A DNA stretch of 35,015 bases from an uncultured Methanosarcinales archaeon (lineage in GTDB: Archaea > Nanobdellota > Nanobdellia > Woesearchaeales > ARS49), in contig CAYJTR010000001.1 in NCBI GenBank assembly GCA_964373285.1, positions 1-35,015 on the forward strand, in the 5' to 3' direction. A program made the position numbers and the translations under genes. A model generated the notes under the pieces. That model made no database searches, was not told the DNA's origin, and saw only the letters and a program-made list of their open reading frames with translations. This document shows positions 1-35,015 of this stretch, in pieces (positions within the stretch are counted from its first letter, which is position 1; every line of letters begins with the position of its first letter).

Positions 1-71
1 AGCGTCAACAATAGTAAAAGTAATAATGGTGCGAACTGGTGGCAAAAGTCGAGCATTGCGAGACTCAGGAC

Positions 72-117
72 AGAGCCTGGGCCGCGGCTCTTGCGGGAAT
101 GTTTTCTGCTCTTTTTG
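72..117 (+). terminator. Possible terminator of an upstream + strand gene: 6-bp hairpin AGAGCC/GGCTCT followed by T-runs
   Basis: agagcc-tgggccgc-ggctct at 72-91, then gtttt (101-105) and cttttt (111-116). The upstream gene itself is not visible in the window. Confidence 0.3.
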
Positions 118-131
118 AATTTTTCCCCTCG

Positions 132-144
132 AAACATTTATATA
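132..144 (+). promoter_or_regulatory. BRE/TATA-like box aaacatttatata
   Basis: Matches the AAACATTTATA motif that recurs upstream of other genes here (1966, 18781, 32731). Lies 55 nt upstream of the ATG at 199. Confidence 0.45.
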
Positions 145-198
145 GTTCTCAACGCCCTGTTTCTTGCCATCGTTCATGTTTTTCGATAGAGGTGATTT

Positions 199-378
199 AT
201 GGCTGAAGATGTTCTTTTAAGGTTGGTCTTGTACCTGCTTGTTGGCACAATGGCTGCCATTGTGTATTCTTTGAGGGTTCTTGTGCTTTTGGATAGGAAG
301 ATTGAGCGTATTGAGGTTCATATTGAGAGGATGACTGGTTCTCTCGTCAGGAAAGGGGCGCGTTCCAGAAGGCGTTGA
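199..378 (+). CDS. Small hypothetical membrane protein (59 aa)
   Basis: ATG at 199 preceded by GAGGTGA (189-195). Product MAEDVLLRLVLYLLVGTMAAIVYSLRVLVLLDRK... has one hydrophobic helix and a basic tail. It falls just below the ORF-track length cutoff. Confidence 0.35.
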   Translation: MAEDVLLRLVLYLLVGTMAAIVYSLRVLVLLDRKIERIEVHIERMTGSLVRKGARSRRR

Positions 379-386
379 TTTTTATC

Positions 387-1289
387 ATGAAAACTATCAG
401 GAGTGTTTCAGCAAAGCTTTCAAATGTTCCTCTGCATTCTTGCAGGGAGTCCTTGGTTTTGCACTCTTTGAGGTCTTTTTCTAATTTTGTTAGGAGGGAT
501 TCCTCTAAAACTCTTGCTGTTCTTTCTGAAAATTGTCATAGTGCTGCTGATCTTTTGGTCGCGTCAAGGCATGGCGATCCTTTGTTTAGGAATCTTTACA
601 AAATTTTGTTGTCTGATGTTTTTTCTCAGCAGAGTGTTTCTAGGGCCAAAATAAAACTTTTGCTTAACATTCGTGAGGCAGAAGGTGAATTTCTTCGCTC
701 TATCGCAAAAATTTCTTCTCTTGTTGAGGGAAAAATTCCCCGGGGCGGCAATGTTTTCATAACTGGCGGGGACTTTATTATTAATAATTCTTTGATTTCT
801 TCTTTTAATAAAAAGAGGAAGTTTGGCGTTTTAATTTGCGAGGAGCGTTCAACTCTTTCTGGCAGGAAGTCTGCTGAAGTTTTGTCGAAGGCAGGATTGC
901 CCCTTAATTTTTATCCTGATAATTCTTTGTCTTACGCATTGTTTTCTGCCGATATTGTTTTTCTTAGAACTTTTGCTTTGACTGGTGATTTTGTTGTTGG
1001 TTCTCCCGGAGCTTTGCTTGTTGCAGAGATTTGTAATTCTAGGGGCATTCCTGTTTATGCTGTTGCTCCTGTTCTTTCTTATGATGATAATTCTTCGCTT
1101 GTTAAGTCTCTTCATAATGGTGTTCTCCCCGGTTTTTTTCCCGACCGTTTTAAGAATGTTGTTGTTCGATCTCCTGCTTTTGATTTCGTTCCAGGAGGAT
1201 TATTGACTGGCGTTATTACTGATATAGGAATTTTTCCTTTTGATGCTTTGTTTGATGAAGTTTCTAGGAGTGTTCCCGATATTTTTTAG
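387..1289 (+). CDS. eIF-2B alpha/beta/delta family protein (aIF-2B / ribose-1,5-bisphosphate isomerase-like)
   Basis: The C-terminal pattern ADIVFLRTFALTGDFVVGSPGALLVAEICNSRGIPVYAVAPVLSYDD matches the GAD...NKIGT...PvYV.AP..fD signature. A central segment GVLICEERSTLSGRKSAEVLSKAGLPLNFYPD matches V.ESRP..G...A..L...GI. The ATG at 387 is preferred over the TTG at 375. Confidence 0.65.
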   Translation: MKTIRSVSAKLSNVPLHSCRESLVLHSLRSFSNFVRRDSSKTLAVLSENCHSAADLLVASRHGDPLFRNLYKILLSDVFSQQSVSRAKIKLLLNIREAEGEFLRSIAKISSLVEGKIPRGGNVFITGGDFIINNSLISSFNKKRKFGVLICEERSTLSGRKSAEVLSKAGLPLNFYPDNSLSYALFSADIVFLRTFALTGDFVVGSPGALLVAEICNSRGIPVYAVAPVLSYDDNSSLVKSLHNGVLPGFFPDRFKNVVVRSPAFDFVPGGLLTGVITDIGIFPFDALFDEVSRSVPDIF

Positions 1290-1795
1290 GTGATTTGCAT
1301 TTCTTTTTTTAGTGTTAATATTTCTTTTTCAATAATTTCTATCTTTTTCTTGTTGTCATCTTCAGATAATATGTTTCCGCATTCTGGGCATTTGTATTCG
1401 AACTCTGTTGCTCTTTCGAAATCTAGTCTTATGCAGTTGTTTGAGCAGTTGTAATAGAATCCTTGGCGTTCTCTCATGAGTCTTTCTTCTAATTTTTGTA
1501 TTTTTTTCTTTTTCAGGTCGTGAAACAGGAATTTTGCTCTTTCCGGGTTGAACGTCCAGTAGTAAACGTACCACCCTTTGACCTTGTCTTTTTTTCTGTT
1601 GTATGTTACTAAGTTCGCGTTGTAAAGCTTATATAACAGGTTTCTTGTTGGATTTATCTCCATTTTTATGTTTTTGGCTATTAGAAATTCTGAAATATTG
1701 CTTTTTTTCTGTATGCTTCTGACTAGTTTTAGTACTTCTTCGCCGGCAACTTCCACTGCCACGTCTTCAACGATTTTTCTTGATATTTTCACCAT
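1286..1795 (-). CDS. tfe: Transcription factor E (TFE alpha, TFIIE-alpha homolog)
   Basis: N-terminal winged helix followed by GWYVYYWTFNPE, then a zinc ribbon (CSNNC...CPECG). Start taken at the ATG (MVKISRK) rather than the GTG at 1816. Its stop overlaps the stop of the convergent 387-1289 gene by 4 nt. Confidence 0.85.
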   Translation of the reverse strand: MVKISRKIVEDVAVEVAGEEVLKLVRSIQKKSNISEFLIAKNIKMEINPTRNLLYKLYNANLVTYNRKKDKVKGWYVYYWTFNPERAKFLFHDLKKKKIQKLEERLMRERQGFYYNCSNNCIRLDFERATEFEYKCPECGNILSEDDNKKKIEIIEKEILTLKKEMQIT

Positions 1796-1965
1796 ATAAA
1801 ACCGCGTCAAAACCACAACTGAATAAGTATAACTATCCGATAGTATTATTTATAAATCTTTCTTTTTTCGGTACTTTTTGATTTCTTGAACGGACAGGCA
1901 ACTAATATGCAACCATCACGACGACTAAATTTTCCTGCATTAATACACCATTATTTAATAGTAAT

Positions 1966-1977
1966 AAACATTTATAA
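1966..1977 (+). promoter_or_regulatory. BRE/TATA-like box aaacatttataa
   Basis: Lies 34 nt upstream of the ATG at 2011. GAGGTGG (2000-2006) could serve as a ribosome-binding site. Confidence 0.45.
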
Positions 1978-2010
1978 GCGCTCGAGAACCTCGCTTTGTG
2001 AGGTGGTTTG

Positions 2011-2505
2011 ATGAGCGGGTTGTTTAGTTTTTTCAGGAAAAAGTCTTCCGATGACTATTCTCTTCCTGAGCCTCCGGCTCCTCCTTCTGGTTCTCTTTCG
2101 TTAAAGAGTGATATTCCCAGCATTAGGGGTTCAGAAATTTCCAGTGTTGAGCCCAACGATTGGAATGTTGAGCCCCCCAAACCTCCGGTTTCTGAAGAAA
2201 GTTCTGCAACACCCATTTTCGCGGCAGAAAACACCTCAAACTCTCCCACCAGCCCTCCCGTCAGCAAGAAAAGTTCCCAAAAGCCCGTGGGCCCCATTTT
2301 CATAAGTATTAATGATTATCAAAGCATTATAGGTAATGTTAACAGCATGCAGTCTTTGCTTAACGAGGGGCACCAAAAGATAGACAATTTGGAGCATTTG
2401 AAAACCTCCGCTCAAAAAGAGCTTGATTCTTGGAAATCTAATCTTGAGGATATCGAGAGAAAATTAAATTATGCTGATAGTATTATCGCGAAGGCGGGAG
2501 TTTGA
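2011..2505 (+). CDS. Hypothetical protein: Pro/Ser-rich disordered N-terminus plus C-terminal coiled-coil module
   Basis: The C-terminal 70 aa (PIFISINDYQSIIGNV...LDSWKSNLEDIERKL) are paralogous to the next ORF. Codons are T/G-ending, as in other + strand genes. Confidence 0.6.
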   Translation: MSGLFSFFRKKSSDDYSLPEPPAPPSGSLSLKSDIPSIRGSEISSVEPNDWNVEPPKPPVSEESSATPIFAAENTSNSPTSPPVSKKSSQKPVGPIFISINDYQSIIGNVNSMQSLLNEGHQKIDNLEHLKTSAQKELDSWKSNLEDIERKLNYADSIIAKAGV

Positions 2506-2507
2506 TT

Positions 2508-2732
2508 ATGGAATCCAAACCTGTATTCATAAAGATTAACGAGTACAATGACATTCTTGACATTATAGCTTTGACTAAGAGCAAGCTTCAGCAGGCCCGG
2601 ACTCTTCATGACAGGCTTTCAAAACTTCATTCTCAGGAGGAGGAACACTTAAAACAATGGCAGGAAGAATTAGAAAACGTAGGGCGCAATCTGGAAGAGT
2701 TGGACAACACTCTGGCGAGGCCTCAGCAGTAG
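2508..2732 (+). CDS. Hypothetical small coiled-coil protein (74 aa), paralog of the C-terminus of 2011-2505
   Basis: PVFIKINEYNDILDII...LKQWQEELENVGRNL aligns with the preceding protein. GGGAG lies 7 nt upstream of the ATG at 2508. Confidence 0.6.
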   Translation: MESKPVFIKINEYNDILDIIALTKSKLQQARTLHDRLSKLHSQEEEHLKQWQEELENVGRNLEELDNTLARPQQ

Positions 2733-2746
2733 AGAGTCCTCTCTAC

Positions 2747-3067
2747 ATGTTTTTGGAGTCTCCTGTTGATTCCCGTAAGAAATTGTTGGAGACTGTGAAA
2801 ATAGTTATAAAAGCTTTGCAGGGGCGTCAGGACATTTTAAAGATTCTTGATGAGAAAGAAAGGGTGGGGTTTCAATTCTTGAAATCTTTGCAGGATTTAT
2901 CCGTTCTCACGAAAAAATTAGGTTTGAAACTTCCCAAGCAGGAATGGAAGCGCGCCGTGATCTCCAAGGTTGAACACTTGCCTTCTGATGCCCCTCCGGG
3001 TCAAAAACTTGACGTTTTAGAAAGGGAAATCGGCAAGATTGAGGAGAGAATAAGAGTTCTTGGTTAG
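2747..3067 (+). CDS. Hypothetical small helical/coiled-coil protein (106 aa)
   Basis: ATG at 2747, 15 nt after the stop of the previous gene. The product looks helical and heptad-like. The track start at 2657 would overlap the previous gene by 76 nt. Confidence 0.5.
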   Translation: MFLESPVDSRKKLLETVKIVIKALQGRQDILKILDEKERVGFQFLKSLQDLSVLTKKLGLKLPKQEWKRAVISKVEHLPSDAPPGQKLDVLEREIGKIEERIRVLG

Positions 3068-3145
3068 TTGATACCGCCGGGTTGAGTGTCTTCGGAACAG
3101 GCAACATTTCTTTTTTCATTGCCCTCCCGCCCCTTCAGCAATTCT

Positions 3146-4489
3146 TTACTCAACACTTACTTTTTGTCCTTCTGTTATTGGGTGCAGTGTTTTGCCTTTT
3201 TCGTAACCCATTTTTTCTGCTAGTTGTACGAATGCCTCTATTACTTTCTTGTTGCTGTGGGCTGGTATAACGTTTTTTGGTTTTAACAGGTGTATCATGT
3301 CTCTCATGTCTTCTCTTCCTCCGTGTCCTGATACGTGTATCCCTTTGAATATTCTTAATCCTTTTGCTCTTAATTTTTCTTCTAATTTTTCTCTTAGTGC
3401 AATGTTTACTTCTGTTGGTATTACGTTGCATGAGAATATTATGTGGTCTTCGTGGTGGAATGGGAATGGCAGCACCCCGTCGGCCATTTTTGATAGTACT
3501 GCTCTTGGTTCTCCTTGATGTCCTGTTGTTATCAGCAAATATTTATGTATTCCTTTATTTATTATTTTGCTTAATTCTTTTTTTGCCTGGCTTGAATATC
3601 TTACTATATATACGTCTTTGCCGAAGTGTGTTACTCCCGCGTTTTCTGCTGCTTGAATATATTTAGCCAGTGATCTTCCTATAAGCACCGGTTTTCTCCC
3701 TAATTTTTGTGCAAACTCTATTGCGCTTTTTATTCTTGCTATGTGCGATGAGAACGTTGTTACAAGAACTGCTCTGTTCTTATTGTCAACGTTTAGTAAT
3801 ACATCTCTCAGCATTTCTCTGGCTATCATTTCTGAAGCGGTTTTTCTTTCATCGTCTGCGTATAAAGTGTCTATTATAGCTACTTTCACTCCTTTTTCTG
3901 ATAATTTTTTCATCCCTTCATAATTTGGTTTTTGTCCTAGTATTGGATTGTTGTCGAGCTTGAAGTCGTTGGTGTACGCTATTATTCCTTCGGGTGTGTG
4001 CAGTGCCGCTATTACGCTTTGGGGTGTTGAGTGTGTTATTCCTAAAAATTCCAGCGTTACGTTTTCAGAAATTTTCATACTGCTGTTCGGGTGCATTGTT
4101 CTTATCTTATTGGGTATTTTTCTTTTCTGGTCTCTTAATATTTCTTTTATTACTTCTCCGGTGAAAGGCGTGCAGTATAATGGCACGTTGTATCTTTCCG
4201 CTATGTATGGTATCGCTCCTATGTGGTCTAGGTGTGCATGAGTTGTTATTATCGCTTTAACTTTTTTTCTTAGAGATTCTATCATTGTGTCGTCAGGTAT
4301 TGCCTTGGCTTTTCTTAGCTCTTCTGTTGTATGCTTTTTCAGCTCTGTCTCTTCTTCTTCGGTATATTTTATGTAGTTGGGCATGTGTAATCCCATATCG
4401 AAAAGGAACACTTCTTCACCAACTTTTACCGCAGTCATATTTCTTCCTACTTCTCCGTAGCCTCCCACTGCGCATATTTCTATTGACAT
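3146..4489 (-). CDS. rnj: Archaeal RNase J (beta-CASP metallo-beta-lactamase ribonuclease)
   Basis: N-terminus MSIEICAVGGYGEVGRNMTAVKVGEEVFLFDMG, motif HAHLDHIGAIPY (HxHxDH), about 447 aa with no KH domains. Confidence 0.85.
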   Translation of the reverse strand: MSIEICAVGGYGEVGRNMTAVKVGEEVFLFDMGLHMPNYIKYTEEEETELKKHTTEELRKAKAIPDDTMIESLRKKVKAIITTHAHLDHIGAIPYIAERYNVPLYCTPFTGEVIKEILRDQKRKIPNKIRTMHPNSSMKISENVTLEFLGITHSTPQSVIAALHTPEGIIAYTNDFKLDNNPILGQKPNYEGMKKLSEKGVKVAIIDTLYADDERKTASEMIAREMLRDVLLNVDNKNRAVLVTTFSSHIARIKSAIEFAQKLGRKPVLIGRSLAKYIQAAENAGVTHFGKDVYIVRYSSQAKKELSKIINKGIHKYLLITTGHQGEPRAVLSKMADGVLPFPFHHEDHIIFSCNVIPTEVNIALREKLEEKLRAKGLRIFKGIHVSGHGGREDMRDMIHLLKPKNVIPAHSNKKVIEAFVQLAEKMGYEKGKTLHPITEGQKVSVE

Positions 4490-4511
4490 TTTTTTTGCTC
4501 CGTTAACTTTC

Positions 4512-4519
4512 TTTTTAAT
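4512..4519 (-). promoter_or_regulatory. TATA-like box (ttaaaaag on the - strand) for rnj
   Basis: Lies 23-30 nt upstream of the rnj ATG (4489), consistent with a leaderless transcript. Confidence 0.4.
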
Positions 4520-4643
4520 GAATTGCTCATTGTCGTATGCTTTGTCGTGTGAATTTTTGCGAGAATATGCGTTGTTTTCGCACTAATGATCACTTTATTT
4601 CACTCCATACTTTATCGTTAACAGGTCTATCACTGAAAGAAGT

Positions 4644-4654
4644 GTTTATAAATG
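4644..4654 (+). promoter_or_regulatory. TATA box gtttataaatg for tRNA-Leu
   Basis: AT-rich box about 45-50 nt upstream of the mature tRNA 5' end, which would leave a short leader. Confidence 0.5.
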
Positions 4655-4696
4655 TGCGCTTTTATCCAATCTTTGGCGTCTTTTTGATTGTTGTTT

Positions 4697-4780
4697 GCAG
4701 GGATGCCGGAGTGGCCAAACGGGGCAGACTCAAGATCTGCTGGCTTAGTGCCTTCGCAGGTTCGAATCCTGCTCCCTGCA
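4697..4780 (+). tRNA. tRNA-Leu (anticodon CAA), class II with long variable arm, no encoded CCA
   Basis: Cloverleaf folded by hand. Acceptor GCAGGGA/TCCCTGC, D stem CCG/CGG, anticodon stem GCAGA/TCTGC with loop CTCAAGA. Variable arm GGC-TTAGT-GCC, T arm GCAGG-TTCGAAT-CCTGC, discriminator A. Confidence 0.9.
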
Positions 4781-4954
4781 TTTGTATTTTTGGGAGTGGG
4801 TTTGAGTTTTGAGTTGTGTTATACAGCAATTTAAGCCATTACCAATTAGAGTTATTACCCATCAAGGAATCTCTTATCAGGGGTTGAGCATTGCGAAATC
4901 CCTGGACGATTAAGGTTTTTGCATCAAACGGTTGCGAAGCAAGCGTTTGGTTTA

Positions 4955-4970
4955 AATCCTGCTCCCTGCA
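4955..4970 (+). repeat. Exact 16-nt copy of the tRNA-Leu 3' end (AATCCTGCTCCCTGCA), pseudo-copy 1
   Basis: Identical to 4765-4780. The extended form gtttggtttaaatcctgctccctgcattt is shared by all three pseudo-copies. The T stem is not conserved (TTTGG versus GCAGG). Confidence 0.9.
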
Positions 4971-5090
4971 TTTCTTTTTTTGTTTTGTCTTTGGTTTTTT
5001 TTTGTTGTTTTCTTTTTTTTTGGGGTTGTTTGTGTTCTTGTTGTTTTTTTTGTGGTTCTTGTTTTCTTTTTAGTGGTTGTTTTTTTTCTT
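4971..5090 (+). repeat. 120-nt G/T-only low-complexity tract (a single A, few C)
   Basis: tttctttttttgttttgtctttgg...gtggttgttttttttctt. The only A is at 5072. It is followed by a 9-bp hairpin GAGGGATTC/GAATCCCTC (5093-5120). Confidence 0.9.
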
Positions 5091-5172
5091 ATGAGGGATT
5101 CTCTTTTGTGTGAATCCCTCGACGATTTAAGGGTTTCTGGAGCAAACGGTTGCGTAGCAATTGTTTGGTTTA

Positions 5173-5188
5173 AATCCTGCTCCCTGCA
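5173..5188 (+). repeat. Exact 16-nt copy of the tRNA-Leu 3' end, pseudo-copy 2 (at the junction of the two 408-bp units)
   Basis: Identical to 4765-4780 and followed by the same downstream sequence as the genuine tRNA (tttgtatttttgggagtggg...). Confidence 0.9.
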
Positions 5189-5362
5189 TTTGTATTTTTG
5201 GGAGTGGGTTTGAGTTTTGAGTTGTGTTATACAGCAATTTAAGCCATTACCAATTAGAGTTATTACCCATCAAGGAATCTCTTATCAGGGGTTGAGCATT
5301 GCGAAATCCCTGGACGATTAAGGTTTTTGCATCAAACGGTTGCGAAGCAAGCGTTTGGTTTA

Positions 5363-5378
5363 AATCCTGCTCCCTGCA
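5363..5378 (+). repeat. Exact 16-nt copy of the tRNA-Leu 3' end, pseudo-copy 3
   Basis: Identical to 4955-4970, offset by 408 nt. Confidence 0.9.
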
Positions 5379-5498
5379 TTTCTTTTTTTGTTTTGTCTTT
5401 GGTTTTTTTTTGTTGTTTTCTTTTTTTTTGGGGTTGTTTGTGTTCTTGTTGTTTTTTTTGTGGTTCTTGTTTTCTTTTTAGTGGTTGTTTTTTTTCTT
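5379..5498 (+). repeat. Second copy of the 120-nt G/T-only tract
   Basis: Offset of 408 nt from 4971-5090. The hairpin copy lies at 5501-5528. Confidence 0.9.
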
Positions 5499-5618
5499 AT
5501 GAGGGATTCTCTTTTGTGTGAATCCCTCGACGATTTAAGGGTTTCTGGAGCAAACGGTTGCGTAGCAATTGTTTGGTCTGGATGGCTTCACTCCAACTCG
5601 ATACTCTGGAACAATAAA

Positions 5619-5627
5619 GTATAAAAA
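5619..5627 (+). promoter_or_regulatory. TATA box gtataaaaa for pcn
   Basis: Lies 36-44 nt upstream of the pcn ATG (5663). Confidence 0.45.
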
Positions 5628-5662
5628 CCGTTGTAGTATCCCTTTTTTCGGGGGTTTTCGTT

Positions 5663-6400
5663 ATGAGGTTGTCTCTTTCGGATGTTAGTTATTTGCGTGA
5701 TAGTATTGGTGTTATTTCTGAGCTTGTTTCCGAGGGCAGGTTTTCTATTACTAAGAATGGTGTTGAGCTTGTTGCTATGGATCCTGCTAATGTTGCAATG
5801 ATTATTTTTAAGCTTCTTCCTTCTTGTTTTTCTGAGTATAATGTTGATGACCCTCAGGTTGTTGGTTTGAACCTTTCTAATTTGAAGCAGGTTTTGAGGC
5901 GTGCGGGTCTTGGTGATTCTTTGTCTTTGGAAATTTTTGATGGTAAGATTCATATTACTTTGGATGGCGCTTCTAAGAGAACTTTTAGTCTTCCCATTAT
6001 TGCTGTTGATGAGAGGGAGCAGAAGATTCCTTCACTTTCTTTTCCTTCGAGCATCACTCTTCCTAGTAGTGTTTTGACTAATGCTATTGAGGATGCGGGT
6101 ATTGTTGCTGAGAGTGTTTTGTTTACTGTCGAACCCGGTTTTTTTACTTTGAGTGCTGAGGGCGATCTTAGCAAGGCGAGTATTCAGACTAGGGAGGGTG
6201 ATGGCACCGTTATTCTTTCTGATAGTAAGACTAGGGCTAAGTATGCTATCGAGTATTTGAAAAAGATGGTTCAGGGTTCTAAAATTTCTGATTCTGTTAC
6301 TATTCGTATTGATACTAATTACCCTTTGAAGCTCGAGTATAGGTCTATTGATAAGGTTTCTTTGGAATTTATTCTTGCTCCAAGGGTTGATGATGTATGA
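5663..6400 (+). CDS. pcn: DNA polymerase sliding clamp (PCNA)
   Basis: 245 aa. N-terminus LRDSIGVISELVSEGRFSITKNGVELVAMDPANVAMIIFKL and C-terminus YPLKLEYRSIDKVSLEFILAPRV are typical archaeal PCNA. Confidence 0.9.
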   Translation: MRLSLSDVSYLRDSIGVISELVSEGRFSITKNGVELVAMDPANVAMIIFKLLPSCFSEYNVDDPQVVGLNLSNLKQVLRRAGLGDSLSLEIFDGKIHITLDGASKRTFSLPIIAVDEREQKIPSLSFPSSITLPSSVLTNAIEDAGIVAESVLFTVEPGFFTLSAEGDLSKASIQTREGDGTVILSDSKTRAKYAIEYLKKMVQGSKISDSVTIRIDTNYPLKLEYRSIDKVSLEFILAPRVDDV

Positions 6401-7098
6401 ACTCTTTGTTTGTTCCCGTGATTGGCTATCATGATTCTGTAAGGGTTGATTCTTTGTTGAGGGAGAAATTTAAGCTTTCTGAATCTCAGCTTGTTGTTTA
6501 CGCCGGTCTTGCTGTTTCCCAGCTTGCTAAAAAAATGCTTGATGGTAAAAAGACTGTTTTGATTCTTGCCGGTCCCGGTAATAATGGCGCCGATGCTTTG
6601 TGCGCCGGGTGGAATTTGCATACTGCTGGTTGTTCAGTTTCTGTTTTTCTCGCCTGTGATTTTCCTTCAGTTGTTGGTTTGGAGTATAAAAATTTGTTAG
6701 AAACTGCAGGTATTGTTTTTCACTCTTTTACTGGTTTGGAGCCCGCTTTGGATTCTTGTGATATCGTTATTGATGGCCTTGTTGGTTATAATTTGCAGGG
6801 CAATCCTAGGGGTATTATTCATTCCGTTATAGAAATTGTTAATAAGAAGGATCGTTTTTTGTTGAGTATTGATGTTCCTACTGGTTATGAGCTTAGGACT
6901 GGCTTGTTGAGAACTCCTCACATTTCTTCCAGTGCTACTTTGTGTCTTGGTCTTGTTAAGGAGGGTTTGGATGAGAGTTTTGCTGGTGTTTTGTACGCCG
7001 GGTATATTGGTATTCCTCCTGCTTTGTATGGAGAGATTGGTGTAGATTTTGATTTTGAAAAGTTTGATGGTGTTGTTCAGACAGTTCCTAAAAATTAG
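6397..7098 (+). CDS. nnrE: NAD(P)H-hydrate epimerase (YjeF N-terminal domain)
   Basis: LILAGPGNNGADALCAGWNLHTAG matches the GPGNNGGDG motif, and DIVIDGLVGYNLQGNPRG matches D.ivDal.G.G. Its ATG overlaps the pcn stop (ATGA). Confidence 0.75.
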   Translation: MNSLFVPVIGYHDSVRVDSLLREKFKLSESQLVVYAGLAVSQLAKKMLDGKKTVLILAGPGNNGADALCAGWNLHTAGCSVSVFLACDFPSVVGLEYKNLLETAGIVFHSFTGLEPALDSCDIVIDGLVGYNLQGNPRGIIHSVIEIVNKKDRFLLSIDVPTGYELRTGLLRTPHISSSATLCLGLVKEGLDESFAGVLYAGYIGIPPALYGEIGVDFDFEKFDGVVQTVPKN

Positions 7099-7105
7099 TT
7101 AGCGC

Positions 7106-7111
7106 TTTTTT
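7106..7111 (+). terminator. T-run after nnrE (convergent with trm5)
   Basis: cgcttttttgttttctg lies 8 nt after the stop codon. Archaeal termination typically uses oligo-T. Confidence 0.4.
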
Positions 7112-7129
7112 GTTTTCTGTCTTGTTGTT

Positions 7130-8005
7130 TCACGTTATTACTGCATCTACGCATATTCTGTAAGTTCTTGGCTTTACCTCTCCGCACTTTATTATTCTTA
7201 GAATTTTGCACTTTCTTTTTTCTTTTCTGCATTCTTCAATAATTTTCTTCGCGGATTCTTCGAATTGTTCTGGTGTTGCGAAATCATAAAAGTGCAGCAC
7301 TCCTCCAGTTTTTACTGCTTTTAATGCGGTGTTCAAAAAGTTTTCTCCCCCTTTCGGCAGGGGCATTGCTACTCTGTCAAACTGCCCTATTTTTGGCACT
7401 ATGTTTTTTACGTCGCCTTTTATGAAATCTATTTTTTCTCCTATTTTCTTGTTTAATTTTTTGTTTTCTATCGCGTACTTGTGGCATTCCGGATTTTTTT
7501 CAACTCCTACTATTTTTTCTGGCTTTGAATTTTTCGCTATTACTAGAGGGAATGGTCCCACTCCTGAAAACATTATTAAAACTTTTTCTCCTTCTCTTAC
7601 TTGTTTTGCCAGTCTTAACCTTTCGGTTCCGTATCTTGGTGAGTAGTAGCACTTGTCTATGTTTAGTTTTATTATTGTTCCTGATTCTTTTTGTATTGTT
7701 TCTTTAGTTCTTTTTCCTCCTATTATTTTTGTTTTTCTTGTTCTGAACTCTCCTTTGTGTATTCCTGCTCTTTTTGCCACAGTTTTCACTTGTTTGAATG
7801 TTTCTATTATTTTTCGCGCTATTTCTTTCTCTTTCCTCTCCAGCTCTTTTGGAACTTCTATTATTGCTATTTCTCCTATCACGTCGAAGCTCGCAGACAT
7901 TTTTTTCATTTCTCTTGTAGTTATTATTTTTCTGAGTATTTCGTGCAGCGGTCTCATGGGCGGTGTTATTCTGCGCTCTTTTTTTAAATGTGCCTGTCTT
8001 TTCAT
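7130..8005 (-). CDS. trm5: tRNA (guanine37-N1)-methyltransferase Trm5 family (Met-10+ like)
   Basis: FDVIGEIAIIEVPKEL, YYSPRYGTERLRLA and the SAM-binding VLIMFSGVGPFPLVIA. The start could instead be MRPLHEIL at 7957. Confidence 0.8.
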   Translation of the reverse strand: MKRQAHLKKERRITPPMRPLHEILRKIITTREMKKMSASFDVIGEIAIIEVPKELERKEKEIARKIIETFKQVKTVAKRAGIHKGEFRTRKTKIIGGKRTKETIQKESGTIIKLNIDKCYYSPRYGTERLRLAKQVREGEKVLIMFSGVGPFPLVIAKNSKPEKIVGVEKNPECHKYAIENKKLNKKIGEKIDFIKGDVKNIVPKIGQFDRVAMPLPKGGENFLNTALKAVKTGGVLHFYDFATPEQFEESAKKIIEECRKEKRKCKILRIIKCGEVKPRTYRICVDAVIT

Positions 8006-9034
8006 CTACCCAAAGAATTGTGCCAGTCCCTGTTGGCTTGTCGTTTTTCCTATTTTTGTTATTGTGTCTTCAACTCTTTCTTTTGAGAACTCGTGTTCTT
8101 CTACCAGTATTTCCATTATTTTTTGTGCGTTTACTTTTTTTGGCTGTATGGTGTACTCTGTTGTTACTGGTATGTTTTTGAATGTGTTCATTATTTCTTT
8201 CCATGGTGTTTTGGAGTGTTTTTCCCATTCTGTTTTTCTGAATAATTCCTCAAAGTTTTTACCGTTTTCCTTGACTAATTTCAGCGCAGTTTTTGACCCT
8301 ATTCCTTTGACTCCTGCGGGTTCGTAATCTGTTCCTACTAGTATTGATAGTGCTATTAATTGTTCTCTGTCTATTCCTAAATTGTTGAGCACGTCTTTTG
8401 CATGATATATTTCTGGTGTGACATTTTCGTATGATAATTTTCCTGCTTTTTTCTTTTTTCCGCTTATTGCTAAATTTCTTACCAATCTTTCCGCTCCGAA
8501 TAGTATCGCGTCTGAGTCTTGTGATGCTACTGCCCACGCATCTCCCTTTATTGTCATGTGTGCCGCTTGCGCCTCGGCTTCTGATGGCGCCTGAACCGTT
8601 GGAACCCCCATTGCTCGCAGTAATTCTTTTGCTTCCATAATTATTTCCATTGTCAATACTGCTGTTCTTGACGCGTACTTTTTCATTTCTTCAATATTTC
8701 CTCTTATTATTGCCTGTTCATATTTTTCTTTTGCTTCTTCTTTCATCGCTTTTCTTTCTTCTCTGACTTTCTTTTTTAGTTCTGGAGGTTTTCCGTCGAA
8801 CACGTATACTGGTTTTATTCCTCTTTCCAGCCATTGTGCCGTTCTTGAAAATAGTCCTACCAAGTGTGAAGTTGTTCTTCCTTTGGAATCTGTTAGCGGC
8901 GTTCCGTCTCTTTGCCTTATTGATGCTAGGAATTGGTGCAAGTATAGTGACGCGTCAACTGCCAGAGTTTTTCCTTCTAACTCTTTCCAAGTTATGCTTT
9001 TTGGTTGCAGTATATCGAATATTTTTACTCCCAT
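8006..9034 (-). CDS. fen: Flap endonuclease 1
   Basis: MGVKIFDIL...LAVDASLYLHQFLASIRQRDGTPLTDSKGRTTSHLVG, SEAEAQAAHM and SQDSDAILFG are canonical FEN1/XPG N and I regions. Confidence 0.92.
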   Translation of the reverse strand: MGVKIFDILQPKSITWKELEGKTLAVDASLYLHQFLASIRQRDGTPLTDSKGRTTSHLVGLFSRTAQWLERGIKPVYVFDGKPPELKKKVREERKAMKEEAKEKYEQAIIRGNIEEMKKYASRTAVLTMEIIMEAKELLRAMGVPTVQAPSEAEAQAAHMTIKGDAWAVASQDSDAILFGAERLVRNLAISGKKKKAGKLSYENVTPEIYHAKDVLNNLGIDREQLIALSILVGTDYEPAGVKGIGSKTALKLVKENGKNFEELFRKTEWEKHSKTPWKEIMNTFKNIPVTTEYTIQPKKVNAQKIMEILVEEHEFSKERVEDTITKIGKTTSQQGLAQFFG

Positions 9035-9041
9035 GATTTCT

Positions 9042-10037
9042 TCACACGGTTTTGAACATTAGCCCTTTAAATTTCTTTTCTAATTGTTCTTCTAATCCTT
9101 TGTCCAGTGTTCCTGTTGTTGCGTATAGCACGGGCATCTTTCTTGATTGTCCTTCTACGTATGCAACGCTTAGGTCTGCATCGTTGATTTTCTTTTTTTC
9201 TTTTGCTTTGCAGTAAAATTTCATTGTTCCTATTGGTGTTTGTAATTGTATTGTTAAATCATATTCTTTGCCTTCTTTTATCGTGTTGCTTTCAATTATT
9301 TTTATGTTTTCTTTTGTGAAATACTTTTTTAGTGTTGCTGAGAATTGTGAGCTGTCCATTTGTTGATTTGTTTGAGGTTGCGCCTCCGTTTTTTTCTGCG
9401 TTTTTAACAATTCTTCTTGGGTTCCTGTTTGCGCTTTTTTTTCTTCAGTTATTTTTTGTTGTGTTTCCGGCATTTTTATTTTTGGTTTTCTTCCCGGCTT
9501 TTTCTTTGTTTGTACTGTTGTTTCCTGCTTTTTTTCTTTTATTGGCTCTTCTGAAATTTTTGTTGGTTGTTCTTCTATGTCCTTTTTTCCTTGGACTAAT
9601 TCTAATATTATTTTTTCTGCGGAAGAATCAGGTATCAAATACCATTTCCAGAATACTTCTTTAATATTGCCTATTGTCACATCCAATGGTATCGCATAAT
9701 CTTTCAATCCTTGGAATGCCACTCTTGCTACCGGCGATAGCGACCCGTCTCTTACTATTCTCGAATTTTTTAGGAATTGCAGTGCTTCTCTTTCTACTTG
9801 TTTTAGCGTGTGTATGTATTGTTCCAGCACTTCTGGTTTTGACGGGTCGTAGTATAATGGTGATGATCCTATTTTTATGTGTGATATTTTTACGAGTCCT
9901 CTTTCTGACATTTCTGACAGCATTGCTGAAGCTATCATAGAATCTATTTTTAGTTCTGTTGCCACTTGTGCCGGCAGTATTGCAATTTTTAATTTTAGTA
10001 GTGACAATATTTTGTCCCTGTACTCTATCGCCGCCAT
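9042..10037 (-). CDS. Hypothetical DNA-binding protein: N-terminal winged-helix repeats, K/E/Q/T-rich linker, compact C-terminal domain
   Basis: The N-terminus ILSLLK...LPAQVATELKIDSMIASAMLSEMSERGLVKISHIKIGSSPLYY looks like a winged helix. Residues of about 165-235 are low complexity. It is the first gene of an apparent operon with fen and trm5. Confidence 0.55.
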   Translation of the reverse strand: MAAIEYRDKILSLLKLKIAILPAQVATELKIDSMIASAMLSEMSERGLVKISHIKIGSSPLYYDPSKPEVLEQYIHTLKQVEREALQFLKNSRIVRDGSLSPVARVAFQGLKDYAIPLDVTIGNIKEVFWKWYLIPDSSAEKIILELVQGKKDIEEQPTKISEEPIKEKKQETTVQTKKKPGRKPKIKMPETQQKITEEKKAQTGTQEELLKTQKKTEAQPQTNQQMDSSQFSATLKKYFTKENIKIIESNTIKEGKEYDLTIQLQTPIGTMKFYCKAKEKKKINDADLSVAYVEGQSRKMPVLYATTGTLDKGLEEQLEKKFKGLMFKTV

Positions 10038-10060
10038 AGTATTGGTTTTTGTGTTCAGAC

Positions 10061-10070
10061 TTATATATAT
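10061..10070 (-). promoter_or_regulatory. TATA box (ttatatatat) for the 9042-10037/fen/trm5 operon
   Basis: Lies 24-33 nt upstream of the ATG at 10037, consistent with a leaderless transcript. Confidence 0.5.
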
Positions 10071-10089
10071 TTGTGTAATGGAAAAGTAT

Positions 10090-10617
10090 TTACAATCTTA
10101 CCCATTCGCTTTCCCAATAGCTTACTTCCCCTTGGTCATCTATTATCGCCAGCAGTAATTTTTTCTTTACTGAGTGTGCCACCCTGTTTTTTGCCGAGTA
10201 TTCTCTCCACGTTAGTTTTTCTCCTTCTCTTGCTGTGTATACTATCCATTTTGAGTGTTCTTGCCCCGGTTTTTTTCCCTTGCTGTAAACCCTGAAGTCT
10301 GCTCCGAATTTTAGCGCCGTTTGCACAATGAACCCTCTGTTTCTCATGTCTTTGTATACAGCGTACCTTTCATCAAACTTTTGCTCTTTTCTTCTTCCAA
10401 TTTTTAATATTTCTTCTTCTGATATCTTTTTTCCTTCTTTGTCTAGAACTATTATTTTTTCTCTTTCAAGCAGGTGTGCCGCTTCGTGAAGTGCTAGTTG
10501 GAGTCTTCCGTCCGGCAATATCGCTCCGTAGCCTGATTCTTTGTTTAGCTCTTTTGCTTGAGCGGAATTTTCTGTTACCGCACATTTTCCTTCAATCCAC
10601 GATTTAATTCTTTCCAT
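10090..10617 (-). CDS. endA: tRNA-splicing endonuclease
   Basis: LQLALHEAAHLLEREKIIV, YAVYKDMRNRGFIVQTALKFGADFRVY and HSKWIV are typical EndA motifs. Confidence 0.85.
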   Translation of the reverse strand: MERIKSWIEGKCAVTENSAQAKELNKESGYGAILPDGRLQLALHEAAHLLEREKIIVLDKEGKKISEEEILKIGRRKEQKFDERYAVYKDMRNRGFIVQTALKFGADFRVYSKGKKPGQEHSKWIVYTAREGEKLTWREYSAKNRVAHSVKKKLLLAIIDDQGEVSYWESEWVRL

Positions 10618-10638
10618 GGGCCGTTCTTGGCGGGAAGG

Positions 10639-10646
10639 TTTAAAAA
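10639..10646. promoter_or_regulatory. Single central TATA element (tttaaaaa) shared by divergent endA and rnz
   Basis: The intergenic spacer is only 50 bp. The box is centred at 10642.5, exactly midway between the two ATGs (10617 and 10668) and 22-29 nt from each. Confidence 0.45.
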
Positions 10647-10667
10647 CGTTTGTGATATTGGCATTTT

Positions 10668-11558
10668 ATGGAGCTTACTTTTCTTGGAACTTCGTCTATG
10701 ATTCCTTCAAGGGAGCGCAATCACCCTGCTGTTTTTTTGGAGTTTAACGAGCATGGTTTATTGTTTGATTGCGGTGAGGGCACTCAGAGGCAGTTTAAGA
10801 TTGCTAATATTCGTTTGACAAAAATTTCTAAGATTTTTATTACTCATTGGCATGGCGATCACGCGTTGGGTGTTGGCGGCTTGCTCCAGACTTTGGGCGC
10901 TTCCGACTATTCTGGGACTTTGGAATTGTACGGGCCTCCGGGCACTGAGGAGCATTTGTACCACCTCTTCAAAGCCATCCCTTTTAGCTTCAGGGTTGAT
11001 TTTGTTGTTAGGGAGGTTGGTAATGGTGTTGTTTTTGAAAATTCTGATTTTGTTGTGGAGGCCGCGCTTCTTGATCATGGAACTCCTTGTTATGCTTACT
11101 CTTTCAGGGTTAAGGACAAGAGGGCCATTGATATGGACAGGGTTATGTCCCTAAAAATTCCTGTAGGCCCTCTTATTGGGAAGCTTCAGTTGGGGGAGCC
11201 CGTGAGTGTTAATGGTTCTGTGATAACTCCTGATGATGTTTCTTCTTTGAAGAGAGGGAAAAAAATTGTTTATCTTACTGATACCCGTTTGTGTTCTTCT
11301 TGTTATAATATTTCTGAAGGTGCGGATATTCTTATATGCGAGAGTTCTTTTACTGAGGAGGAGAAGGATAAAGCTGAGGAGTACAAGCATCTTACCGCTC
11401 AACAGGCCGGGCTTATTGCTAGTAAGAGCGGCGCGAAAAAATTATTCTTGTTTCATATTAGTGGCAGGCATGCTGACACTTCTGTTGTTCTTGAAGAGGC
11501 GAAGATTGTTCATCATGATTCTCATATCGCTCAGGATTTTATGAGGTTGAAGCTGTAA
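10668..11558 (+). CDS. rnz: Ribonuclease Z (tRNA 3' endonuclease)
   Basis: MELTFLGTSSMIPSRERNHPAVFLEF...LFDCGEGTQRQ, the ITHWHGDHALG (HxHxDH) motif, about 296 aa. Confidence 0.9.
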   Translation: MELTFLGTSSMIPSRERNHPAVFLEFNEHGLLFDCGEGTQRQFKIANIRLTKISKIFITHWHGDHALGVGGLLQTLGASDYSGTLELYGPPGTEEHLYHLFKAIPFSFRVDFVVREVGNGVVFENSDFVVEAALLDHGTPCYAYSFRVKDKRAIDMDRVMSLKIPVGPLIGKLQLGEPVSVNGSVITPDDVSSLKRGKKIVYLTDTRLCSSCYNISEGADILICESSFTEEEKDKAEEYKHLTAQQAGLIASKSGAKKLFLFHISGRHADTSVVLEEAKIVHHDSHIAQDFMRLKL

Positions 11559-11559
11559 T

Positions 11560-11985
11560 ATGATTAATAGGAAGGCCAAGGGTTCTAATGCTGAAAGAGA
11601 ACTTATTAAAAAGTTTTGGGGCACTAATTCTTGGGCGGCTTTGAGGGTTGCTGGCTCCGGAGTTTCAAGATTTCCTTGTCCTGATATTATTGCTGGTAAT
11701 GGTTCTAGATTTATCGCTATCGAGTGCAAAAGTGTTAGTGGTAATTCTATACGTGTCGAGCGTAAACAGCTCGATGACTTGAAATTTTTTGCAAAACTCT
11801 TTGGCGCGGAGGTTTGGATAGGCGCAAGGTTTGTTAAGGATTTAACCAATGATTCTCATGGTGAGGGATGGTTTTTTTTTAGTGTTGAAGATCTTGAAGA
11901 GTCTCCTCGCGGTTTTTCTATATCTCTTGGGAGGGCTTCTTATAAGGGTTTGAGTTTTGATGAACTTTTGTCGTTGAGAAAGTGA
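11560..11985 (+). CDS. hjc: Holliday junction resolvase Hjc
   Basis: KAKGSNAERELIKKF, LRVAGSG and PDIIAGNGSRFIAIECKS (PD-ExK core). Starts 1 nt after the rnz stop. Confidence 0.85.
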   Translation: MINRKAKGSNAERELIKKFWGTNSWAALRVAGSGVSRFPCPDIIAGNGSRFIAIECKSVSGNSIRVERKQLDDLKFFAKLFGAEVWIGARFVKDLTNDSHGEGWFFFSVEDLEESPRGFSISLGRASYKGLSFDELLSLRK

Positions 11986-12005
11986 GTGCTTCAGTGCCCG
12001 AACCA

Positions 12006-12012
12006 TTTTTTT
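12006..12012 (+). terminator. T7 run after hjc
   Basis: ccatttttttctg lies 20 nt after the hjc stop. Confidence 0.4.
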
Positions 12013-12040
12013 CTGCCGTCGCCCGAATTTTTTGACCGTC

Positions 12041-12052
12041 AATATTATAAAC
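12041..12052 (+). promoter_or_regulatory. TATA box aatattataaac
   Basis: Lies 22-33 nt upstream of the ATG at 12074, consistent with a leaderless transcript. Confidence 0.5.
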
Positions 12053-12073
12053 TCTTAGGTTTTTCCTTTGTTC

Positions 12074-12652
12074 ATGATTACTGCTAGGTGTATTATAGAA
12101 ATGCTTGGATCTCCTGCTGATTATTTGGATAAAACTATGAGGTCTTATATTGATAGGTTGAGTGGCGTGAAGGGTTTGAAAGTTGTTGATTTTAAAATTG
12201 CTGATGTTATCCCTAAGGAGAGTCTTTTTTCCACTTTTGCCGATTTGGAGATTTCTTTCGATGATGTCGCGCGCCTCCTTGATTTTTGCATCGAGTCTAT
12301 GCCTTCCAGTGTTGAAATTCTTGATCCTGTAACTGTTTCTCTGGATAGGGATGTTCTTTCTAATTTTATTAATGATCTTCAGGCAAAGCTTCATACTGTT
12401 GATATGGATTTGAAGCTTTTGACTGCCAAGGCCGCCGTTCTTGACAGGAATAGTATGATGATTTTTAGGAATTTTGTTGTTCACGCTTTGAAGAGTAGGC
12501 CTATGACTTTGGGAGAAATTTCTAATATTGTTGGTGTTAATGATGATGATTTGGTGCCTTTCATTGATAGGATGCTTGAGCAAAAATTGATTTTTAAGGA
12601 AAAAGGGGTTTACAAAAGTGGAGAAAAAAGAGGAATTGTTGAAGATAGTTGA
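12074..12652 (+). CDS. Hypothetical protein with C-terminal winged-helix-like domain, translationally coupled to scpB
   Basis: 192 aa. The C-terminus ALKSRPMTLGEISNIVGVNDDDLVPFIDRMLEQKLIFKEKGVY looks like a winged helix. It overlaps the scpB start by 35 nt. I recognised no ScpA N-terminal motif. Confidence 0.55.
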   Translation: MITARCIIEMLGSPADYLDKTMRSYIDRLSGVKGLKVVDFKIADVIPKESLFSTFADLEISFDDVARLLDFCIESMPSSVEILDPVTVSLDRDVLSNFINDLQAKLHTVDMDLKLLTAKAAVLDRNSMMIFRNFVVHALKSRPMTLGEISNIVGVNDDDLVPFIDRMLEQKLIFKEKGVYKSGEKRGIVEDS

Positions 12653-13856
12653 GGCCATTCTTTTCGCTTCGGGCAAATGGCTTTCTTTGGATGAGATTTC
12701 TTCTCTTTCCAGGGTCAGGAATCTTGATGATGTTAAGGGCGCGCTTTTGAAATTGAAGGAGGAATATTCTGTCAGGGGTGGCGCGGTATTTCTTGAGAAC
12801 GAGGATGATTTGTGGAAGCTTCACGTTGTTCCAGAGTGTATTCCTTATATTAGGAGGATTGTTACTAGGACAGAGCTTTCTAAGACTGTTCTTGAAACTC
12901 TGGCGATTATTGCTTCTAAGGCTCCGGTGTTGCAGTCGGATGTCGTCAGGATTAGGACTAATAAGGCTTATGATCATTTGTCTCTGCTTGAGGAGTCTGG
13001 TTATATTTCTAGGAAGAAGCATGGCAGGACTAAGATTATTAATATCGCAGAAAAATTTTTTGATTATTTTGATATTTCTAGGAATGATGTTTCTGCGCGT
13101 TTTCAAAAGGTTAAAGATTTGGAGAGGGATGTTAGGGAGAAGGAGCTTTTTATTAAACAGCGTCAGGCAGAGCTTCAGGTTAAGAGTGCAGAACTGAAGC
13201 TTGCCGAGGATGATAGAAAAGTGCAGTTGTCTAAGGATGTTGAATTGTTGTCTAGGGAAATTGATGATTTGAAGAAGAAAGTTTCTTCTTTGCCCGTCCC
13301 GGATATTTCTTCTGAAATGCTTGGGGTGTTGGAGGTTGTAGACTTGGGTAAAACTTCTGAGCCGGTGGCTGGAGAAAATTCTTCTCAAAATGCTGATTCT
13401 TCCTCCGGTGCTTCGGAGCAATCTGTTCAACATTCTTACTCTCAACAGCCCACTCCTGATACTTCAGAAGGTGTCGTTACAGAAACTTCTGTTCAGGATT
13501 CTGGCAATGAACCGCCCAAAAAAATTTCTGTTAATAAATCTGGGGAAAATTCATCCGACACAGAACTTTCTGAAGACTCGGCACTCTCAAATGTTTCTGT
13601 TAATAAAACTGTTGAGCCCCAATTTGAAAAAAAGGCGGAGAAAGTTGCAATTGTTGATAACATTATTGAAGAAAAACATTTGACTCTCGCGGAACGCTTG
13701 GAGGTTGAAGCTTTGCAGAAGGCCCGGCAGTCAGAATCAAAAACTGGTGCAGGTATTTTTTCTAAGGGTGTACCTAAAGAGGCTGAAGAAATTATTGACA
13801 AAAAAGCAAAGAATATTCTTGGTGGTGTTGAAGAAACCGGCGAGAATAGTTCCTGA
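12618..13856 (+). CDS. scpB: Segregation and condensation protein B (ScpB) with a C-terminal extension of about 230 aa
   Basis: The N-terminus LLKIVEAILFASGKWLSLDEIS and the second winged helix ETLAIIASKAPVLQSDVVRIR...LLEESGYISR are canonical ScpB. They are followed by a coiled coil and an S/E/P-rich tail. The start codon is GTG. Confidence 0.8.
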   Translation: MEKKEELLKIVEAILFASGKWLSLDEISSLSRVRNLDDVKGALLKLKEEYSVRGGAVFLENEDDLWKLHVVPECIPYIRRIVTRTELSKTVLETLAIIASKAPVLQSDVVRIRTNKAYDHLSLLEESGYISRKKHGRTKIINIAEKFFDYFDISRNDVSARFQKVKDLERDVREKELFIKQRQAELQVKSAELKLAEDDRKVQLSKDVELLSREIDDLKKKVSSLPVPDISSEMLGVLEVVDLGKTSEPVAGENSSQNADSSSGASEQSVQHSYSQQPTPDTSEGVVTETSVQDSGNEPPKKISVNKSGENSSDTELSEDSALSNVSVNKTVEPQFEKKAEKVAIVDNIIEEKHLTLAERLEVEALQKARQSESKTGAGIFSKGVPKEAEEIIDKKAKNILGGVEETGENSS

Positions 13857-13863
13857 GCATTTT

Positions 13864-14781
13864 TCAGTCCGTTGGGAGTATTACTACATTTTTTTGTATG
13901 CTTGTTCTGTATCCGTATCTTACTTTTATTTTGAACTGGTCTGTGAATTCTGTTGTTTGTGTTGTTTCGTAAGTGCACCTCATTTGCCCTCTCCCTCCTA
14001 TTAATCTTAGTGTTTTGTCATTTCCCAGTCCCGTGCATTGTATTGTAGTGCCTCCAATACTAACGTCTTCTACTTGAACAACGTTTAGACTGTTGTATGA
14101 TGCTCTTTGAGTGTTGTAAGGGTTGCAGTACGCCAGCGATTCTCTTCTGTACACGTCTCCTCCTCCAGTGTTTGACACTGTTATCGTCAGTCTTGTTTTT
14201 CCTCTGGCTGGTTCTGTTTGTACTCCCGTTATTTTTACTGGCGCGCCTTGGGCTCCCAGCGTTACGCTTCCCGGGGTGCAGCTTTTCTTTCTAGTGCTTG
14301 TCGTGAACGGGTCCGGGTCTATGCATATTGTTCCTCCGGCTTCTGTTGAGTACTCGTAGCATGCTGTCGCTGTCAGCGGTATCTGGTACTCGTTTTGCGT
14401 TTCCAGGTCTGCTATTGTTCCCGTTATGCTTACTAAATCTTTGCCTCCGCTGTTGTATCTCGTTTGCGCGTCTAATTTTGGTATTTGTATGCCGTTGTAA
14501 AAATCTCCGCTTATTCTTTCTCTCGAGAATCCTGAAAAGTATATTCTGTCAGTGCTTGACCCTATTTCGTTCGCTCCCAAATTTTCTACTTCTACCGCTA
14601 TCTCGAATGGCTGGTCTTCGTATATCCTGTTTGGCGGCACGTTTGGTGTCCATTTTATGCTTAATCCGTTGCCTCCGATGCCTCCTCCCGCAGCTCCTTC
14701 GCCTCTGTCACCCGTCGTACAACCCGCCATTATCAGGGTTGCGAAAATCGCGATTATCACCAGTATATGCTTGTTTTTCAT
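13864..14781 (-). CDS. Exported lipoprotein-like protein with two CARDB/Ig-like beta-sandwich segments (paralog A)
   Basis: Signal peptide ending IMAGC (lipobox-like). VEVENLGANE and ITVSNTGGGDV resemble CARDB-type motifs. Conserved Cys positions are shared with 14786-15697. Confidence 0.7.
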   Translation of the reverse strand: MKNKHILVIIAIFATLIMAGCTTGDRGEGAAGGGIGGNGLSIKWTPNVPPNRIYEDQPFEIAVEVENLGANEIGSSTDRIYFSGFSRERISGDFYNGIQIPKLDAQTRYNSGGKDLVSITGTIADLETQNEYQIPLTATACYEYSTEAGGTICIDPDPFTTSTRKKSCTPGSVTLGAQGAPVKITGVQTEPARGKTRLTITVSNTGGGDVYRRESLAYCNPYNTQRASYNSLNVVQVEDVSIGGTTIQCTGLGNDKTLRLIGGRGQMRCTYETTQTTEFTDQFKIKVRYGYRTSIQKNVVILPTD

Positions 14782-14785
14782 TTTA

Positions 14786-15697
14786 TCACGTTTTTTTTAT
14801 CACGATTTTTTGCGTCGTGATATCGTAGTACCCGTATGCCAGGTTTATAATTATTTGGGCTGTGTGGGTTCCTTCACTTTTTGGTATTCCCTGCTCGTAC
14901 TTGCACGTTATTGTTGTCGTTCCTTCATCTATTTTTATGCTTGCCTCTCCCGCCGCTTTTTCTCTACCGCACGTCAGCATTCTTCCTTTGTGGTCTATGA
15001 ATGCTTCCATTAATATCCTGTTTTCTTGGGACTTCTCGCTTGTGCTCATGCACGCGTTTAGCACCGTGCTCGGCTCTAATATTATTCCTTTGCCTTTGTT
15101 TTGTATTTTTATAGTTATTATTGGTATTACCATTTCTCCGTCTGTCGGTGTTGTTGTTGTTTCAACACTTGTTATGGCTAGCGGTCCTCCTTGGCCTCCA
15201 AGGCTTACTGTTCTTTCTCTGCATTCTGGTTTTGCATCGTCGGGCATTTGTATGCATACTGTTGGGCTCGCTGTTGTTTTGTACTGGTAGCACGTGCTTG
15301 CTGATATTGTTGCTGGTATGTCTTTTTTCTCGCTTGTCAGCTCTCTGACTTTTACGTCGAATGTGTAAACTATTTGTTCTCCTATTGGCTGGTCTATGCT
15401 TCTTCCTTCCAGAAATAATTCTTTTTGTCGGTCTCTTTGTATTTCTATGAATTGTTCCGGAACGTTTAGCACCAGCACCCCGTGATTGACCGTGCCAGCT
15501 CCCCTGTTTTCTACATCCACATTTATAGTTCCTGCCGTGCCTTCATATAATACATTGTTGTTTCCCGCAGTTATTTTCGCGTATAACCCCTGAGTTCCTT
15601 TTTCTACTTGCGTATTTCTTGTTTGCAACCCGCATGATGCAGTCAATAATAGCAATAGTGCCATTATCAAAATTAGCGAGTTTTTGTTATTTTTCAT
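14786..15697 (-). CDS. Exported lipoprotein-like protein (paralog B of 13864-14781)
   Basis: Signal peptide ending LTASC. It aligns with paralog A at VDVENRGAGT, CYQYKTTASPTVCI, CRERTVSLGGQGGPLAITSVE, IKIQNKGKG and the C-terminal AYGYYDITTQKIVI. Confidence 0.7.
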   Translation of the reverse strand: MKNNKNSLILIMALLLLLTASCGLQTRNTQVEKGTQGLYAKITAGNNNVLYEGTAGTINVDVENRGAGTVNHGVLVLNVPEQFIEIQRDRQKELFLEGRSIDQPIGEQIVYTFDVKVRELTSEKKDIPATISASTCYQYKTTASPTVCIQMPDDAKPECRERTVSLGGQGGPLAITSVETTTTPTDGEMVIPIITIKIQNKGKGIILEPSTVLNACMSTSEKSQENRILMEAFIDHKGRMLTCGREKAAGEASIKIDEGTTTITCKYEQGIPKSEGTHTAQIIINLAYGYYDITTQKIVIKKT

Positions 15698-17580
15698 GGT
15701 CTAACTCCCGGCGCATTGCTCGTCGAGAATTCTAGTGATTGTACATTCCTTTTATTTTTCCTGTCAACTATTTCCATGAACACTGAATATTTCGTTCCCT
15801 GCTCTAGGCTTGAAATGTCTATTTTGTGGTTTCTTCCATAATTGCTTATTTTTGTGGTGCTTTTTGATTCTTCGTTGCCTTTCCAGTATTTTATTGTTAT
15901 TTTTGTGTCAACGTTTGTTTCTACTTCTATTCTTGCATTGTTTGTTGATGGCTGTATTGTTGGTCCGGATATTATTATCGGTATGTCAGGGCCTGTTGTG
16001 CTTCCTCCAGTGGTTGTTGTTTCCCCTTCAACTCTTACATTTTTTGATTCTTCTATCGTGTAGTCATATTTTGCCAGTGCGTAAAATGCTTTTTGTGTGA
16101 ACGCGCTTCCTCCAAGGAATCTTTCCCATGAATCTTTGTGCAGCGTGAACGCTGTTGATATTCTTGCGTTGGTTGTTATTTTCAGGTCTTCGGTGTTTAT
16201 CGAGTACACCGTTTCTACAGCGTTGTCGCAGGGCATTTCTGTATATGGGTATTCTTCTCTTAAATATTCACAGTTTGCCTTCACTATTTTTTCGCTGTAT
16301 GGCCTTATTGTTTCCAGCGCGAAACTTTTTGGCGTGACTATTATTATTCCTTTAACTTTTCCCTCGCCTTTTGCTATGCTTCTTGATATTATAACGTCTG
16401 GCGTGAATTTTATGCTTTCTTTTTTATCGTTTAGCACTACATATTTTTCTGGGAATCCTATATCAACTTTTAGCGGCGTTCTGGAGCTCGTCACTGTTGA
16501 TGGAATTATTGCTTTTGATAACTCTGCAGTTTTTGGTGTGAACTCTCCGTACTTGTTTAGACTGAATAATTCTTCTTTTCCCGTCGTGAATTCTAGTTTT
16601 GCTATTGCTTCCATTGAATAGTCTGCTTTTAGTGTTACCTTGTGGGTTCCCGGGTTTAGAGTGTTTTTTGATATTGTGCATGTTACTTCTTCTTTTTGTA
16701 TATTTTTTCCTATCGCTTCGTGCGTTTCCGGGGTTAGTGTTATTTTGTCGCTTGTCGCTCCCGGTGTAGAGCAGGATATTTTTACGTTTATTCCTTTGTC
16801 TTCCGAGAATGTTTTTGTTCTTAGCGTTCCTACTATTGACAGTTCGTCGGTTGTTTTGAATGGTGCTCCTCCAAGAGTTACTATTCCTTCGTCGCCCCAG
16901 TCTATTATTGCTTCAAATTCTGAAGGGTTTATTTTTCTTGATGCATCTTTTTGTGTTACGTTCCCTTTTATTTCTTGTTTTATGTTTTCCGCTCCTGTTG
17001 TTGCCACGCTTATTATTTGTCTTGCCGTGGCCACAATTGCTCTTGTTGATGCAACCATTGCGTCGCCGGCGTGAAATTCTGAGCCGAATGCTATTCCTCC
17101 TTCGGCTTTGCTTATTGCTGGCCACATTATAGTGGTTACCACTACTATAACCCATATGAACATGTATACTGCAGAAAACTTGTTCAGCCATTCGGGTTTT
17201 TCAATTTCATCCCTGGTTATTATGAAGAAGAACCATGCAGGCATTGCTAATAATATTGCTGTGTACGCGAATGTTCCCAGTGTGCTTTTTACCAGTTCTT
17301 CTATGAATGGTATTACCAGTACCAGTGGTACTATGTACGCCCATAACGCGAATATTCCCAGAGTTTCTAATCCTTCTTTGTTTCTAATGCTTTTCATTAA
17401 TAACCATCCCGTTCCCGGGAGTACTATGAAGTGTAGTATCATGAATATTGGATCAAAAATTTTTACTTCTCCCGTTAATCTTACAAGAATGTCCGCTACG
17501 TGAACTATTATTGCTATTAGTAAAAATAATACTATCCCTCCTCTTGATTTACCTGCGCTTGTTGTTGTGCTCAATTGCAA
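15694..17580 (-). CDS. Polytopic membrane protein with large extracellular beta-rich region and C-terminal FN3-like domain
   Basis: The N-terminal 170 aa or so contain 5-6 hydrophobic helices. The remainder is T/K/E/I-rich and beta-like. The C-terminus (ARIEVETNVDTKITIKYWKG...GTKYSVFMEIVD) looks FN3-like. Start is a TTG at 17580 or 17574. It overlaps the next gene by 4 nt. Confidence 0.7.
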   Translation of the reverse strand: MQLSTTTSAGKSRGGIVLFLLIAIIVHVADILVRLTGEVKIFDPIFMILHFIVLPGTGWLLMKSIRNKEGLETLGIFALWAYIVPLVLVIPFIEELVKSTLGTFAYTAILLAMPAWFFFIITRDEIEKPEWLNKFSAVYMFIWVIVVVTTIMWPAISKAEGGIAFGSEFHAGDAMVASTRAIVATARQIISVATTGAENIKQEIKGNVTQKDASRKINPSEFEAIIDWGDEGIVTLGGAPFKTTDELSIVGTLRTKTFSEDKGINVKISCSTPGATSDKITLTPETHEAIGKNIQKEEVTCTISKNTLNPGTHKVTLKADYSMEAIAKLEFTTGKEELFSLNKYGEFTPKTAELSKAIIPSTVTSSRTPLKVDIGFPEKYVVLNDKKESIKFTPDVIISRSIAKGEGKVKGIIIVTPKSFALETIRPYSEKIVKANCEYLREEYPYTEMPCDNAVETVYSINTEDLKITTNARISTAFTLHKDSWERFLGGSAFTQKAFYALAKYDYTIEESKNVRVEGETTTTGGSTTGPDIPIIISGPTIQPSTNNARIEVETNVDTKITIKYWKGNEESKSTTKISNYGRNHKIDISSLEQGTKYSVFMEIVDRKNKRNVQSLEFSTSNAPGVRP

Positions 17581-17647
17581 TCCTCTTTTTTGCCCTACCG
17601 CTCGTTTAAGAACATGCCTTTTTTAAAGCTTTGTCGAATTTAGCATC

Positions 17648-18772
17648 CTAACCAATTCTTATTCTTGCTTTGGGCACGTTGACCATTCCTTCAGGGGTTA
17701 TTTCCAGATAGTTCGTTCCTGTTGTCGTGCTGTTCGTCAGGTCTACTATTCCTATGAATTCCGACGTCCTTATGTAGAATGGTTTTGCGTTGAATACTCC
17801 GTTAAATATTTTTTCTCCTTGCTCCGGCAGTTCTAGCTCTAATTTTAGCGATCTTGGCCTTGTTTGAATGTTGAAGCTTGTTACGAACTTGTTTGCGTTT
17901 GTGGATGCCAGTTCTATTTTTATGTTGTTCATTCTCGTAATATTTTTGTTTTGTGCCGTGAATGTTATAGTGTTGGCTCCTCGTTTCAGCGAGCTTTTTG
18001 GTATCATATCTATTGTTTCTTCTTCGCACGCAATAGTCCCGTTTTTTATCGCATTCTTGTTCACAATTATTTCCATTATTGGTTCTTCATCGCACCTTGC
18101 GAAATATTTTAGCGTTGCTCCCGTCATGATTTCGTATTCTTCCTGAGTTATCGTGAATGTTGTTTTTTTTGTTAGTGGTGTTATGTCTGTTACTGTTCCT
18201 ATTAGCGATACGTCTTTTAGTGTGTATGCTGCGCTTTGCAGGAATCCGCTTTCTGTTGAGAATTTTAGCGAATTGCTCTTTTTTACGTATTGCGCAGGTA
18301 TTTTTATTGGTGCAGGGTTTGTCTCTTCTAAAACCCCGCTGAATAATACGTTATCATTAAGTATTATTGCCAGTGTTCCTTTTTTTTCTGTTGCAGTGAA
18401 GCTTAGGAATATGTTGTCCGTGTTTTTCGGGTCTTCCAGCATGAACGTTTTTGTATTATCGCTTCTTCTGAATATTCCGTTGCTTGCCGTAACGTCTGGG
18501 AATCTTGCTAACACTTTAGTGTTTTGCAGCGATTGCAGTGTGAATCCTTGGATTGTTTTGGTGTTGTCATCGTTTGTTCCTCCTTGGAGAATTCCTATCG
18601 TGTACTCTTTCATTACCCCTGCGGTTTGTGCGCTTCCTCTCATAGTGTTTTGGAATTTTTCCGGGGTTGTCACCATTGCGAACAGCAGGAATATTCCTAT
18701 GAGTACCAGTATAAGCATTGTTGCTCCTGTTGCTTGGGATTTTTTCCTCTTTTTGAACTGCATTCTGGTCAT
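17648..18772 (-). CDS. Signal-anchored exported protein, unknown family
   Basis: Basic N-terminus, then a TM helix (ATMLILVLIGIFLLFAMV), then a 330-aa beta-rich ectodomain. It is the first gene of the four-gene - strand operon. Confidence 0.7.
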   Translation of the reverse strand: MTRMQFKKRKKSQATGATMLILVLIGIFLLFAMVTTPEKFQNTMRGSAQTAGVMKEYTIGILQGGTNDDNTKTIQGFTLQSLQNTKVLARFPDVTASNGIFRRSDNTKTFMLEDPKNTDNIFLSFTATEKKGTLAIILNDNVLFSGVLEETNPAPIKIPAQYVKKSNSLKFSTESGFLQSAAYTLKDVSLIGTVTDITPLTKKTTFTITQEEYEIMTGATLKYFARCDEEPIMEIIVNKNAIKNGTIACEEETIDMIPKSSLKRGANTITFTAQNKNITRMNNIKIELASTNANKFVTSFNIQTRPRSLKLELELPEQGEKIFNGVFNAKPFYIRTSEFIGIVDLTNSTTTGTNYLEITPEGMVNVPKARIRIG

Positions 18773-18783
18773 TGTTGGTCAAA

Positions 18784-18804
18784 CATTATATAAATGTTTT
18801 TAAA
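18784..18804. promoter_or_regulatory. Divergent promoter region with two TATA elements inside a near-palindrome (aaacattatataaatgttt, ttttaaa)
   Basis: The spacer between the ATG at 18772 (-) and the ATG at 18826 (+) is 53 bp. The ttttaaa box (18798-18804) lies 22-32 nt from both start codons. Confidence 0.45.
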
Positions 18805-18825
18805 TGTTCTCTCGATTGCTCGCTT

Positions 18826-19851
18826 ATGAAACTTCTTGCAAGGGATAGAAAGCATAATTCTGTGAAATTGCTTTTGACAGTTCCCGAAGATTTTTGGTAT
18901 CTTCATAGAATTTTGCAGGAGGGCGATATTGTTGTGGGCAGGGCTTCAAGAAAAGTTCTTAAGGGTTCTGATACTGTAAGGACTACTTTTACTGCTACTC
19001 TTAGTGTTTTGAAATCTGATATTTCTGATAATTCTTTGAGAATTTCCGGTGTAACTATTGAGGATAACGATGATGTTCCTAAGGGCAGTCACCAATCAAT
19101 TGCCGCGTCTATTGGTGATGTCTTGTCTATCACTAAAGATTGGGGTCCTGTTGACGAGTCTGTTCTTAGTGATTGTTTGAAGTCTGGCACAACTCCCGTG
19201 CTTATTCTCATCATTGACAGGGATTCTGCTCTTTTCGCGCTGACTAATAGTGGCGGGTATTCCATTCTTGCAAAGCTTCGCGGCGATGTTCAAAAAAAGT
19301 ATGATGGCGTCCAGTTTAAAGATTTTTTTCCTTCGGTCGTTAAAAAACTGGAGGAGTTGGTTAATGCTAATAATGTTGGCAATGTCGTTGTTGGCTCTCC
19401 CGGTTTTTGGAAGGACGAGTTTTCCAAGCACTTGCCTAAAAATTTGAGGAGTAAAATTGTTTTTGCTGCTTGTTCTGATGATGGTGTTCGTGGTCTTCTG
19501 GAAGTTCTTAAAAAGCAGGAGTTGAAGTCTGTTCTCAGGGATGTTCGCGCCAGTGAGGAATTGTCTGTTGTCGAAAGCTTTTTGGGTATTATTCATAAGG
19601 GTGGCAGGGCTTCTTATGGTTTTGATAACATCAAATTTTTGGCTCAGCAGGGGGCCGTTGAAAAAATTATTGTTTCAACAAAAATTATTTCCAAGGGCCG
19701 CGCAGAGAAGAAGAGGGATGTTGAGGACTTGCTGTCTCTTGTTGAAAGTTTGAACGGCAGCATTATGATTATTTCTTCAGAGTACGAGGGCGGAAGTATT
19801 CTTGATGGTCTTGGAGGCATCGGCGCTTTTCTAAGATGGAAAGCGGAGTGA
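18826..19851 (+). CDS. pelA: Pelota (Dom34) ribosome-rescue factor
   Basis: MKLLARDRKHNSVKLLLTVPEDFWYLHRILQEGDIV, a central eRF1-like domain, and C-terminal GGIGAFLRW. The ATG at 18826 is preferred over the track start at 18772. Confidence 0.85.
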   Translation: MKLLARDRKHNSVKLLLTVPEDFWYLHRILQEGDIVVGRASRKVLKGSDTVRTTFTATLSVLKSDISDNSLRISGVTIEDNDDVPKGSHQSIAASIGDVLSITKDWGPVDESVLSDCLKSGTTPVLILIIDRDSALFALTNSGGYSILAKLRGDVQKKYDGVQFKDFFPSVVKKLEELVNANNVGNVVVGSPGFWKDEFSKHLPKNLRSKIVFAACSDDGVRGLLEVLKKQELKSVLRDVRASEELSVVESFLGIIHKGGRASYGFDNIKFLAQQGAVEKIIVSTKIISKGRAEKKRDVEDLLSLVESLNGSIMIISSEYEGGSILDGLGGIGAFLRWKAE

Positions 19852-19862
19852 TTTTTTCTTTT
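19852..19862 (+). terminator. T-run after pelA
   Basis: ttttttctttt follows the TGA directly. Confidence 0.45.
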
Positions 19863-19866
19863 CCAT

Positions 19867-19880
19867 AAGACAATTGTCTT
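19867..19880. promoter_or_regulatory. Perfect 14-bp palindrome AAGACAATTGTCTT (operator site 1)
   Basis: Self-complementary. An identical copy lies at 19922-19935. Confidence 0.55.
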
Positions 19881-19915
19881 AATTTAAGTGAGATAAATGT
19901 CTTACTATGGAAAAG

Positions 19916-19923
19916 TTTATAAA
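19916..19923 (+). promoter_or_regulatory. TATA box tttataaa for the 19962-20965 cassette
   Basis: Lies 39-46 nt upstream of the ATG at 19962. Its 3' edge overlaps operator site 2. Confidence 0.45.
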
Positions 19924-19935
19924 GACAATTGTCTT
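19922..19935. promoter_or_regulatory. Perfect 14-bp palindrome AAGACAATTGTCTT (operator site 2)
   Basis: Identical to site 1 and abuts/overlaps the TATA box. Confidence 0.55.
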
Positions 19936-19945
19936 ACAATAACAA

Positions 19946-19957
19946 AGACAGGTGTCT
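19946..19957. promoter_or_regulatory. Inverted repeat AGACA-GG-TGTCT (operator site 3)
   Basis: Same half-sites and spacing as sites 1 and 2. Lies 5 nt upstream of the ATG at 19962. Confidence 0.5.
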
Positions 19958-19961
19958 GCAT

Positions 19962-20369
19962 ATGAAACAGGAGAAAACAGAAGAAGGATTGCGGGAAGTG
20001 CTGGAAGAAATAGAAACTGCCCTAAGAGATCCTCGGGGACTTATCGCACACCAACGACGTCTCGCATTTTCAGTATCGCTCGGAGCATCGCTTCTGGTAG
20101 AACTCTACTTCCACAAAAAGGAAGTTCTCAAACCCGGAGGAAAAATTAATCATTTGTGGTTTCGGAAGCAAGAGAAAACAATTCTTGAAACATTGCAGCA
20201 TCAGATCACGTCGCCCATCAAATCATTGCCACAGATAGACATTATTATTGAACTCGCAAAAAAAATAGAAGAGAAAAGAGATGATTTGGCATATGGAACC
20301 CCTGCAGAAGAAAAAGTTCTCCAAGAGAAGATTAAGCTCTTTCTTCGATTAAAAGAGGTGACTGCATGA
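19962..20369 (+). CDS. Small helical protein, possible HEPN-like partner of the downstream nucleotidyltransferase
   Basis: 135 aa and K/E-rich. It contains RGLIAH (an Rx4H pattern), although unusually close to the N-terminus. It overlaps the next gene by 4 nt. Assignment is tentative. Confidence 0.45.
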   Translation: MKQEKTEEGLREVLEEIETALRDPRGLIAHQRRLAFSVSLGASLLVELYFHKKEVLKPGGKINHLWFRKQEKTILETLQHQITSPIKSLPQIDIIIELAKKIEEKRDDLAYGTPAEEKVLQEKIKLFLRLKEVTA

Positions 20370-20965
20370 TTCAAGGATATGCTTCTTATTTCAGCGCTTT
20401 TCTCATACAAAACACGAAAAATAGAGAACAGATACAGAGAATAATTTTGTATGGTTCGGTAGCAAAAGGTGAAGAAACAAGAGAAAGTGATGTTGATATA
20501 TTTATAGAACTAAAAAGGAAGAACAACATGGTTGAGAAAGAAATTCGTGAGGTAGAAAAAAAGTTTTATGACAGCAGAGAGGCAGTACTGTTTAAACTGA
20601 AAGGCATAGAAAACAAAATAAATATAAAAATTGGAGCACTTGCCCAGTGGAGAGAATTATACGGGAGCATAGCATCAACAGGCATTGTGCTGTACGGGCC
20701 ATATGAAGCAAAAGAACTCCCATCAGGCGTACAACATAACACGATAATATACTGGGACAAAATAGAAAAAAACAGGGGCGCATTTCTCAATATATTGTAC
20801 GGTTTCAGAGCAAAAAATAAAAAACATTTCGGGATATTGGAAAAAATTGGGGGGGCAAGGATGGGGAAAAGTTGTATTCTTATACCCACACAATACAAAA
20901 GTGAAATACTAAAACTCATACAAAACTATCGCGTCCACGCAAAAATAAAAGAAGTATATTCATAA
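20366..20965 (+). CDS. Nucleotidyltransferase-domain protein (MNT/pol-beta superfamily) with C-terminal extension of about 100 aa
   Basis: LYGSVAKGEETRESDVDIFI matches the GS-x9-11-DxD minimal nucleotidyltransferase signature. Confidence 0.75.
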   Translation: MIQGYASYFSAFLIQNTKNREQIQRIILYGSVAKGEETRESDVDIFIELKRKNNMVEKEIREVEKKFYDSREAVLFKLKGIENKINIKIGALAQWRELYGSIASTGIVLYGPYEAKELPSGVQHNTIIYWDKIEKNRGAFLNILYGFRAKNKKHFGILEKIGGARMGKSCILIPTQYKSEILKLIQNYRVHAKIKEVYS

Positions 20966-21034
20966 AGAATATTTCCTTCATCAATATTCCTCTTGACTGT
21001 AAAGTAATGACTTTTCGTGAATAAAAAGGAAGGT

Positions 21035-21044
21035 TTTTATATTG
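21035..21044 (+). promoter_or_regulatory. TATA-like box tttttatatt
   Basis: It precedes a hairpin-rich, comparatively GC-rich segment of about 235 nt that ends at the trmB-like ATG (21280). Confidence 0.4.
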
Positions 21045-21171
21045 GTGATTTATCCCCACTGAAAGTTGGTGAATTATTTCAGAATTGGGTTAATGCCCCG
21101 CGGCTTGCCGTGATTGGTTGCAACCCGATTTTGAGGTCGGAATTTGCTGTTCGCGAGGCGGGAAAATTTGT

Positions 21172-21204
21172 GCAGTGCTCTCTCACTGCTTGCAGTGTAG
21201 AGAG
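21172..21204 (+). promoter_or_regulatory. Mutually exclusive hairpins in the leader/ncRNA upstream of the TrmB-like gene
   Basis: CACTGC (21184-21189) can pair with GCAGTG at 21172-21177 or with GCAGTG at 21192-21197. The second option extends to an 11-12 bp stem (21178-21189 / 21192-21204). A T-run follows at 21245-21254. Confidence 0.35.
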
Positions 21205-21279
21205 TGTAGAGAATGATGGCATGGCAAATTTTCGGCAAATTCCTTATTTTTTTAGGGGTAAAAAGAGGAGGAAAGAACC

Positions 21280-22089
21280 ATGATAGTTAAAGAGGAGCTT
21301 TTAAGCAAACTTCGACGCTATTTTTCATTGAACCTTTACGAGGTTAAGATTTGGACTGCATTGTTGTCAAGGGGCGTTTCTACCGCCGGTGAATTGTCTG
21401 ACATATCTAATGTTCCCAGAAGCAGGAGTTATGACGTTCTTGAAAGTTTGGAGAAGAAGGGTTTCGTCGTCATGAAGCTCGGAAAGCCCATAAAATATAT
21501 TGCTGTTCCTCCCACTGAGGTTGTTGAGCGCGTTAAGAAGAATACTAAGAAGGATGCTGAAGATTTTGTTAAAAGGCTGGATTCTTTGAGGAATACTGAT
21601 GTTATTAAAGAGTTGGAATCTTTGCACACTCAGGGTGTTGAGCTCATCGACCCTACTGATCTTTCCGGCAGTTTGAGGGGCAGGCATAATTTGTATTCTC
21701 ACTTGGAGCTTACTATTCGTGGCGCTAACAAGAGTATTACCATTATGACTACTCCTTCGGGCCTTGTTAGAAAGGTTGATGGATTGAAACCCATTTTTGA
21801 AAAGTTGAAGAAGAGAGGTGTTCATATTAGGATTGCCGCTCCTCTTGTTACTGATGAGGCTAGGAAGGCTGCTAAAGATTTGGCCAGTGTTGCAGAAGTT
21901 AGGCATACCAGTGCCCGGTCTAGGTTTGTTATTGTTGACGGTCAGGAAATAATCTTTATGGTTATGGATGATGAGAGTGTTCACCCGACTTATGATATTG
22001 GTATTTGGGTTAATACTCCTTTCTTTTCATCATCTCTGGAGCAGTTATTCGACATTGCGTGGGAGGCAATGAAAAAACCGCAAAAGTGA
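21280..22089 (+). CDS. TrmB-family transcriptional regulator
   Basis: The N-terminal wHTH is LNLYEVKIWTALLSRGVSTAGELSDISNVPRSRSYDVLESLEKKGFV. About 269 aa with a C-terminal sensor-like domain. GGAGG lies 9 nt upstream of the ATG. Confidence 0.8.
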   Translation: MIVKEELLSKLRRYFSLNLYEVKIWTALLSRGVSTAGELSDISNVPRSRSYDVLESLEKKGFVVMKLGKPIKYIAVPPTEVVERVKKNTKKDAEDFVKRLDSLRNTDVIKELESLHTQGVELIDPTDLSGSLRGRHNLYSHLELTIRGANKSITIMTTPSGLVRKVDGLKPIFEKLKKRGVHIRIAAPLVTDEARKAAKDLASVAEVRHTSARSRFVIVDGQEIIFMVMDDESVHPTYDIGIWVNTPFFSSSLEQLFDIAWEAMKKPQK

Positions 22090-22091
22090 AC

Positions 22092-22098
22092 TTTTTTT
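22092..22098 (+). terminator. T7 run after the TrmB-like gene
   Basis: actttttttgt lies 2 nt after the stop. Confidence 0.35.
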
Positions 22099-22123
22099 GT
22101 TCTCGTTTGTATGGTAGGAATTT

Positions 22124-23785
22124 ATGGTTGTCGAGCGCGCTGGTAATGAAAGACCTTGGCGTAAGAGTCGGGGTGCGGTCGTGGATGGTAGAATAATTAT
22201 GAGTCGAGGTTTCTCGTCCGTTAAGAGGGTTGGAATTCCGAGCGTTAATTCAGTAGCATCCAAGGGCGTTAATAGAAAGATTATTGATGGGCTTCACAGG
22301 TTGGAGCGCGCGGTTCTTCCCGCTCTTGAGGGGCAGTCTTCTATTGCCGGCGTTGTGAAAGTTACTGGTTTGTCTTCTGTTGAAGTTTCTAGGGCCGTTC
22401 AATGGCTTGAGAAGAAGGGTCTTGTCAGGACCACTCATGAATCTGTTGAGCAAATATCTCTTGGGAAGATTGGTGCTGATGTTGCTTCCAAGGGGCTTCC
22501 TGAAAGGAGGTTGTTGCATGTTTTGTCTTCTCAGGATATTCCTATGAGTTTGTTGGGCAAAAAGTCAGGTCTTTCTAGGGATGAGGCCAACGCCGCTCTT
22601 GGCGCTTTAAGGTCTTTGTCTGCTGTTACTTTGAAAAAGGATAAGGATCTTGTATTGTCCATTACTGATAAGGGGCGGGCTATTCTTTCTAATGGTTTTT
22701 CCGAGGAATTGTTGCTTCATAAAAATTTTCCTTTGAGTGTTAAATCTCTTTCTGTTGATGAAAGGCGCGTTTACTCTCAGTTGAGGAAGAGGAAGGATTA
22801 TTTTAGGTCTGATGTTTTGAAGATTCAGCACATTTTTTTGGAGCCCTTGGGCAGGGATGTTTTGTCCACAGGCATTAAGGATGATTCTATTCTTGACAGG
22901 GTTACTACTACTCTTTTGAAGAGCAAGGGGTGGTTTGGTAAAACTTTTAGGCGTTATGATGTTTCTGCCAATGTTCCTCAAACTAATTTTGGCAAGGTTC
23001 AAATGTATAGGGCTTTTCTTGATGATGTTAGGCAGAAGTTTGTTAGTTTGGGTTTTCAGGAAATGTCGGGTCCTATTGTTGAGTCAGAATTCTGGAATAT
23101 GGACGCGCTATTCATGCCTCAGTTTCATTCTGCCAGAGATATCCATGATGTTTACTATGTTGAATCCCCGTCAAGAATGAGTTTGGATCAGTCTATAATT
23201 AAGAGGGTTAAGCAGGCTCACGAGTCTGGTGTTGATGGTTCCACTGGCTGGAATTATTCTTTTAATGTTGATAAGACTTGCGGCACTATTCTTAGAAGTC
23301 AGGGAACTTCTTGTTCTTCCAGAATTCTCGCCTCTCCTAATCTTAAAATTCCCGGGAAATATTTTGGTATTACCAGAGTTTTCAGGAAGGATGTTATTGA
23401 CGCCACTCATCTTGCAGATTTTAATCAGACCGAGGGTATTGTTATTGAGGAGGGGCTGAATATGAGGCATCTTGTTGGGCTTTTGAAAATGTTCGCCAAA
23501 GAGTTTGCAGGTACTGATGAAGTTCGCATTGTTCCCGGGTATTTTCCTTTCACCGAGCCCAGCGCTGAATTGTTTGCGAAGCACCCAACTCTTGGATGGG
23601 TTGAGCTTGGTGGCGCGGGTATTTTCAGGCCTGAAGTTGTCAGCCCTTTGCTTGGAAGAAATGTCAGCGTTCTGGCTTGGGGTTTGGGTATTGACCGGCT
23701 TGGGATGTTCAAGCTCGGTATTTCTGATATCAGAAGTCTTTTCAGTCAGGATTTAGATTATTTAAGAAATTCGAAGGTGGTATAA
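22124..23785 (+). CDS. pheS: Phenylalanine--tRNA ligase alpha subunit
   Basis: The class II core is present (FMPQFHSARD, ILRSQGTS, RVFRKDVIDATHLADFNQTEG, GYFPFTEPSAE, GAGIFRPEV). The start is uncertain, with an alternative ATG at 22199. Confidence 0.9.
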   Translation: MVVERAGNERPWRKSRGAVVDGRIIMSRGFSSVKRVGIPSVNSVASKGVNRKIIDGLHRLERAVLPALEGQSSIAGVVKVTGLSSVEVSRAVQWLEKKGLVRTTHESVEQISLGKIGADVASKGLPERRLLHVLSSQDIPMSLLGKKSGLSRDEANAALGALRSLSAVTLKKDKDLVLSITDKGRAILSNGFSEELLLHKNFPLSVKSLSVDERRVYSQLRKRKDYFRSDVLKIQHIFLEPLGRDVLSTGIKDDSILDRVTTTLLKSKGWFGKTFRRYDVSANVPQTNFGKVQMYRAFLDDVRQKFVSLGFQEMSGPIVESEFWNMDALFMPQFHSARDIHDVYYVESPSRMSLDQSIIKRVKQAHESGVDGSTGWNYSFNVDKTCGTILRSQGTSCSSRILASPNLKIPGKYFGITRVFRKDVIDATHLADFNQTEGIVIEEGLNMRHLVGLLKMFAKEFAGTDEVRIVPGYFPFTEPSAELFAKHPTLGWVELGGAGIFRPEVVSPLLGRNVSVLAWGLGIDRLGMFKLGISDIRSLFSQDLDYLRNSKVV

Positions 23786-25464
23786 TGCCGACTCTTAACT
23801 ACTCTTTCAGGGATTTGTCTTCTCTTATTAAGAAGAAAATTTCTAGGGAGCAGTTGGAGGAATCTCTAAAGTTTGCTAAGGCGGAGCTTGAAAGGTTTTC
23901 CGGTGACGAAATTCTTGTTAAGTTTAATGATACTAATCAGCCCCATCTTTGGACTGTCGAGGGCTTGGCTATTTTTCTTCAGGGAATTCTTGGTGTTGAG
24001 CTCGGAATTCCTGTTGTTAAAACTTCCAGCAAGCATTGTGAGGTCAGGGTTGAGAAAAGTGTTCGTGGCATCAGGCAGTTCATTTCCGCGTTCAAGGTTG
24101 AAAACATTGTTGTTACTGAAGAATTTTTGGTCCAGCTTATTCAGTCGCAGGAAAAAATCTGCGATGTTTATGGCAGGAGGCGCGAGAAAATTGCTGTTGG
24201 CATTTATCCCTCCAGAAAGATTTCTTTTCCTGTAACTTTTAAGGCCGTTCAGCCCAAGAGTGTCAGGTTCACTCCTTTGGGAATGTTTGAGGATTTGAAC
24301 TTGCAGGAAATTTTGGAAAATCACCCAAAGGGTTTGGAGTATGGTAAAATTCTTTCCGGCTTCAAAAAATATCCTTTGCTTGTTGATTCTTCCAGAAATA
24401 TTTTGAGTTTTCCTCCGATTATTAATTCTTCAGATCTCGGGGCTGTTGAGCCCGGTACTGATGAGTTGTTTTTCGAAGTTACTGGCACCGATCAGCAATT
24501 GGTTAATGTTGTCTCGTCAATTTTTGCCCACTCTTTTTCCAAGAGGGGTGGTGTTATAGTTCCCGGAAAAATATTTTTTGAGGGCAAAAAGATTATTGCT
24601 CCCAAAATTAGCCCCTCTTTTTTCAAGCTTCCTGAGGATGTTATTGAGAGGGTTCTCGGCAGGAGTTTTTCTGAGAAGGAAAAAAGGGACGCTTTCAGAA
24701 TGTTGAGGATGGATTATTCTGCCGGGAAGGTTTTGTTGCCTTCTTATCGTGCTGACGTGATGCATCCTGTTGACCTTGTTGAGGACTTGGCGATATCTGC
24801 TGGTTATGATAATATTAAGCCCCTGCCCCTGACCACTTACACTGTTGGCGGAACGAGTCCTTTGATTCCTTTGATTAATTCTTTGAGGCTTCTTTCTGTT
24901 GGCGCCGGCTTTCAGGAAACTTTTTCTCAGATTCTTTCCAGCGAGGAGGTTATGAGTGACAGGATGGGATGCCCTGATTTTGGCTCTGTTAAAGTTAAGA
25001 ATTATTCCAGCGCTAATTATTCCATGCTTAGAACTTGGATTATTCCTCAATTGTTGGAAATTCTTTCTAAGAACAAGCATAATGTTTACCCTCAAAAATT
25101 GTTTGAGGAGGGTGTTGTTGTTGTCAGGAATGGCAACGATGTTAAAGAGTATGAGAGAATTGCTTTCGCTTCCAGTCATACCAATGTTGACTTTACAGAG
25201 TTGAAGCAGGTTGTTGATTTTATTTTTCGCGGCATTGGTGTTTTTCCTGTTTATGAGGAGTGTGAGCATAAGAGTTTTATTCAGGGAAGGGTTGCCAGCA
25301 TTAGTGTTAATGGCTCGAAAATTGCTTTTATCGGCGAGATTCACCCTCAAGTTTTGAGTTCTTTTGGTCTGGAACTGCCTGTTGTTGCCGCAGAGCTTAA
25401 CATTACTTTGTTGTCTGAATCTATGAAGAATTATGGTGCCGGCGCCAAGCAATTGATTTCTTAG
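23785..25464 (+). CDS. pheT: Phenylalanine--tRNA ligase beta subunit
   Basis: It overlaps the pheS stop by 1 nt. MPTLNYSFRDLSSLI... and the B3/4 and B5 regions (YRADVMHPVDLVEDLAISAGYDNI) are typical of archaeal PheT. Confidence 0.9.
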   Translation: MPTLNYSFRDLSSLIKKKISREQLEESLKFAKAELERFSGDEILVKFNDTNQPHLWTVEGLAIFLQGILGVELGIPVVKTSSKHCEVRVEKSVRGIRQFISAFKVENIVVTEEFLVQLIQSQEKICDVYGRRREKIAVGIYPSRKISFPVTFKAVQPKSVRFTPLGMFEDLNLQEILENHPKGLEYGKILSGFKKYPLLVDSSRNILSFPPIINSSDLGAVEPGTDELFFEVTGTDQQLVNVVSSIFAHSFSKRGGVIVPGKIFFEGKKIIAPKISPSFFKLPEDVIERVLGRSFSEKEKRDAFRMLRMDYSAGKVLLPSYRADVMHPVDLVEDLAISAGYDNIKPLPLTTYTVGGTSPLIPLINSLRLLSVGAGFQETFSQILSSEEVMSDRMGCPDFGSVKVKNYSSANYSMLRTWIIPQLLEILSKNKHNVYPQKLFEEGVVVVRNGNDVKEYERIAFASSHTNVDFTELKQVVDFIFRGIGVFPVYEECEHKSFIQGRVASISVNGSKIAFIGEIHPQVLSSFGLELPVVAAELNITLLSESMKNYGAGAKQLIS

Positions 25465-25474
25465 TTTTTTTTTT
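25465..25474 (+). terminator. T10 run directly after pheT
   Basis: tag followed by tttttttttt. Confidence 0.5.
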
Positions 25475-25491
25475 GATTCATCAATAATCTC

Positions 25492-25821
25492 TTAATCTTT
25501 CTTTGCCGTCTTTGCCTTTTCCGTGCTCTTTTTTCTTTTAGTGCTTTTTGGTTTCGTATTTTTTTCTTTCTTCTTTGGCGTTTTTATTGTTATATTCAGT
25601 ATTTTGAATGCTTGAATTATGTCTTCGTGGGGCGCGTCTTCTTTTATGTCTATCATTTTTCCCAGCGGTTCTAAGTGTTGCTTGTTGCATTTTCTTCTTC
25701 TCGTTTCCCCGTCTATTATTACGTGGTGTTCGTCTACATGCTTTATTACCGTGCACTTTTTTCCCGAGTCTCTGCCGGCTGTCTTTAAGCATAATGATCC
25801 TATCTCGAACATTTTACTCAC
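25492..25821 (-). CDS. rpl14e: 50S ribosomal protein L14e
   Basis: KOW-like FEIGSLCLKTAGRDSGKKCTVIKHVDEHHVIIDG with a basic K-rich tail. Confidence 0.8.
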   Translation of the reverse strand: MSKMFEIGSLCLKTAGRDSGKKCTVIKHVDEHHVIIDGETRRRKCNKQHLEPLGKMIDIKEDAPHEDIIQAFKILNITIKTPKKKEKNTKPKSTKRKKSTEKAKTAKKD

Positions 25822-26101
25822 CTATTATTTGCCTAGCTATTTCTTGGGCTTTCTCAATCATTTTTGTTCTTGAACATTTTGAGCATAATACTCCGCCGTA
25901 AGGTCTTTCTGGTCTTCTTTCAGTTTTGGACATTTTTTGTATTTGTGATGGGTATCCTCTGGCTGTTCCTTTGAGTGTTGTTCCGCAGTCCGCGCACTCT
26001 GCTTTGCCTGTTTTTCTTCTGCCGTAATGTATCGTTCTTCTGCCTCCCGGCAGTGTTGCCCTTTTCCTCTTGAATGTTCTGTTCTTGTATCTGCCCCTCA
26101 T
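25814..26101 (-). CDS. rpl34e: 50S ribosomal protein L34e
   Basis: MRGRYKNRTFKRKRATLPGGRRTIHY...CADCGTTLKG...RPYGGVLCSKC. The ATG at 26101 is preferred over the track start at 26215. It overlaps rpl14e by 8 nt. Confidence 0.85.
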   Translation of the reverse strand: MRGRYKNRTFKRKRATLPGGRRTIHYGRRKTGKAECADCGTTLKGTARGYPSQIQKMSKTERRPERPYGGVLCSKCSRTKMIEKAQEIARQIIGE

Positions 26102-26122
26102 ATTGCGAAGGGCTGGCGGGTC

Positions 26123-26134
26123 ATTTATAAATAT
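26123..26134 (-). promoter_or_regulatory. TATA box (atttataaatat) for rpl34e-rpl14e
   Basis: Lies 22-33 nt upstream of the ATG at 26101, consistent with a leaderless transcript. Confidence 0.5.
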
Positions 26135-26170
26135 TGCTACTGTGATTTGTGAATCTTTGGTGAGCACTAC

Positions 26171-26180
26171 ATTTAAAAAA
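26171..26180 (+). promoter_or_regulatory. TATA box atttaaaaaa for the KH/top6B/top6A operon
   Basis: Lies 21-30 nt upstream of the ATG at 26201. Confidence 0.5.
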
Positions 26181-26200
26181 GATGCTTTAATCACCGTTTT

Positions 26201-26749
26201 ATGCATGATATTCAAGAGTTTAGGTATGATCTTAAAATTCCTAGGGAGCGTGTCGCCGTTATTATTGGTAAGGATGGTTCTACAAAGAAGTTGTTGGAAT
26301 CTTTGACTAAGACTAGGATTGGTGTTGATTCTGATTCTGGGGAGGTTGTTATTACTGGTTCTGATACTTTGCTTCTTTACCAGACTAGGGAGATTGTTCG
26401 GGCTATCGCTAGGGGTTTTAATCCTGATATTGCCAGACAGTTGATAAAGCAGGATTATAGTTTGGAAGTTTTGAATCTTCAGGATTATTCCAGAAATCCT
26501 AATGATTTGGAGAGGTTGAAGGGAAGAATTATTGGTCAGGATGGCAAGGCTCGCAGAACTATTGAGGAGCTTACCAAGACTAGTTTGTGCGTTTATGGCA
26601 AAACTATCAGTATTATAGGGTATGTCGAGGACATTAGTGTTGCCAGAAGGGCTGTTGAGTCATTGCTTGCCGGTAGCAGGCATGGAAACGTTTATAAAAA
26701 GATTGAGAGGCGCAACAGGATTATGAAAAGAGAGGCGCCTAAGTTATGA
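26201..26749 (+). CDS. KH-domain RNA-binding protein (archaeal Dim2/Pno1-like, two KH modules)
   Basis: [14 protein letters not shown] and [15 protein letters not shown] are GxxG KH loops. Confidence 0.8.
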
Positions 26750-28395
26750 GTACTGTTGCTGAACAATTGGCTCAGAAGCAGAGGGATATTAGCGTTGCAG
26801 AATTCTTTGAGAGGAATCGCCACCTTCTTGGTTTTGATAATAAAAGGAAGGCGTTGCTTACCGTTGTTAAAGAGGCCGTTGATAATTCTATTGATGCCTG
26901 CGAGGAGGCGAAAATTTTGCCTGATATTTCTGTCGAGATTGTTGATATGGGTAATGATCGTTTCAAAACTATTGTTGAGGATAATGGCCCGGGCATTGTG
27001 AAAAAAAATATTCCTAATGTTTTTGCTAAATTGTTGTATGGCTCCAAATTTCACAGGATGAGGCAGTCACGGGGCCAGCAGGGTATAGGTATTAGCGCCG
27101 CGGTTTTGTACGCTCAGCTTACTACTGGCCGTCCTGCAAGGATTACTTCTAAAACTGGCAAGGATGAGCCGGCTCATTATTATGAGCTTCATATTGATAC
27201 TCAGAAGAATACTCCTCAGATTGTTAAGGATGATATTGTTGAGTGGCCCGGCAAGGTTAGCGGCGTTAAGATAGAGCTCGATTTTGAGGCCATTTATCAG
27301 AAGGGTGATCAGAGTGTTGATGCCTATCTTCGCGAGACCGCTATTACTAATCCTCACGCATCCATAACTTATACTACTCCCAGGGCCGAACAATTTATTT
27401 TTCAGAGGGCGACCAACTCTCTGCCTCCCGAGGCCAGGGAGATTAAGCCCCACCCCTATGGTGTTGAGCACGGCATTATGCAGAAATTGTTGAGGAATAC
27501 TCAGTGTAGAACTATGCAGCAGTTTTTGACTACTGAATTTTCCAGGGTTAGTCCTGCTGTTGCCAAAGAAATTTTGGAAAAATCTTCGATTCCCAATAAT
27601 TTCAGGCCTTCAGAAATTACTCATCCTCAGGTTGAGAAAATGATGTCTGCTATTCGTGATACTAAAATCATGGCTCCTCCTACTGATTGCATTGTTCCTA
27701 TAGGTGCGGAATTGTTAGAGAAGGGTTTAAGGAAGGAGGTTAATGCTGAATTTTATACTTCTATCACTAGAGTTCCTGAAGTTTATAGGGGTATTCCTTT
27801 TGTTGTTGAGTGCGCTGTTGCTTTTGGCGGCGACCAGCCCAAGGAGGAATCTTCCCGATTGTTGAGGTACGCTAATAGGGTTCCTTTGTTGTACCAGCAG
27901 GGCAGTTGTGCTAGTTTTAAGGCTGTTACTCAGACTAATTGGAAGCAGTATGGTATTCCTCAGACTAAGGGTTCTTTGCCTCAGGCTCCTTTAACTATTG
28001 TTGTTCACCTCGCTTCTGTCTGGCCTCCTTTTACTTCTGAAGCCAAGGAGGCTGTTGCTCATTACCCCGAAATTATCAAGGAGATGAAGCTCGCCGTTCA
28101 GGAGGTTGCTCGAAGACTTGCTCAATACGTTAGGAGGAAGGAGCGTGTTGGCGCCGAAGGTAAGAAGAGGAGTTATATTGAGACTTACCTTCCTCATGTT
28201 GCTAACGCTTTGAAAAATTTGTTGGGCATTAGTCAAAAAGAGGAGCTTTTTGTTTCTTCGAAGCTTAAAGAGATTCTTGAGAAGAAGAGGGGCGTTTTGG
28301 AAAAGTTTGATGTTGATAATCCTGAGTATGATGAAGAATTGGCTAGTGTTGGTAAGGGCGTTAAGATTTCTGAGGGTGATACTTATGAAGACTGA
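26746..28395 (+). CDS. top6B: DNA topoisomerase VI subunit B
   Basis: [16 protein letters not shown], the Bergerat ATP-binding fold ([23 protein letters not shown]) and the transducer domain. Its ATG overlaps the KH stop (ATGA). Confidence 0.92.
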
Positions 28396-29482
28396 TAATG
28401 ATTTTTTGGTTATTAAGAAGATTCGTGGCGAGGCCGAGGAGATATTTAAGTCTATTAAGAGTGGCAGACTTCCGACTCTTACCACTCCTTTGCGTGCATT
28501 GTCCAATGTTACTTATGATGAGAAGCGCGGTTATTTCGAGCTTGCCGGCGGTAAAAAGTCTAGGACTTTGACTGCTAACACTATAAAAACTTTTGCTCAA
28601 ACTTTGAGAATGATGGAGCTTTCCAAACTTCTTGTTGAGACTGATGATATGGCTACCAAGAGGGATGCTTATTATCAAAGCAAGAATTGGGGCGAGGCAA
28701 GGTTTTCTGAACAGCCGGAAAGCGATGCAGTTATGGATGATATGGAGGCGCTCTTCGGGGTGAACAGGGAGCAGTTAGGTTTTTATCCTGATGAGCGTGG
28801 CGGCGATGTTGCTGGCGCGTTGACAGTTATTGATGAAGATCCTGAAACTGGCAAAGAGATAAGAATTGATTGTACTAAGTTTGGCAGTGGTTCTTATAGC
28901 GTTCCTTCGAGTGTTGAGCAGTTGAAGTTTGAGACTAAGGCAGAATTTATTTTGGCTATTGAGACTCAGGGTATGTATTCCAGGCTTGTAAAGCACGCTT
29001 ACTGGAAGAAGCAAAATTGCATTCTTGTCAGTATGGGAGGGGTTCCAACAAGGGCAACCCGCCGGTTTATTCGACGATTGGCGGATGACAAAAAGATTCC
29101 AGTGCTCGTTTTTGATGATGGAGATCCTTATGGGTGGCTGAACATTTATAGGACTTTAAAGGTTGGTTCCGGCAACGCTGCACATCTTAACAAATATTTT
29201 TGTGTTCCTCAGGCGCATTTTATAGGAATAACTGCCAGGGACATCACGGAGTACAAGCTTCCAACGCACCCATTGAAAGATATTGATATTAAGAGGGTTG
29301 AGGACGGGCTGAAGAACGACCCGTTCGTCAAGCATTACAAGGAGTGGCAGACTGCGCTTCACGATATTATTAAGTTGAAGAAGAGGGCTGAACAGCAGGC
29401 GCTTGCCGCTCATGGTTTGAATTATGTTATGAGTGATTACCTGCCTCAAAAATTGGAGAATCCTAAAAGCTGGCTGCCTTAA
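28385..29482 (+). CDS. top6A: DNA topoisomerase VI subunit A (Spo11 family)
   Basis: Winged helix with the catalytic Tyr region (KRDAYYQS) and a Toprim domain ([19 protein letters not shown]). The ATG at 28385 overlaps top6B by 11 nt. The track start at 28250 is rejected. Confidence 0.92.
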
Positions 29483-29541
29483 AGCAATGTTTTCCCGTCG
29501 CAGTCACCCTCTCAGAATAATTCTTGGTATAAGTTCGTTTT

Positions 29542-30276
29542 TCAGCTGATGATTTCTTTGTATAATTCTTCTTCTGAAGTTTTCACTCCTATTTTTTTGA
29601 AATAGTTCGCGATATTTTTGCAGTCTCTTCTGAGCCACTCTTCCGCGTTTGGATCTTTGAATGTTGTGGAGTGCGACAAATCTATAAGCACCGGGTTCTC
29701 GTCGTCGTTTAATATGTTGAATTGTGATAGGTCTGCGTGAACAAGCCCTGCATTATGCATTTTTTTCATTTCCCGCAATACTTTTTTGTAGAACTCTTCG
29801 GGATTTTTCGGTTTTTGAACGCTTAATCTTGGCGCTGGCGCTTCTCTTCCTATTAGTGACATTGCTAAAACGTTGTTTGAGAACGCTTTAGGGTGGGGCA
29901 CTCTTACTTCTCCTCTGACCGCCGTAAGCAAATTTTTGTATTCTCTTTTGCACCACTCAAATATTATTTTTCTTCTTTGGTGTCTTAACTCTAAAAATCT
30001 AGGGTCTGATCTTATGTATGAGTACATCTTGTTGAAGTCTGCTGTTTGCAACCTGTATATTTTTACCGCTATTTTTTCTTTTCCTTTTCTCGCCGTGAAA
30101 ACGTTTGATTCTTTTCCTATGCTTAACGGGCTTTCCAAACCGTCAATAACTCCCTTGGTTATTAGCGAGTGTATTGTTCTTTCTGTGAAAATGTCGAACA
30201 CGTCGTTGAGTGTTTTCCATATTTCTTTTTGCGGCTTTCTCAAATTTCCACCTCTCTTTTTGACAGGTAGCGCCAC
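29542..30276 (-). CDS. RIO-type serine/threonine protein kinase (Rio1-like, no N-terminal wHTH)
   Basis: SIGKESNVFTA, VKIYR and LVHADLSQFNIL, followed by IDLSHS. Start is either the GTG at 30276 or the TTG at 30243. Confidence 0.85.
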   Translation of the reverse strand: MALPVKKRGGNLRKPQKEIWKTLNDVFDIFTERTIHSLITKGVIDGLESPLSIGKESNVFTARKGKEKIAVKIYRLQTADFNKMYSYIRSDPRFLELRHQRRKIIFEWCKREYKNLLTAVRGEVRVPHPKAFSNNVLAMSLIGREAPAPRLSVQKPKNPEEFYKKVLREMKKMHNAGLVHADLSQFNILNDDENPVLIDLSHSTTFKDPNAEEWLRRDCKNIANYFKKIGVKTSEEELYKEIIS

Positions 30277-30929
30277 TCCCCTCTCTTTAAATCTTTTAAT
30301 GTTATACTTCCTATTCTTACTCGTAATAGCATTAATACCTTGTTGTTCAGCTCCTCAAATATTCTTTTGACTATGTGCTTTCTTCCTTCGTGAATACTTA
30401 TCTCCCACACGTAAGGGTTTCTTTTTTTTGCTCTTATCTCAACAGGCCTCCCGTCTATGAAAATTCTTTGAGGTATTTTATCAATTCTATTCTTTAGTTT
30501 TACCACGTACGTTTTCGTAGTTTCGTATTTTGGATGCGCTATTTTTGATGCCCACACCCCGTCATTTGTTAATAATAATAATCCCTCAGCGTCCAAGTCT
30601 AATCTTCCCGCTATGAATATTCTTTCATCCACTTCCACATAATCAGTGGCGCAGGGAATTCCTCTTTCTCTGACTATTGATGATATCACCCCTTTGGGCT
30701 TGTAAAATGCTATGTACACAAATTTTTCCGGAATTATTTTTTCTCCGTCAAGAATAACAACATCTCTTGAAGATATTTTCTGCCCCAGAACTGCCGTTCT
30801 CCCGTTTATCTGCACTCTTCCTTCTCTTATCATGTCCTCGCATTTTCTTCTTGATGCAACTCCGCACAGCGCGAGGTAGTGGTTTATTCTTATTGTTTCT
30901 AATTTTGATTCTCTTTGGTTTGTTTTCAT
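30240..30929 (-). CDS. Pseudouridine synthase of the RsuA/RluB/RluF family with N-terminal S4 domain
   Basis: S4 domain RINHYLALCGVASRRKCEDMIREGRVQING and catalytic motif GRLDLDAEGLLLLTNDG. Confidence 0.85.
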   Translation of the reverse strand: MKTNQRESKLETIRINHYLALCGVASRRKCEDMIREGRVQINGRTAVLGQKISSRDVVILDGEKIIPEKFVYIAFYKPKGVISSIVRERGIPCATDYVEVDERIFIAGRLDLDAEGLLLLTNDGVWASKIAHPKYETTKTYVVKLKNRIDKIPQRIFIDGRPVEIRAKKRNPYVWEISIHEGRKHIVKRIFEELNNKVLMLLRVRIGSITLKDLKRGEWRYLSKREVEI

Positions 30930-30936
30930 TTCTTGT

Positions 30937-31527
30937 TCACAATATTTGATGTTTTATGCTCTCCAGAACAATTTCTTGTCCTTTTATAATTATCCCAGTT
31001 TTAAGAATATTAAGAACGACTTCATCTTTCTTTCTGATATTATTTTTTAGATCTGATACTGTTTGAAATATCGGATGTATTGGTTTTAGAAGCACATCAT
31101 TCTTTTTGCCAATACAACTCTTTATTTTTGAATAATTCTTCTTTTCAAAAATGATAAGAAGGTCAATATCATTCGCTTTTTGAGGATTCTTGAGTATGGA
31201 ACCAAAAATTATCAGCCCGTCAACAAACTTTTCTAATTCTTCAAACTCATACATCCAGCGTTTTGCGTTATCTCTTGCGTCTTTCATCAATATTGTCTCA
31301 ATTGTTCTAAAAACATATTGCTCTTCCAGTCGCACACTGTAAAAAGTTGCCTTTCCAAATTTTTTGCTTCTGAGAAATCCTTCCATTTCCAGATGTTTTA
31401 GCGCCTTCATGGCGCCCTGACGAGTAATAGCGACTTCTTTAGTTATACTGCTGGCATTGTATTCTTTTGTAAAATCTTTCGCCAGTATAAGCAGAATGTT
31501 TGATTCCTTCTCTCCAAAACCTTTCAT
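30937..31527 (-). CDS. wHTH plus nucleotidyltransferase-domain protein
   Basis: The N-terminal winged helix is SSITKEVAITRQGAMKALKHLEMEGFL. The NTase motif is IIFGSILKNPQKANDIDLLII. Confidence 0.7.
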   Translation of the reverse strand: MKGFGEKESNILLILAKDFTKEYNASSITKEVAITRQGAMKALKHLEMEGFLRSKKFGKATFYSVRLEEQYVFRTIETILMKDARDNAKRWMYEFEELEKFVDGLIIFGSILKNPQKANDIDLLIIFEKKNYSKIKSCIGKKNDVLLKPIHPIFQTVSDLKNNIRKKDEVVLNILKTGIIIKGQEIVLESIKHQIL

Positions 31528-31542
31528 ATTATGTCAACCTCA

Positions 31543-31560
31543 AGTTTACATATGTAAACT
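31543..31560. promoter_or_regulatory. Perfect 18-bp palindrome AGTTTACATATGTAAACT (candidate operator)
   Basis: It lies between the TATA box (31570-31577) and the start codon (31527) of the wHTH-NTase gene. Confidence 0.5.
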
Positions 31561-31569
31561 GACAGTTAC

Positions 31570-31577
31570 TATATAAA
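31570..31577 (-). promoter_or_regulatory. TATA box (tatataaa) for the wHTH-NTase gene
   Basis: Lies 43-50 nt upstream of the ATG. GAGGT is present about 10 nt upstream of the ATG on the mRNA. Confidence 0.4.
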
Positions 31578-31597
31578 CTTTTCTCTTTTCGAGAACC

Positions 31598-31605
31598 TTT
31601 TTAAA
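31598..31605 (+). promoter_or_regulatory. TATA box tttttaaa for the Rpp30-like gene
   Basis: Lies 23-30 nt upstream of the ATG at 31628. Confidence 0.45.
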
Positions 31606-31627
31606 CCTCTCCTTCCAGCTCGTACGC

Positions 31628-32107
31628 ATGCATGCGATAGATATTGTTTTGAAAAAAACTCCTGCTGTTGTTTCAATGGCTGTGAGGATGGGTTTTGTTG
31701 TTGAGGAGGCCTCGAAAATCGGGGTTTTTCAGGCAGGGGATGATGTCCGCGCCCTTGTGGAAAAGAAAGGTGTTAGCGGCATTTACGATTTTGAATACGT
31801 TGAGCCCCGCGACTCCTTGCATTACAGAAGGTCGGGGCTTAATAATATTATTTGCGCTATTATGAGCAAAAAAAATATTTTTTGGGTTGTCAACATCAGG
31901 GCGATTATAGAAACTTCCGGCAGGAGCAGGGCGATTCTTCTCGGGCGCATCAGGCAGAATATTGCCTTGTGCAGGAAGTACAATGTTCGCGTTCGCGCAG
32001 GCAGTTTTGCTGAATCTCCCGAGCATTTGCGCTCGCCGCACGATGTTGAAGCACTGCTTAAAGTCCTCGGCATGAGAGACGTTGATGTGAAGAAGATTTG
32101 GGGGTGA
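31628..32107 (+). CDS. rnp3: RNase P protein component 3 (Rpp30/Rnp3-like), short form
   Basis: The C-terminal region RAILLGRIRQNIALCRKYNVRVRAGSFAESPEHLRSPHDVEALLKVLGM matches the Rpp30 pattern (CRKYgV....sS.A.....lRsPrD...l...lG). It is only 159 aa. Confidence 0.65.
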   Translation: MHAIDIVLKKTPAVVSMAVRMGFVVEEASKIGVFQAGDDVRALVEKKGVSGIYDFEYVEPRDSLHYRRSGLNNIICAIMSKKNIFWVVNIRAIIETSGRSRAILLGRIRQNIALCRKYNVRVRAGSFAESPEHLRSPHDVEALLKVLGMRDVDVKKIWG

Positions 32108-32119
32108 AAATCCTGTTAG

Positions 32120-32677
32120 TCATTGTGATCGTATAATACATTCCTCTTTTTTTTCGGCGCTCACAATATTGTTGCAGAGCTTTGGCGCTAAATAAATCAT
32201 TGCCAGCCTTTTCCAAGCTTTTTCTGCGCATTGCTGTTCATACAACTCAGTATTTCCTGCAAGTATTTCGCATATTTCTTCCGTTGATGTCTCGGCGTCG
32301 GCACATTCCTCTGCTTTTTGTAGAACTTCTGCTCTGCATACATTGTTTGTTCCACACAGCTTTTCATCTTTTGTTATTTTTGCTCTGCACTCCATTGACT
32401 CTTTCTCATCTGCGTATTCATCACAGAATGATTCATTTTTTTGCAGCACTGCCCTGCATAGTTCTGGCTCATCACTTTTTTCGCAGAGCCGGAGATTTCC
32501 TGTTTGTACCGCCTGTATGTATGCAACTATTCCTTTTGTCTGAGAGAGACATTCTTGGTTCTTGCTTTGGAATTCTTCCTTTACACTGTCAGATTCTGTA
32601 CTCCAGAATATGAGAAGTCCCGTAATTCCCGCTACCAGCACGATAAGCACTCCTATTGTTTTGATAGTTCTGTCCAT
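32120..32677 (-). CDS. Membrane-anchored Cys-rich repeat protein
   Basis: The start is taken at MDRTIKTIGVLIVLVAGITGLLIFW (TM anchor). The ectodomain has 13 Cys with three repeats of the type CRA-x4-5-K-x2-4-C (ELCRAVLQKNESFC, MECRAKITKDEKLC, NVCRAEVLQKAEEC). Confidence 0.55.
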   Translation of the reverse strand: MDRTIKTIGVLIVLVAGITGLLIFWSTESDSVKEEFQSKNQECLSQTKGIVAYIQAVQTGNLRLCEKSDEPELCRAVLQKNESFCDEYADEKESMECRAKITKDEKLCGTNNVCRAEVLQKAEECADAETSTEEICEILAGNTELYEQQCAEKAWKRLAMIYLAPKLCNNIVSAEKKEECIIRSQ

Positions 32678-32730
32678 AATACATCTTCCTGCCATCCACC
32701 AATAACCCTTATTTTTAAACCTTTCGAGAG

Positions 32731-32745
32731 AAACATTTAAAAAGG
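32731..32745 (+). promoter_or_regulatory. BRE/TATA-like box aaacatttaaaaagg
   Basis: It lies upstream of the long ORF that starts at 32808. AAGGGG lies 7 nt before the ATG. A - strand box (tttaaaaata, 32712-32721) may serve the divergent gene. Confidence 0.35.
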
Positions 32746-32807
32746 AATTGCTCATAAAACACGGCATTCGCTCATCGAACATTCTTGAGCGCAAAAAGGG
32801 GTTTTGT

Positions 32808-35015
32808 ATGCGATTACTATCGTTAGGTTTGTTGATTTTCTTTTTATTGCTGTTTAGTTCCCAAAGCGGTGTAGTTCTTGCCTCTTCTCATGAACCTACA
32901 AAATTCGAATTGTATCTCGACTCTCTTAGGGTGTATGATGGAATTTCTGCTGGTCCTGATAATTGTGATGACGGAGAATCTTCAACCAGTAAGGAATTCT
33001 CCTTTCCCTTGCGAGAGGTTCTGCAAGTGTCCTTTGATGGTTTCACTTGGACAAAAAACACTGGTTGGGGGAAAGACTGCACGGCTAGGTATACTAGACT
33101 TTTTTTCACGTTGTATGGTAATCAAAATTTTGTGAATAATTATGTTCCCATTGTTGGTGATGGTAGAATTGATGGCGCAGTTGATATCGGGAAAGTTTTT
33201 TTTCCGCCTAATAACTTGTTTTTCAACAAGCTTAGAGTGGCAGTACACGTTGGTGATAGGCGTCAAGGAACGCTAAATTCTGTATCTATCAAGACGCGTA
33301 ATTCCGTCAAAAATTTCCATCCCACCACTTCAAAATCCGGGACTCTCCAAATCTCTGTCTCTGATGGAGCGCTATACCTCGGCACCGTCAAAGATTTGGA
33401 AGAAGGAGCTCGCTGGATTAACTCTTCTAATCCTAATGTGATGGTCTGGTTTTCTTCTAAAGCTCCTAAGGATTATCCTTCTGTTGACTGGTTTTACGGT
33501 TTTGAACCTTCAGATGTTAATATTACTGATAGGGGTTCTGATTTTAGGGCTGGCGGTAAGCTTGTTGATGATAAAGGTAATGTCTTGACCGATGATAATG
33601 TTTTCGTTTATGCCTGTCTTGATAGTGATTTGAACAGGGTTTGCGACTTTTTGGATGATAGAGATTTTTGGAAGAATTCCTGCGAGAATGCACAGCTCGC
33701 TCCGGGAAGTGACAATCCAAAGACCGGTTTTGTTTTTAATGATTCCGTGACTTTTGGTCTTGGTTGTTGTGGCGATGATGGAGTTATTGATTGTAACACT
33801 AATGTTGTTGCGACGAACGGCAAGAGGTTGTTTTGCGATAGAATTGTTCAACCTAATGGTGATAAAAAGTGGGAGTGGGTTGAATCTGTTAATGGCACCG
33901 TTTTTAATAGCTCTTGTTTTTTTGGCAATCAGATACTTCTTAATGGTTCTGATAGGTTGATGTGTGGCGTTCCTGACCCCAGCAAGGAGTTGAATTCAAG
34001 TTTTGATATTGCTGTTTTTGGTATGAAGTCTCAGAGTGTTTCTACCGGTCCCGTTAACTTCCAAATTTCTTTTTCTGGACCTTCCACTGAAACTAAAACT
34101 TATACTTTTTCTCCTCCTAAACCTTGTACTTCTTTGATTCTTAATGTTAAGAATACTGGATCTGCGCAGGTCTCTCCATTGTTTAATACTGTTTCTGTTG
34201 GTTTTGTTGGTGGTTCTTCTGGTTCTCAAACTTTGCACGCGGTTATGCGTCCCTCTACTGCTGGTGATCCTTCTTCTGCTGAATATTTTGTTGATTCTTC
34301 GGGTATTCCTGTTGGCAGTTTTATAAATTCTGTTTCTTTAACTCTTGACTCTAGTGCTTCTTGGACTGGTGTTGAGTGTTTTAACAATAGGGCTGTTCCT
34401 GTGAGGAGGGAGGTTAAATCTGTATCTTTGGAGCCCGGAAAAGTTCATAATGATTTATTACCAATTTCTTCCATCACTATTCCCGGCGCGGAGAGTTATG
34501 TTTTGTTTCCTTTGTCGAAGAATGTTTTGTTGTCAACAAATCCTATAACTAAAAATCTTGATGGCAGTGTTGATTATGTTCCCGGCAATATTGTTTCTTC
34601 CTCGCAAATTTCTGGTGGCAAGACCGTGCCTGTTTATCTTTATGTTCCTTCATCTGCAGAAGCTAAAGCAATTAAGGATAAGGAGCTTTCCAGAATCACT
34701 CCTTTTTCTCTAAAAATTACTGTTCCGGAATTAGGTGATGTGCTACTTGCTGAGTATTCTGGATCTGCAAGGGCTATTGATGGTGTTCTTTCTAAAGATA
34801 TCAATACACAGATAGGGCACAGGATTACTTATTCTTTAACCTCTCCATTGCTCACTGCTTCTCAAGATTCTTCTTCAAAAATTTCTAAACTCGAGTTTGA
34901 GGGTAAAGGCACTTCATTTCAGCATTCTTCTGGGGGTAGCATTCCTCCGATTGTTGCAGAACTTTCTGATATTACTGGACCTTTGAATGGTATTCCTTTG
35001 ACTGTTACTGGTTCT
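32808..35015 (+). CDS. Large secreted protein, 5' partial (736 codons, open to the window edge)
   Basis: Translated by hand with no in-frame stop from the ATG at 32808 to 35015. The signal peptide is MRLLSLGLLIFFLLLFSSQSGVVLASS. There is a Cys-rich central region (GLGCCGDDGVIDCNTN...), many N-x-S/T sequons and an S/T/V-rich beta-like remainder. It is absent from the ORF track, presumably because it has no stop. Confidence 0.75.
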   Translation, partial: MRLLSLGLLIFFLLLFSSQSGVVLASSHEPTKFELYLDSLRVYDGISAGPDNCDDGESSTSKEFSFPLREVLQVSFDGFTWTKNTGWGKDCTARYTRLFFTLYGNQNFVNNYVPIVGDGRIDGAVDIGKVFFPPNNLFFNKLRVAVHVGDRRQGTLNSVSIKTRNSVKNFHPTTSKSGTLQISVSDGALYLGTVKDLEEGARWINSSNPNVMVWFSSKAPKDYPSVDWFYGFEPSDVNITDRGSDFRAGGKLVDDKGNVLTDDNVFVYACLDSDLNRVCDFLDDRDFWKNSCENAQLAPGSDNPKTGFVFNDSVTFGLGCCGDDGVIDCNTNVVATNGKRLFCDRIVQPNGDKKWEWVESVNGTVFNSSCFFGNQILLNGSDRLMCGVPDPSKELNSSFDIAVFGMKSQSVSTGPVNFQISFSGPSTETKTYTFSPPKPCTSLILNVKNTGSAQVSPLFNTVSVGFVGGSSGSQTLHAVMRPSTAGDPSSAEYFVDSSGIPVGSFINSVSLTLDSSASWTGVECFNNRAVPVRREVKSVSLEPGKVHNDLLPISSITIPGAESYVLFPLSKNVLLSTNPITKNLDGSVDYVPGNIVSSSQISGGKTVPVYLYVPSSAEAKAIKDKELSRITPFSLKITVPELGDVLLAEYSGSARAIDGVLSKDINTQIGHRITYSLTSPLLTASQDSSSKISKLEFEGKGTSFQHSSGGSIPPIVAELSDITGPLNGIPLTVTGS

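Follow-up and report, generated by a model that had tools for sequence, protein, structure and literature searches.

Strand-fixed base asymmetry divides codon usage between the two strands of a Woesearchaeota chromosome segment

Whether codon usage follows the gene or the DNA strand is the question raised by a 35,015-nt piece of a Woesearchaeota (DPANN) chromosome recovered from a metagenome, the whole of which we call the window. The window contains T 13186, A 7777, G 7557 and C 6495, giving an AT skew of -0.258 and a GC skew of +0.076. AT skew was negative in 32 of 34 sliding 2-kb windows, both exceptions lying at 19-22 kb, and intergenic DNA (AT skew -0.29) had the same sign as synonymous sites. 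At fourfold sites, T exceeded A on the + strand in all 32 genes that had enough such sites and lay outside two gene cassettes described below; (T-A)/(T+A) per gene ranged from +0.41 to +0.91, with no trend along the window (Spearman correlation with position, -0.08). The window (1-35015) is a domain of constant polarity, its + strand being T-rich and A-poor between genes as well as at the synonymous sites of all genes outside the cassettes, in agreement with a preliminary description of this DNA that saw no polarity switch across 35 kb.

Genes on the two strands, checked by Pfam on both, use nearly mirror-image codons. Third codon positions (per-gene means) were T 0.45, G 0.24 and A 0.17 in + genes, and A 0.52 and T 0.12 in - genes, with A3 and T3 differing over all genes (Mann-Whitney p = 1.4e-6 each). 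PC1 of RSCU accounted for 71% of codon-usage variance and separated the strands except for three cassette genes, which bears out the earlier proposal that strand divides codon usage. Every synonymous pair listed in support of that proposal was split as claimed (fractions in + versus - genes): GGT.44/.04 and GGA.13/.71 for Gly, GTT.79/.21 and GTA.04/.47 for Val, ATT.78/.13 and ATA.11/.83 for Ile, AGG.56/.12 and AGA.18/.81 for Arg, as well as GAG.62/.18, AAG.57/.17 and TTG.46/.09. The tRNA-Leu(CAA) gene (4696-4781, + strand) does decode UUG, a codon that the same account had heavily used on the + strand and little on the other; TTG's share of the Leu codons is 46% in + genes against 9% in - genes. 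When fourfold sites outside the cassettes were pooled and scored in + strand orientation, the frequencies were T.63, C.19, A.09 and G.10 in + genes (n=2563) and T.55, C.25, A.10 and G.09 in - genes (n=1630), a pyrimidine fraction of.80-.82. At twofold sites of the + strand, T/(T+C) was.79-.82 and G/(G+A).61-.74. The description of the + strand as loaded with T and G therefore holds for T but fails for G at fourfold sites, where C exceeds G; G-loading is limited to purine twofold sites and first codon positions. These counts confirm a strand asymmetry that is real and very strong.

Gene after gene follows its strand. We scanned 40 reading frames, 26 of which had a Pfam match, including PCNA, FEN, PheRS, Topo VI and L34e; apart from the hypothetical, unassigned and CARDB-like ones, the genes named in this paragraph were assigned by Pfam. 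From the left, an IF-2B family gene (375-1289, +; fourfold T.70, A.12) precedes the - strand genes for TFE (1286-1816) and a beta-CASP RNase (3146-4489), with fourfold A of.45 and.59; two + strand ORFs lie between the latter two. The most extreme + genes are PCNA and YjeF_N (5663-7098), with fourfold T of.82 (A.04) and.74; PCNA, already described as nearly devoid of A-ending codons, has an A3 of 0.04, about ten codons. The - strand genes for Trm5/Tyw2, FEN, a hypothetical 331-aa protein and a tRNA-splicing endonuclease (7130-10617) have fourfold A of.53-.66 and T of.06-.10, and RNase Z, Hjc, an ORF without assignment (12068-12652) and ScpB (10668-13856, +) have fourfold T of.60-.66 and positive PC1. 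A CARDB-like gene and three large hypothetical genes follow (13864-18772, -; fourfold A.51-.60), kept on the same strand in a sister genome. Further right, TrmB, PheS and PheT (21280-25464, +) have fourfold T of.61-.64 and A of.06-.09. A hypothetical 106-aa gene and the gene for ribosomal protein L34e occupy 25492-26101 (-); the latter, presumably highly expressed, nonetheless obeys the strand bias (fourfold A.50). T-ending codons prevail in the genes for a KH-domain protein and the topoisomerase VI B and A subunits (26201-29482, +), Top6B having a fourfold (T-A)/(T+A) of +0.91. RIO kinase and pseudouridine synthase (29542-30929, -) are A-ending but weaker (fourfold A.43 and.40). A giant ORF whose 5' part (32808-35015, +) runs off the window uses T-ending codons (PC1 +3.81); its sister homologue has 1976 aa. 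Three - strand ORFs within it were rejected as shadows.

Only genes of two NTase/HEPN-like cassettes fall between the strand groups or on the wrong side of PC1; three are off-group, two of them on the wrong side. A 135-aa ORF without assignment and a nucleotidyltransferase gene (19962-20965, +) use A-ending codons (fourfold A.41-.42, T.18-.20) and have negative PC1 among + genes. This cassette is absent from the sister genome between Pelota and TrmB (L082), suggesting that it was recently acquired or moved. A second nucleotidyltransferase gene (30937-31527, -) is intermediate (fourfold A.32, T.30), and the sister carries at that site a different cassette, on the + strand, whose NTase shares only 37% aa identity. 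The cassettes that differ between window and sister are thus the compositional outliers, as expected of genes not yet equilibrated.

The asymmetry also reaches the proteins. Products of + genes were enriched in S, D, V, F and L and those of - genes in T, K, I, E and M; of the protein split described earlier, S/V/L/F on + and K/E/I/T on - stand, whereas G and N were not significant. The skew extends to nonsynonymous sites within orthologues: nonsynonymous differences between opposite-polarity orthologues were T 62 and A 91 in the window and T 31 and A 116 in the relative (L084; Fisher p = 3e-4). The skew had further been offered as the source of extra shadow ORFs on the + strand, an idea that we did not find upheld, because stop trinucleotides are equally frequent on the two strands (46.4 and 47.0 per 1000) and open antisense stretches are about as dense on - (19.7 per 10 kb) as on + (23.1).

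Comparison with relatives separated strand from gene. Across 86 orthologous Woesearchaeota loci of Top6B, our cross-species comparison gene, fourfold (T-A)/(T+A) ranged from -0.94 to +0.91, the window standing at +0.91. The sister genome (94% aa) agrees with the window in polarity, whereas a relative at 79% aa has the opposite one and a relative at 86% aa shows no strand-linked asymmetry. The same gene thus carries opposite biases among relatives, indicating that the bias goes with the strand. Divergence from the sister amounts to 0.60 substitutions per fourfold site, in a comparison that is unpolarised and assumes reversibility, and the skew is older than the split between the two.

These results bear on two other explanations. 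Selection on codons or mRNA (translational selection, purine loading or nucleotide cost) or transcription-coupled mutation could act without any strand-fixed bias, and some Woesearchaeota do show expression-linked codon bias: in one relative (L020), a ribosomal-protein/RpoD operon deviates from its local skew. Another locus (L083) has an orientation-linked preference for A over T. However, such processes act on the sense strand and predict the same codons in both orientations, so the mirror-image usage already contradicts them. The strand-linked component was 0.68 and the orientation-linked one just ~0.02-0.06, with no transcription- or translation-driven T/A component seen in the window. Intergenic DNA has the same sign, orthologues flip among relatives, and L34e follows its strand; that it resembles its - strand neighbours, and that Top6B reaches either extreme among relatives, shows that the bias tracks neither gene class nor expression. 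We consider this explanation highly improbable. An artefact of sequencing or assembly (a chimeric contig, say, or base conversion limited to one strand) or a piece of foreign or mobile DNA whose composition is its own might be suspected from the metagenomic origin and from a perfect 408-nt tandem duplication inside the window, possibly an assembly loop. However, two independent Logan contigs (L001 and L138; ERR3478686) are 98.7-99.8% identical to the sequence, and the same pattern appears in syntenic orthologues of a MAG from another project, the sister GCA_016203445.1; the recurrence in independent assemblies excludes an assembly artefact. Chemical C->T conversion would require C depletion, and C is not depleted on the + strand; the Pfam-matched genes include core housekeeping functions. 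The data already contradict this explanation, and we give it practically no credence. At silent and intergenic sites alike the skew goes with the strand; it is independent of the gene and inherited in the sister lineage, and recently moved genes have not equilibrated to it.

Some 8.5 kb to the left of the window lies a cluster of Orc1/Cdc6 and PolD genes, a putative origin, and it is here that the skewed domain begins. The conserved order is TrmB, an ORB-like AT-rich spacer and Orc1-DP1-DP2, and an ORB-like element found upstream of orc1 has the sequence TCCATAAGAAATCATGGGGTC, which a relative (L141) has also conserved. General criteria for origins are available (PMC3528665). Polarity is constant over 39.9 kb in the window lineage (window plus L138); in the sister, where the span begins at orc1 and measures 45.7 kb, it is constant throughout the 38 kb that were read. 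In the two relatives with both flanks readable (L141 and L142), strong skew continues across the spacer upstream of orc1 without a sign change, and around a second Orc1 paralogue there was no systematic switch in 24 metagenome loci with both flanks readable. An orc1/cdc6 gene preceded by an AT-rich spacer with ORB-like elements, and followed by the genes for both subunits of PolD, is also the oriC-cdc6-polD arrangement of Pyrococcus. In Pyrococcus, skew inverts at oriC, unlike in these two relatives.

The unbroken polarity could mean that a single polarity spans the chromosome or very long domains, with forks that effectively run one way or replication that is strongly asymmetric. Such a reading is a variant of the replication explanation with another fork geometry, and would be an archaeal counterpart of the whole-chromosome G/C strand disparity of CPR Microgenomates UBA1400 (Ch65, Collierbacteria and Beckwithbacteria; Kadnikov et al. 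2020, PMC7143001), for which Ch65, with C 29.8% and G 15.0% on one strand and monotonic cumulative skew, is the precedent. Like the window lineage, UBA1400 are ultra-small and probably symbiotic, with a very large strand disparity, nearly evenly split genes and no visible sign change. Their G/C disparity is similar in size to that of L142 (raw GC skew ~-0.3, and -0.13 to -0.46 over 23.5 kb; fourfold C.43-.49 versus G.04-.07 in long genes). In Ch65, however, the disparity concerns only G/C, with A ~ T, and was seen on a closed chromosome, whereas that of the window is mainly A/T and 35-46 kb were readable here. With at most 46 kb visible per skewed genome and genomes of ~1 Mb, both switch points would be expected to go unseen by chance; the region next to orc1 is perhaps not the active origin; L141 and L142 have opposite polarity relative to orc1, so that a fixed unidirectional origin would need an extra inversion; and a normal bidirectional skew is reported for Forterrea, a DPANN genome (10.1101/808410). 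We regard this variant as unlikely.

How unusual is such asymmetry? By the metric of PMC6042203, with + as the reference strand and 37 genes only, the window had leadGC.195, leadTA.137, lagGC -.104 and lagTA.411, compared with.258,.022,.015 and.211 in B. burgdorferi, and its cross-skew was 0.094-0.100 versus 0.051-0.073 in Borreliaceae, the bacterial extreme (PMC6042203). Within this stretch, the asymmetry exceeds that of the textbook bacterium Borrelia. As in Borrelia/Borreliella burgdorferi, strand identity is the main codon-usage axis, expression-linked bias is not detectable and protein composition shifts with strand, in a small genome with a host-dependent lifestyle; strand-specific codon usage of this type is also reported from Ehrlichia, Chlamydia and Lawsonia. 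Unlike Borrelia, where a sign change at the origin is well documented, the readable part of the window lineage revealed none; the organism is an archaeon with PolD, its asymmetry is dominated by A/T, and C exceeds G at fourfold sites of the T-rich strand. The Firmicutes purine asymmetry, which is PolC-associated, is likewise a purine/pyrimidine rather than keto/amino contrast, but it is tied to strong gene-orientation bias, and selection has been proposed as its cause (PMC3174206); gene orientation in the window is nearly balanced, with 58% of coding sequence on the T-rich strand, and the contrast is found at silent sites of both orientations.

The literature searched held no report of comparable strand asymmetry in archaea. 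The remark that such skew is not the usual description of archaea was apt: archaeal fourfold-site asymmetries exist and are often 'inversed', for G4f among others, with T4f higher on the gene-dense strand, a norm with which the window agrees (PMC3269017), and bacterial-type cumulative GC skew is reported for only 18 of 224 RefSeq archaea and for one DPANN genome (10.1101/808410). The only magnitude that we found in this literature is bacterial, the strands there differing in G4f by 2.9 points on average; T4f of + and - genes in the window is ~53 points apart. Our data support a skew that is strand-fixed and independent of gene orientation, splits codon usage, shifts protein composition and is unusual for an archaeon.

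The silent-site asymmetry between heavy and light strands of vertebrate mitochondrial DNA is comparable in magnitude. There too, twofold T rises at pyrimidine sites and G at purine sites of the same strand, the mark left when C and A are deaminated on whichever strand is the more single-stranded, and proteins are affected. The window differs in having no gradient and in belonging to a cellular chromosome, with replication genes (Orc1, MCM-type and PolD) close by. Its fourfold sites show a strong purine-to-pyrimidine shift, and to our knowledge vertebrate mitochondria have no strong shift of this kind.

The reading that we favour, and consider probable, is that the asymmetry is mutational, fixed to the strand and most likely linked with the direction of the fork. 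A sign change was seen nowhere, and the link to replication, the leading strand and the damage chemistry are all inferred; the mutation spectrum is read from composition and the unpolarised comparison. Mutational pressure would differ greatly between the two strands and be attached to the strand, not the gene, with the + strand losing A and gaining T by three possible routes: C->T, pushing pyrimidine sites to T; A->G, pushing purine sites to G; and replacement of purines by pyrimidines where transversions are silent. Asymmetry of DNA replication would be the most likely cause, the + strand being consistently more exposed or differently copied. The + strand may be the leading strand, with the fork travelling left to right through the window, although a classical leading strand is rich in G+T, whereas here C exceeds G at fourfold sites, which makes its identity ambiguous by composition alone. 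Deamination of C and A, and loss or oxidation of purines, may act on the more single-stranded strand. Codon usage in this lineage would then be a passive follower of the strand, as would, to a measurable degree, the use of amino acids.

Pfam recognised core archaeal genes on both strands of the window: an IF-2B family protein, PCNA, YjeF_N, RNase Z, Hjc, ScpB, Pelota, TrmB, PheS, PheT, a KH protein, Topo VI B and A and RNase P p30 on the + strand, and TFE, a beta-CASP RNase, Trm5/Tyw2, FEN, a tRNA-splicing endonuclease, a CARDB protein, L34e, RIO kinase and a pseudouridine synthase on the - strand. The closest named homologues of the Topo VI B subunit (Top6B) are nearly all labelled Woesearchaeota or Nanoarchaeota, the top match being 94% identical. 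On the basis of these labels and the core genes, we assign the window to the chromosome of a DPANN archaeon (Woesearchaeota). Gene orientation is near balance (21-22 genes on +, 15-16 on -), in line with the roughly even split reported in the preliminary description, and the + strand holds 58% of codons. G+C content is 40.1%, and base content on the + strand (T 37.7%, A 22.2%, G 21.6%, C 18.5%) gives total skews of -0.258 for AT and +0.076 for GC, that is, T>A and G>C.

Codon usage in the window is divided by strand. Third positions averaged T.45, G.24 and A.17 per gene in + genes, as against A.52 and T.12 in - genes (Mann-Whitney p = 1.4e-6 for each of A3 and T3). Read on the + strand, pooled fourfold-degenerate sites were T.63, C.19, A.09 and G.10 in + genes and T.55, C.25, A.10 and G.09 in - genes; fourfold composition is set by the strand rather than by the gene. 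The T/A contrast has a strand-linked component of 0.68 and an orientation-linked component of about 0.02-0.06. At fourfold sites on the + strand, (T-A)/(T+A) ranged from +0.41 to +0.91 in all 32 non-cassette genes with enough sites, and per-gene skew showed no positional trend across the window (Spearman -0.08, p = 0.66). The first principal component of RSCU, which carries 71% of the variance, separates + from - genes with the exception of three cassette genes. Intergenic AT skew has the same sign and is weaker than that at fourfold sites (-0.29, or -0.22 when two doubtful segments are subtracted from the segment counts). Taken over all genes, these results bear out the earlier proposal of strand-dependent codon usage with no polarity switch in the window, and codon counts in + versus - genes show that every synonymous pair named there (GGT versus GGA for glycine and AAG versus AAA for lysine, for example) is split as claimed. 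The tRNA-Leu(CAA) to which it drew attention lies at 4696-4781, and TTG makes up 46% of leucine codons in + genes and 9% in - genes, as it had anticipated. This tRNA was the sole match when the unassigned regions of the window and a giant ORF at its end were searched with Rfam and Pfam. Beginning within the final 17 nt of the tRNA gene is a perfect tandem duplication (4765-5577; unit 408 nt, 2.0 copies, 100% match), which occupies most of the gene-free gap before PCNA and contains T-rich sub-repeats of 18-21 nt inside each unit. The gap is 1173 nt in the window versus 634 nt in the sister genome GCA_016203445.1, and the repeat could be a genuine duplication, could have been left by an integration event at the tRNA or could stem from a loop in the assembly.

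The description of the + strand as loaded with T and G was correct for T; for G it fails at fourfold sites, where the T-rich strand has C>G. The G excess on the + strand originates from purine twofold codons (AAG, GAG, CAG, AGG and TTG) and from first codon positions. At twofold pyrimidine sites on this strand, where transitions alone are silent, T/(T+C) is.79-.82, and at twofold purine sites G/(G+A) is.61-.74. Fourfold sites are 80-82% pyrimidine with G/(G+A) of only.47-.52, purines as a whole being depleted. These three components share one theme, the loss of A and gain of T on the + strand. A strand that is more often single-stranded would be expected to take hydrolytic and oxidative damage, namely deamination of C and A plus purine loss or oxidation, and the pattern, as judged from composition, fits such damage. 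Mitochondrial asymmetry combines C->T and A->G excess on the same strand, a combination to be compared with the twofold values and with the fourfold G/(G+A) of the window. The mitochondrial gradient with single-stranded time is absent from the window, as the Spearman coefficient indicates, and none is visible in the sister from orc1 outward; with skew flat along the sequence, the mitochondrial gradient model was rejected for the window.

The asymmetry is also seen in the composition of the encoded proteins. Of the residues that had been claimed to divide by strand, S, V, L and F in + products and K, E, I and T in - products were borne out, and G and N were not significant; D was additionally enriched in + gene products and M in - gene products. 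The further suggestion that the skew accounts for many shadow ORFs in + frames was contradicted, as the two strands have similar frequencies of stop trinucleotides and of antisense open stretches. Shadow ORFs take on a composition shaped by the skew, but the + frames are not favoured.

The compositional exceptions are cassette genes. An unassigned ORF and a nucleotidyltransferase (19962-20965, +) use A-ending codons despite lying on the + strand, and a second nucleotidyltransferase (30937-31527, -) is intermediate in composition. The first pair is missing from the sister genome. At the pseudouridine synthase/RNase P p30 site, window and sister have different cassettes on opposite strands (nucleotidyltransferases 37% identical), that of the sister being of the nucleotidyltransferase-HEPN kind (14229-15330 of the sister locus L082). 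Because these genes differ from the sister and are off-composition, we regard them as recently moved or acquired genes that do not yet have the composition of the strand. Such unequilibrated genes are predicted by ongoing mutational pressure and not by a gene-intrinsic preference. The variable nucleotidyltransferase/HEPN-type cassette as a whole (19962-21283) is inserted between Pelota and TrmB in the window and not in the sister, and the sister carries an additional AAA_14/DUF4143 ATPase at the pseudouridine synthase/RNase P p30 site.

Independent assemblies reproduce the asymmetry. Two Logan contigs from run ERR3478686 match the window, one over 8.4 kb (99.8% identity) and the other over 4.7 kb (98.7% identity). 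The sister MAG, which comes from another study, is syntenic with the window on contig JACQMS010000011.1. It is 75-94% identical in nucleotides over aligned parts (about 82-87% over long blocks) and 84-97% identical in the proteins of conserved genes, and it has the same polarity in somewhat stronger form (fourfold T.67/.62, A.12). Because polarity is common to both and fourfold divergence is 0.60 substitutions per site, the asymmetry predates the split between window and sister. It is neither an artefact nor gene-specific. Fourfold differences between the two are themselves uneven (window C/sister T at 228 sites, window T/sister C at 104), and GC is not stationary; this substitution analysis is unpolarised, with no usable outgroup and a reversible fit, and largely restates composition. 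Between the window and the Logan contig L001 there are 15 SNPs, 13 of them transitions with a pyrimidine:purine ratio of 7:6, too few for a spectrum.

Several other genes in the window have unusual features. The ScpB homologue (within 12068-13856, +) is 412 aa long, with the family match limited to residues 10-155 and a long C-terminal part lacking assignment. Upstream of it, a + strand ORF (12068-12652, 194 aa) is coding-like, has strand-typical codon usage and matches no family; its position would suit a ScpA-like partner. Four large genes occupy the - strand at 13864-18772. Apart from one weak CARDB match, none could be placed in a family; two have conserved counterparts in the sister, whose locus also shows the end of a third at its edge. 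The products of the four may be cell-surface proteins. The giant ORF (32808-35015) runs off the end of the window. Its sister homologue (L082 18066-21650) is 1976 aa and has no Pfam match, and the two are only 61% identical, as against 84-97% for most of the conserved neighbours; the product may be a surface protein that evolves fast. The adjoining - strand gene (32120-32794) is 31-33% identical to its sister counterpart.

Among further relatives the asymmetry differs. In a 5-kb scaffold (L083; ENA ERZ28564302 scaffold_56290) whose Top6B is 86% identical, genes of both orientations have A>T at fourfold sites, and there is no strand-linked asymmetry. Should this scaffold be typical of its lineage, a very short evolutionary distance is enough for the asymmetry to appear or disappear. 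In GCA_964359925.1 (79% identity), Top6B sits on the A-rich strand and the opposite strand pairs T with G in the classical manner; both transition components are as in the window, and the purine-to-pyrimidine component is far weaker. In the GCA_053531055.1 locus (L142; JAIYRQ010000005.1 50550-74089), the G/C disparity is dominant, with fourfold C of.43-.49 versus G of.04-.07 in long genes. As the components differ between the window, GCA_964359925.1 and GCA_053531055.1, so does the chemistry of the asymmetry among related lineages. Among 86 Woesearchaeota orthologues of Top6B, fourfold (T-A)/(T+A) takes values between -0.94 and +0.91, with the window the most T-rich, and by our count the strand-linked index exceeds 0.3 at about 12 of ~70 evaluable Top6B loci. 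The Top6B loci of the sister, the 5-kb scaffold and GCA_964359925.1 are close relatives that differ in skew sign and strength; the bias of Top6B follows the strand or replichore and not the gene.

One Woesearchaeota locus, L020, has a ribosomal-protein/RpoD operon (9459-11983; S9, L13, L18e, Rpb3-like and S11) that lies off the local strand skew, which suggests expression-linked codon selection there; L34e in the window shows no such departure. The start of this operon, at about 9.4 kb, was the sole candidate for a polarity switch among 80 Top6B loci, and we took it as expression-linked and not as a switch of replication.

Orthologues of opposite polarity provide a view of amino-acid changes. 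At amino-acid-changing positions in such orthologues, the window has T 62 / A 91 and GCA_964359925.1 (L084) T 31 / A 116 (p = 3e-4), with gains of V, R and S and losses of T, Q, A and E in the window. RIO, a control on the A-rich strand in both genomes, showed the same trend without significance (odds ratio 1.9, p = 0.18), so part of the signal may be lineage composition. The evidence for strand bias reaching amino acids in these orthologues is suggestive rather than clean. No significant effect was found over all 86 Top6B orthologues (Spearman about 0.1), as skew is weak at most loci.

We then considered the asymmetry in relation to a putative replication origin. The Logan contig L138 adds 4.9 kb to the left of the window. 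Genes for the PolD large subunit (DP2), DUF424 and eIF-2 beta lie on it, and their polarity is that of the window (for DP2, fourfold T is.74 and A is.05). The sister contig (L139) runs on to the PolD small subunit and then Orc1/Cdc6, and stops 138 nt upstream of orc1; a Logan contig likewise ends <=140 nt upstream, and the left flank in the window lineage lies beyond both contigs. All sister genes from orc1 onward are T-rich on the strand corresponding to the + strand of the window (+0.43 to +0.98; PCNA fourfold T.88). The 138-nt stub (L139 1-138) carries an ORB-like element, TCCATAAGAAATCATGGGGTC. In GCA_964359925.1, two inverted ORB-like elements flank an AT-rich stretch in the 672-nt TrmB-orc1 spacer (L141 6488-7159). 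The elements follow the pattern TCCA[CT]A.GAA.T.A.GGGGT., and the arrangement of an AT-rich spacer with ORB-like elements, then Orc1/Cdc6, PolD DP1 and DP2, is conserved in the sister, GCA_964359925.1 and GCA_053531055.1 (L142 6995-7371), with a divergent TrmB gene preceding in the latter two. From these sequence features, the spacer is likely to be the oriC of these Woesearchaeota. The ORB-like motif was absent when searched for within the window, which, given the placement of orc1 and ORB by the Logan and sister contigs, begins about 8.5 kb to the right of the plausible origin. If this origin fires, a fork moving right would have the + strand as its leading strand. The + strand also carries the larger share of coding sequence, and the two together would agree with the usual archaeal pattern (PMC3269017). 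The MCM gene adjoining the putative origin in GCA_964359925.1 (L141 1-1433) is annotated at 1556 aa and has repeated intein-splicing and LAGLIDADG domains, the repetition indicating at least two inteins; MCM of L142 is 673 aa, and no intein domains were seen in it.

A replication origin should mark a sign change of skew. PolD-linked Orc1 loci with both flanks readable came from two relatives, and neither contained one: L141 is T,G-rich on one strand from 7 kb left to 16 kb right of the spacer, and in L142 raw GC skew stays between -0.13 and -0.46 over all 23.5 kb. The polarity of skew relative to orc1 is opposite in the two. Woesearchaeota have two or more types of Orc1/Cdc6, about 28% identical (L081 4377-5459 versus L139 139-1350), one of about 360 aa that is not PolD-linked and one of about 403 aa with a Cdc6 winged-helix domain directly upstream of the PolD genes. 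A metagenome scan with the paralogue from L081 (51 loci, 28 analysed) also gave no systematic switch, the right-minus-left difference being about zero on average in the 24 loci with both flanks. The active origin may lie elsewhere than at the Orc1/ORB locus, replication from this locus may be asymmetric, or the locus may move often. More radically, in some Woesearchaeota the chromosome, or very long domains of it, could be replicated one way, or the origin used could have no connection with the conserved Orc1-PolD/ORB locus. In that case the same strand would be leading over nearly the whole genome and, with reduced repair, disparities would reach mitochondrial scale, with the chemistry being T+C-rich in the window lineage, T+G-rich in GCA_964359925.1 and G/C-dominated in GCA_053531055.1. 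The skew sign kept across L141 and L142 speaks for this scenario, which would parallel the unexplained whole-chromosome disparity of CPR Microgenomates (Kadnikov et al., PMC7143001); these were the only precedents found for a unidirectional or chromosome-wide version, the readable span of any one skewed genome is at most 46 kb (35-46 kb for the window lineage), and we think the scenario unlikely. A replication-linked mutational asymmetry in general is, by contrast, the probable cause.

In textbooks, codon usage that splits by strand is a curiosity of a small number of host-dependent bacteria. The gap in fourfold T between + and - genes of the window is about 53 percentage points; in the one published figure that we found, bacteria have a mean leading/lagging difference in fourfold G of 2.9 percentage points (PMC3269017). 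Among 7738 genomes compared by Joesch-Cohen et al. (PMC6042203), no outliers were more extreme than the Borreliaceae, whose cross-skews of 0.051-0.073 are described there as far larger than those of other bacteria; by the same metric, with + as reference strand and 37 genes, the window reaches 0.094-0.100. A strand mutational bias that splits codon usage is of a known kind, and its strength here exceeds that in Borreliaceae by cross-skew over these 37 genes. The window resembles Borrelia in its orientation-independent silent-site skew, in strand being the main codon axis, in the same sign of non-coding sequence and in orthologues that follow the strand. It fits the keto-rich strand of the Borrelia type (G>C, T>A) in total composition and at twofold sites, but not at fourfold sites (C>G). 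With CPR UBA1400/Ch65 it shares the even distribution of genes between strands; that type has a G/C disparity and nearly equal A and T, from which the window differs in its marked excess of T over A, and it is the G/C-dominated L142 that is similar to CPR Ch65 in size of disparity. Firmicute-type purine asymmetry has strong gene co-orientation and a gene-rich, purine-rich strand, whereas orientation in the window is nearly balanced and its gene-richer + strand is pyrimidine-rich at silent sites.

Small fourfold-site asymmetries are already known in archaea (PMC3269017), and one DPANN genome is reported to have a GC skew of the bacterial type (10.1101/808410). The view that such an asymmetry is not the usual description of archaea agrees with the literature that we searched, in which we found no archaeon with strand-dominated codon usage and no paper that dealt with either codon usage or strand asymmetry in DPANN archaea, Woesearchaeota included. 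Nor did it yield an A/T-dominated, pyrimidine-type asymmetry of the size in the window, rapid turnover of asymmetry sign, strength and chemistry among close Woesearchaeota relatives, or a strand asymmetry continuing across a well-formed Orc1/ORB locus.

The asymmetry has practical consequences. Gene callers, codon-based binning and detectors of horizontal gene transfer that use one codon table would mis-score half the genes, and bias in amino-acid sequences is a source of compositional artefact in the contentious DPANN phylogeny. Between relatives at 79-94% protein identity, the asymmetry differs wholly in sign, strength and chemistry, and skewed and unskewed sister lineages offer a basis for comparing repair and replication gene content. 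That two relatives keep one skew sign on both sides of a well-formed Orc1/ORB locus is a specific puzzle about origins, and one open to testing. To our knowledge, nobody has measured the mode of chromosome replication in DPANN archaea. If the strand asymmetry stands, fork direction, or another strand-fixed process, would be extremely stable in these uncultured organisms, and silent-site composition would be a cheap handle on how DPANN chromosomes are replicated.

Follow-up and report, generated by a model that had tools for sequence, protein, structure and literature searches.

Short two-hairpin sequences beside duplicated gene ends, and their stacking behind tRNA-Leu(CAA), in a genus of small archaea

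The repeats that follow the tRNA-Leu(CAA) gene in the window (the whole stretch of DNA analysed, 35,015 nucleotides) are probably a stack of insertions by two members, A and B, of a dispersed sequence family, here called X, each with a duplicate of its target, the stack having then been duplicated in tandem; we place the probability of this reading at roughly 0.6. According to this model, A and B would have inserted behind tRNA-Leu(CAA), each then being followed by a duplicate of the tRNA tail. Unequal recombination between tails would then have doubled the resulting 408-bp block (tail-a-tail-b) in a very recent event, after which the terminal tail would have been lost. The locus was compared across the genus in three metagenome-assembled genomes, namely that of the window (G000) and those of two congeners (G001 and G002). 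Its features, in window coordinates, are as follows.

3146-4489, minus strand: RNase J/beta-CASP protein gene, the upstream neighbour (Pfam)
4696-4781, plus strand: intact tRNA-Leu(CAA) (ARAGORN; Rfam tRNA, 55.6 bits)
4765-4783, plus strand: tail copy 1, the target segment, consisting of the last 16 nt of tRNA-Leu(CAA) plus TTT
4784-4871, plus strand: unit a spacer between tail 1 and member A, with no ORF and no family match; single-copy in the genome apart from its own tandem repeat (blastn-short)
4872-4954, plus strand: X member A, copy 1 (model R2, 66.8 bits; model R3, 50.6 bits)
4955-4973, plus strand: tail copy 2 (AATCCTGCTCCCTGCATTT), duplicate of the tRNA from T loop to end plus TTT (exact match)
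4974-5086, plus strand: unit b spacer, T/G-rich and of low complexity (TRF rows 4971-5087; repeat family D2)
5087-5172, plus strand: X member B, copy 1 (R2, 76.3 bits; R3, 42.4 bits)
5173-5191, plus strand: tail copy 3, which opens the second 408-bp unit (TRF; exact match)
5192-5279, plus strand: unit a spacer, copy 2, identical to the first (TRF)
5280-5362, plus strand: X member A, copy 2, identical to 4872-4954 (R2 and R3 models)
5363-5381, plus strand: tail copy 4 (exact match)
5382-5494, plus strand: unit b T/G-rich spacer, copy 2 (TRF)
5495-5577, plus strand: X member B, copy 2, without a tail and joined directly to the PCNA upstream region (sequence; R2)
5663-6400, plus strand: PCNA gene, the native downstream neighbour, outside the element (Pfam PCNA_N, PCNA_C)

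The stretch 4765-5577 is a tandem repeat with a period of 408, 2.0 copies, 100% matches and no indels (TRF), and each unit runs tail, spacer a, sub-repeat A, tail, T-rich spacer b, sub-repeat B. An intact tRNA-Leu(CAA) followed by two identical 408-bp units had been described in an earlier, sequence-only reading of this DNA, and both the tRNA searches (ARAGORN, Rfam) and TRF bear that description out. Exact matching likewise placed the 16-mer from the tRNA 3′ end (AATCCTGCTCCCTGCA) at 4765, 4955, 5173 and 5363, with no other site in the 953-kb genome, and its longer 29-mer version at 4945, 5163 and 5353, that is, in all three of the copies previously designated pseudo-copies. Four copies of the 16-mer within 600 bp cannot be chance. 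The repeat itself is 19 nt long (25 nt with 2 mismatches), and each of its four copies starts at A57/A58 in the T loop and ends 3 nt beyond the discriminator. Sub-repeats A and B share 88% identity across 69 nt (repeat family D3). Member A (4872-4954) consists of the head TCTTATCAGG, hairpin 1, GGACGAT, hairpin 2 with a TTGC-GAA-GCAA apex and the ending ...GTTTGGTTTA, and has a fold z of -3.0 as RNA and -4.1 as DNA; member B (5087-5172) consists of the head TCTTATGAGG, hairpin 1 (GAGGGATTC/GAATCCCTC), CGACGAT and hairpin 2 with a TTGC-GTA-GCAA apex, and has a fold z of -5.0 as RNA and -5.6 as DNA. The sole ORF of at least 80 aa in 4782-5577 is a 91-aa frame that overlaps the tRNA and was judged spurious, and no integrase fragment was found between the tails. 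Beyond the array, the PCNA upstream region (CAACTCGATACTCTGGAACAATAAAG) is conserved, being common to the window and G002.

In each unit a structured leader runs into a perfect acceptor 3′ strand at the end, and DPANN archaea are known to have split tRNAs, so the tail-bearing units could be imagined as 3′ halves of split or permuted tRNA genes that are joined in trans. The probability of this is negligible: all five of the five tRNA-Leu isoacceptors are intact, the 5′ strand of the T stem is absent from the units, no second 5′ half was found, and sequence complementary to the leader never exceeds 14 nt. Moreover, the same element carries the ends of protein genes elsewhere. We regard a split or permuted tRNA as refuted by the intact isoacceptors and the lack of a complementary partner.

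An assembly artefact, such that the true locus would hold a single tail-a-tail-b unit, is an unlikely source of the second 408-bp unit. Identity between the units is 100%, repeats of this kind cannot be counted by short reads, and scaffold gaps with duplicated flanks do occur in this assembly (G000:C9). However, the contig holds two continuations after sub-repeat B (TTTAAATCC... and CTGGATGG...), and a locus with a single unit contains no B-to-tail junction; the left context that this junction has in common with the A junction is 6 nt, which is too short for a k-mer graph to have invented it, so the reads must contain at least two copies of B. This sequence logic argues against a simple overlap-join artefact, as do the tandem arrays of the same kind that are present in both congeners. 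The junction from B through the tail into unit a, with native X-tail sequence on its left and tRNA context on its right, would fit an unequal exchange between tails if B once had a tail and the terminal tail was later deleted. The complete identity of the 408-bp blocks speaks for a tandem duplication of very recent date and agrees with the recent amplification suggested previously.

The two hairpins of X were first recognised by comparing A, B and the tRNA-Leu copy of G002, in which the stem of hairpin 1 differs while its pairing is kept. A first covariance model found related copies at other loci in G002; of two further models, R2 is tail-free and R3 represents the 5′ module alone. X is present in 3/3 genomes of the genus, at five loci in the window's genome and at about nine and four in the congeners. 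The R2/R3 matches number 8 in G000 (five loci, on contigs C1, C5, C7, C11 and C71), 11 in G002 and 5 in G001. Its neighbours include tRNA-Phe, tRNA-Leu(CAG), tRNA-Ala, 5S rRNA and several protein genes, and the places where it occurs number more than 20. X is invariably on the sense strand, immediately beyond a gene end, and three loci are occupied in both G000 and G002. Neither model found X in 74 other genomes of the family, and it was not found in 150 sampled genomes of the order. A scan for the head-plus-foot pattern in one genome per species (185,579 species, a set that may exclude the window's genome) matched only the two congeners, one of which is recorded as a groundwater Candidatus Woesearchaeota MAG. 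Two patterns run against IMG/VR gave chance matches only, and a pattern scan of JGI metagenome contigs gave one GC-rich chance match, both being exact-word searches in which absence is weak evidence; neither thus supplied the match to an att site of a viral or other element that had been looked for. On these genome searches, X is restricted to one genus of small groundwater Woesearchaeota-type archaea. The sub-repeats of about 75 nt had earlier been considered as a possible tRNA-derived repeat; they are neither tRNA-derived nor specific to this locus and belong to a dispersed, genus-restricted family of 65-90-nt two-hairpin elements, and the search for further copies in the genome and its relatives that had been proposed at the time does find them.

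X measures 65-90 nt. Its 5′ head is sharp, (T)TCTTATGRGG with the core YTTATGRGG, there being no conservation upstream, and is followed by hairpin 1, CYCGACGAT, a short linker and hairpin 2, which ends in ...TTTGG. A short type of hairpin 2 (CAAACGGTTGC-GNA-GCAA..GTTTGG), followed by GGTTTAAATCC and a tail, occurs only at the tRNA-Leu(CAA) site, in both G000 and G002. The stem of hairpin 1 is variable in sequence yet always pairs, and its apex is often of the GCGNAGC type. In hairpin 1, pairing along the outer helix is complete (100%) in all 17 copies; both sides have changed at 4/5 pairs, and 0/500 shuffles did as well. Over both helices, the 14 full copies are 93.8% paired with 9 double-changed pairs, in an alignment that was fitted to the model and is therefore biased towards the structure. 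Many of the hairpin apexes read GCGNAGC or GCGNNAGC, and 640 nt of X contain 7 instances of GCGN(1-2)AGC on the gene-sense strand, where the genome would predict 0.17; hairpins of the GCGNAGC type are an extraordinarily stable DNA mini-hairpin motif (PMC13037366). Both strands of X form two hairpins, the sense strand being the more stable by 3-5 kcal/mol. An Rfam search of X matched no family, the tRNAs alone being hit. Reading frames from the head ATG differ between copies when compared by eye; a small ORF inside X was ruled out for this reason, and X is considered non-coding. Inverted repeats within X are its internal hairpins only; the 5′ head and the 3′ end are not complementary (by eye), and X is thus without terminal inverted repeats.

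Nearly every X has a gene end on its 5′ side and, on its 3′ side, a duplicate of 6-65 nt of that end, from a tRNA or a protein gene. Of about ten informative cases, every one has the live gene end 5′ of X and the relic 3′. At tRNA-Phe in the window's genome, the duplicate is 17-18 nt and the insert is X alone, 85 nt, abutting the tRNA. In G002, a piece of the T loop of tRNA-Leu(CAG) is duplicated and cut off by a convergent tRNA-Val, the tRNA-Ala of the rRNA operon has a duplicate of 6-7 nt beside a truncated X, and a gene for a 151-aa protein has 33 nt of its 3′ end duplicated, the orthologous site in the window's genome carrying X without a duplicate. Further protein-gene duplicates comprise 42-46 nt of the 3′ end of an AsnC/Lrp-type regulator gene, about 48 nt of the 3′ end of a radical-SAM gene in G001 (three stacked copies with two X between them) and, at G001:C58, 56 identical nt that occur three times around a scaffold gap. 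Genes on the opposite strand contribute their 5′ ends, with 65 nt from a ferredoxin gene and 11 nt from a tRNA, and two other sites have duplicates of 17 and 24 nt. No duplicate was visible at either of the copies that abut convergent RNA genes (5S rRNA and tRNA-Ile), and a search for a tRNA matching the odd tail GGTTTAAATCCGGTGCGGCG behind one G002 copy found none. The repeats measure 33-65 nt at five loci and 6-25 nt at tRNA sites, the window included.

The geometry of these repeats bears on a second interpretation, namely that X is a transposon-like miniature element inserted through staggered cuts or target-primed copying and that the repeats are unusually long, variable target-site duplications. 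At tRNA-Phe and at G002:C11 the repeats flank X directly with 0-2 nt to spare, and a long target-site duplication would fit these two sites. However, X lies 17-115 nt from the gene end at most loci, across a spacer that is not duplicated and that a simple staggered cut does not leave, and the outer (right) repeat edge falls at the gene end itself; neither would follow from such a duplication, and X has no inverted termini. Reverse transcriptases exist in 2/3 genomes (G001 and G002, with none in G000), but they belong to ordinary diversity-generating retroelements with template and variable repeats of their own, and none was found near X. Overall, a miniature transposon appears improbable. The duplicates at X were also considered as repeats of diversity-generating retroelements themselves and were rejected as such, since they differ by mixed transitions rather than at adenines only and the true template and variable pairs lie elsewhere in G001 and G002.

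Comparison of orthologous sites provides the evidence for insertion. The tRNA-Phe site is empty in G002, holds X and a duplicate in G000, and holds two decayed X-like inserts with two extra tails in G001. The end of the AsnC-type gene is clean in G000:C14 and is present as three stacked ends in G002:C7, in the order live end, X, end 2, a different insert of 210 nt, end 3; here end 3 is the most G000-like of the ends and is contiguous with the native flank. At both sites the single-copy target in the relative matches both repeats. Hairpin-1 sequences from one genome are more alike than those from the same site in sister species, as illustrated by the stem AGGTGC/GCACCT at G000:C11 and C5 compared with GAGGAC/GTCCTC at G002:C37. 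Empty sites, likeness within genomes and restriction to a genus are what one typically finds for an element that is mobile or can at least be inserted. The flank of tRNA-Leu(CAA), whose comparison in relatives had been advised, shows one X and one tail with one mismatch at the tRNA-Leu(CAA)/PCNA site of G002, and in G001 a different insert of 97 nt with a 22-nt tail duplicate that matches G001's own tRNA-Leu(CAA), which has a different acceptor stem. By this comparison, the 3′ end of tRNA-Leu(CAA) is an apparent insertion hot spot in all three species.

The same comparison speaks to a resident role, in which X would be a functional RNA or a cis-acting 3′-end element under selection (a stabiliser, a processing or termination signal, or a protein-binding site) and the duplicates would arise from replication slippage induced by its hairpins. 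Strong compensatory change in both hairpins, fold z values down to -5, the constant position on the sense strand past a gene end and the loci shared between G000 and G002 all fit such a role. Nevertheless, we consider it very unlikely: presence and absence differ at orthologous sites, the family is confined to one genus and lacks an Rfam counterpart, hairpin 1 is more alike within a genome than at one site between sisters, and slippage predicts an X after every duplicate, which is not the case.

Another interpretation is that the tails are attL/attR remnants of conventional integrated viruses or plasmids whose intervening genes were deleted. A duplicate running from the T loop to the tRNA end corresponds to the classical T-loop sublocation of tyrosine integrases, and a T-loop core is described for Ms6 at tRNA-Ala (PMC1762012). 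In G001, moreover, the tail duplicate at tRNA-Leu(CAA) is followed by mobile-looking genes, including a Bro-N-like N-terminus (by eye). In opposition to this, a single complete architecture of 65-90 nt with a sharp 5′ boundary recurs at more than 20 places, which random deletions would not yield, the insert at tRNA-Phe is X by itself, the tails enclose neither a credible ORF nor an integrase fragment, and X is absent from the IMG/VR pattern scans. We assign scars of this kind a low probability. The sequence-only reading had proposed an att-like scar: its view of the extra tails as traces of insertion beside the tRNA holds, in that they appear to be target-site duplicates, whereas neither an integrase remnant nor a viral or plasmid att partner was found, and the inserts are whole small elements of constant architecture rather than decayed remnants of large ones.

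A search for an enzyme that might mobilise X found one tyrosine recombinase (PF00589) in the window's genome, on contig C10 and far from any X, and neither TnpB nor a serine recombinase in that genome. Cas1 (PF01867) had no match in the three genomes. Y1 transposase genes are present in G000 (C16 and C62) and in G001, and none was found in G002; their end hairpins are unrelated to X, those at C16 and C62 being of the CCCCATAGC...GCTATGGGG type, without X. A link to Y1 (IS200-like) enzymes was rejected, given that the end hairpins differ and that G002 has no such gene.

For the insertions themselves, the mechanism we tentatively favour, at well below even odds, is recombination with a gene-end copy borne by the element. 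According to this model, X would move as a short unit bringing along its own gene-end copy and would integrate by recombination within that copy, in an attP x attB or Campbell-type reaction. The gene would stay intact, with its older end pushed further downstream. A putative enzyme supplied in trans would recognise the hairpins, which would probably be folded from single-stranded DNA of the gene-sense strand. An element-borne end would explain the intact gene, the coincidence of the outer repeat edge with the gene end and the non-duplicated spacer, as well as stacking with the native end outermost and relics that differ silently or with the stop preserved. Phage-borne replacement ends with silent differences are a classical signature of integration inside genes. 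Here, differences between relic and live ORF ends are almost all silent or stop-preserving, a pattern consistent with ends that were formerly coding, and in the two cases that can be polarised 4/4 relic changes are silent; this silent excess retains only marginal significance when changes in the live copy are taken into account. At G002:C7, identity to G000 is 71% over the final 21 nt of the proximal end and 88% over the gene body, which is only suggestive of a foreign origin of this gene end. Our confidence in the recombination mechanism is low because no recombinase is linked to X, the Y1 ends are unrelated, the reverse transcriptases are ordinary and lie away from X, the silent excess is marginal and the divergence of the proximal end at G002:C7 is only weakly raised. 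In addition, more than 12 different targets are hard to square with a classical sequence-specific integrase, and a free unit of 100-250 bp would be very small for a circle.

In its strongest form this would make X a minimal mobile element, a DNA module of about 80 nt with two hairpins that takes a copy of a gene terminus as its address and is acted on by a hypothetical strand-specific, hairpin-recognising enzyme; we hold this to be possible but doubtful. If true, it would amount to a homology-addressed integration that preserves gene ends, distinct from transposons and from classical integrase elements, and X would become categorically new if such a homology-addressed, hairpin-dependent mode were demonstrated. 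The many independent insertions, clean empty sites and stacked or tandem arrays make the mechanism open to experiment. In any case, these very small DPANN archaeal genomes carry a private repeat family that remodels the sequence flanking tRNA, rRNA and housekeeping genes, causes breaks in assemblies and is open to misreading as tRNA fragments, att scars or split tRNAs.

X resembles several known systems while lacking a defining feature of each likened family: it has no integrase, no linkage to a RAYT and no inverted termini. Among integrase-driven islands and prophages, which occupy the tRNA T loop, the 3′ end of ssrA or the 5′ end of dusA, the situation is as seen here, with repeats that correspond to a gene terminus, an intact gene, stacked insertions and older ends displaced (PMC1762012, PMC3146451, PMC4482086); at ssrA, for example, islands with tandem inserts have left the gene's 3′ end as a stack of direct repeats (PMC3146451). 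In contrast, the X inserts are 65-200 nt long, non-coding and without a nearby integrase, and one family serves more than 12 targets, 5′ ends included. REP/BIME sequences and REPINs, with their RAYT (Y1) transposases, are short extragenic hairpin repeats in which a conserved head sits beside a palindrome of variable stem, mostly past gene 3′ ends. X is similar in form and in its low to moderate copy number, but it is flanked by target duplicates, which REPs are not known to be, and the Y1 genes of these genomes are flanked by other hairpins and missing from G002. Like MITEs and the palindrome-associated elements derived from IS200/IS605, X is small, non-autonomous, multi-copy, hairpin-bearing and genus-specific, and it shares with MITEs a dispersed multi-copy distribution with differences in presence and absence. 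MITE duplications are short and of fixed length, and IS200/IS605 elements are not known to produce target duplications; X has variable duplicates of 6-65 nt, and with neither terminal inverted repeats nor a fixed short duplication it was excluded as a MITE. Casposons insert at the 3′ ends of tRNA or EF-2 genes, need Cas1 and have terminal inverted repeats and 14-15-bp duplications. They are like X in inserting at a tRNA 3′ end with a duplication that includes the gene end; the absence of Cas1 from the three genomes, of terminal inverted repeats and of a 14-15-bp duplication excluded X from this class. Finally, insertions with long target duplications, a class that includes restriction-modification units and IS1630 (PMC2853133), show, as X does, an empty site in a relative, repeats that exceed transposon duplications in length and variability, some of them at gene 3′ ends, and no mobility gene in the insert. 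These insertions carry kilobases of gene cargo in bacteria between repeats of 30-400 bp (the authors' threshold being >30 bp, which the repeats at X exceed at five loci but not at the tRNA sites), whereas X is a tiny, structured archaeal sequence that is conserved in its own right. Long-target-duplication insertion has been described for years without a mechanism, and X would present it in its smallest form, an 80-nt structured module.

At the end of an AsnC-type gene in the congener genome G002 (contig C7), where the live gene end is followed by a copy of the two-hairpin family X and then by two further copies of the gene end, copies 2 and 3 are separated by a non-coding insert of ~210 nt that is distinct from X (positions 1625-1835 of locus L161). 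This insert carries a hairpin of its own (ATCCGCGAA...TTCGCGGAT) and lacks the X head. Small inserts of at least two kinds therefore share the gene-end mode, in which a live gene end lies 5′ of the insert and a relic duplicate 3′ of it.

The 5′ head of X is itself reiterated at one site in the window's genome, G000. Immediately upstream of an X copy on contig C71 (2520-2605; L169) lie approximately six tandem repeats of 14-15 nt (TTCTTATGACAAGT / TTTTATGACAAT), which correspond to the head, as though joining or slippage had happened there repeatedly. In the same X copy, the 3′ half is also present twice, the second time just downstream. On the minus strand of G002 contig C6 (L142:1480-1545), an X copy is followed by GGTTTAAATCCGGTGCGGCG and a T run, which together look like a tRNA 3′ end. 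No tRNA matching GGTTTAAATCCGGTGCGGCG was found in any of the three genomes (G000, G001 and G002), and the tail may be a target copy brought from elsewhere.

In the second congener, G001, the acceptor stem of tRNA-Leu(CAA) differs (contig C1; L005:1503-1700 and L017:10000-12300), and the tail of this tRNA is duplicated (22 nt) 97 nt downstream, without an X head. After the tail duplicate, the position of PCNA is taken by a 400-aa helix-turn-helix-like ORF and a second protein whose N-terminus, judged by eye, looks Bro-N-like. Within the window, the head of X member B (X_B), together with its upstream T run (TTTTTCTTATGAGGGATTCTCTTT, 5083-5106), matches the start region of PCNA (TTTTCGTTATGAGGTTGTCTCTTT, 5655-5678) at 79% identity; this likeness is probably due to chance.

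Downstream of tRNA-Ile on G000 contig C9 (7320-7530), an identical 55-nt sequence lies on either side of a 100-N scaffold gap. This repeat is a false duplication of the scaffolding type, and it bears on how far exact repeats in the G000 assembly can be trusted.

Diversity-generating retroelements of typical form, comprising a reverse transcriptase of ~350 aa and a template/variable repeat pair (71-93 nt, 82-90% identity), are present on G002 contig C26 (L180:2393-2907) and G001 contig C2 (L183:2395-2840); none was detected in G000. G000 encodes two IS200-like Y1 transposases of 155 and 170 aa (contigs C16:150-680 and C62:1-720; L195 and L198), with no TnpB partner, and these genes are bordered by end hairpins of their own, such as CCCCATAGCttgCTATGGGG and CCCCGCAGCttgCTGCGGGG.

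What the first reader, a model, noticed from the sequence alone, without database searches (positions are those of the whole stretch)
13864..18772. Four-gene operon encoding only exported or membrane proteins of unrecognised families
Four co-oriented genes are tightly packed (67-nt gap, 4-nt overlap, 4-nt gap). The first (374 aa) is a signal-anchored protein. The second (628 aa) has 5-6 N-terminal TM helices, a beta-rich ectodomain of more than 400 aa and an FN3-like C-terminus. The last two are paralogous lipobox-type proteins of about 300 aa with CARDB/Ig-like segments. I recognise no enzyme, ATPase or transporter signature. The codon pattern is the native - strand one, so this looks like resident core envelope machinery rather than recent cargo. 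In a small-genome, probably host-associated archaeon, a polytopic membrane platform with three secreted Ig-like partners could be an S-layer anchoring complex, a fibre or adhesin assembly system, or a cell-cell contact complex. All functional interpretation here is inference.
Basis: inference. Interest (0 to 1): 0.7.

Follow-up and report, generated by a model that had tools for sequence, protein, structure and literature searches.

The report
Conserved DPANN archaeal surface-protein gene cassette
This is a four-gene operon for membrane-anchored, beta-sandwich surface proteins of no described family, kept in the same order in dozens of Woesearchaeota-type archaea. In some relatives its central protein carries bacterial cell-wall-cutting enzymes at its outer end, which makes it a good candidate for the unknown device these tiny archaea use to contact other cells.

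Summary
Four co-oriented minus-strand genes (P1 17648-18772, P2 15694-17580, P3 14786-15697, P4 13864-14781) have the stated 67/-4/+4 nt spacing and evolve under purifying selection.

P1 is N-terminally anchored, by a signal that looks like a class III (prepilin/archaellin) signal. P2 has 5 TM helices, two Ig-like domains and an FN3 domain. P3 and P4 are lipobox paralogues, each with two beta-sandwich domains.

No Pfam, NCBIfam, PHROG, PDB or Foldseek search places any of them in a characterised family. Matches are only generic Ig/FN3/CARDB folds.

The order pelota | P1-P2-P3-P4(-P5) is conserved in about 35 species-level Woesearchaeota/Nanoarchaeia genomes. Most of these have a third lipoprotein paralogue.

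In 9 of 33 relatives the FN3 position of P2 holds a peptidoglycan hydrolase (SLT, Amidase_2, NlpC/P60 or glucosaminidase). Archaea have no murein.

Best reading, which is inferred: a vertically inherited surface complex for contact with partner or host cells, with an exchangeable distal module on P2. A structural envelope or S-layer role is not excluded. The cassette appears undescribed and has moderate to high interest.

The parts
18773..18825 (.). 53-nt divergent intergenic region between P1 and pelota (real pelota start about 18826). On the minus strand it has A/T-rich TATA-like boxes (TTTAAAAA 18797-18804, TTTATATA 18787-18794) 15-32 nt upstream of the P1 ATG.
   Evidence: Sequence read. 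The pelota gene model comes from L001 (341 aa). The promoter role is inferred from the archaeal TATA consensus (own knowledge).
17648..18772 (-). P1, 374 aa (probably 371 from Met4). The N-terminus is basic and is followed by one hydrophobic helix. The ectodomain has tandem small beta-rich repeats, two invariant Cys (227, 249) and recurring G-x-N-x-[IL]-x-[FI] motifs.
   Evidence: The internal repeat 113-190 vs 211-286 has hhalign probability 96%. There is no Pfam, NCBIfam or PDB hit. dN/dS is 0.077.
18668..18772 (-). P1 residues 1-35: class III (prepilin/archaellin)-like signal or anchor. The window reads KKRKKS-QATGAT-MLILVLIGIFLLFAMV. In the family it reads [KR][GA][QAD], then small residues, then a hydrophobic helix, then LPPxxR.
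   Evidence: 27 of 31 family members have [KR][GA][QAD] before the helix. The window and L032 have K-S-Q. Cleavage was not tested.
15694..17580 (-). P2, 628 aa (626 from the second TTG, preceded by AGAGGA). It is a polytopic membrane protein with a C-terminal ectodomain.
   Evidence: AF2 model mean pLDDT 81.3. The family has only 62 representatives at E<1e-3 among 1.84 billion proteins.
17110..17541 (-). P2 membrane domain, residues 14-157, with five TM helices. The N-terminus is inside by the positive-inside rule, which puts the C-terminal domains outside.
   Evidence: Hydropathy. AF2 helices at 14-35, 44-61, 68-89, 103-121 and 130-157.
17479..17502 (-). Conserved polar stripe H27-x-x-D30-x-x-x-R34 at the outer end of P2 TM1. 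D30 and R34 are invariant and H27 is in most members.
   Evidence: Alignment A1: 23 sequences at 16-20% identity to the query apart from the three closest members (84, 39, 31%). Function unknown.
16021..16935 (-). P2 residues 216-520: two Ig-like beta-sandwich domains with four family-conserved Cys (270, 301, 437, 451).
   Evidence: AF2 pLDDT is about 90 here. Foldseek matches are only generic tandem Ig/FN3 arrays, such as integrin alpha legs and contactins, with TM no higher than 0.14.
15697..16020 (-). P2 residues 521-628: a short linker plus a distal FN3-like domain. This is the variable position of the family. In relatives it is absent, FN3, PKD, SLT, Amidase_2, NlpC/P60 or glucosaminidase.
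   Evidence: for FN3. for the alternative modules.
14786..15697 (-). P3, 303 aa: the first lipobox paralogue. Its signal peptide ends ...LLLTAS-C22 (coordinates 15632-15697).
   Evidence: Orthologues lie immediately after P2 in every locus that has downstream DNA.
13864..14781 (-). P4, 305 aa: the second lipobox paralogue and the best-conserved protein of the cassette. The signal peptide ends ...LIMAG-C21 (14719-14781). A Gly-rich linker covers residues 21-34. Two beta-sandwich domains follow (40-154, CARDB-like, 14320-14664; and 182-302, 13876-14238).
   Evidence: AF2 pLDDT 87.7, pTM 0.79. CARDB 25.3 bits. Foldseek matches are generic tandem beta-sandwiches: integrin legs, transglutaminase C-terminal domains, RbmA, WxLIP and MSCRAMMs. 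Orthologues score up to 233 bits.

Best explanation
Shown:
- The four genes are a vertically inherited envelope cassette specific to Woesearchaeota/Nanoarchaeia-type DPANN archaea. It is written pelota | P1-P2-P3-P4(-P5).
- Every product is anchored in the membrane and places arrays of small disulfide-containing beta-sandwich domains outside the cell.
- P1 is anchored by an N-terminal helix, P2 by a 5-helix domain, and P3/P4 by an N-terminal lipobox cysteine.

Inferred:
- The products form one surface complex whose job is physical contact with another cell.
- P2 is the membrane-embedded stalk. Its TM domain is followed by a long helix, two Ig-like domains and a distal module.
- The distal module is exchanged between lineages. 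Murein hydrolases would cut into bacterial walls. FN3 or PKD domains, including the FN3 here, would only bind.
- P1 and the lipoproteins would form the conserved collar or scaffold around the stalk at the membrane surface.
- In this window's organism the complex would therefore be adhesive rather than lytic.
For: Co-inheritance as a unit:
- P1 lies directly upstream of P2 in every GTDB locus with upstream DNA except one.
- The lipobox paralogues lie directly downstream of P2 wherever downstream DNA exists. 22 loci have three of them.
- Genes are tightly packed or overlapping, here and in relatives.

Core gene status:
- Pelota is adjacent in 30 of 33 loci, and housekeeping genes flank the cassette.
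- dN/dS is 0.08-0.18.
- No viral-contig relatives were found.

Extracytoplasmic location:
- Signal, anchor and lipobox features are conserved. All 83 paralogues have a Cys after the hydrophobic region.
- Conserved Cys pairs are present.
- Both AF2 models show beta-sandwich ectodomains.

Contact function:
- 9 of 33 P2 family members carry SLT (5), Amidase_2 (2), NlpC/P60 (1) or glucosaminidase (1) domains. In every member where the position was located (L018, L020, L022, L017, L039, L040/P0051), the domain lies C-terminal to the Ig domains, where the window has FN3.
- L039 shows the whole cassette with a P2-SLT fusion at the same pelota locus in an archaeal contig.
- L018 (E-S, GLMQ and AYNGG), L020 and P0016 (E-S followed about 15 residues later by G[LV]MQ) keep the lytic-transglycosylase motifs.

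Literature:
- Large extracellular SLT proteins have already been proposed to bind or degrade bacterial walls in Woesearchaeota and Pacearchaeota (PMC8204110, PMC9723730).
- AliA-type lipoprotein lipidation machinery is reported in DPANN (PMC12462473).
Against: - No direct evidence shows that the four proteins interact. No multimer prediction could be run.
- The window's own P2 has no hydrolase, and about three quarters of the family lack one. Hydrolysis is therefore an accessory feature, not the core function.
- All folds are generic Ig-like domains, which also build S-layers, pili and enzyme stalks.
- The strict conservation of polar residues in P2 TM1 suggests that the membrane domain does more than anchor. 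This model does not explain it.
- Whether Woesearchaeota attach to hosts at all is disputed for some lineages (PMC11606122 background).
Confidence: 0.42

Rival explanations
1. The cassette is a structural envelope component. The lipoproteins, with P1, would form the S-layer or a sub-S-layer scaffold, or anchor it. P2 would be the membrane anchor. Hydrolase tips in some lineages would be add-ons for feeding.
For: - The cassette is present across the lineage, sits in a housekeeping neighbourhood and is under strong purifying selection.
- Ig-like domain arrays and lipid anchoring are typical of archaeal S-layer proteins (own knowledge).
- Two or three paralogues could build a pseudo-symmetric lattice.
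Against: - No S-layer family signature was found in Pfam or NCBIfam.
- Woesearchaeota metatranscriptomes already list separately annotated S-layer protein genes among their top transcripts (PMC11606122).
- A lattice protein does not explain the module swapping at the tip of P2, or the conserved polar residues in P2 TM1.
Confidence: 0.24
2. The cassette makes a fibre or pilus. P1 would be a type IV pilin-like subunit cleaved by the prepilin peptidase and polymerised. P2 would be the assembly platform, and P3/P4 would be accessory or tip proteins.
For: - The P1 family N-terminus, [KR][GA]Q then small residues then a hydrophobic helix, resembles archaellin and pilin class III signals.
- Woesearchaeota express archaellins, so a prepilin peptidase should exist (PMC11606122).
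Against: - No PilB/FlaI-type ATPase or PilC/FlaJ-type platform gene lies in any of about 36 loci within 5-10 kb.
- The window has Ser, not Gly or Ala, at the predicted -1 position.
- A conserved Pro-Pro follows the helix directly.
- P2 has no similarity to known platform proteins.
Confidence: 0.1
3. The cassette is an uptake conduit, for example for host lipids, analogous to Mce/Mla systems. P2's membrane domain would be the permease. The N-anchored and lipoprotein paralogues would form the extracytoplasmic tunnel. The energising ATPase would be encoded elsewhere.
For: - The gene logic resembles mycobacterial mce operons: a 5-TM permease plus several anchored paralogues including a lipoprotein, with the ATPase unlinked (own knowledge).
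- DPANN lack lipid synthesis (PMC11606122 background).
- Invariant D30 and R34 in P2 TM1 suggest an active membrane domain.
Against: - No MlaD/MCE or MlaE signature was found in Pfam.
- The modelled ectodomains are closed Ig-like sandwiches, not tunnel-forming barrels.
- No ATPase was found.
Confidence: 0.08
4. The genes encode independent surface proteins that are merely co-located, with no common machine. They would be an ordinary lineage-specific 'hypothetical' surface-protein cluster.
For: - All domains are generic.
- No interaction data exist.
- The number of paralogues varies from 1 to 3.
Against: - The order P1-P2-paralogues is kept over divergence down to 15-25% identity in about 30 species, with overlapping or near-overlapping genes.
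- Such conservation is unusual for functionally unrelated genes.
Confidence: 0.1

Closest known systems
[quoted passage not shown] 2021, PMC8204110; GH23 proteins in Vigneron et al. 2022, PMC9723730)
   Same: - Same organisms.
- Extracellular SLT domain on a large surface protein.
- Proposed role in binding or degrading bacterial walls.
- Some P2 family members (L018, L020, L039, P0016) are SLT proteins of 820-1330 aa.
   Different: - The window's P2 has FN3 instead of SLT.
- Those papers do not describe the 5-TM base, the P1/lipoprotein partners or the conserved cassette.
- Whether fam00969 equals the P2 family was not testable here.
Cell-wall-hydrolase components of bacterial trans-envelope machines (T4SS VirB1/VirB6; Gram-positive conjugation PrgK/TcpG; phage tail lysins)
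   Same: - A polytopic or anchored membrane protein presents a murein hydrolase to a cell wall.
- Pilin-like and lipoprotein partners are present in the same operon.
   Different: - No VirB4, VirD4 or VirB11 ATPase gene and no TrbL/VirB6 signature.
- The cassette is chromosomal core, not mobile.
- The producer is an archaeon without murein.
Integrin-like / MSCRAMM-type adhesins built of tandem Ig-like domains
   Same: The best Foldseek matches of both models are tandem beta-sandwich 'legs' and adhesin domains: integrin alpha calf/thigh, RbmA, SdrD, ClfB and WxLIP.
   Different: - TM-scores are only 0.1-0.25.
- No sequence similarity.
- No ligand-binding head such as a beta-propeller or a DLL latch was identified.
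Archaeal lipoproteins lipidated by AliA/AliB (Hong et al. 2025, PMC12462473)
   Same: - P3 and P4 have Sec-type signal peptides ending in a lipobox-like A-[SG]-C.
- AliA is reported in DPANN.
   Different: - Position -3 is T or M instead of L, V or I.
- Lipidation is untested.
- The mature domains belong to no family studied there.
Archaeal class III signal-peptide proteins (archaellins, type IV pilins, bindosome proteins)
   Same: The P1 family N-terminus has a basic residue plus G/A, then Q, then a small-residue run and a hydrophobic helix.
   Different: - No assembly ATPase or platform gene is linked.
- The window has Ser at -1.
- The mature part, about 340 aa of tandem repeats, is unlike known pilins.

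Membership tests
CARDB (PF07705) | Score above the Pfam gathering cut-off on the N-terminal beta-sandwich | tested here: met
   - P4 scores 25.3 bits against a cut-off of 22.7, at residues 47-111.
- Only 4 of 65 paralogues match at E<0.01.
- P3 does not match.
- This is a fold label, not a function.
Fibronectin type III domain (P2 C-terminus) | Pfam FN3-type model above cut-off, or a 7-strand beta-sandwich fold | tested here: inconclusive
   - The window scores 19.5 bits against a cut-off of 21 for PF09294.
- Family members hit fn3 and Pur_ac_phosph_N.
- The family profile hits PDB FN3 domains at E=1.7e-4.
- AF2 models a beta-sandwich at 536-619.
- The fold is very likely FN3, but the sequence threshold is not met.
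Prokaryotic membrane lipoprotein (lipobox) | Basic n-region, hydrophobic h-region, then [LVI][ASTVI][GAS]-C | tested here: met
   - P3 reads ...LLLTAS-C22 and P4 reads ...LIMAG-C21.
- Positions -1 and -2 are canonical. Position -3 is T or M, which the looser PROSITE-type rule allows (own knowledge).
- A Cys follows the h-region in all 83 paralogues examined.
Prokaryotic membrane lipoprotein (lipobox) | Thioether-linked lipid on the Cys and signal peptide cleavage | not testable with these tools
   Needs mass spectrometry or Triton X-114 partitioning.
Type IV pilin-like / class III signal peptide protein (P1) | [KR]-[GA] cleavage motif directly before a hydrophobic helix of about 20 aa | tested here: inconclusive
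   - 27 of 31 family members have [KR][GA][QAD].
- The window and L032 have K-S-Q.
- 5-10 small residues lie between the motif and the helix core, as in archaellins.
- No FlaFind or PilFind was available.
Type IV filament system | Linked PilB/FlaI ATPase and PilC/FlaJ platform | tested here: not met
   None is present in the window or in about 36 related loci.
Archaeal S-layer protein families | Match to a known S-layer domain model | tested here: not met
   No such Pfam or NCBIfam hit for any of the four proteins or their family members.
Archaeal S-layer protein families | Forms a 2-D lattice and is among the most abundant proteins | not testable with these tools
   Needs proteomics or cryo-ET.
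Type IV secretion (VirB6/TrbL, VirB1, VirB4) | TrbL/VirB6 signature and a VirB4-type ATPase in the cluster | tested here: not met
   - No Pfam hit in the P2 TM domain in the 23 representative and 33 locus-derived family members scanned.
- No ATPase is present in the loci.
Mce/Mla lipid transport | MlaD/MCE domain proteins and an MlaE permease signature | tested here: not met
   No such Pfam hits.
Murein hydrolase-bearing surface proteins of Woesearchaeota | SLT/GH23 or another peptidoglycan hydrolase domain | tested here: not met
   - The window's P2 has none.
- 9 of 33 homologues do.

The most novel reading that the evidence does not exclude
The cassette encodes a previously undescribed DPANN machine, present across the Woesearchaeota lineage, for docking onto and locally breaching a partner cell's envelope.
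- The base would be a hetero-oligomer of P1, the 5-TM domain of P2 and two or three lipoproteins.
- P2 would carry an exchangeable 'warhead': murein hydrolases for bacterial partners, and FN3 or PKD binders otherwise.
- The conserved polar membrane domain of P2 would actively handle lipids or other cargo.
- If so, the tip module type would be a genomic predictor of whether an uncultured DPANN lineage targets bacteria or archaea.
Probability: 0.22. Interest if true: 0.85.

Novelty: new variant of a known kind. Interest (0 to 1): 0.62.

Why it matters
How Woesearchaeota and related DPANN archaea attach to other cells, and which cells they attach to, is an open question. Almost none of them are cultured.

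A conserved, single-locus, five-component surface cassette gives a concrete candidate to test by metaproteomics, cryo-ET and heterologous expression. The central protein swaps its distal module between binding domains and four different classes of peptidoglycan hydrolase. That swap also gives a possible sequence-based read-out of host type.

The cassette adds four sizeable protein families to the uncharacterised DPANN core. It also links the previously noted 'large SLT proteins' to a defined gene context.

Tried and rejected
Searches that gave nothing or only generic hits:
- Sequence searches of all four proteins against Pfam, NCBIfam, PHROGs and PDB gave nothing beyond weak CARDB, FN3 and CBM-like hits.
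- Family-profile searches against PDB gave only FN3.
- Member-by-member Pfam scans of the P1 and paralogue families gave nothing useful.
- Foldseek of the P2 model against PDB and BFVD, and of the P4 model against PDB, gave only generic tandem Ig/FN3 arrays with TM 0.1-0.25. I did not count these as homology.

- The search for homologous proteins returned only self and one 84% relative, both with P2 alone and with the 23-sequence alignment A1. The second search was wasted.
P1 therefore has no model and no interaction was tested.

Hypotheses tested and rejected:
- Viral or mobile origin. No relatives were found in IMG/VR with the two P2 motifs, and the flanks are housekeeping genes.
- P1 related to the lipoproteins or to the P2 ectodomain. 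hhalign probability was below 3%.
- P2 domain 2 related to the C-terminal domain of P3. This gave only 19% probability and remains inconclusive.
- Invariant Asn residues of P1 as N-glycosylation sites. None is in a sequon.
- P2 TM domain as a dedicated lipoprotein-processing enzyme. It is attractive because P2 always precedes lipobox genes, but there is no similarity or second catalytic residue to support it. I kept it only as a remark.


Full report
**Observation**

They are P1 17648-18772 (374 aa), P2 15694-17580 (628 aa, TTG start), P3 14786-15697 (303 aa) and P4 13864-14781 (305 aa). The spacing is a 67-nt gap, a 4-nt overlap and a 4-nt gap.

A 53-nt divergent intergenic region separates P1 from pelota. 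It carries A/T-rich TATA-like boxes 15-32 nt upstream of the P1 ATG. P2 is preceded by AGAGGA.

The genes are real and constrained. Against the 82-92% identical orthologues in a Candidatus Woesearchaeota MAG (L001, GCA_016203445.1), dN/dS is 0.077, 0.162, 0.176 and 0.104. Pelota gives 0.127 and ScpB 0.268.

The rest of the window is archaeal housekeeping: RNase Z, Hjc, ScpB, pelota, TrmB, PheRS, topoisomerase VI, PCNA, FEN1, RNase J, RIO kinase and TFE.

**Anatomy of the four proteins**

*P1.* It has a basic N-terminus and one hydrophobic helix.
- Across 31 family members the N-terminus reads [KR][GA][QAD], then 5-10 small residues, then a hydrophobic helix, then LPPxxR. 27 of 31 members fit this. 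The window and one other member have K-S-Q.
- From my own knowledge of archaellin and pilin precursors, this looks like a class III signal. Cleavage is untested.
- The mature part contains at least two homologous beta-rich repeats (113-190 vs 211-286, hhalign probability 96%). A weaker third repeat follows.
- It also has two invariant Cys and several invariant Asn. None of the Asn lies in a glycosylation sequon.

*P2.* It was modelled with a 23-sequence alignment (mean pLDDT 81, ectodomain about 90).
- It has five TM helices (14-157), then a low-confidence long helix (171-204).
- Two Ig-like sandwiches follow (about 225-518), then an FN3-like sandwich (536-619).
- Invariant or near-invariant positions are H27, D30 and R34 at the outer end of TM1, P85, P114, and four ectodomain Cys.

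*P3 and P4.* They are paralogues (hhalign probability 100%).
- Both have signal peptides ending A-S-C22 and A-G-C21.
- Both have six further conserved Cys.
- The P4 model (pLDDT 87.7, pTM 0.79) shows a signal helix, a disordered Gly-rich tether and two beta-sandwich domains.

**Searches against known families**

- Pfam, NCBIfam, PHROGs and PDB sequence searches give nothing significant. The exceptions are a marginal CARDB hit in P4 (25.3 bits vs 22.7) and sub-threshold FN3 and CBM-like hits.
- Family profiles against PDB give only FN3 for the P2 tail.
- Foldseek of both models returns generic tandem Ig/FN3 arrays with TM-scores of 0.1-0.25. These include integrin alpha legs, contactins, transglutaminase C-terminal domains, RbmA, MSCRAMMs and phage FN3 proteins.

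**Distribution and gene order**

An exhaustive HMMER scan of 1.84 billion cluster representatives finds only 62 P2 relatives at E<1e-3.

A motif scan of one genome per GTDB species returned 35 loci. All come from Woesearchaeota/Nanoarchaeia-type MAGs. Records labelled 'Methanosarcinales' or 'Binatia' carry pelota and the cassette and are evidently mislabelled.

Family HMMs run on all ORFs of these loci give a consistent picture:
- P1 lies directly upstream of P2 in every locus with upstream DNA except one.
- Lipobox paralogues lie directly downstream of P2 wherever downstream DNA exists.
- 22 loci have three paralogues (P3, P4, P5; pairwise hhalign probabilities 99.8-100%).
- The window clade (window, L001, L043) has two.
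- Every one of 83 paralogues has a Cys right after the hydrophobic signal region.

Pelota is the divergent upstream neighbour in 30 of 33 loci. Downstream is usually the RFC small subunit plus a PRC-barrel gene, but ScpB here. No relatives were found in viral contigs.

The cassette is therefore ancient, vertically inherited core genome.

**The functional clue**

The C-terminal module of P2 is variable. Of 33 family members:
- 5 carry an SLT lytic transglycosylase;
- 2 carry Amidase_2;
- 1 carries NlpC/P60;
- 1 carries a glucosaminidase domain;
- others carry FN3-like or PKD domains, or nothing recognised.

In the members where the position was read out, the hydrolases sit after the Ig-like domains. 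That is the extracellular, membrane-distal position where the window has FN3.

L039 is a 405-kb archaeal contig with pelota, an intein-containing RFC and H+-PPase. It shows the complete cassette with a P2-SLT fusion at the same locus.

The canonical lytic-transglycosylase motifs are retained in several of these proteins. L018 keeps E-S, GLMQ and AYNGG. L020 and P0016 keep E-S followed about 15 residues later by G[LV]MQ.

Archaea have no murein, so these modules must act on bacterial walls. Earlier genome surveys had noticed large extracellular SLT proteins in Woesearchaeota and Pacearchaeota. They proposed attachment to, or attack on, bacteria (PMC8204110, PMC9723730). They did not describe the membrane base, the partner genes or the conserved cassette.

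**Interpretation**

This much is shown. The cassette is a conserved set of four or five membrane-anchored, extracytoplasmic, disulfide-stabilised beta-sandwich proteins. They are inherited as a unit, and the polytopic member has a lineage-variable distal module.

My preferred model is inferred (confidence about 0.4). The proteins would form one surface complex for contact with partner cells.
- P2 would be the stalk that presents either a binding module (FN3 here) or a wall-cutting enzyme.
- P1 and the lipoproteins would form the conserved base.

The main rival is a structural envelope or S-layer-associated role (about 0.24). It fits the universality and the Ig-like building blocks. It does not explain the tip swapping. 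It is also weakened because Woesearchaeota already have separately annotated, highly expressed S-layer genes (PMC11606122).

Three weaker rivals remain:
- A pilus-type fibre built from P1 is weakened because no ATPase or platform gene is present in any locus.
- An Mce-like uptake conduit lacks any family signature.
- Mere co-location is unlikely, because order is kept down to 15-25% identity.

No model explains the invariant D30 and R34 stripe in P2 TM1. It hints that the membrane domain is more than an anchor.

**Limits**

- P1 has no structural model.
- No multimer prediction could be run.
- The TM domain of P2 could not be searched separately.
- Lipidation, signal cleavage, expression and localisation are all untested.
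- Literature searches were limited to the held library and found no description of this cassette.

**Verdict**

The finding is a real, apparently undescribed envelope cassette restricted to this lineage and made of ordinary domain types. The variable murein-hydrolase tip makes it a concrete candidate for the host-contact apparatus of Woesearchaeota-type DPANN archaea. Interest is 0.62.

Noticed in passing
window 32748-35015 (+), runs off the window end: An ORF of at least 756 aa with a clear Sec signal peptide (MRLLSLGLLIFFLLLFSSQSGVVLASS). It is Cys-rich and has no Pfam hit. It is another large secreted protein of unknown family.
   Followed up: partly
window 32120-32794 (-): A 224-aa protein with one TM helix and a Cys-rich repeat region (C-x-n-C spacing). 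It has no Pfam hit.
   Followed up: no
window 9042-10037 (-): A 331-aa protein without a Pfam hit. It has the same size and position in L001, between the tRNA-splicing endonuclease and FEN1. It has a Lys/Glu-rich middle and possibly an N-terminal winged helix.
   Followed up: no
window 19929-20965 (+); L001 15649-16999: An overlapping gene pair (146 aa, then a 199-aa Polbeta/NTP_transf_2 nucleotidyltransferase) sits between pelota and trmB in the window but not in L001. L001 instead has a 199-aa + AbiEii pair between the MJ0538-like gene and hjc. These are small, variable, toxin-antitoxin-like or defence-like islets on either side of the cassette.
   Followed up: partly
L006, L007, L008, L011, L012 and others: Public records titled 'Candidatus Binatia bacterium' or 'uncultured Methanosarcinales archaeon' carry pelota plus the DPANN cassette. 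The taxonomic labels of these MAG records look wrong, or the contigs are misbinned.
   Followed up: partly
L039 10001-13345; P0016, P0028, P0032, P0051: Some P2 relatives have cytoplasmic N-terminal extensions of 100-210 aa. These contain basic, Ala/Gly/Lys-rich tandem repeats such as AWSKTKSGAKAV. The window's P2 lacks them. Their function is unknown.
   Followed up: no
window 4696-4781 (+): tRNA-Leu(CAA) is the only RNA gene found in the window by Rfam and ARAGORN.
   Followed up: yes
window 14001-15000: The P4/P3 region has the highest GC of the window (0.457 against a mean of about 0.40). Minus-strand genes show strongly negative AT skew on the plus strand, meaning an A-rich coding strand.
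   Followed up: no
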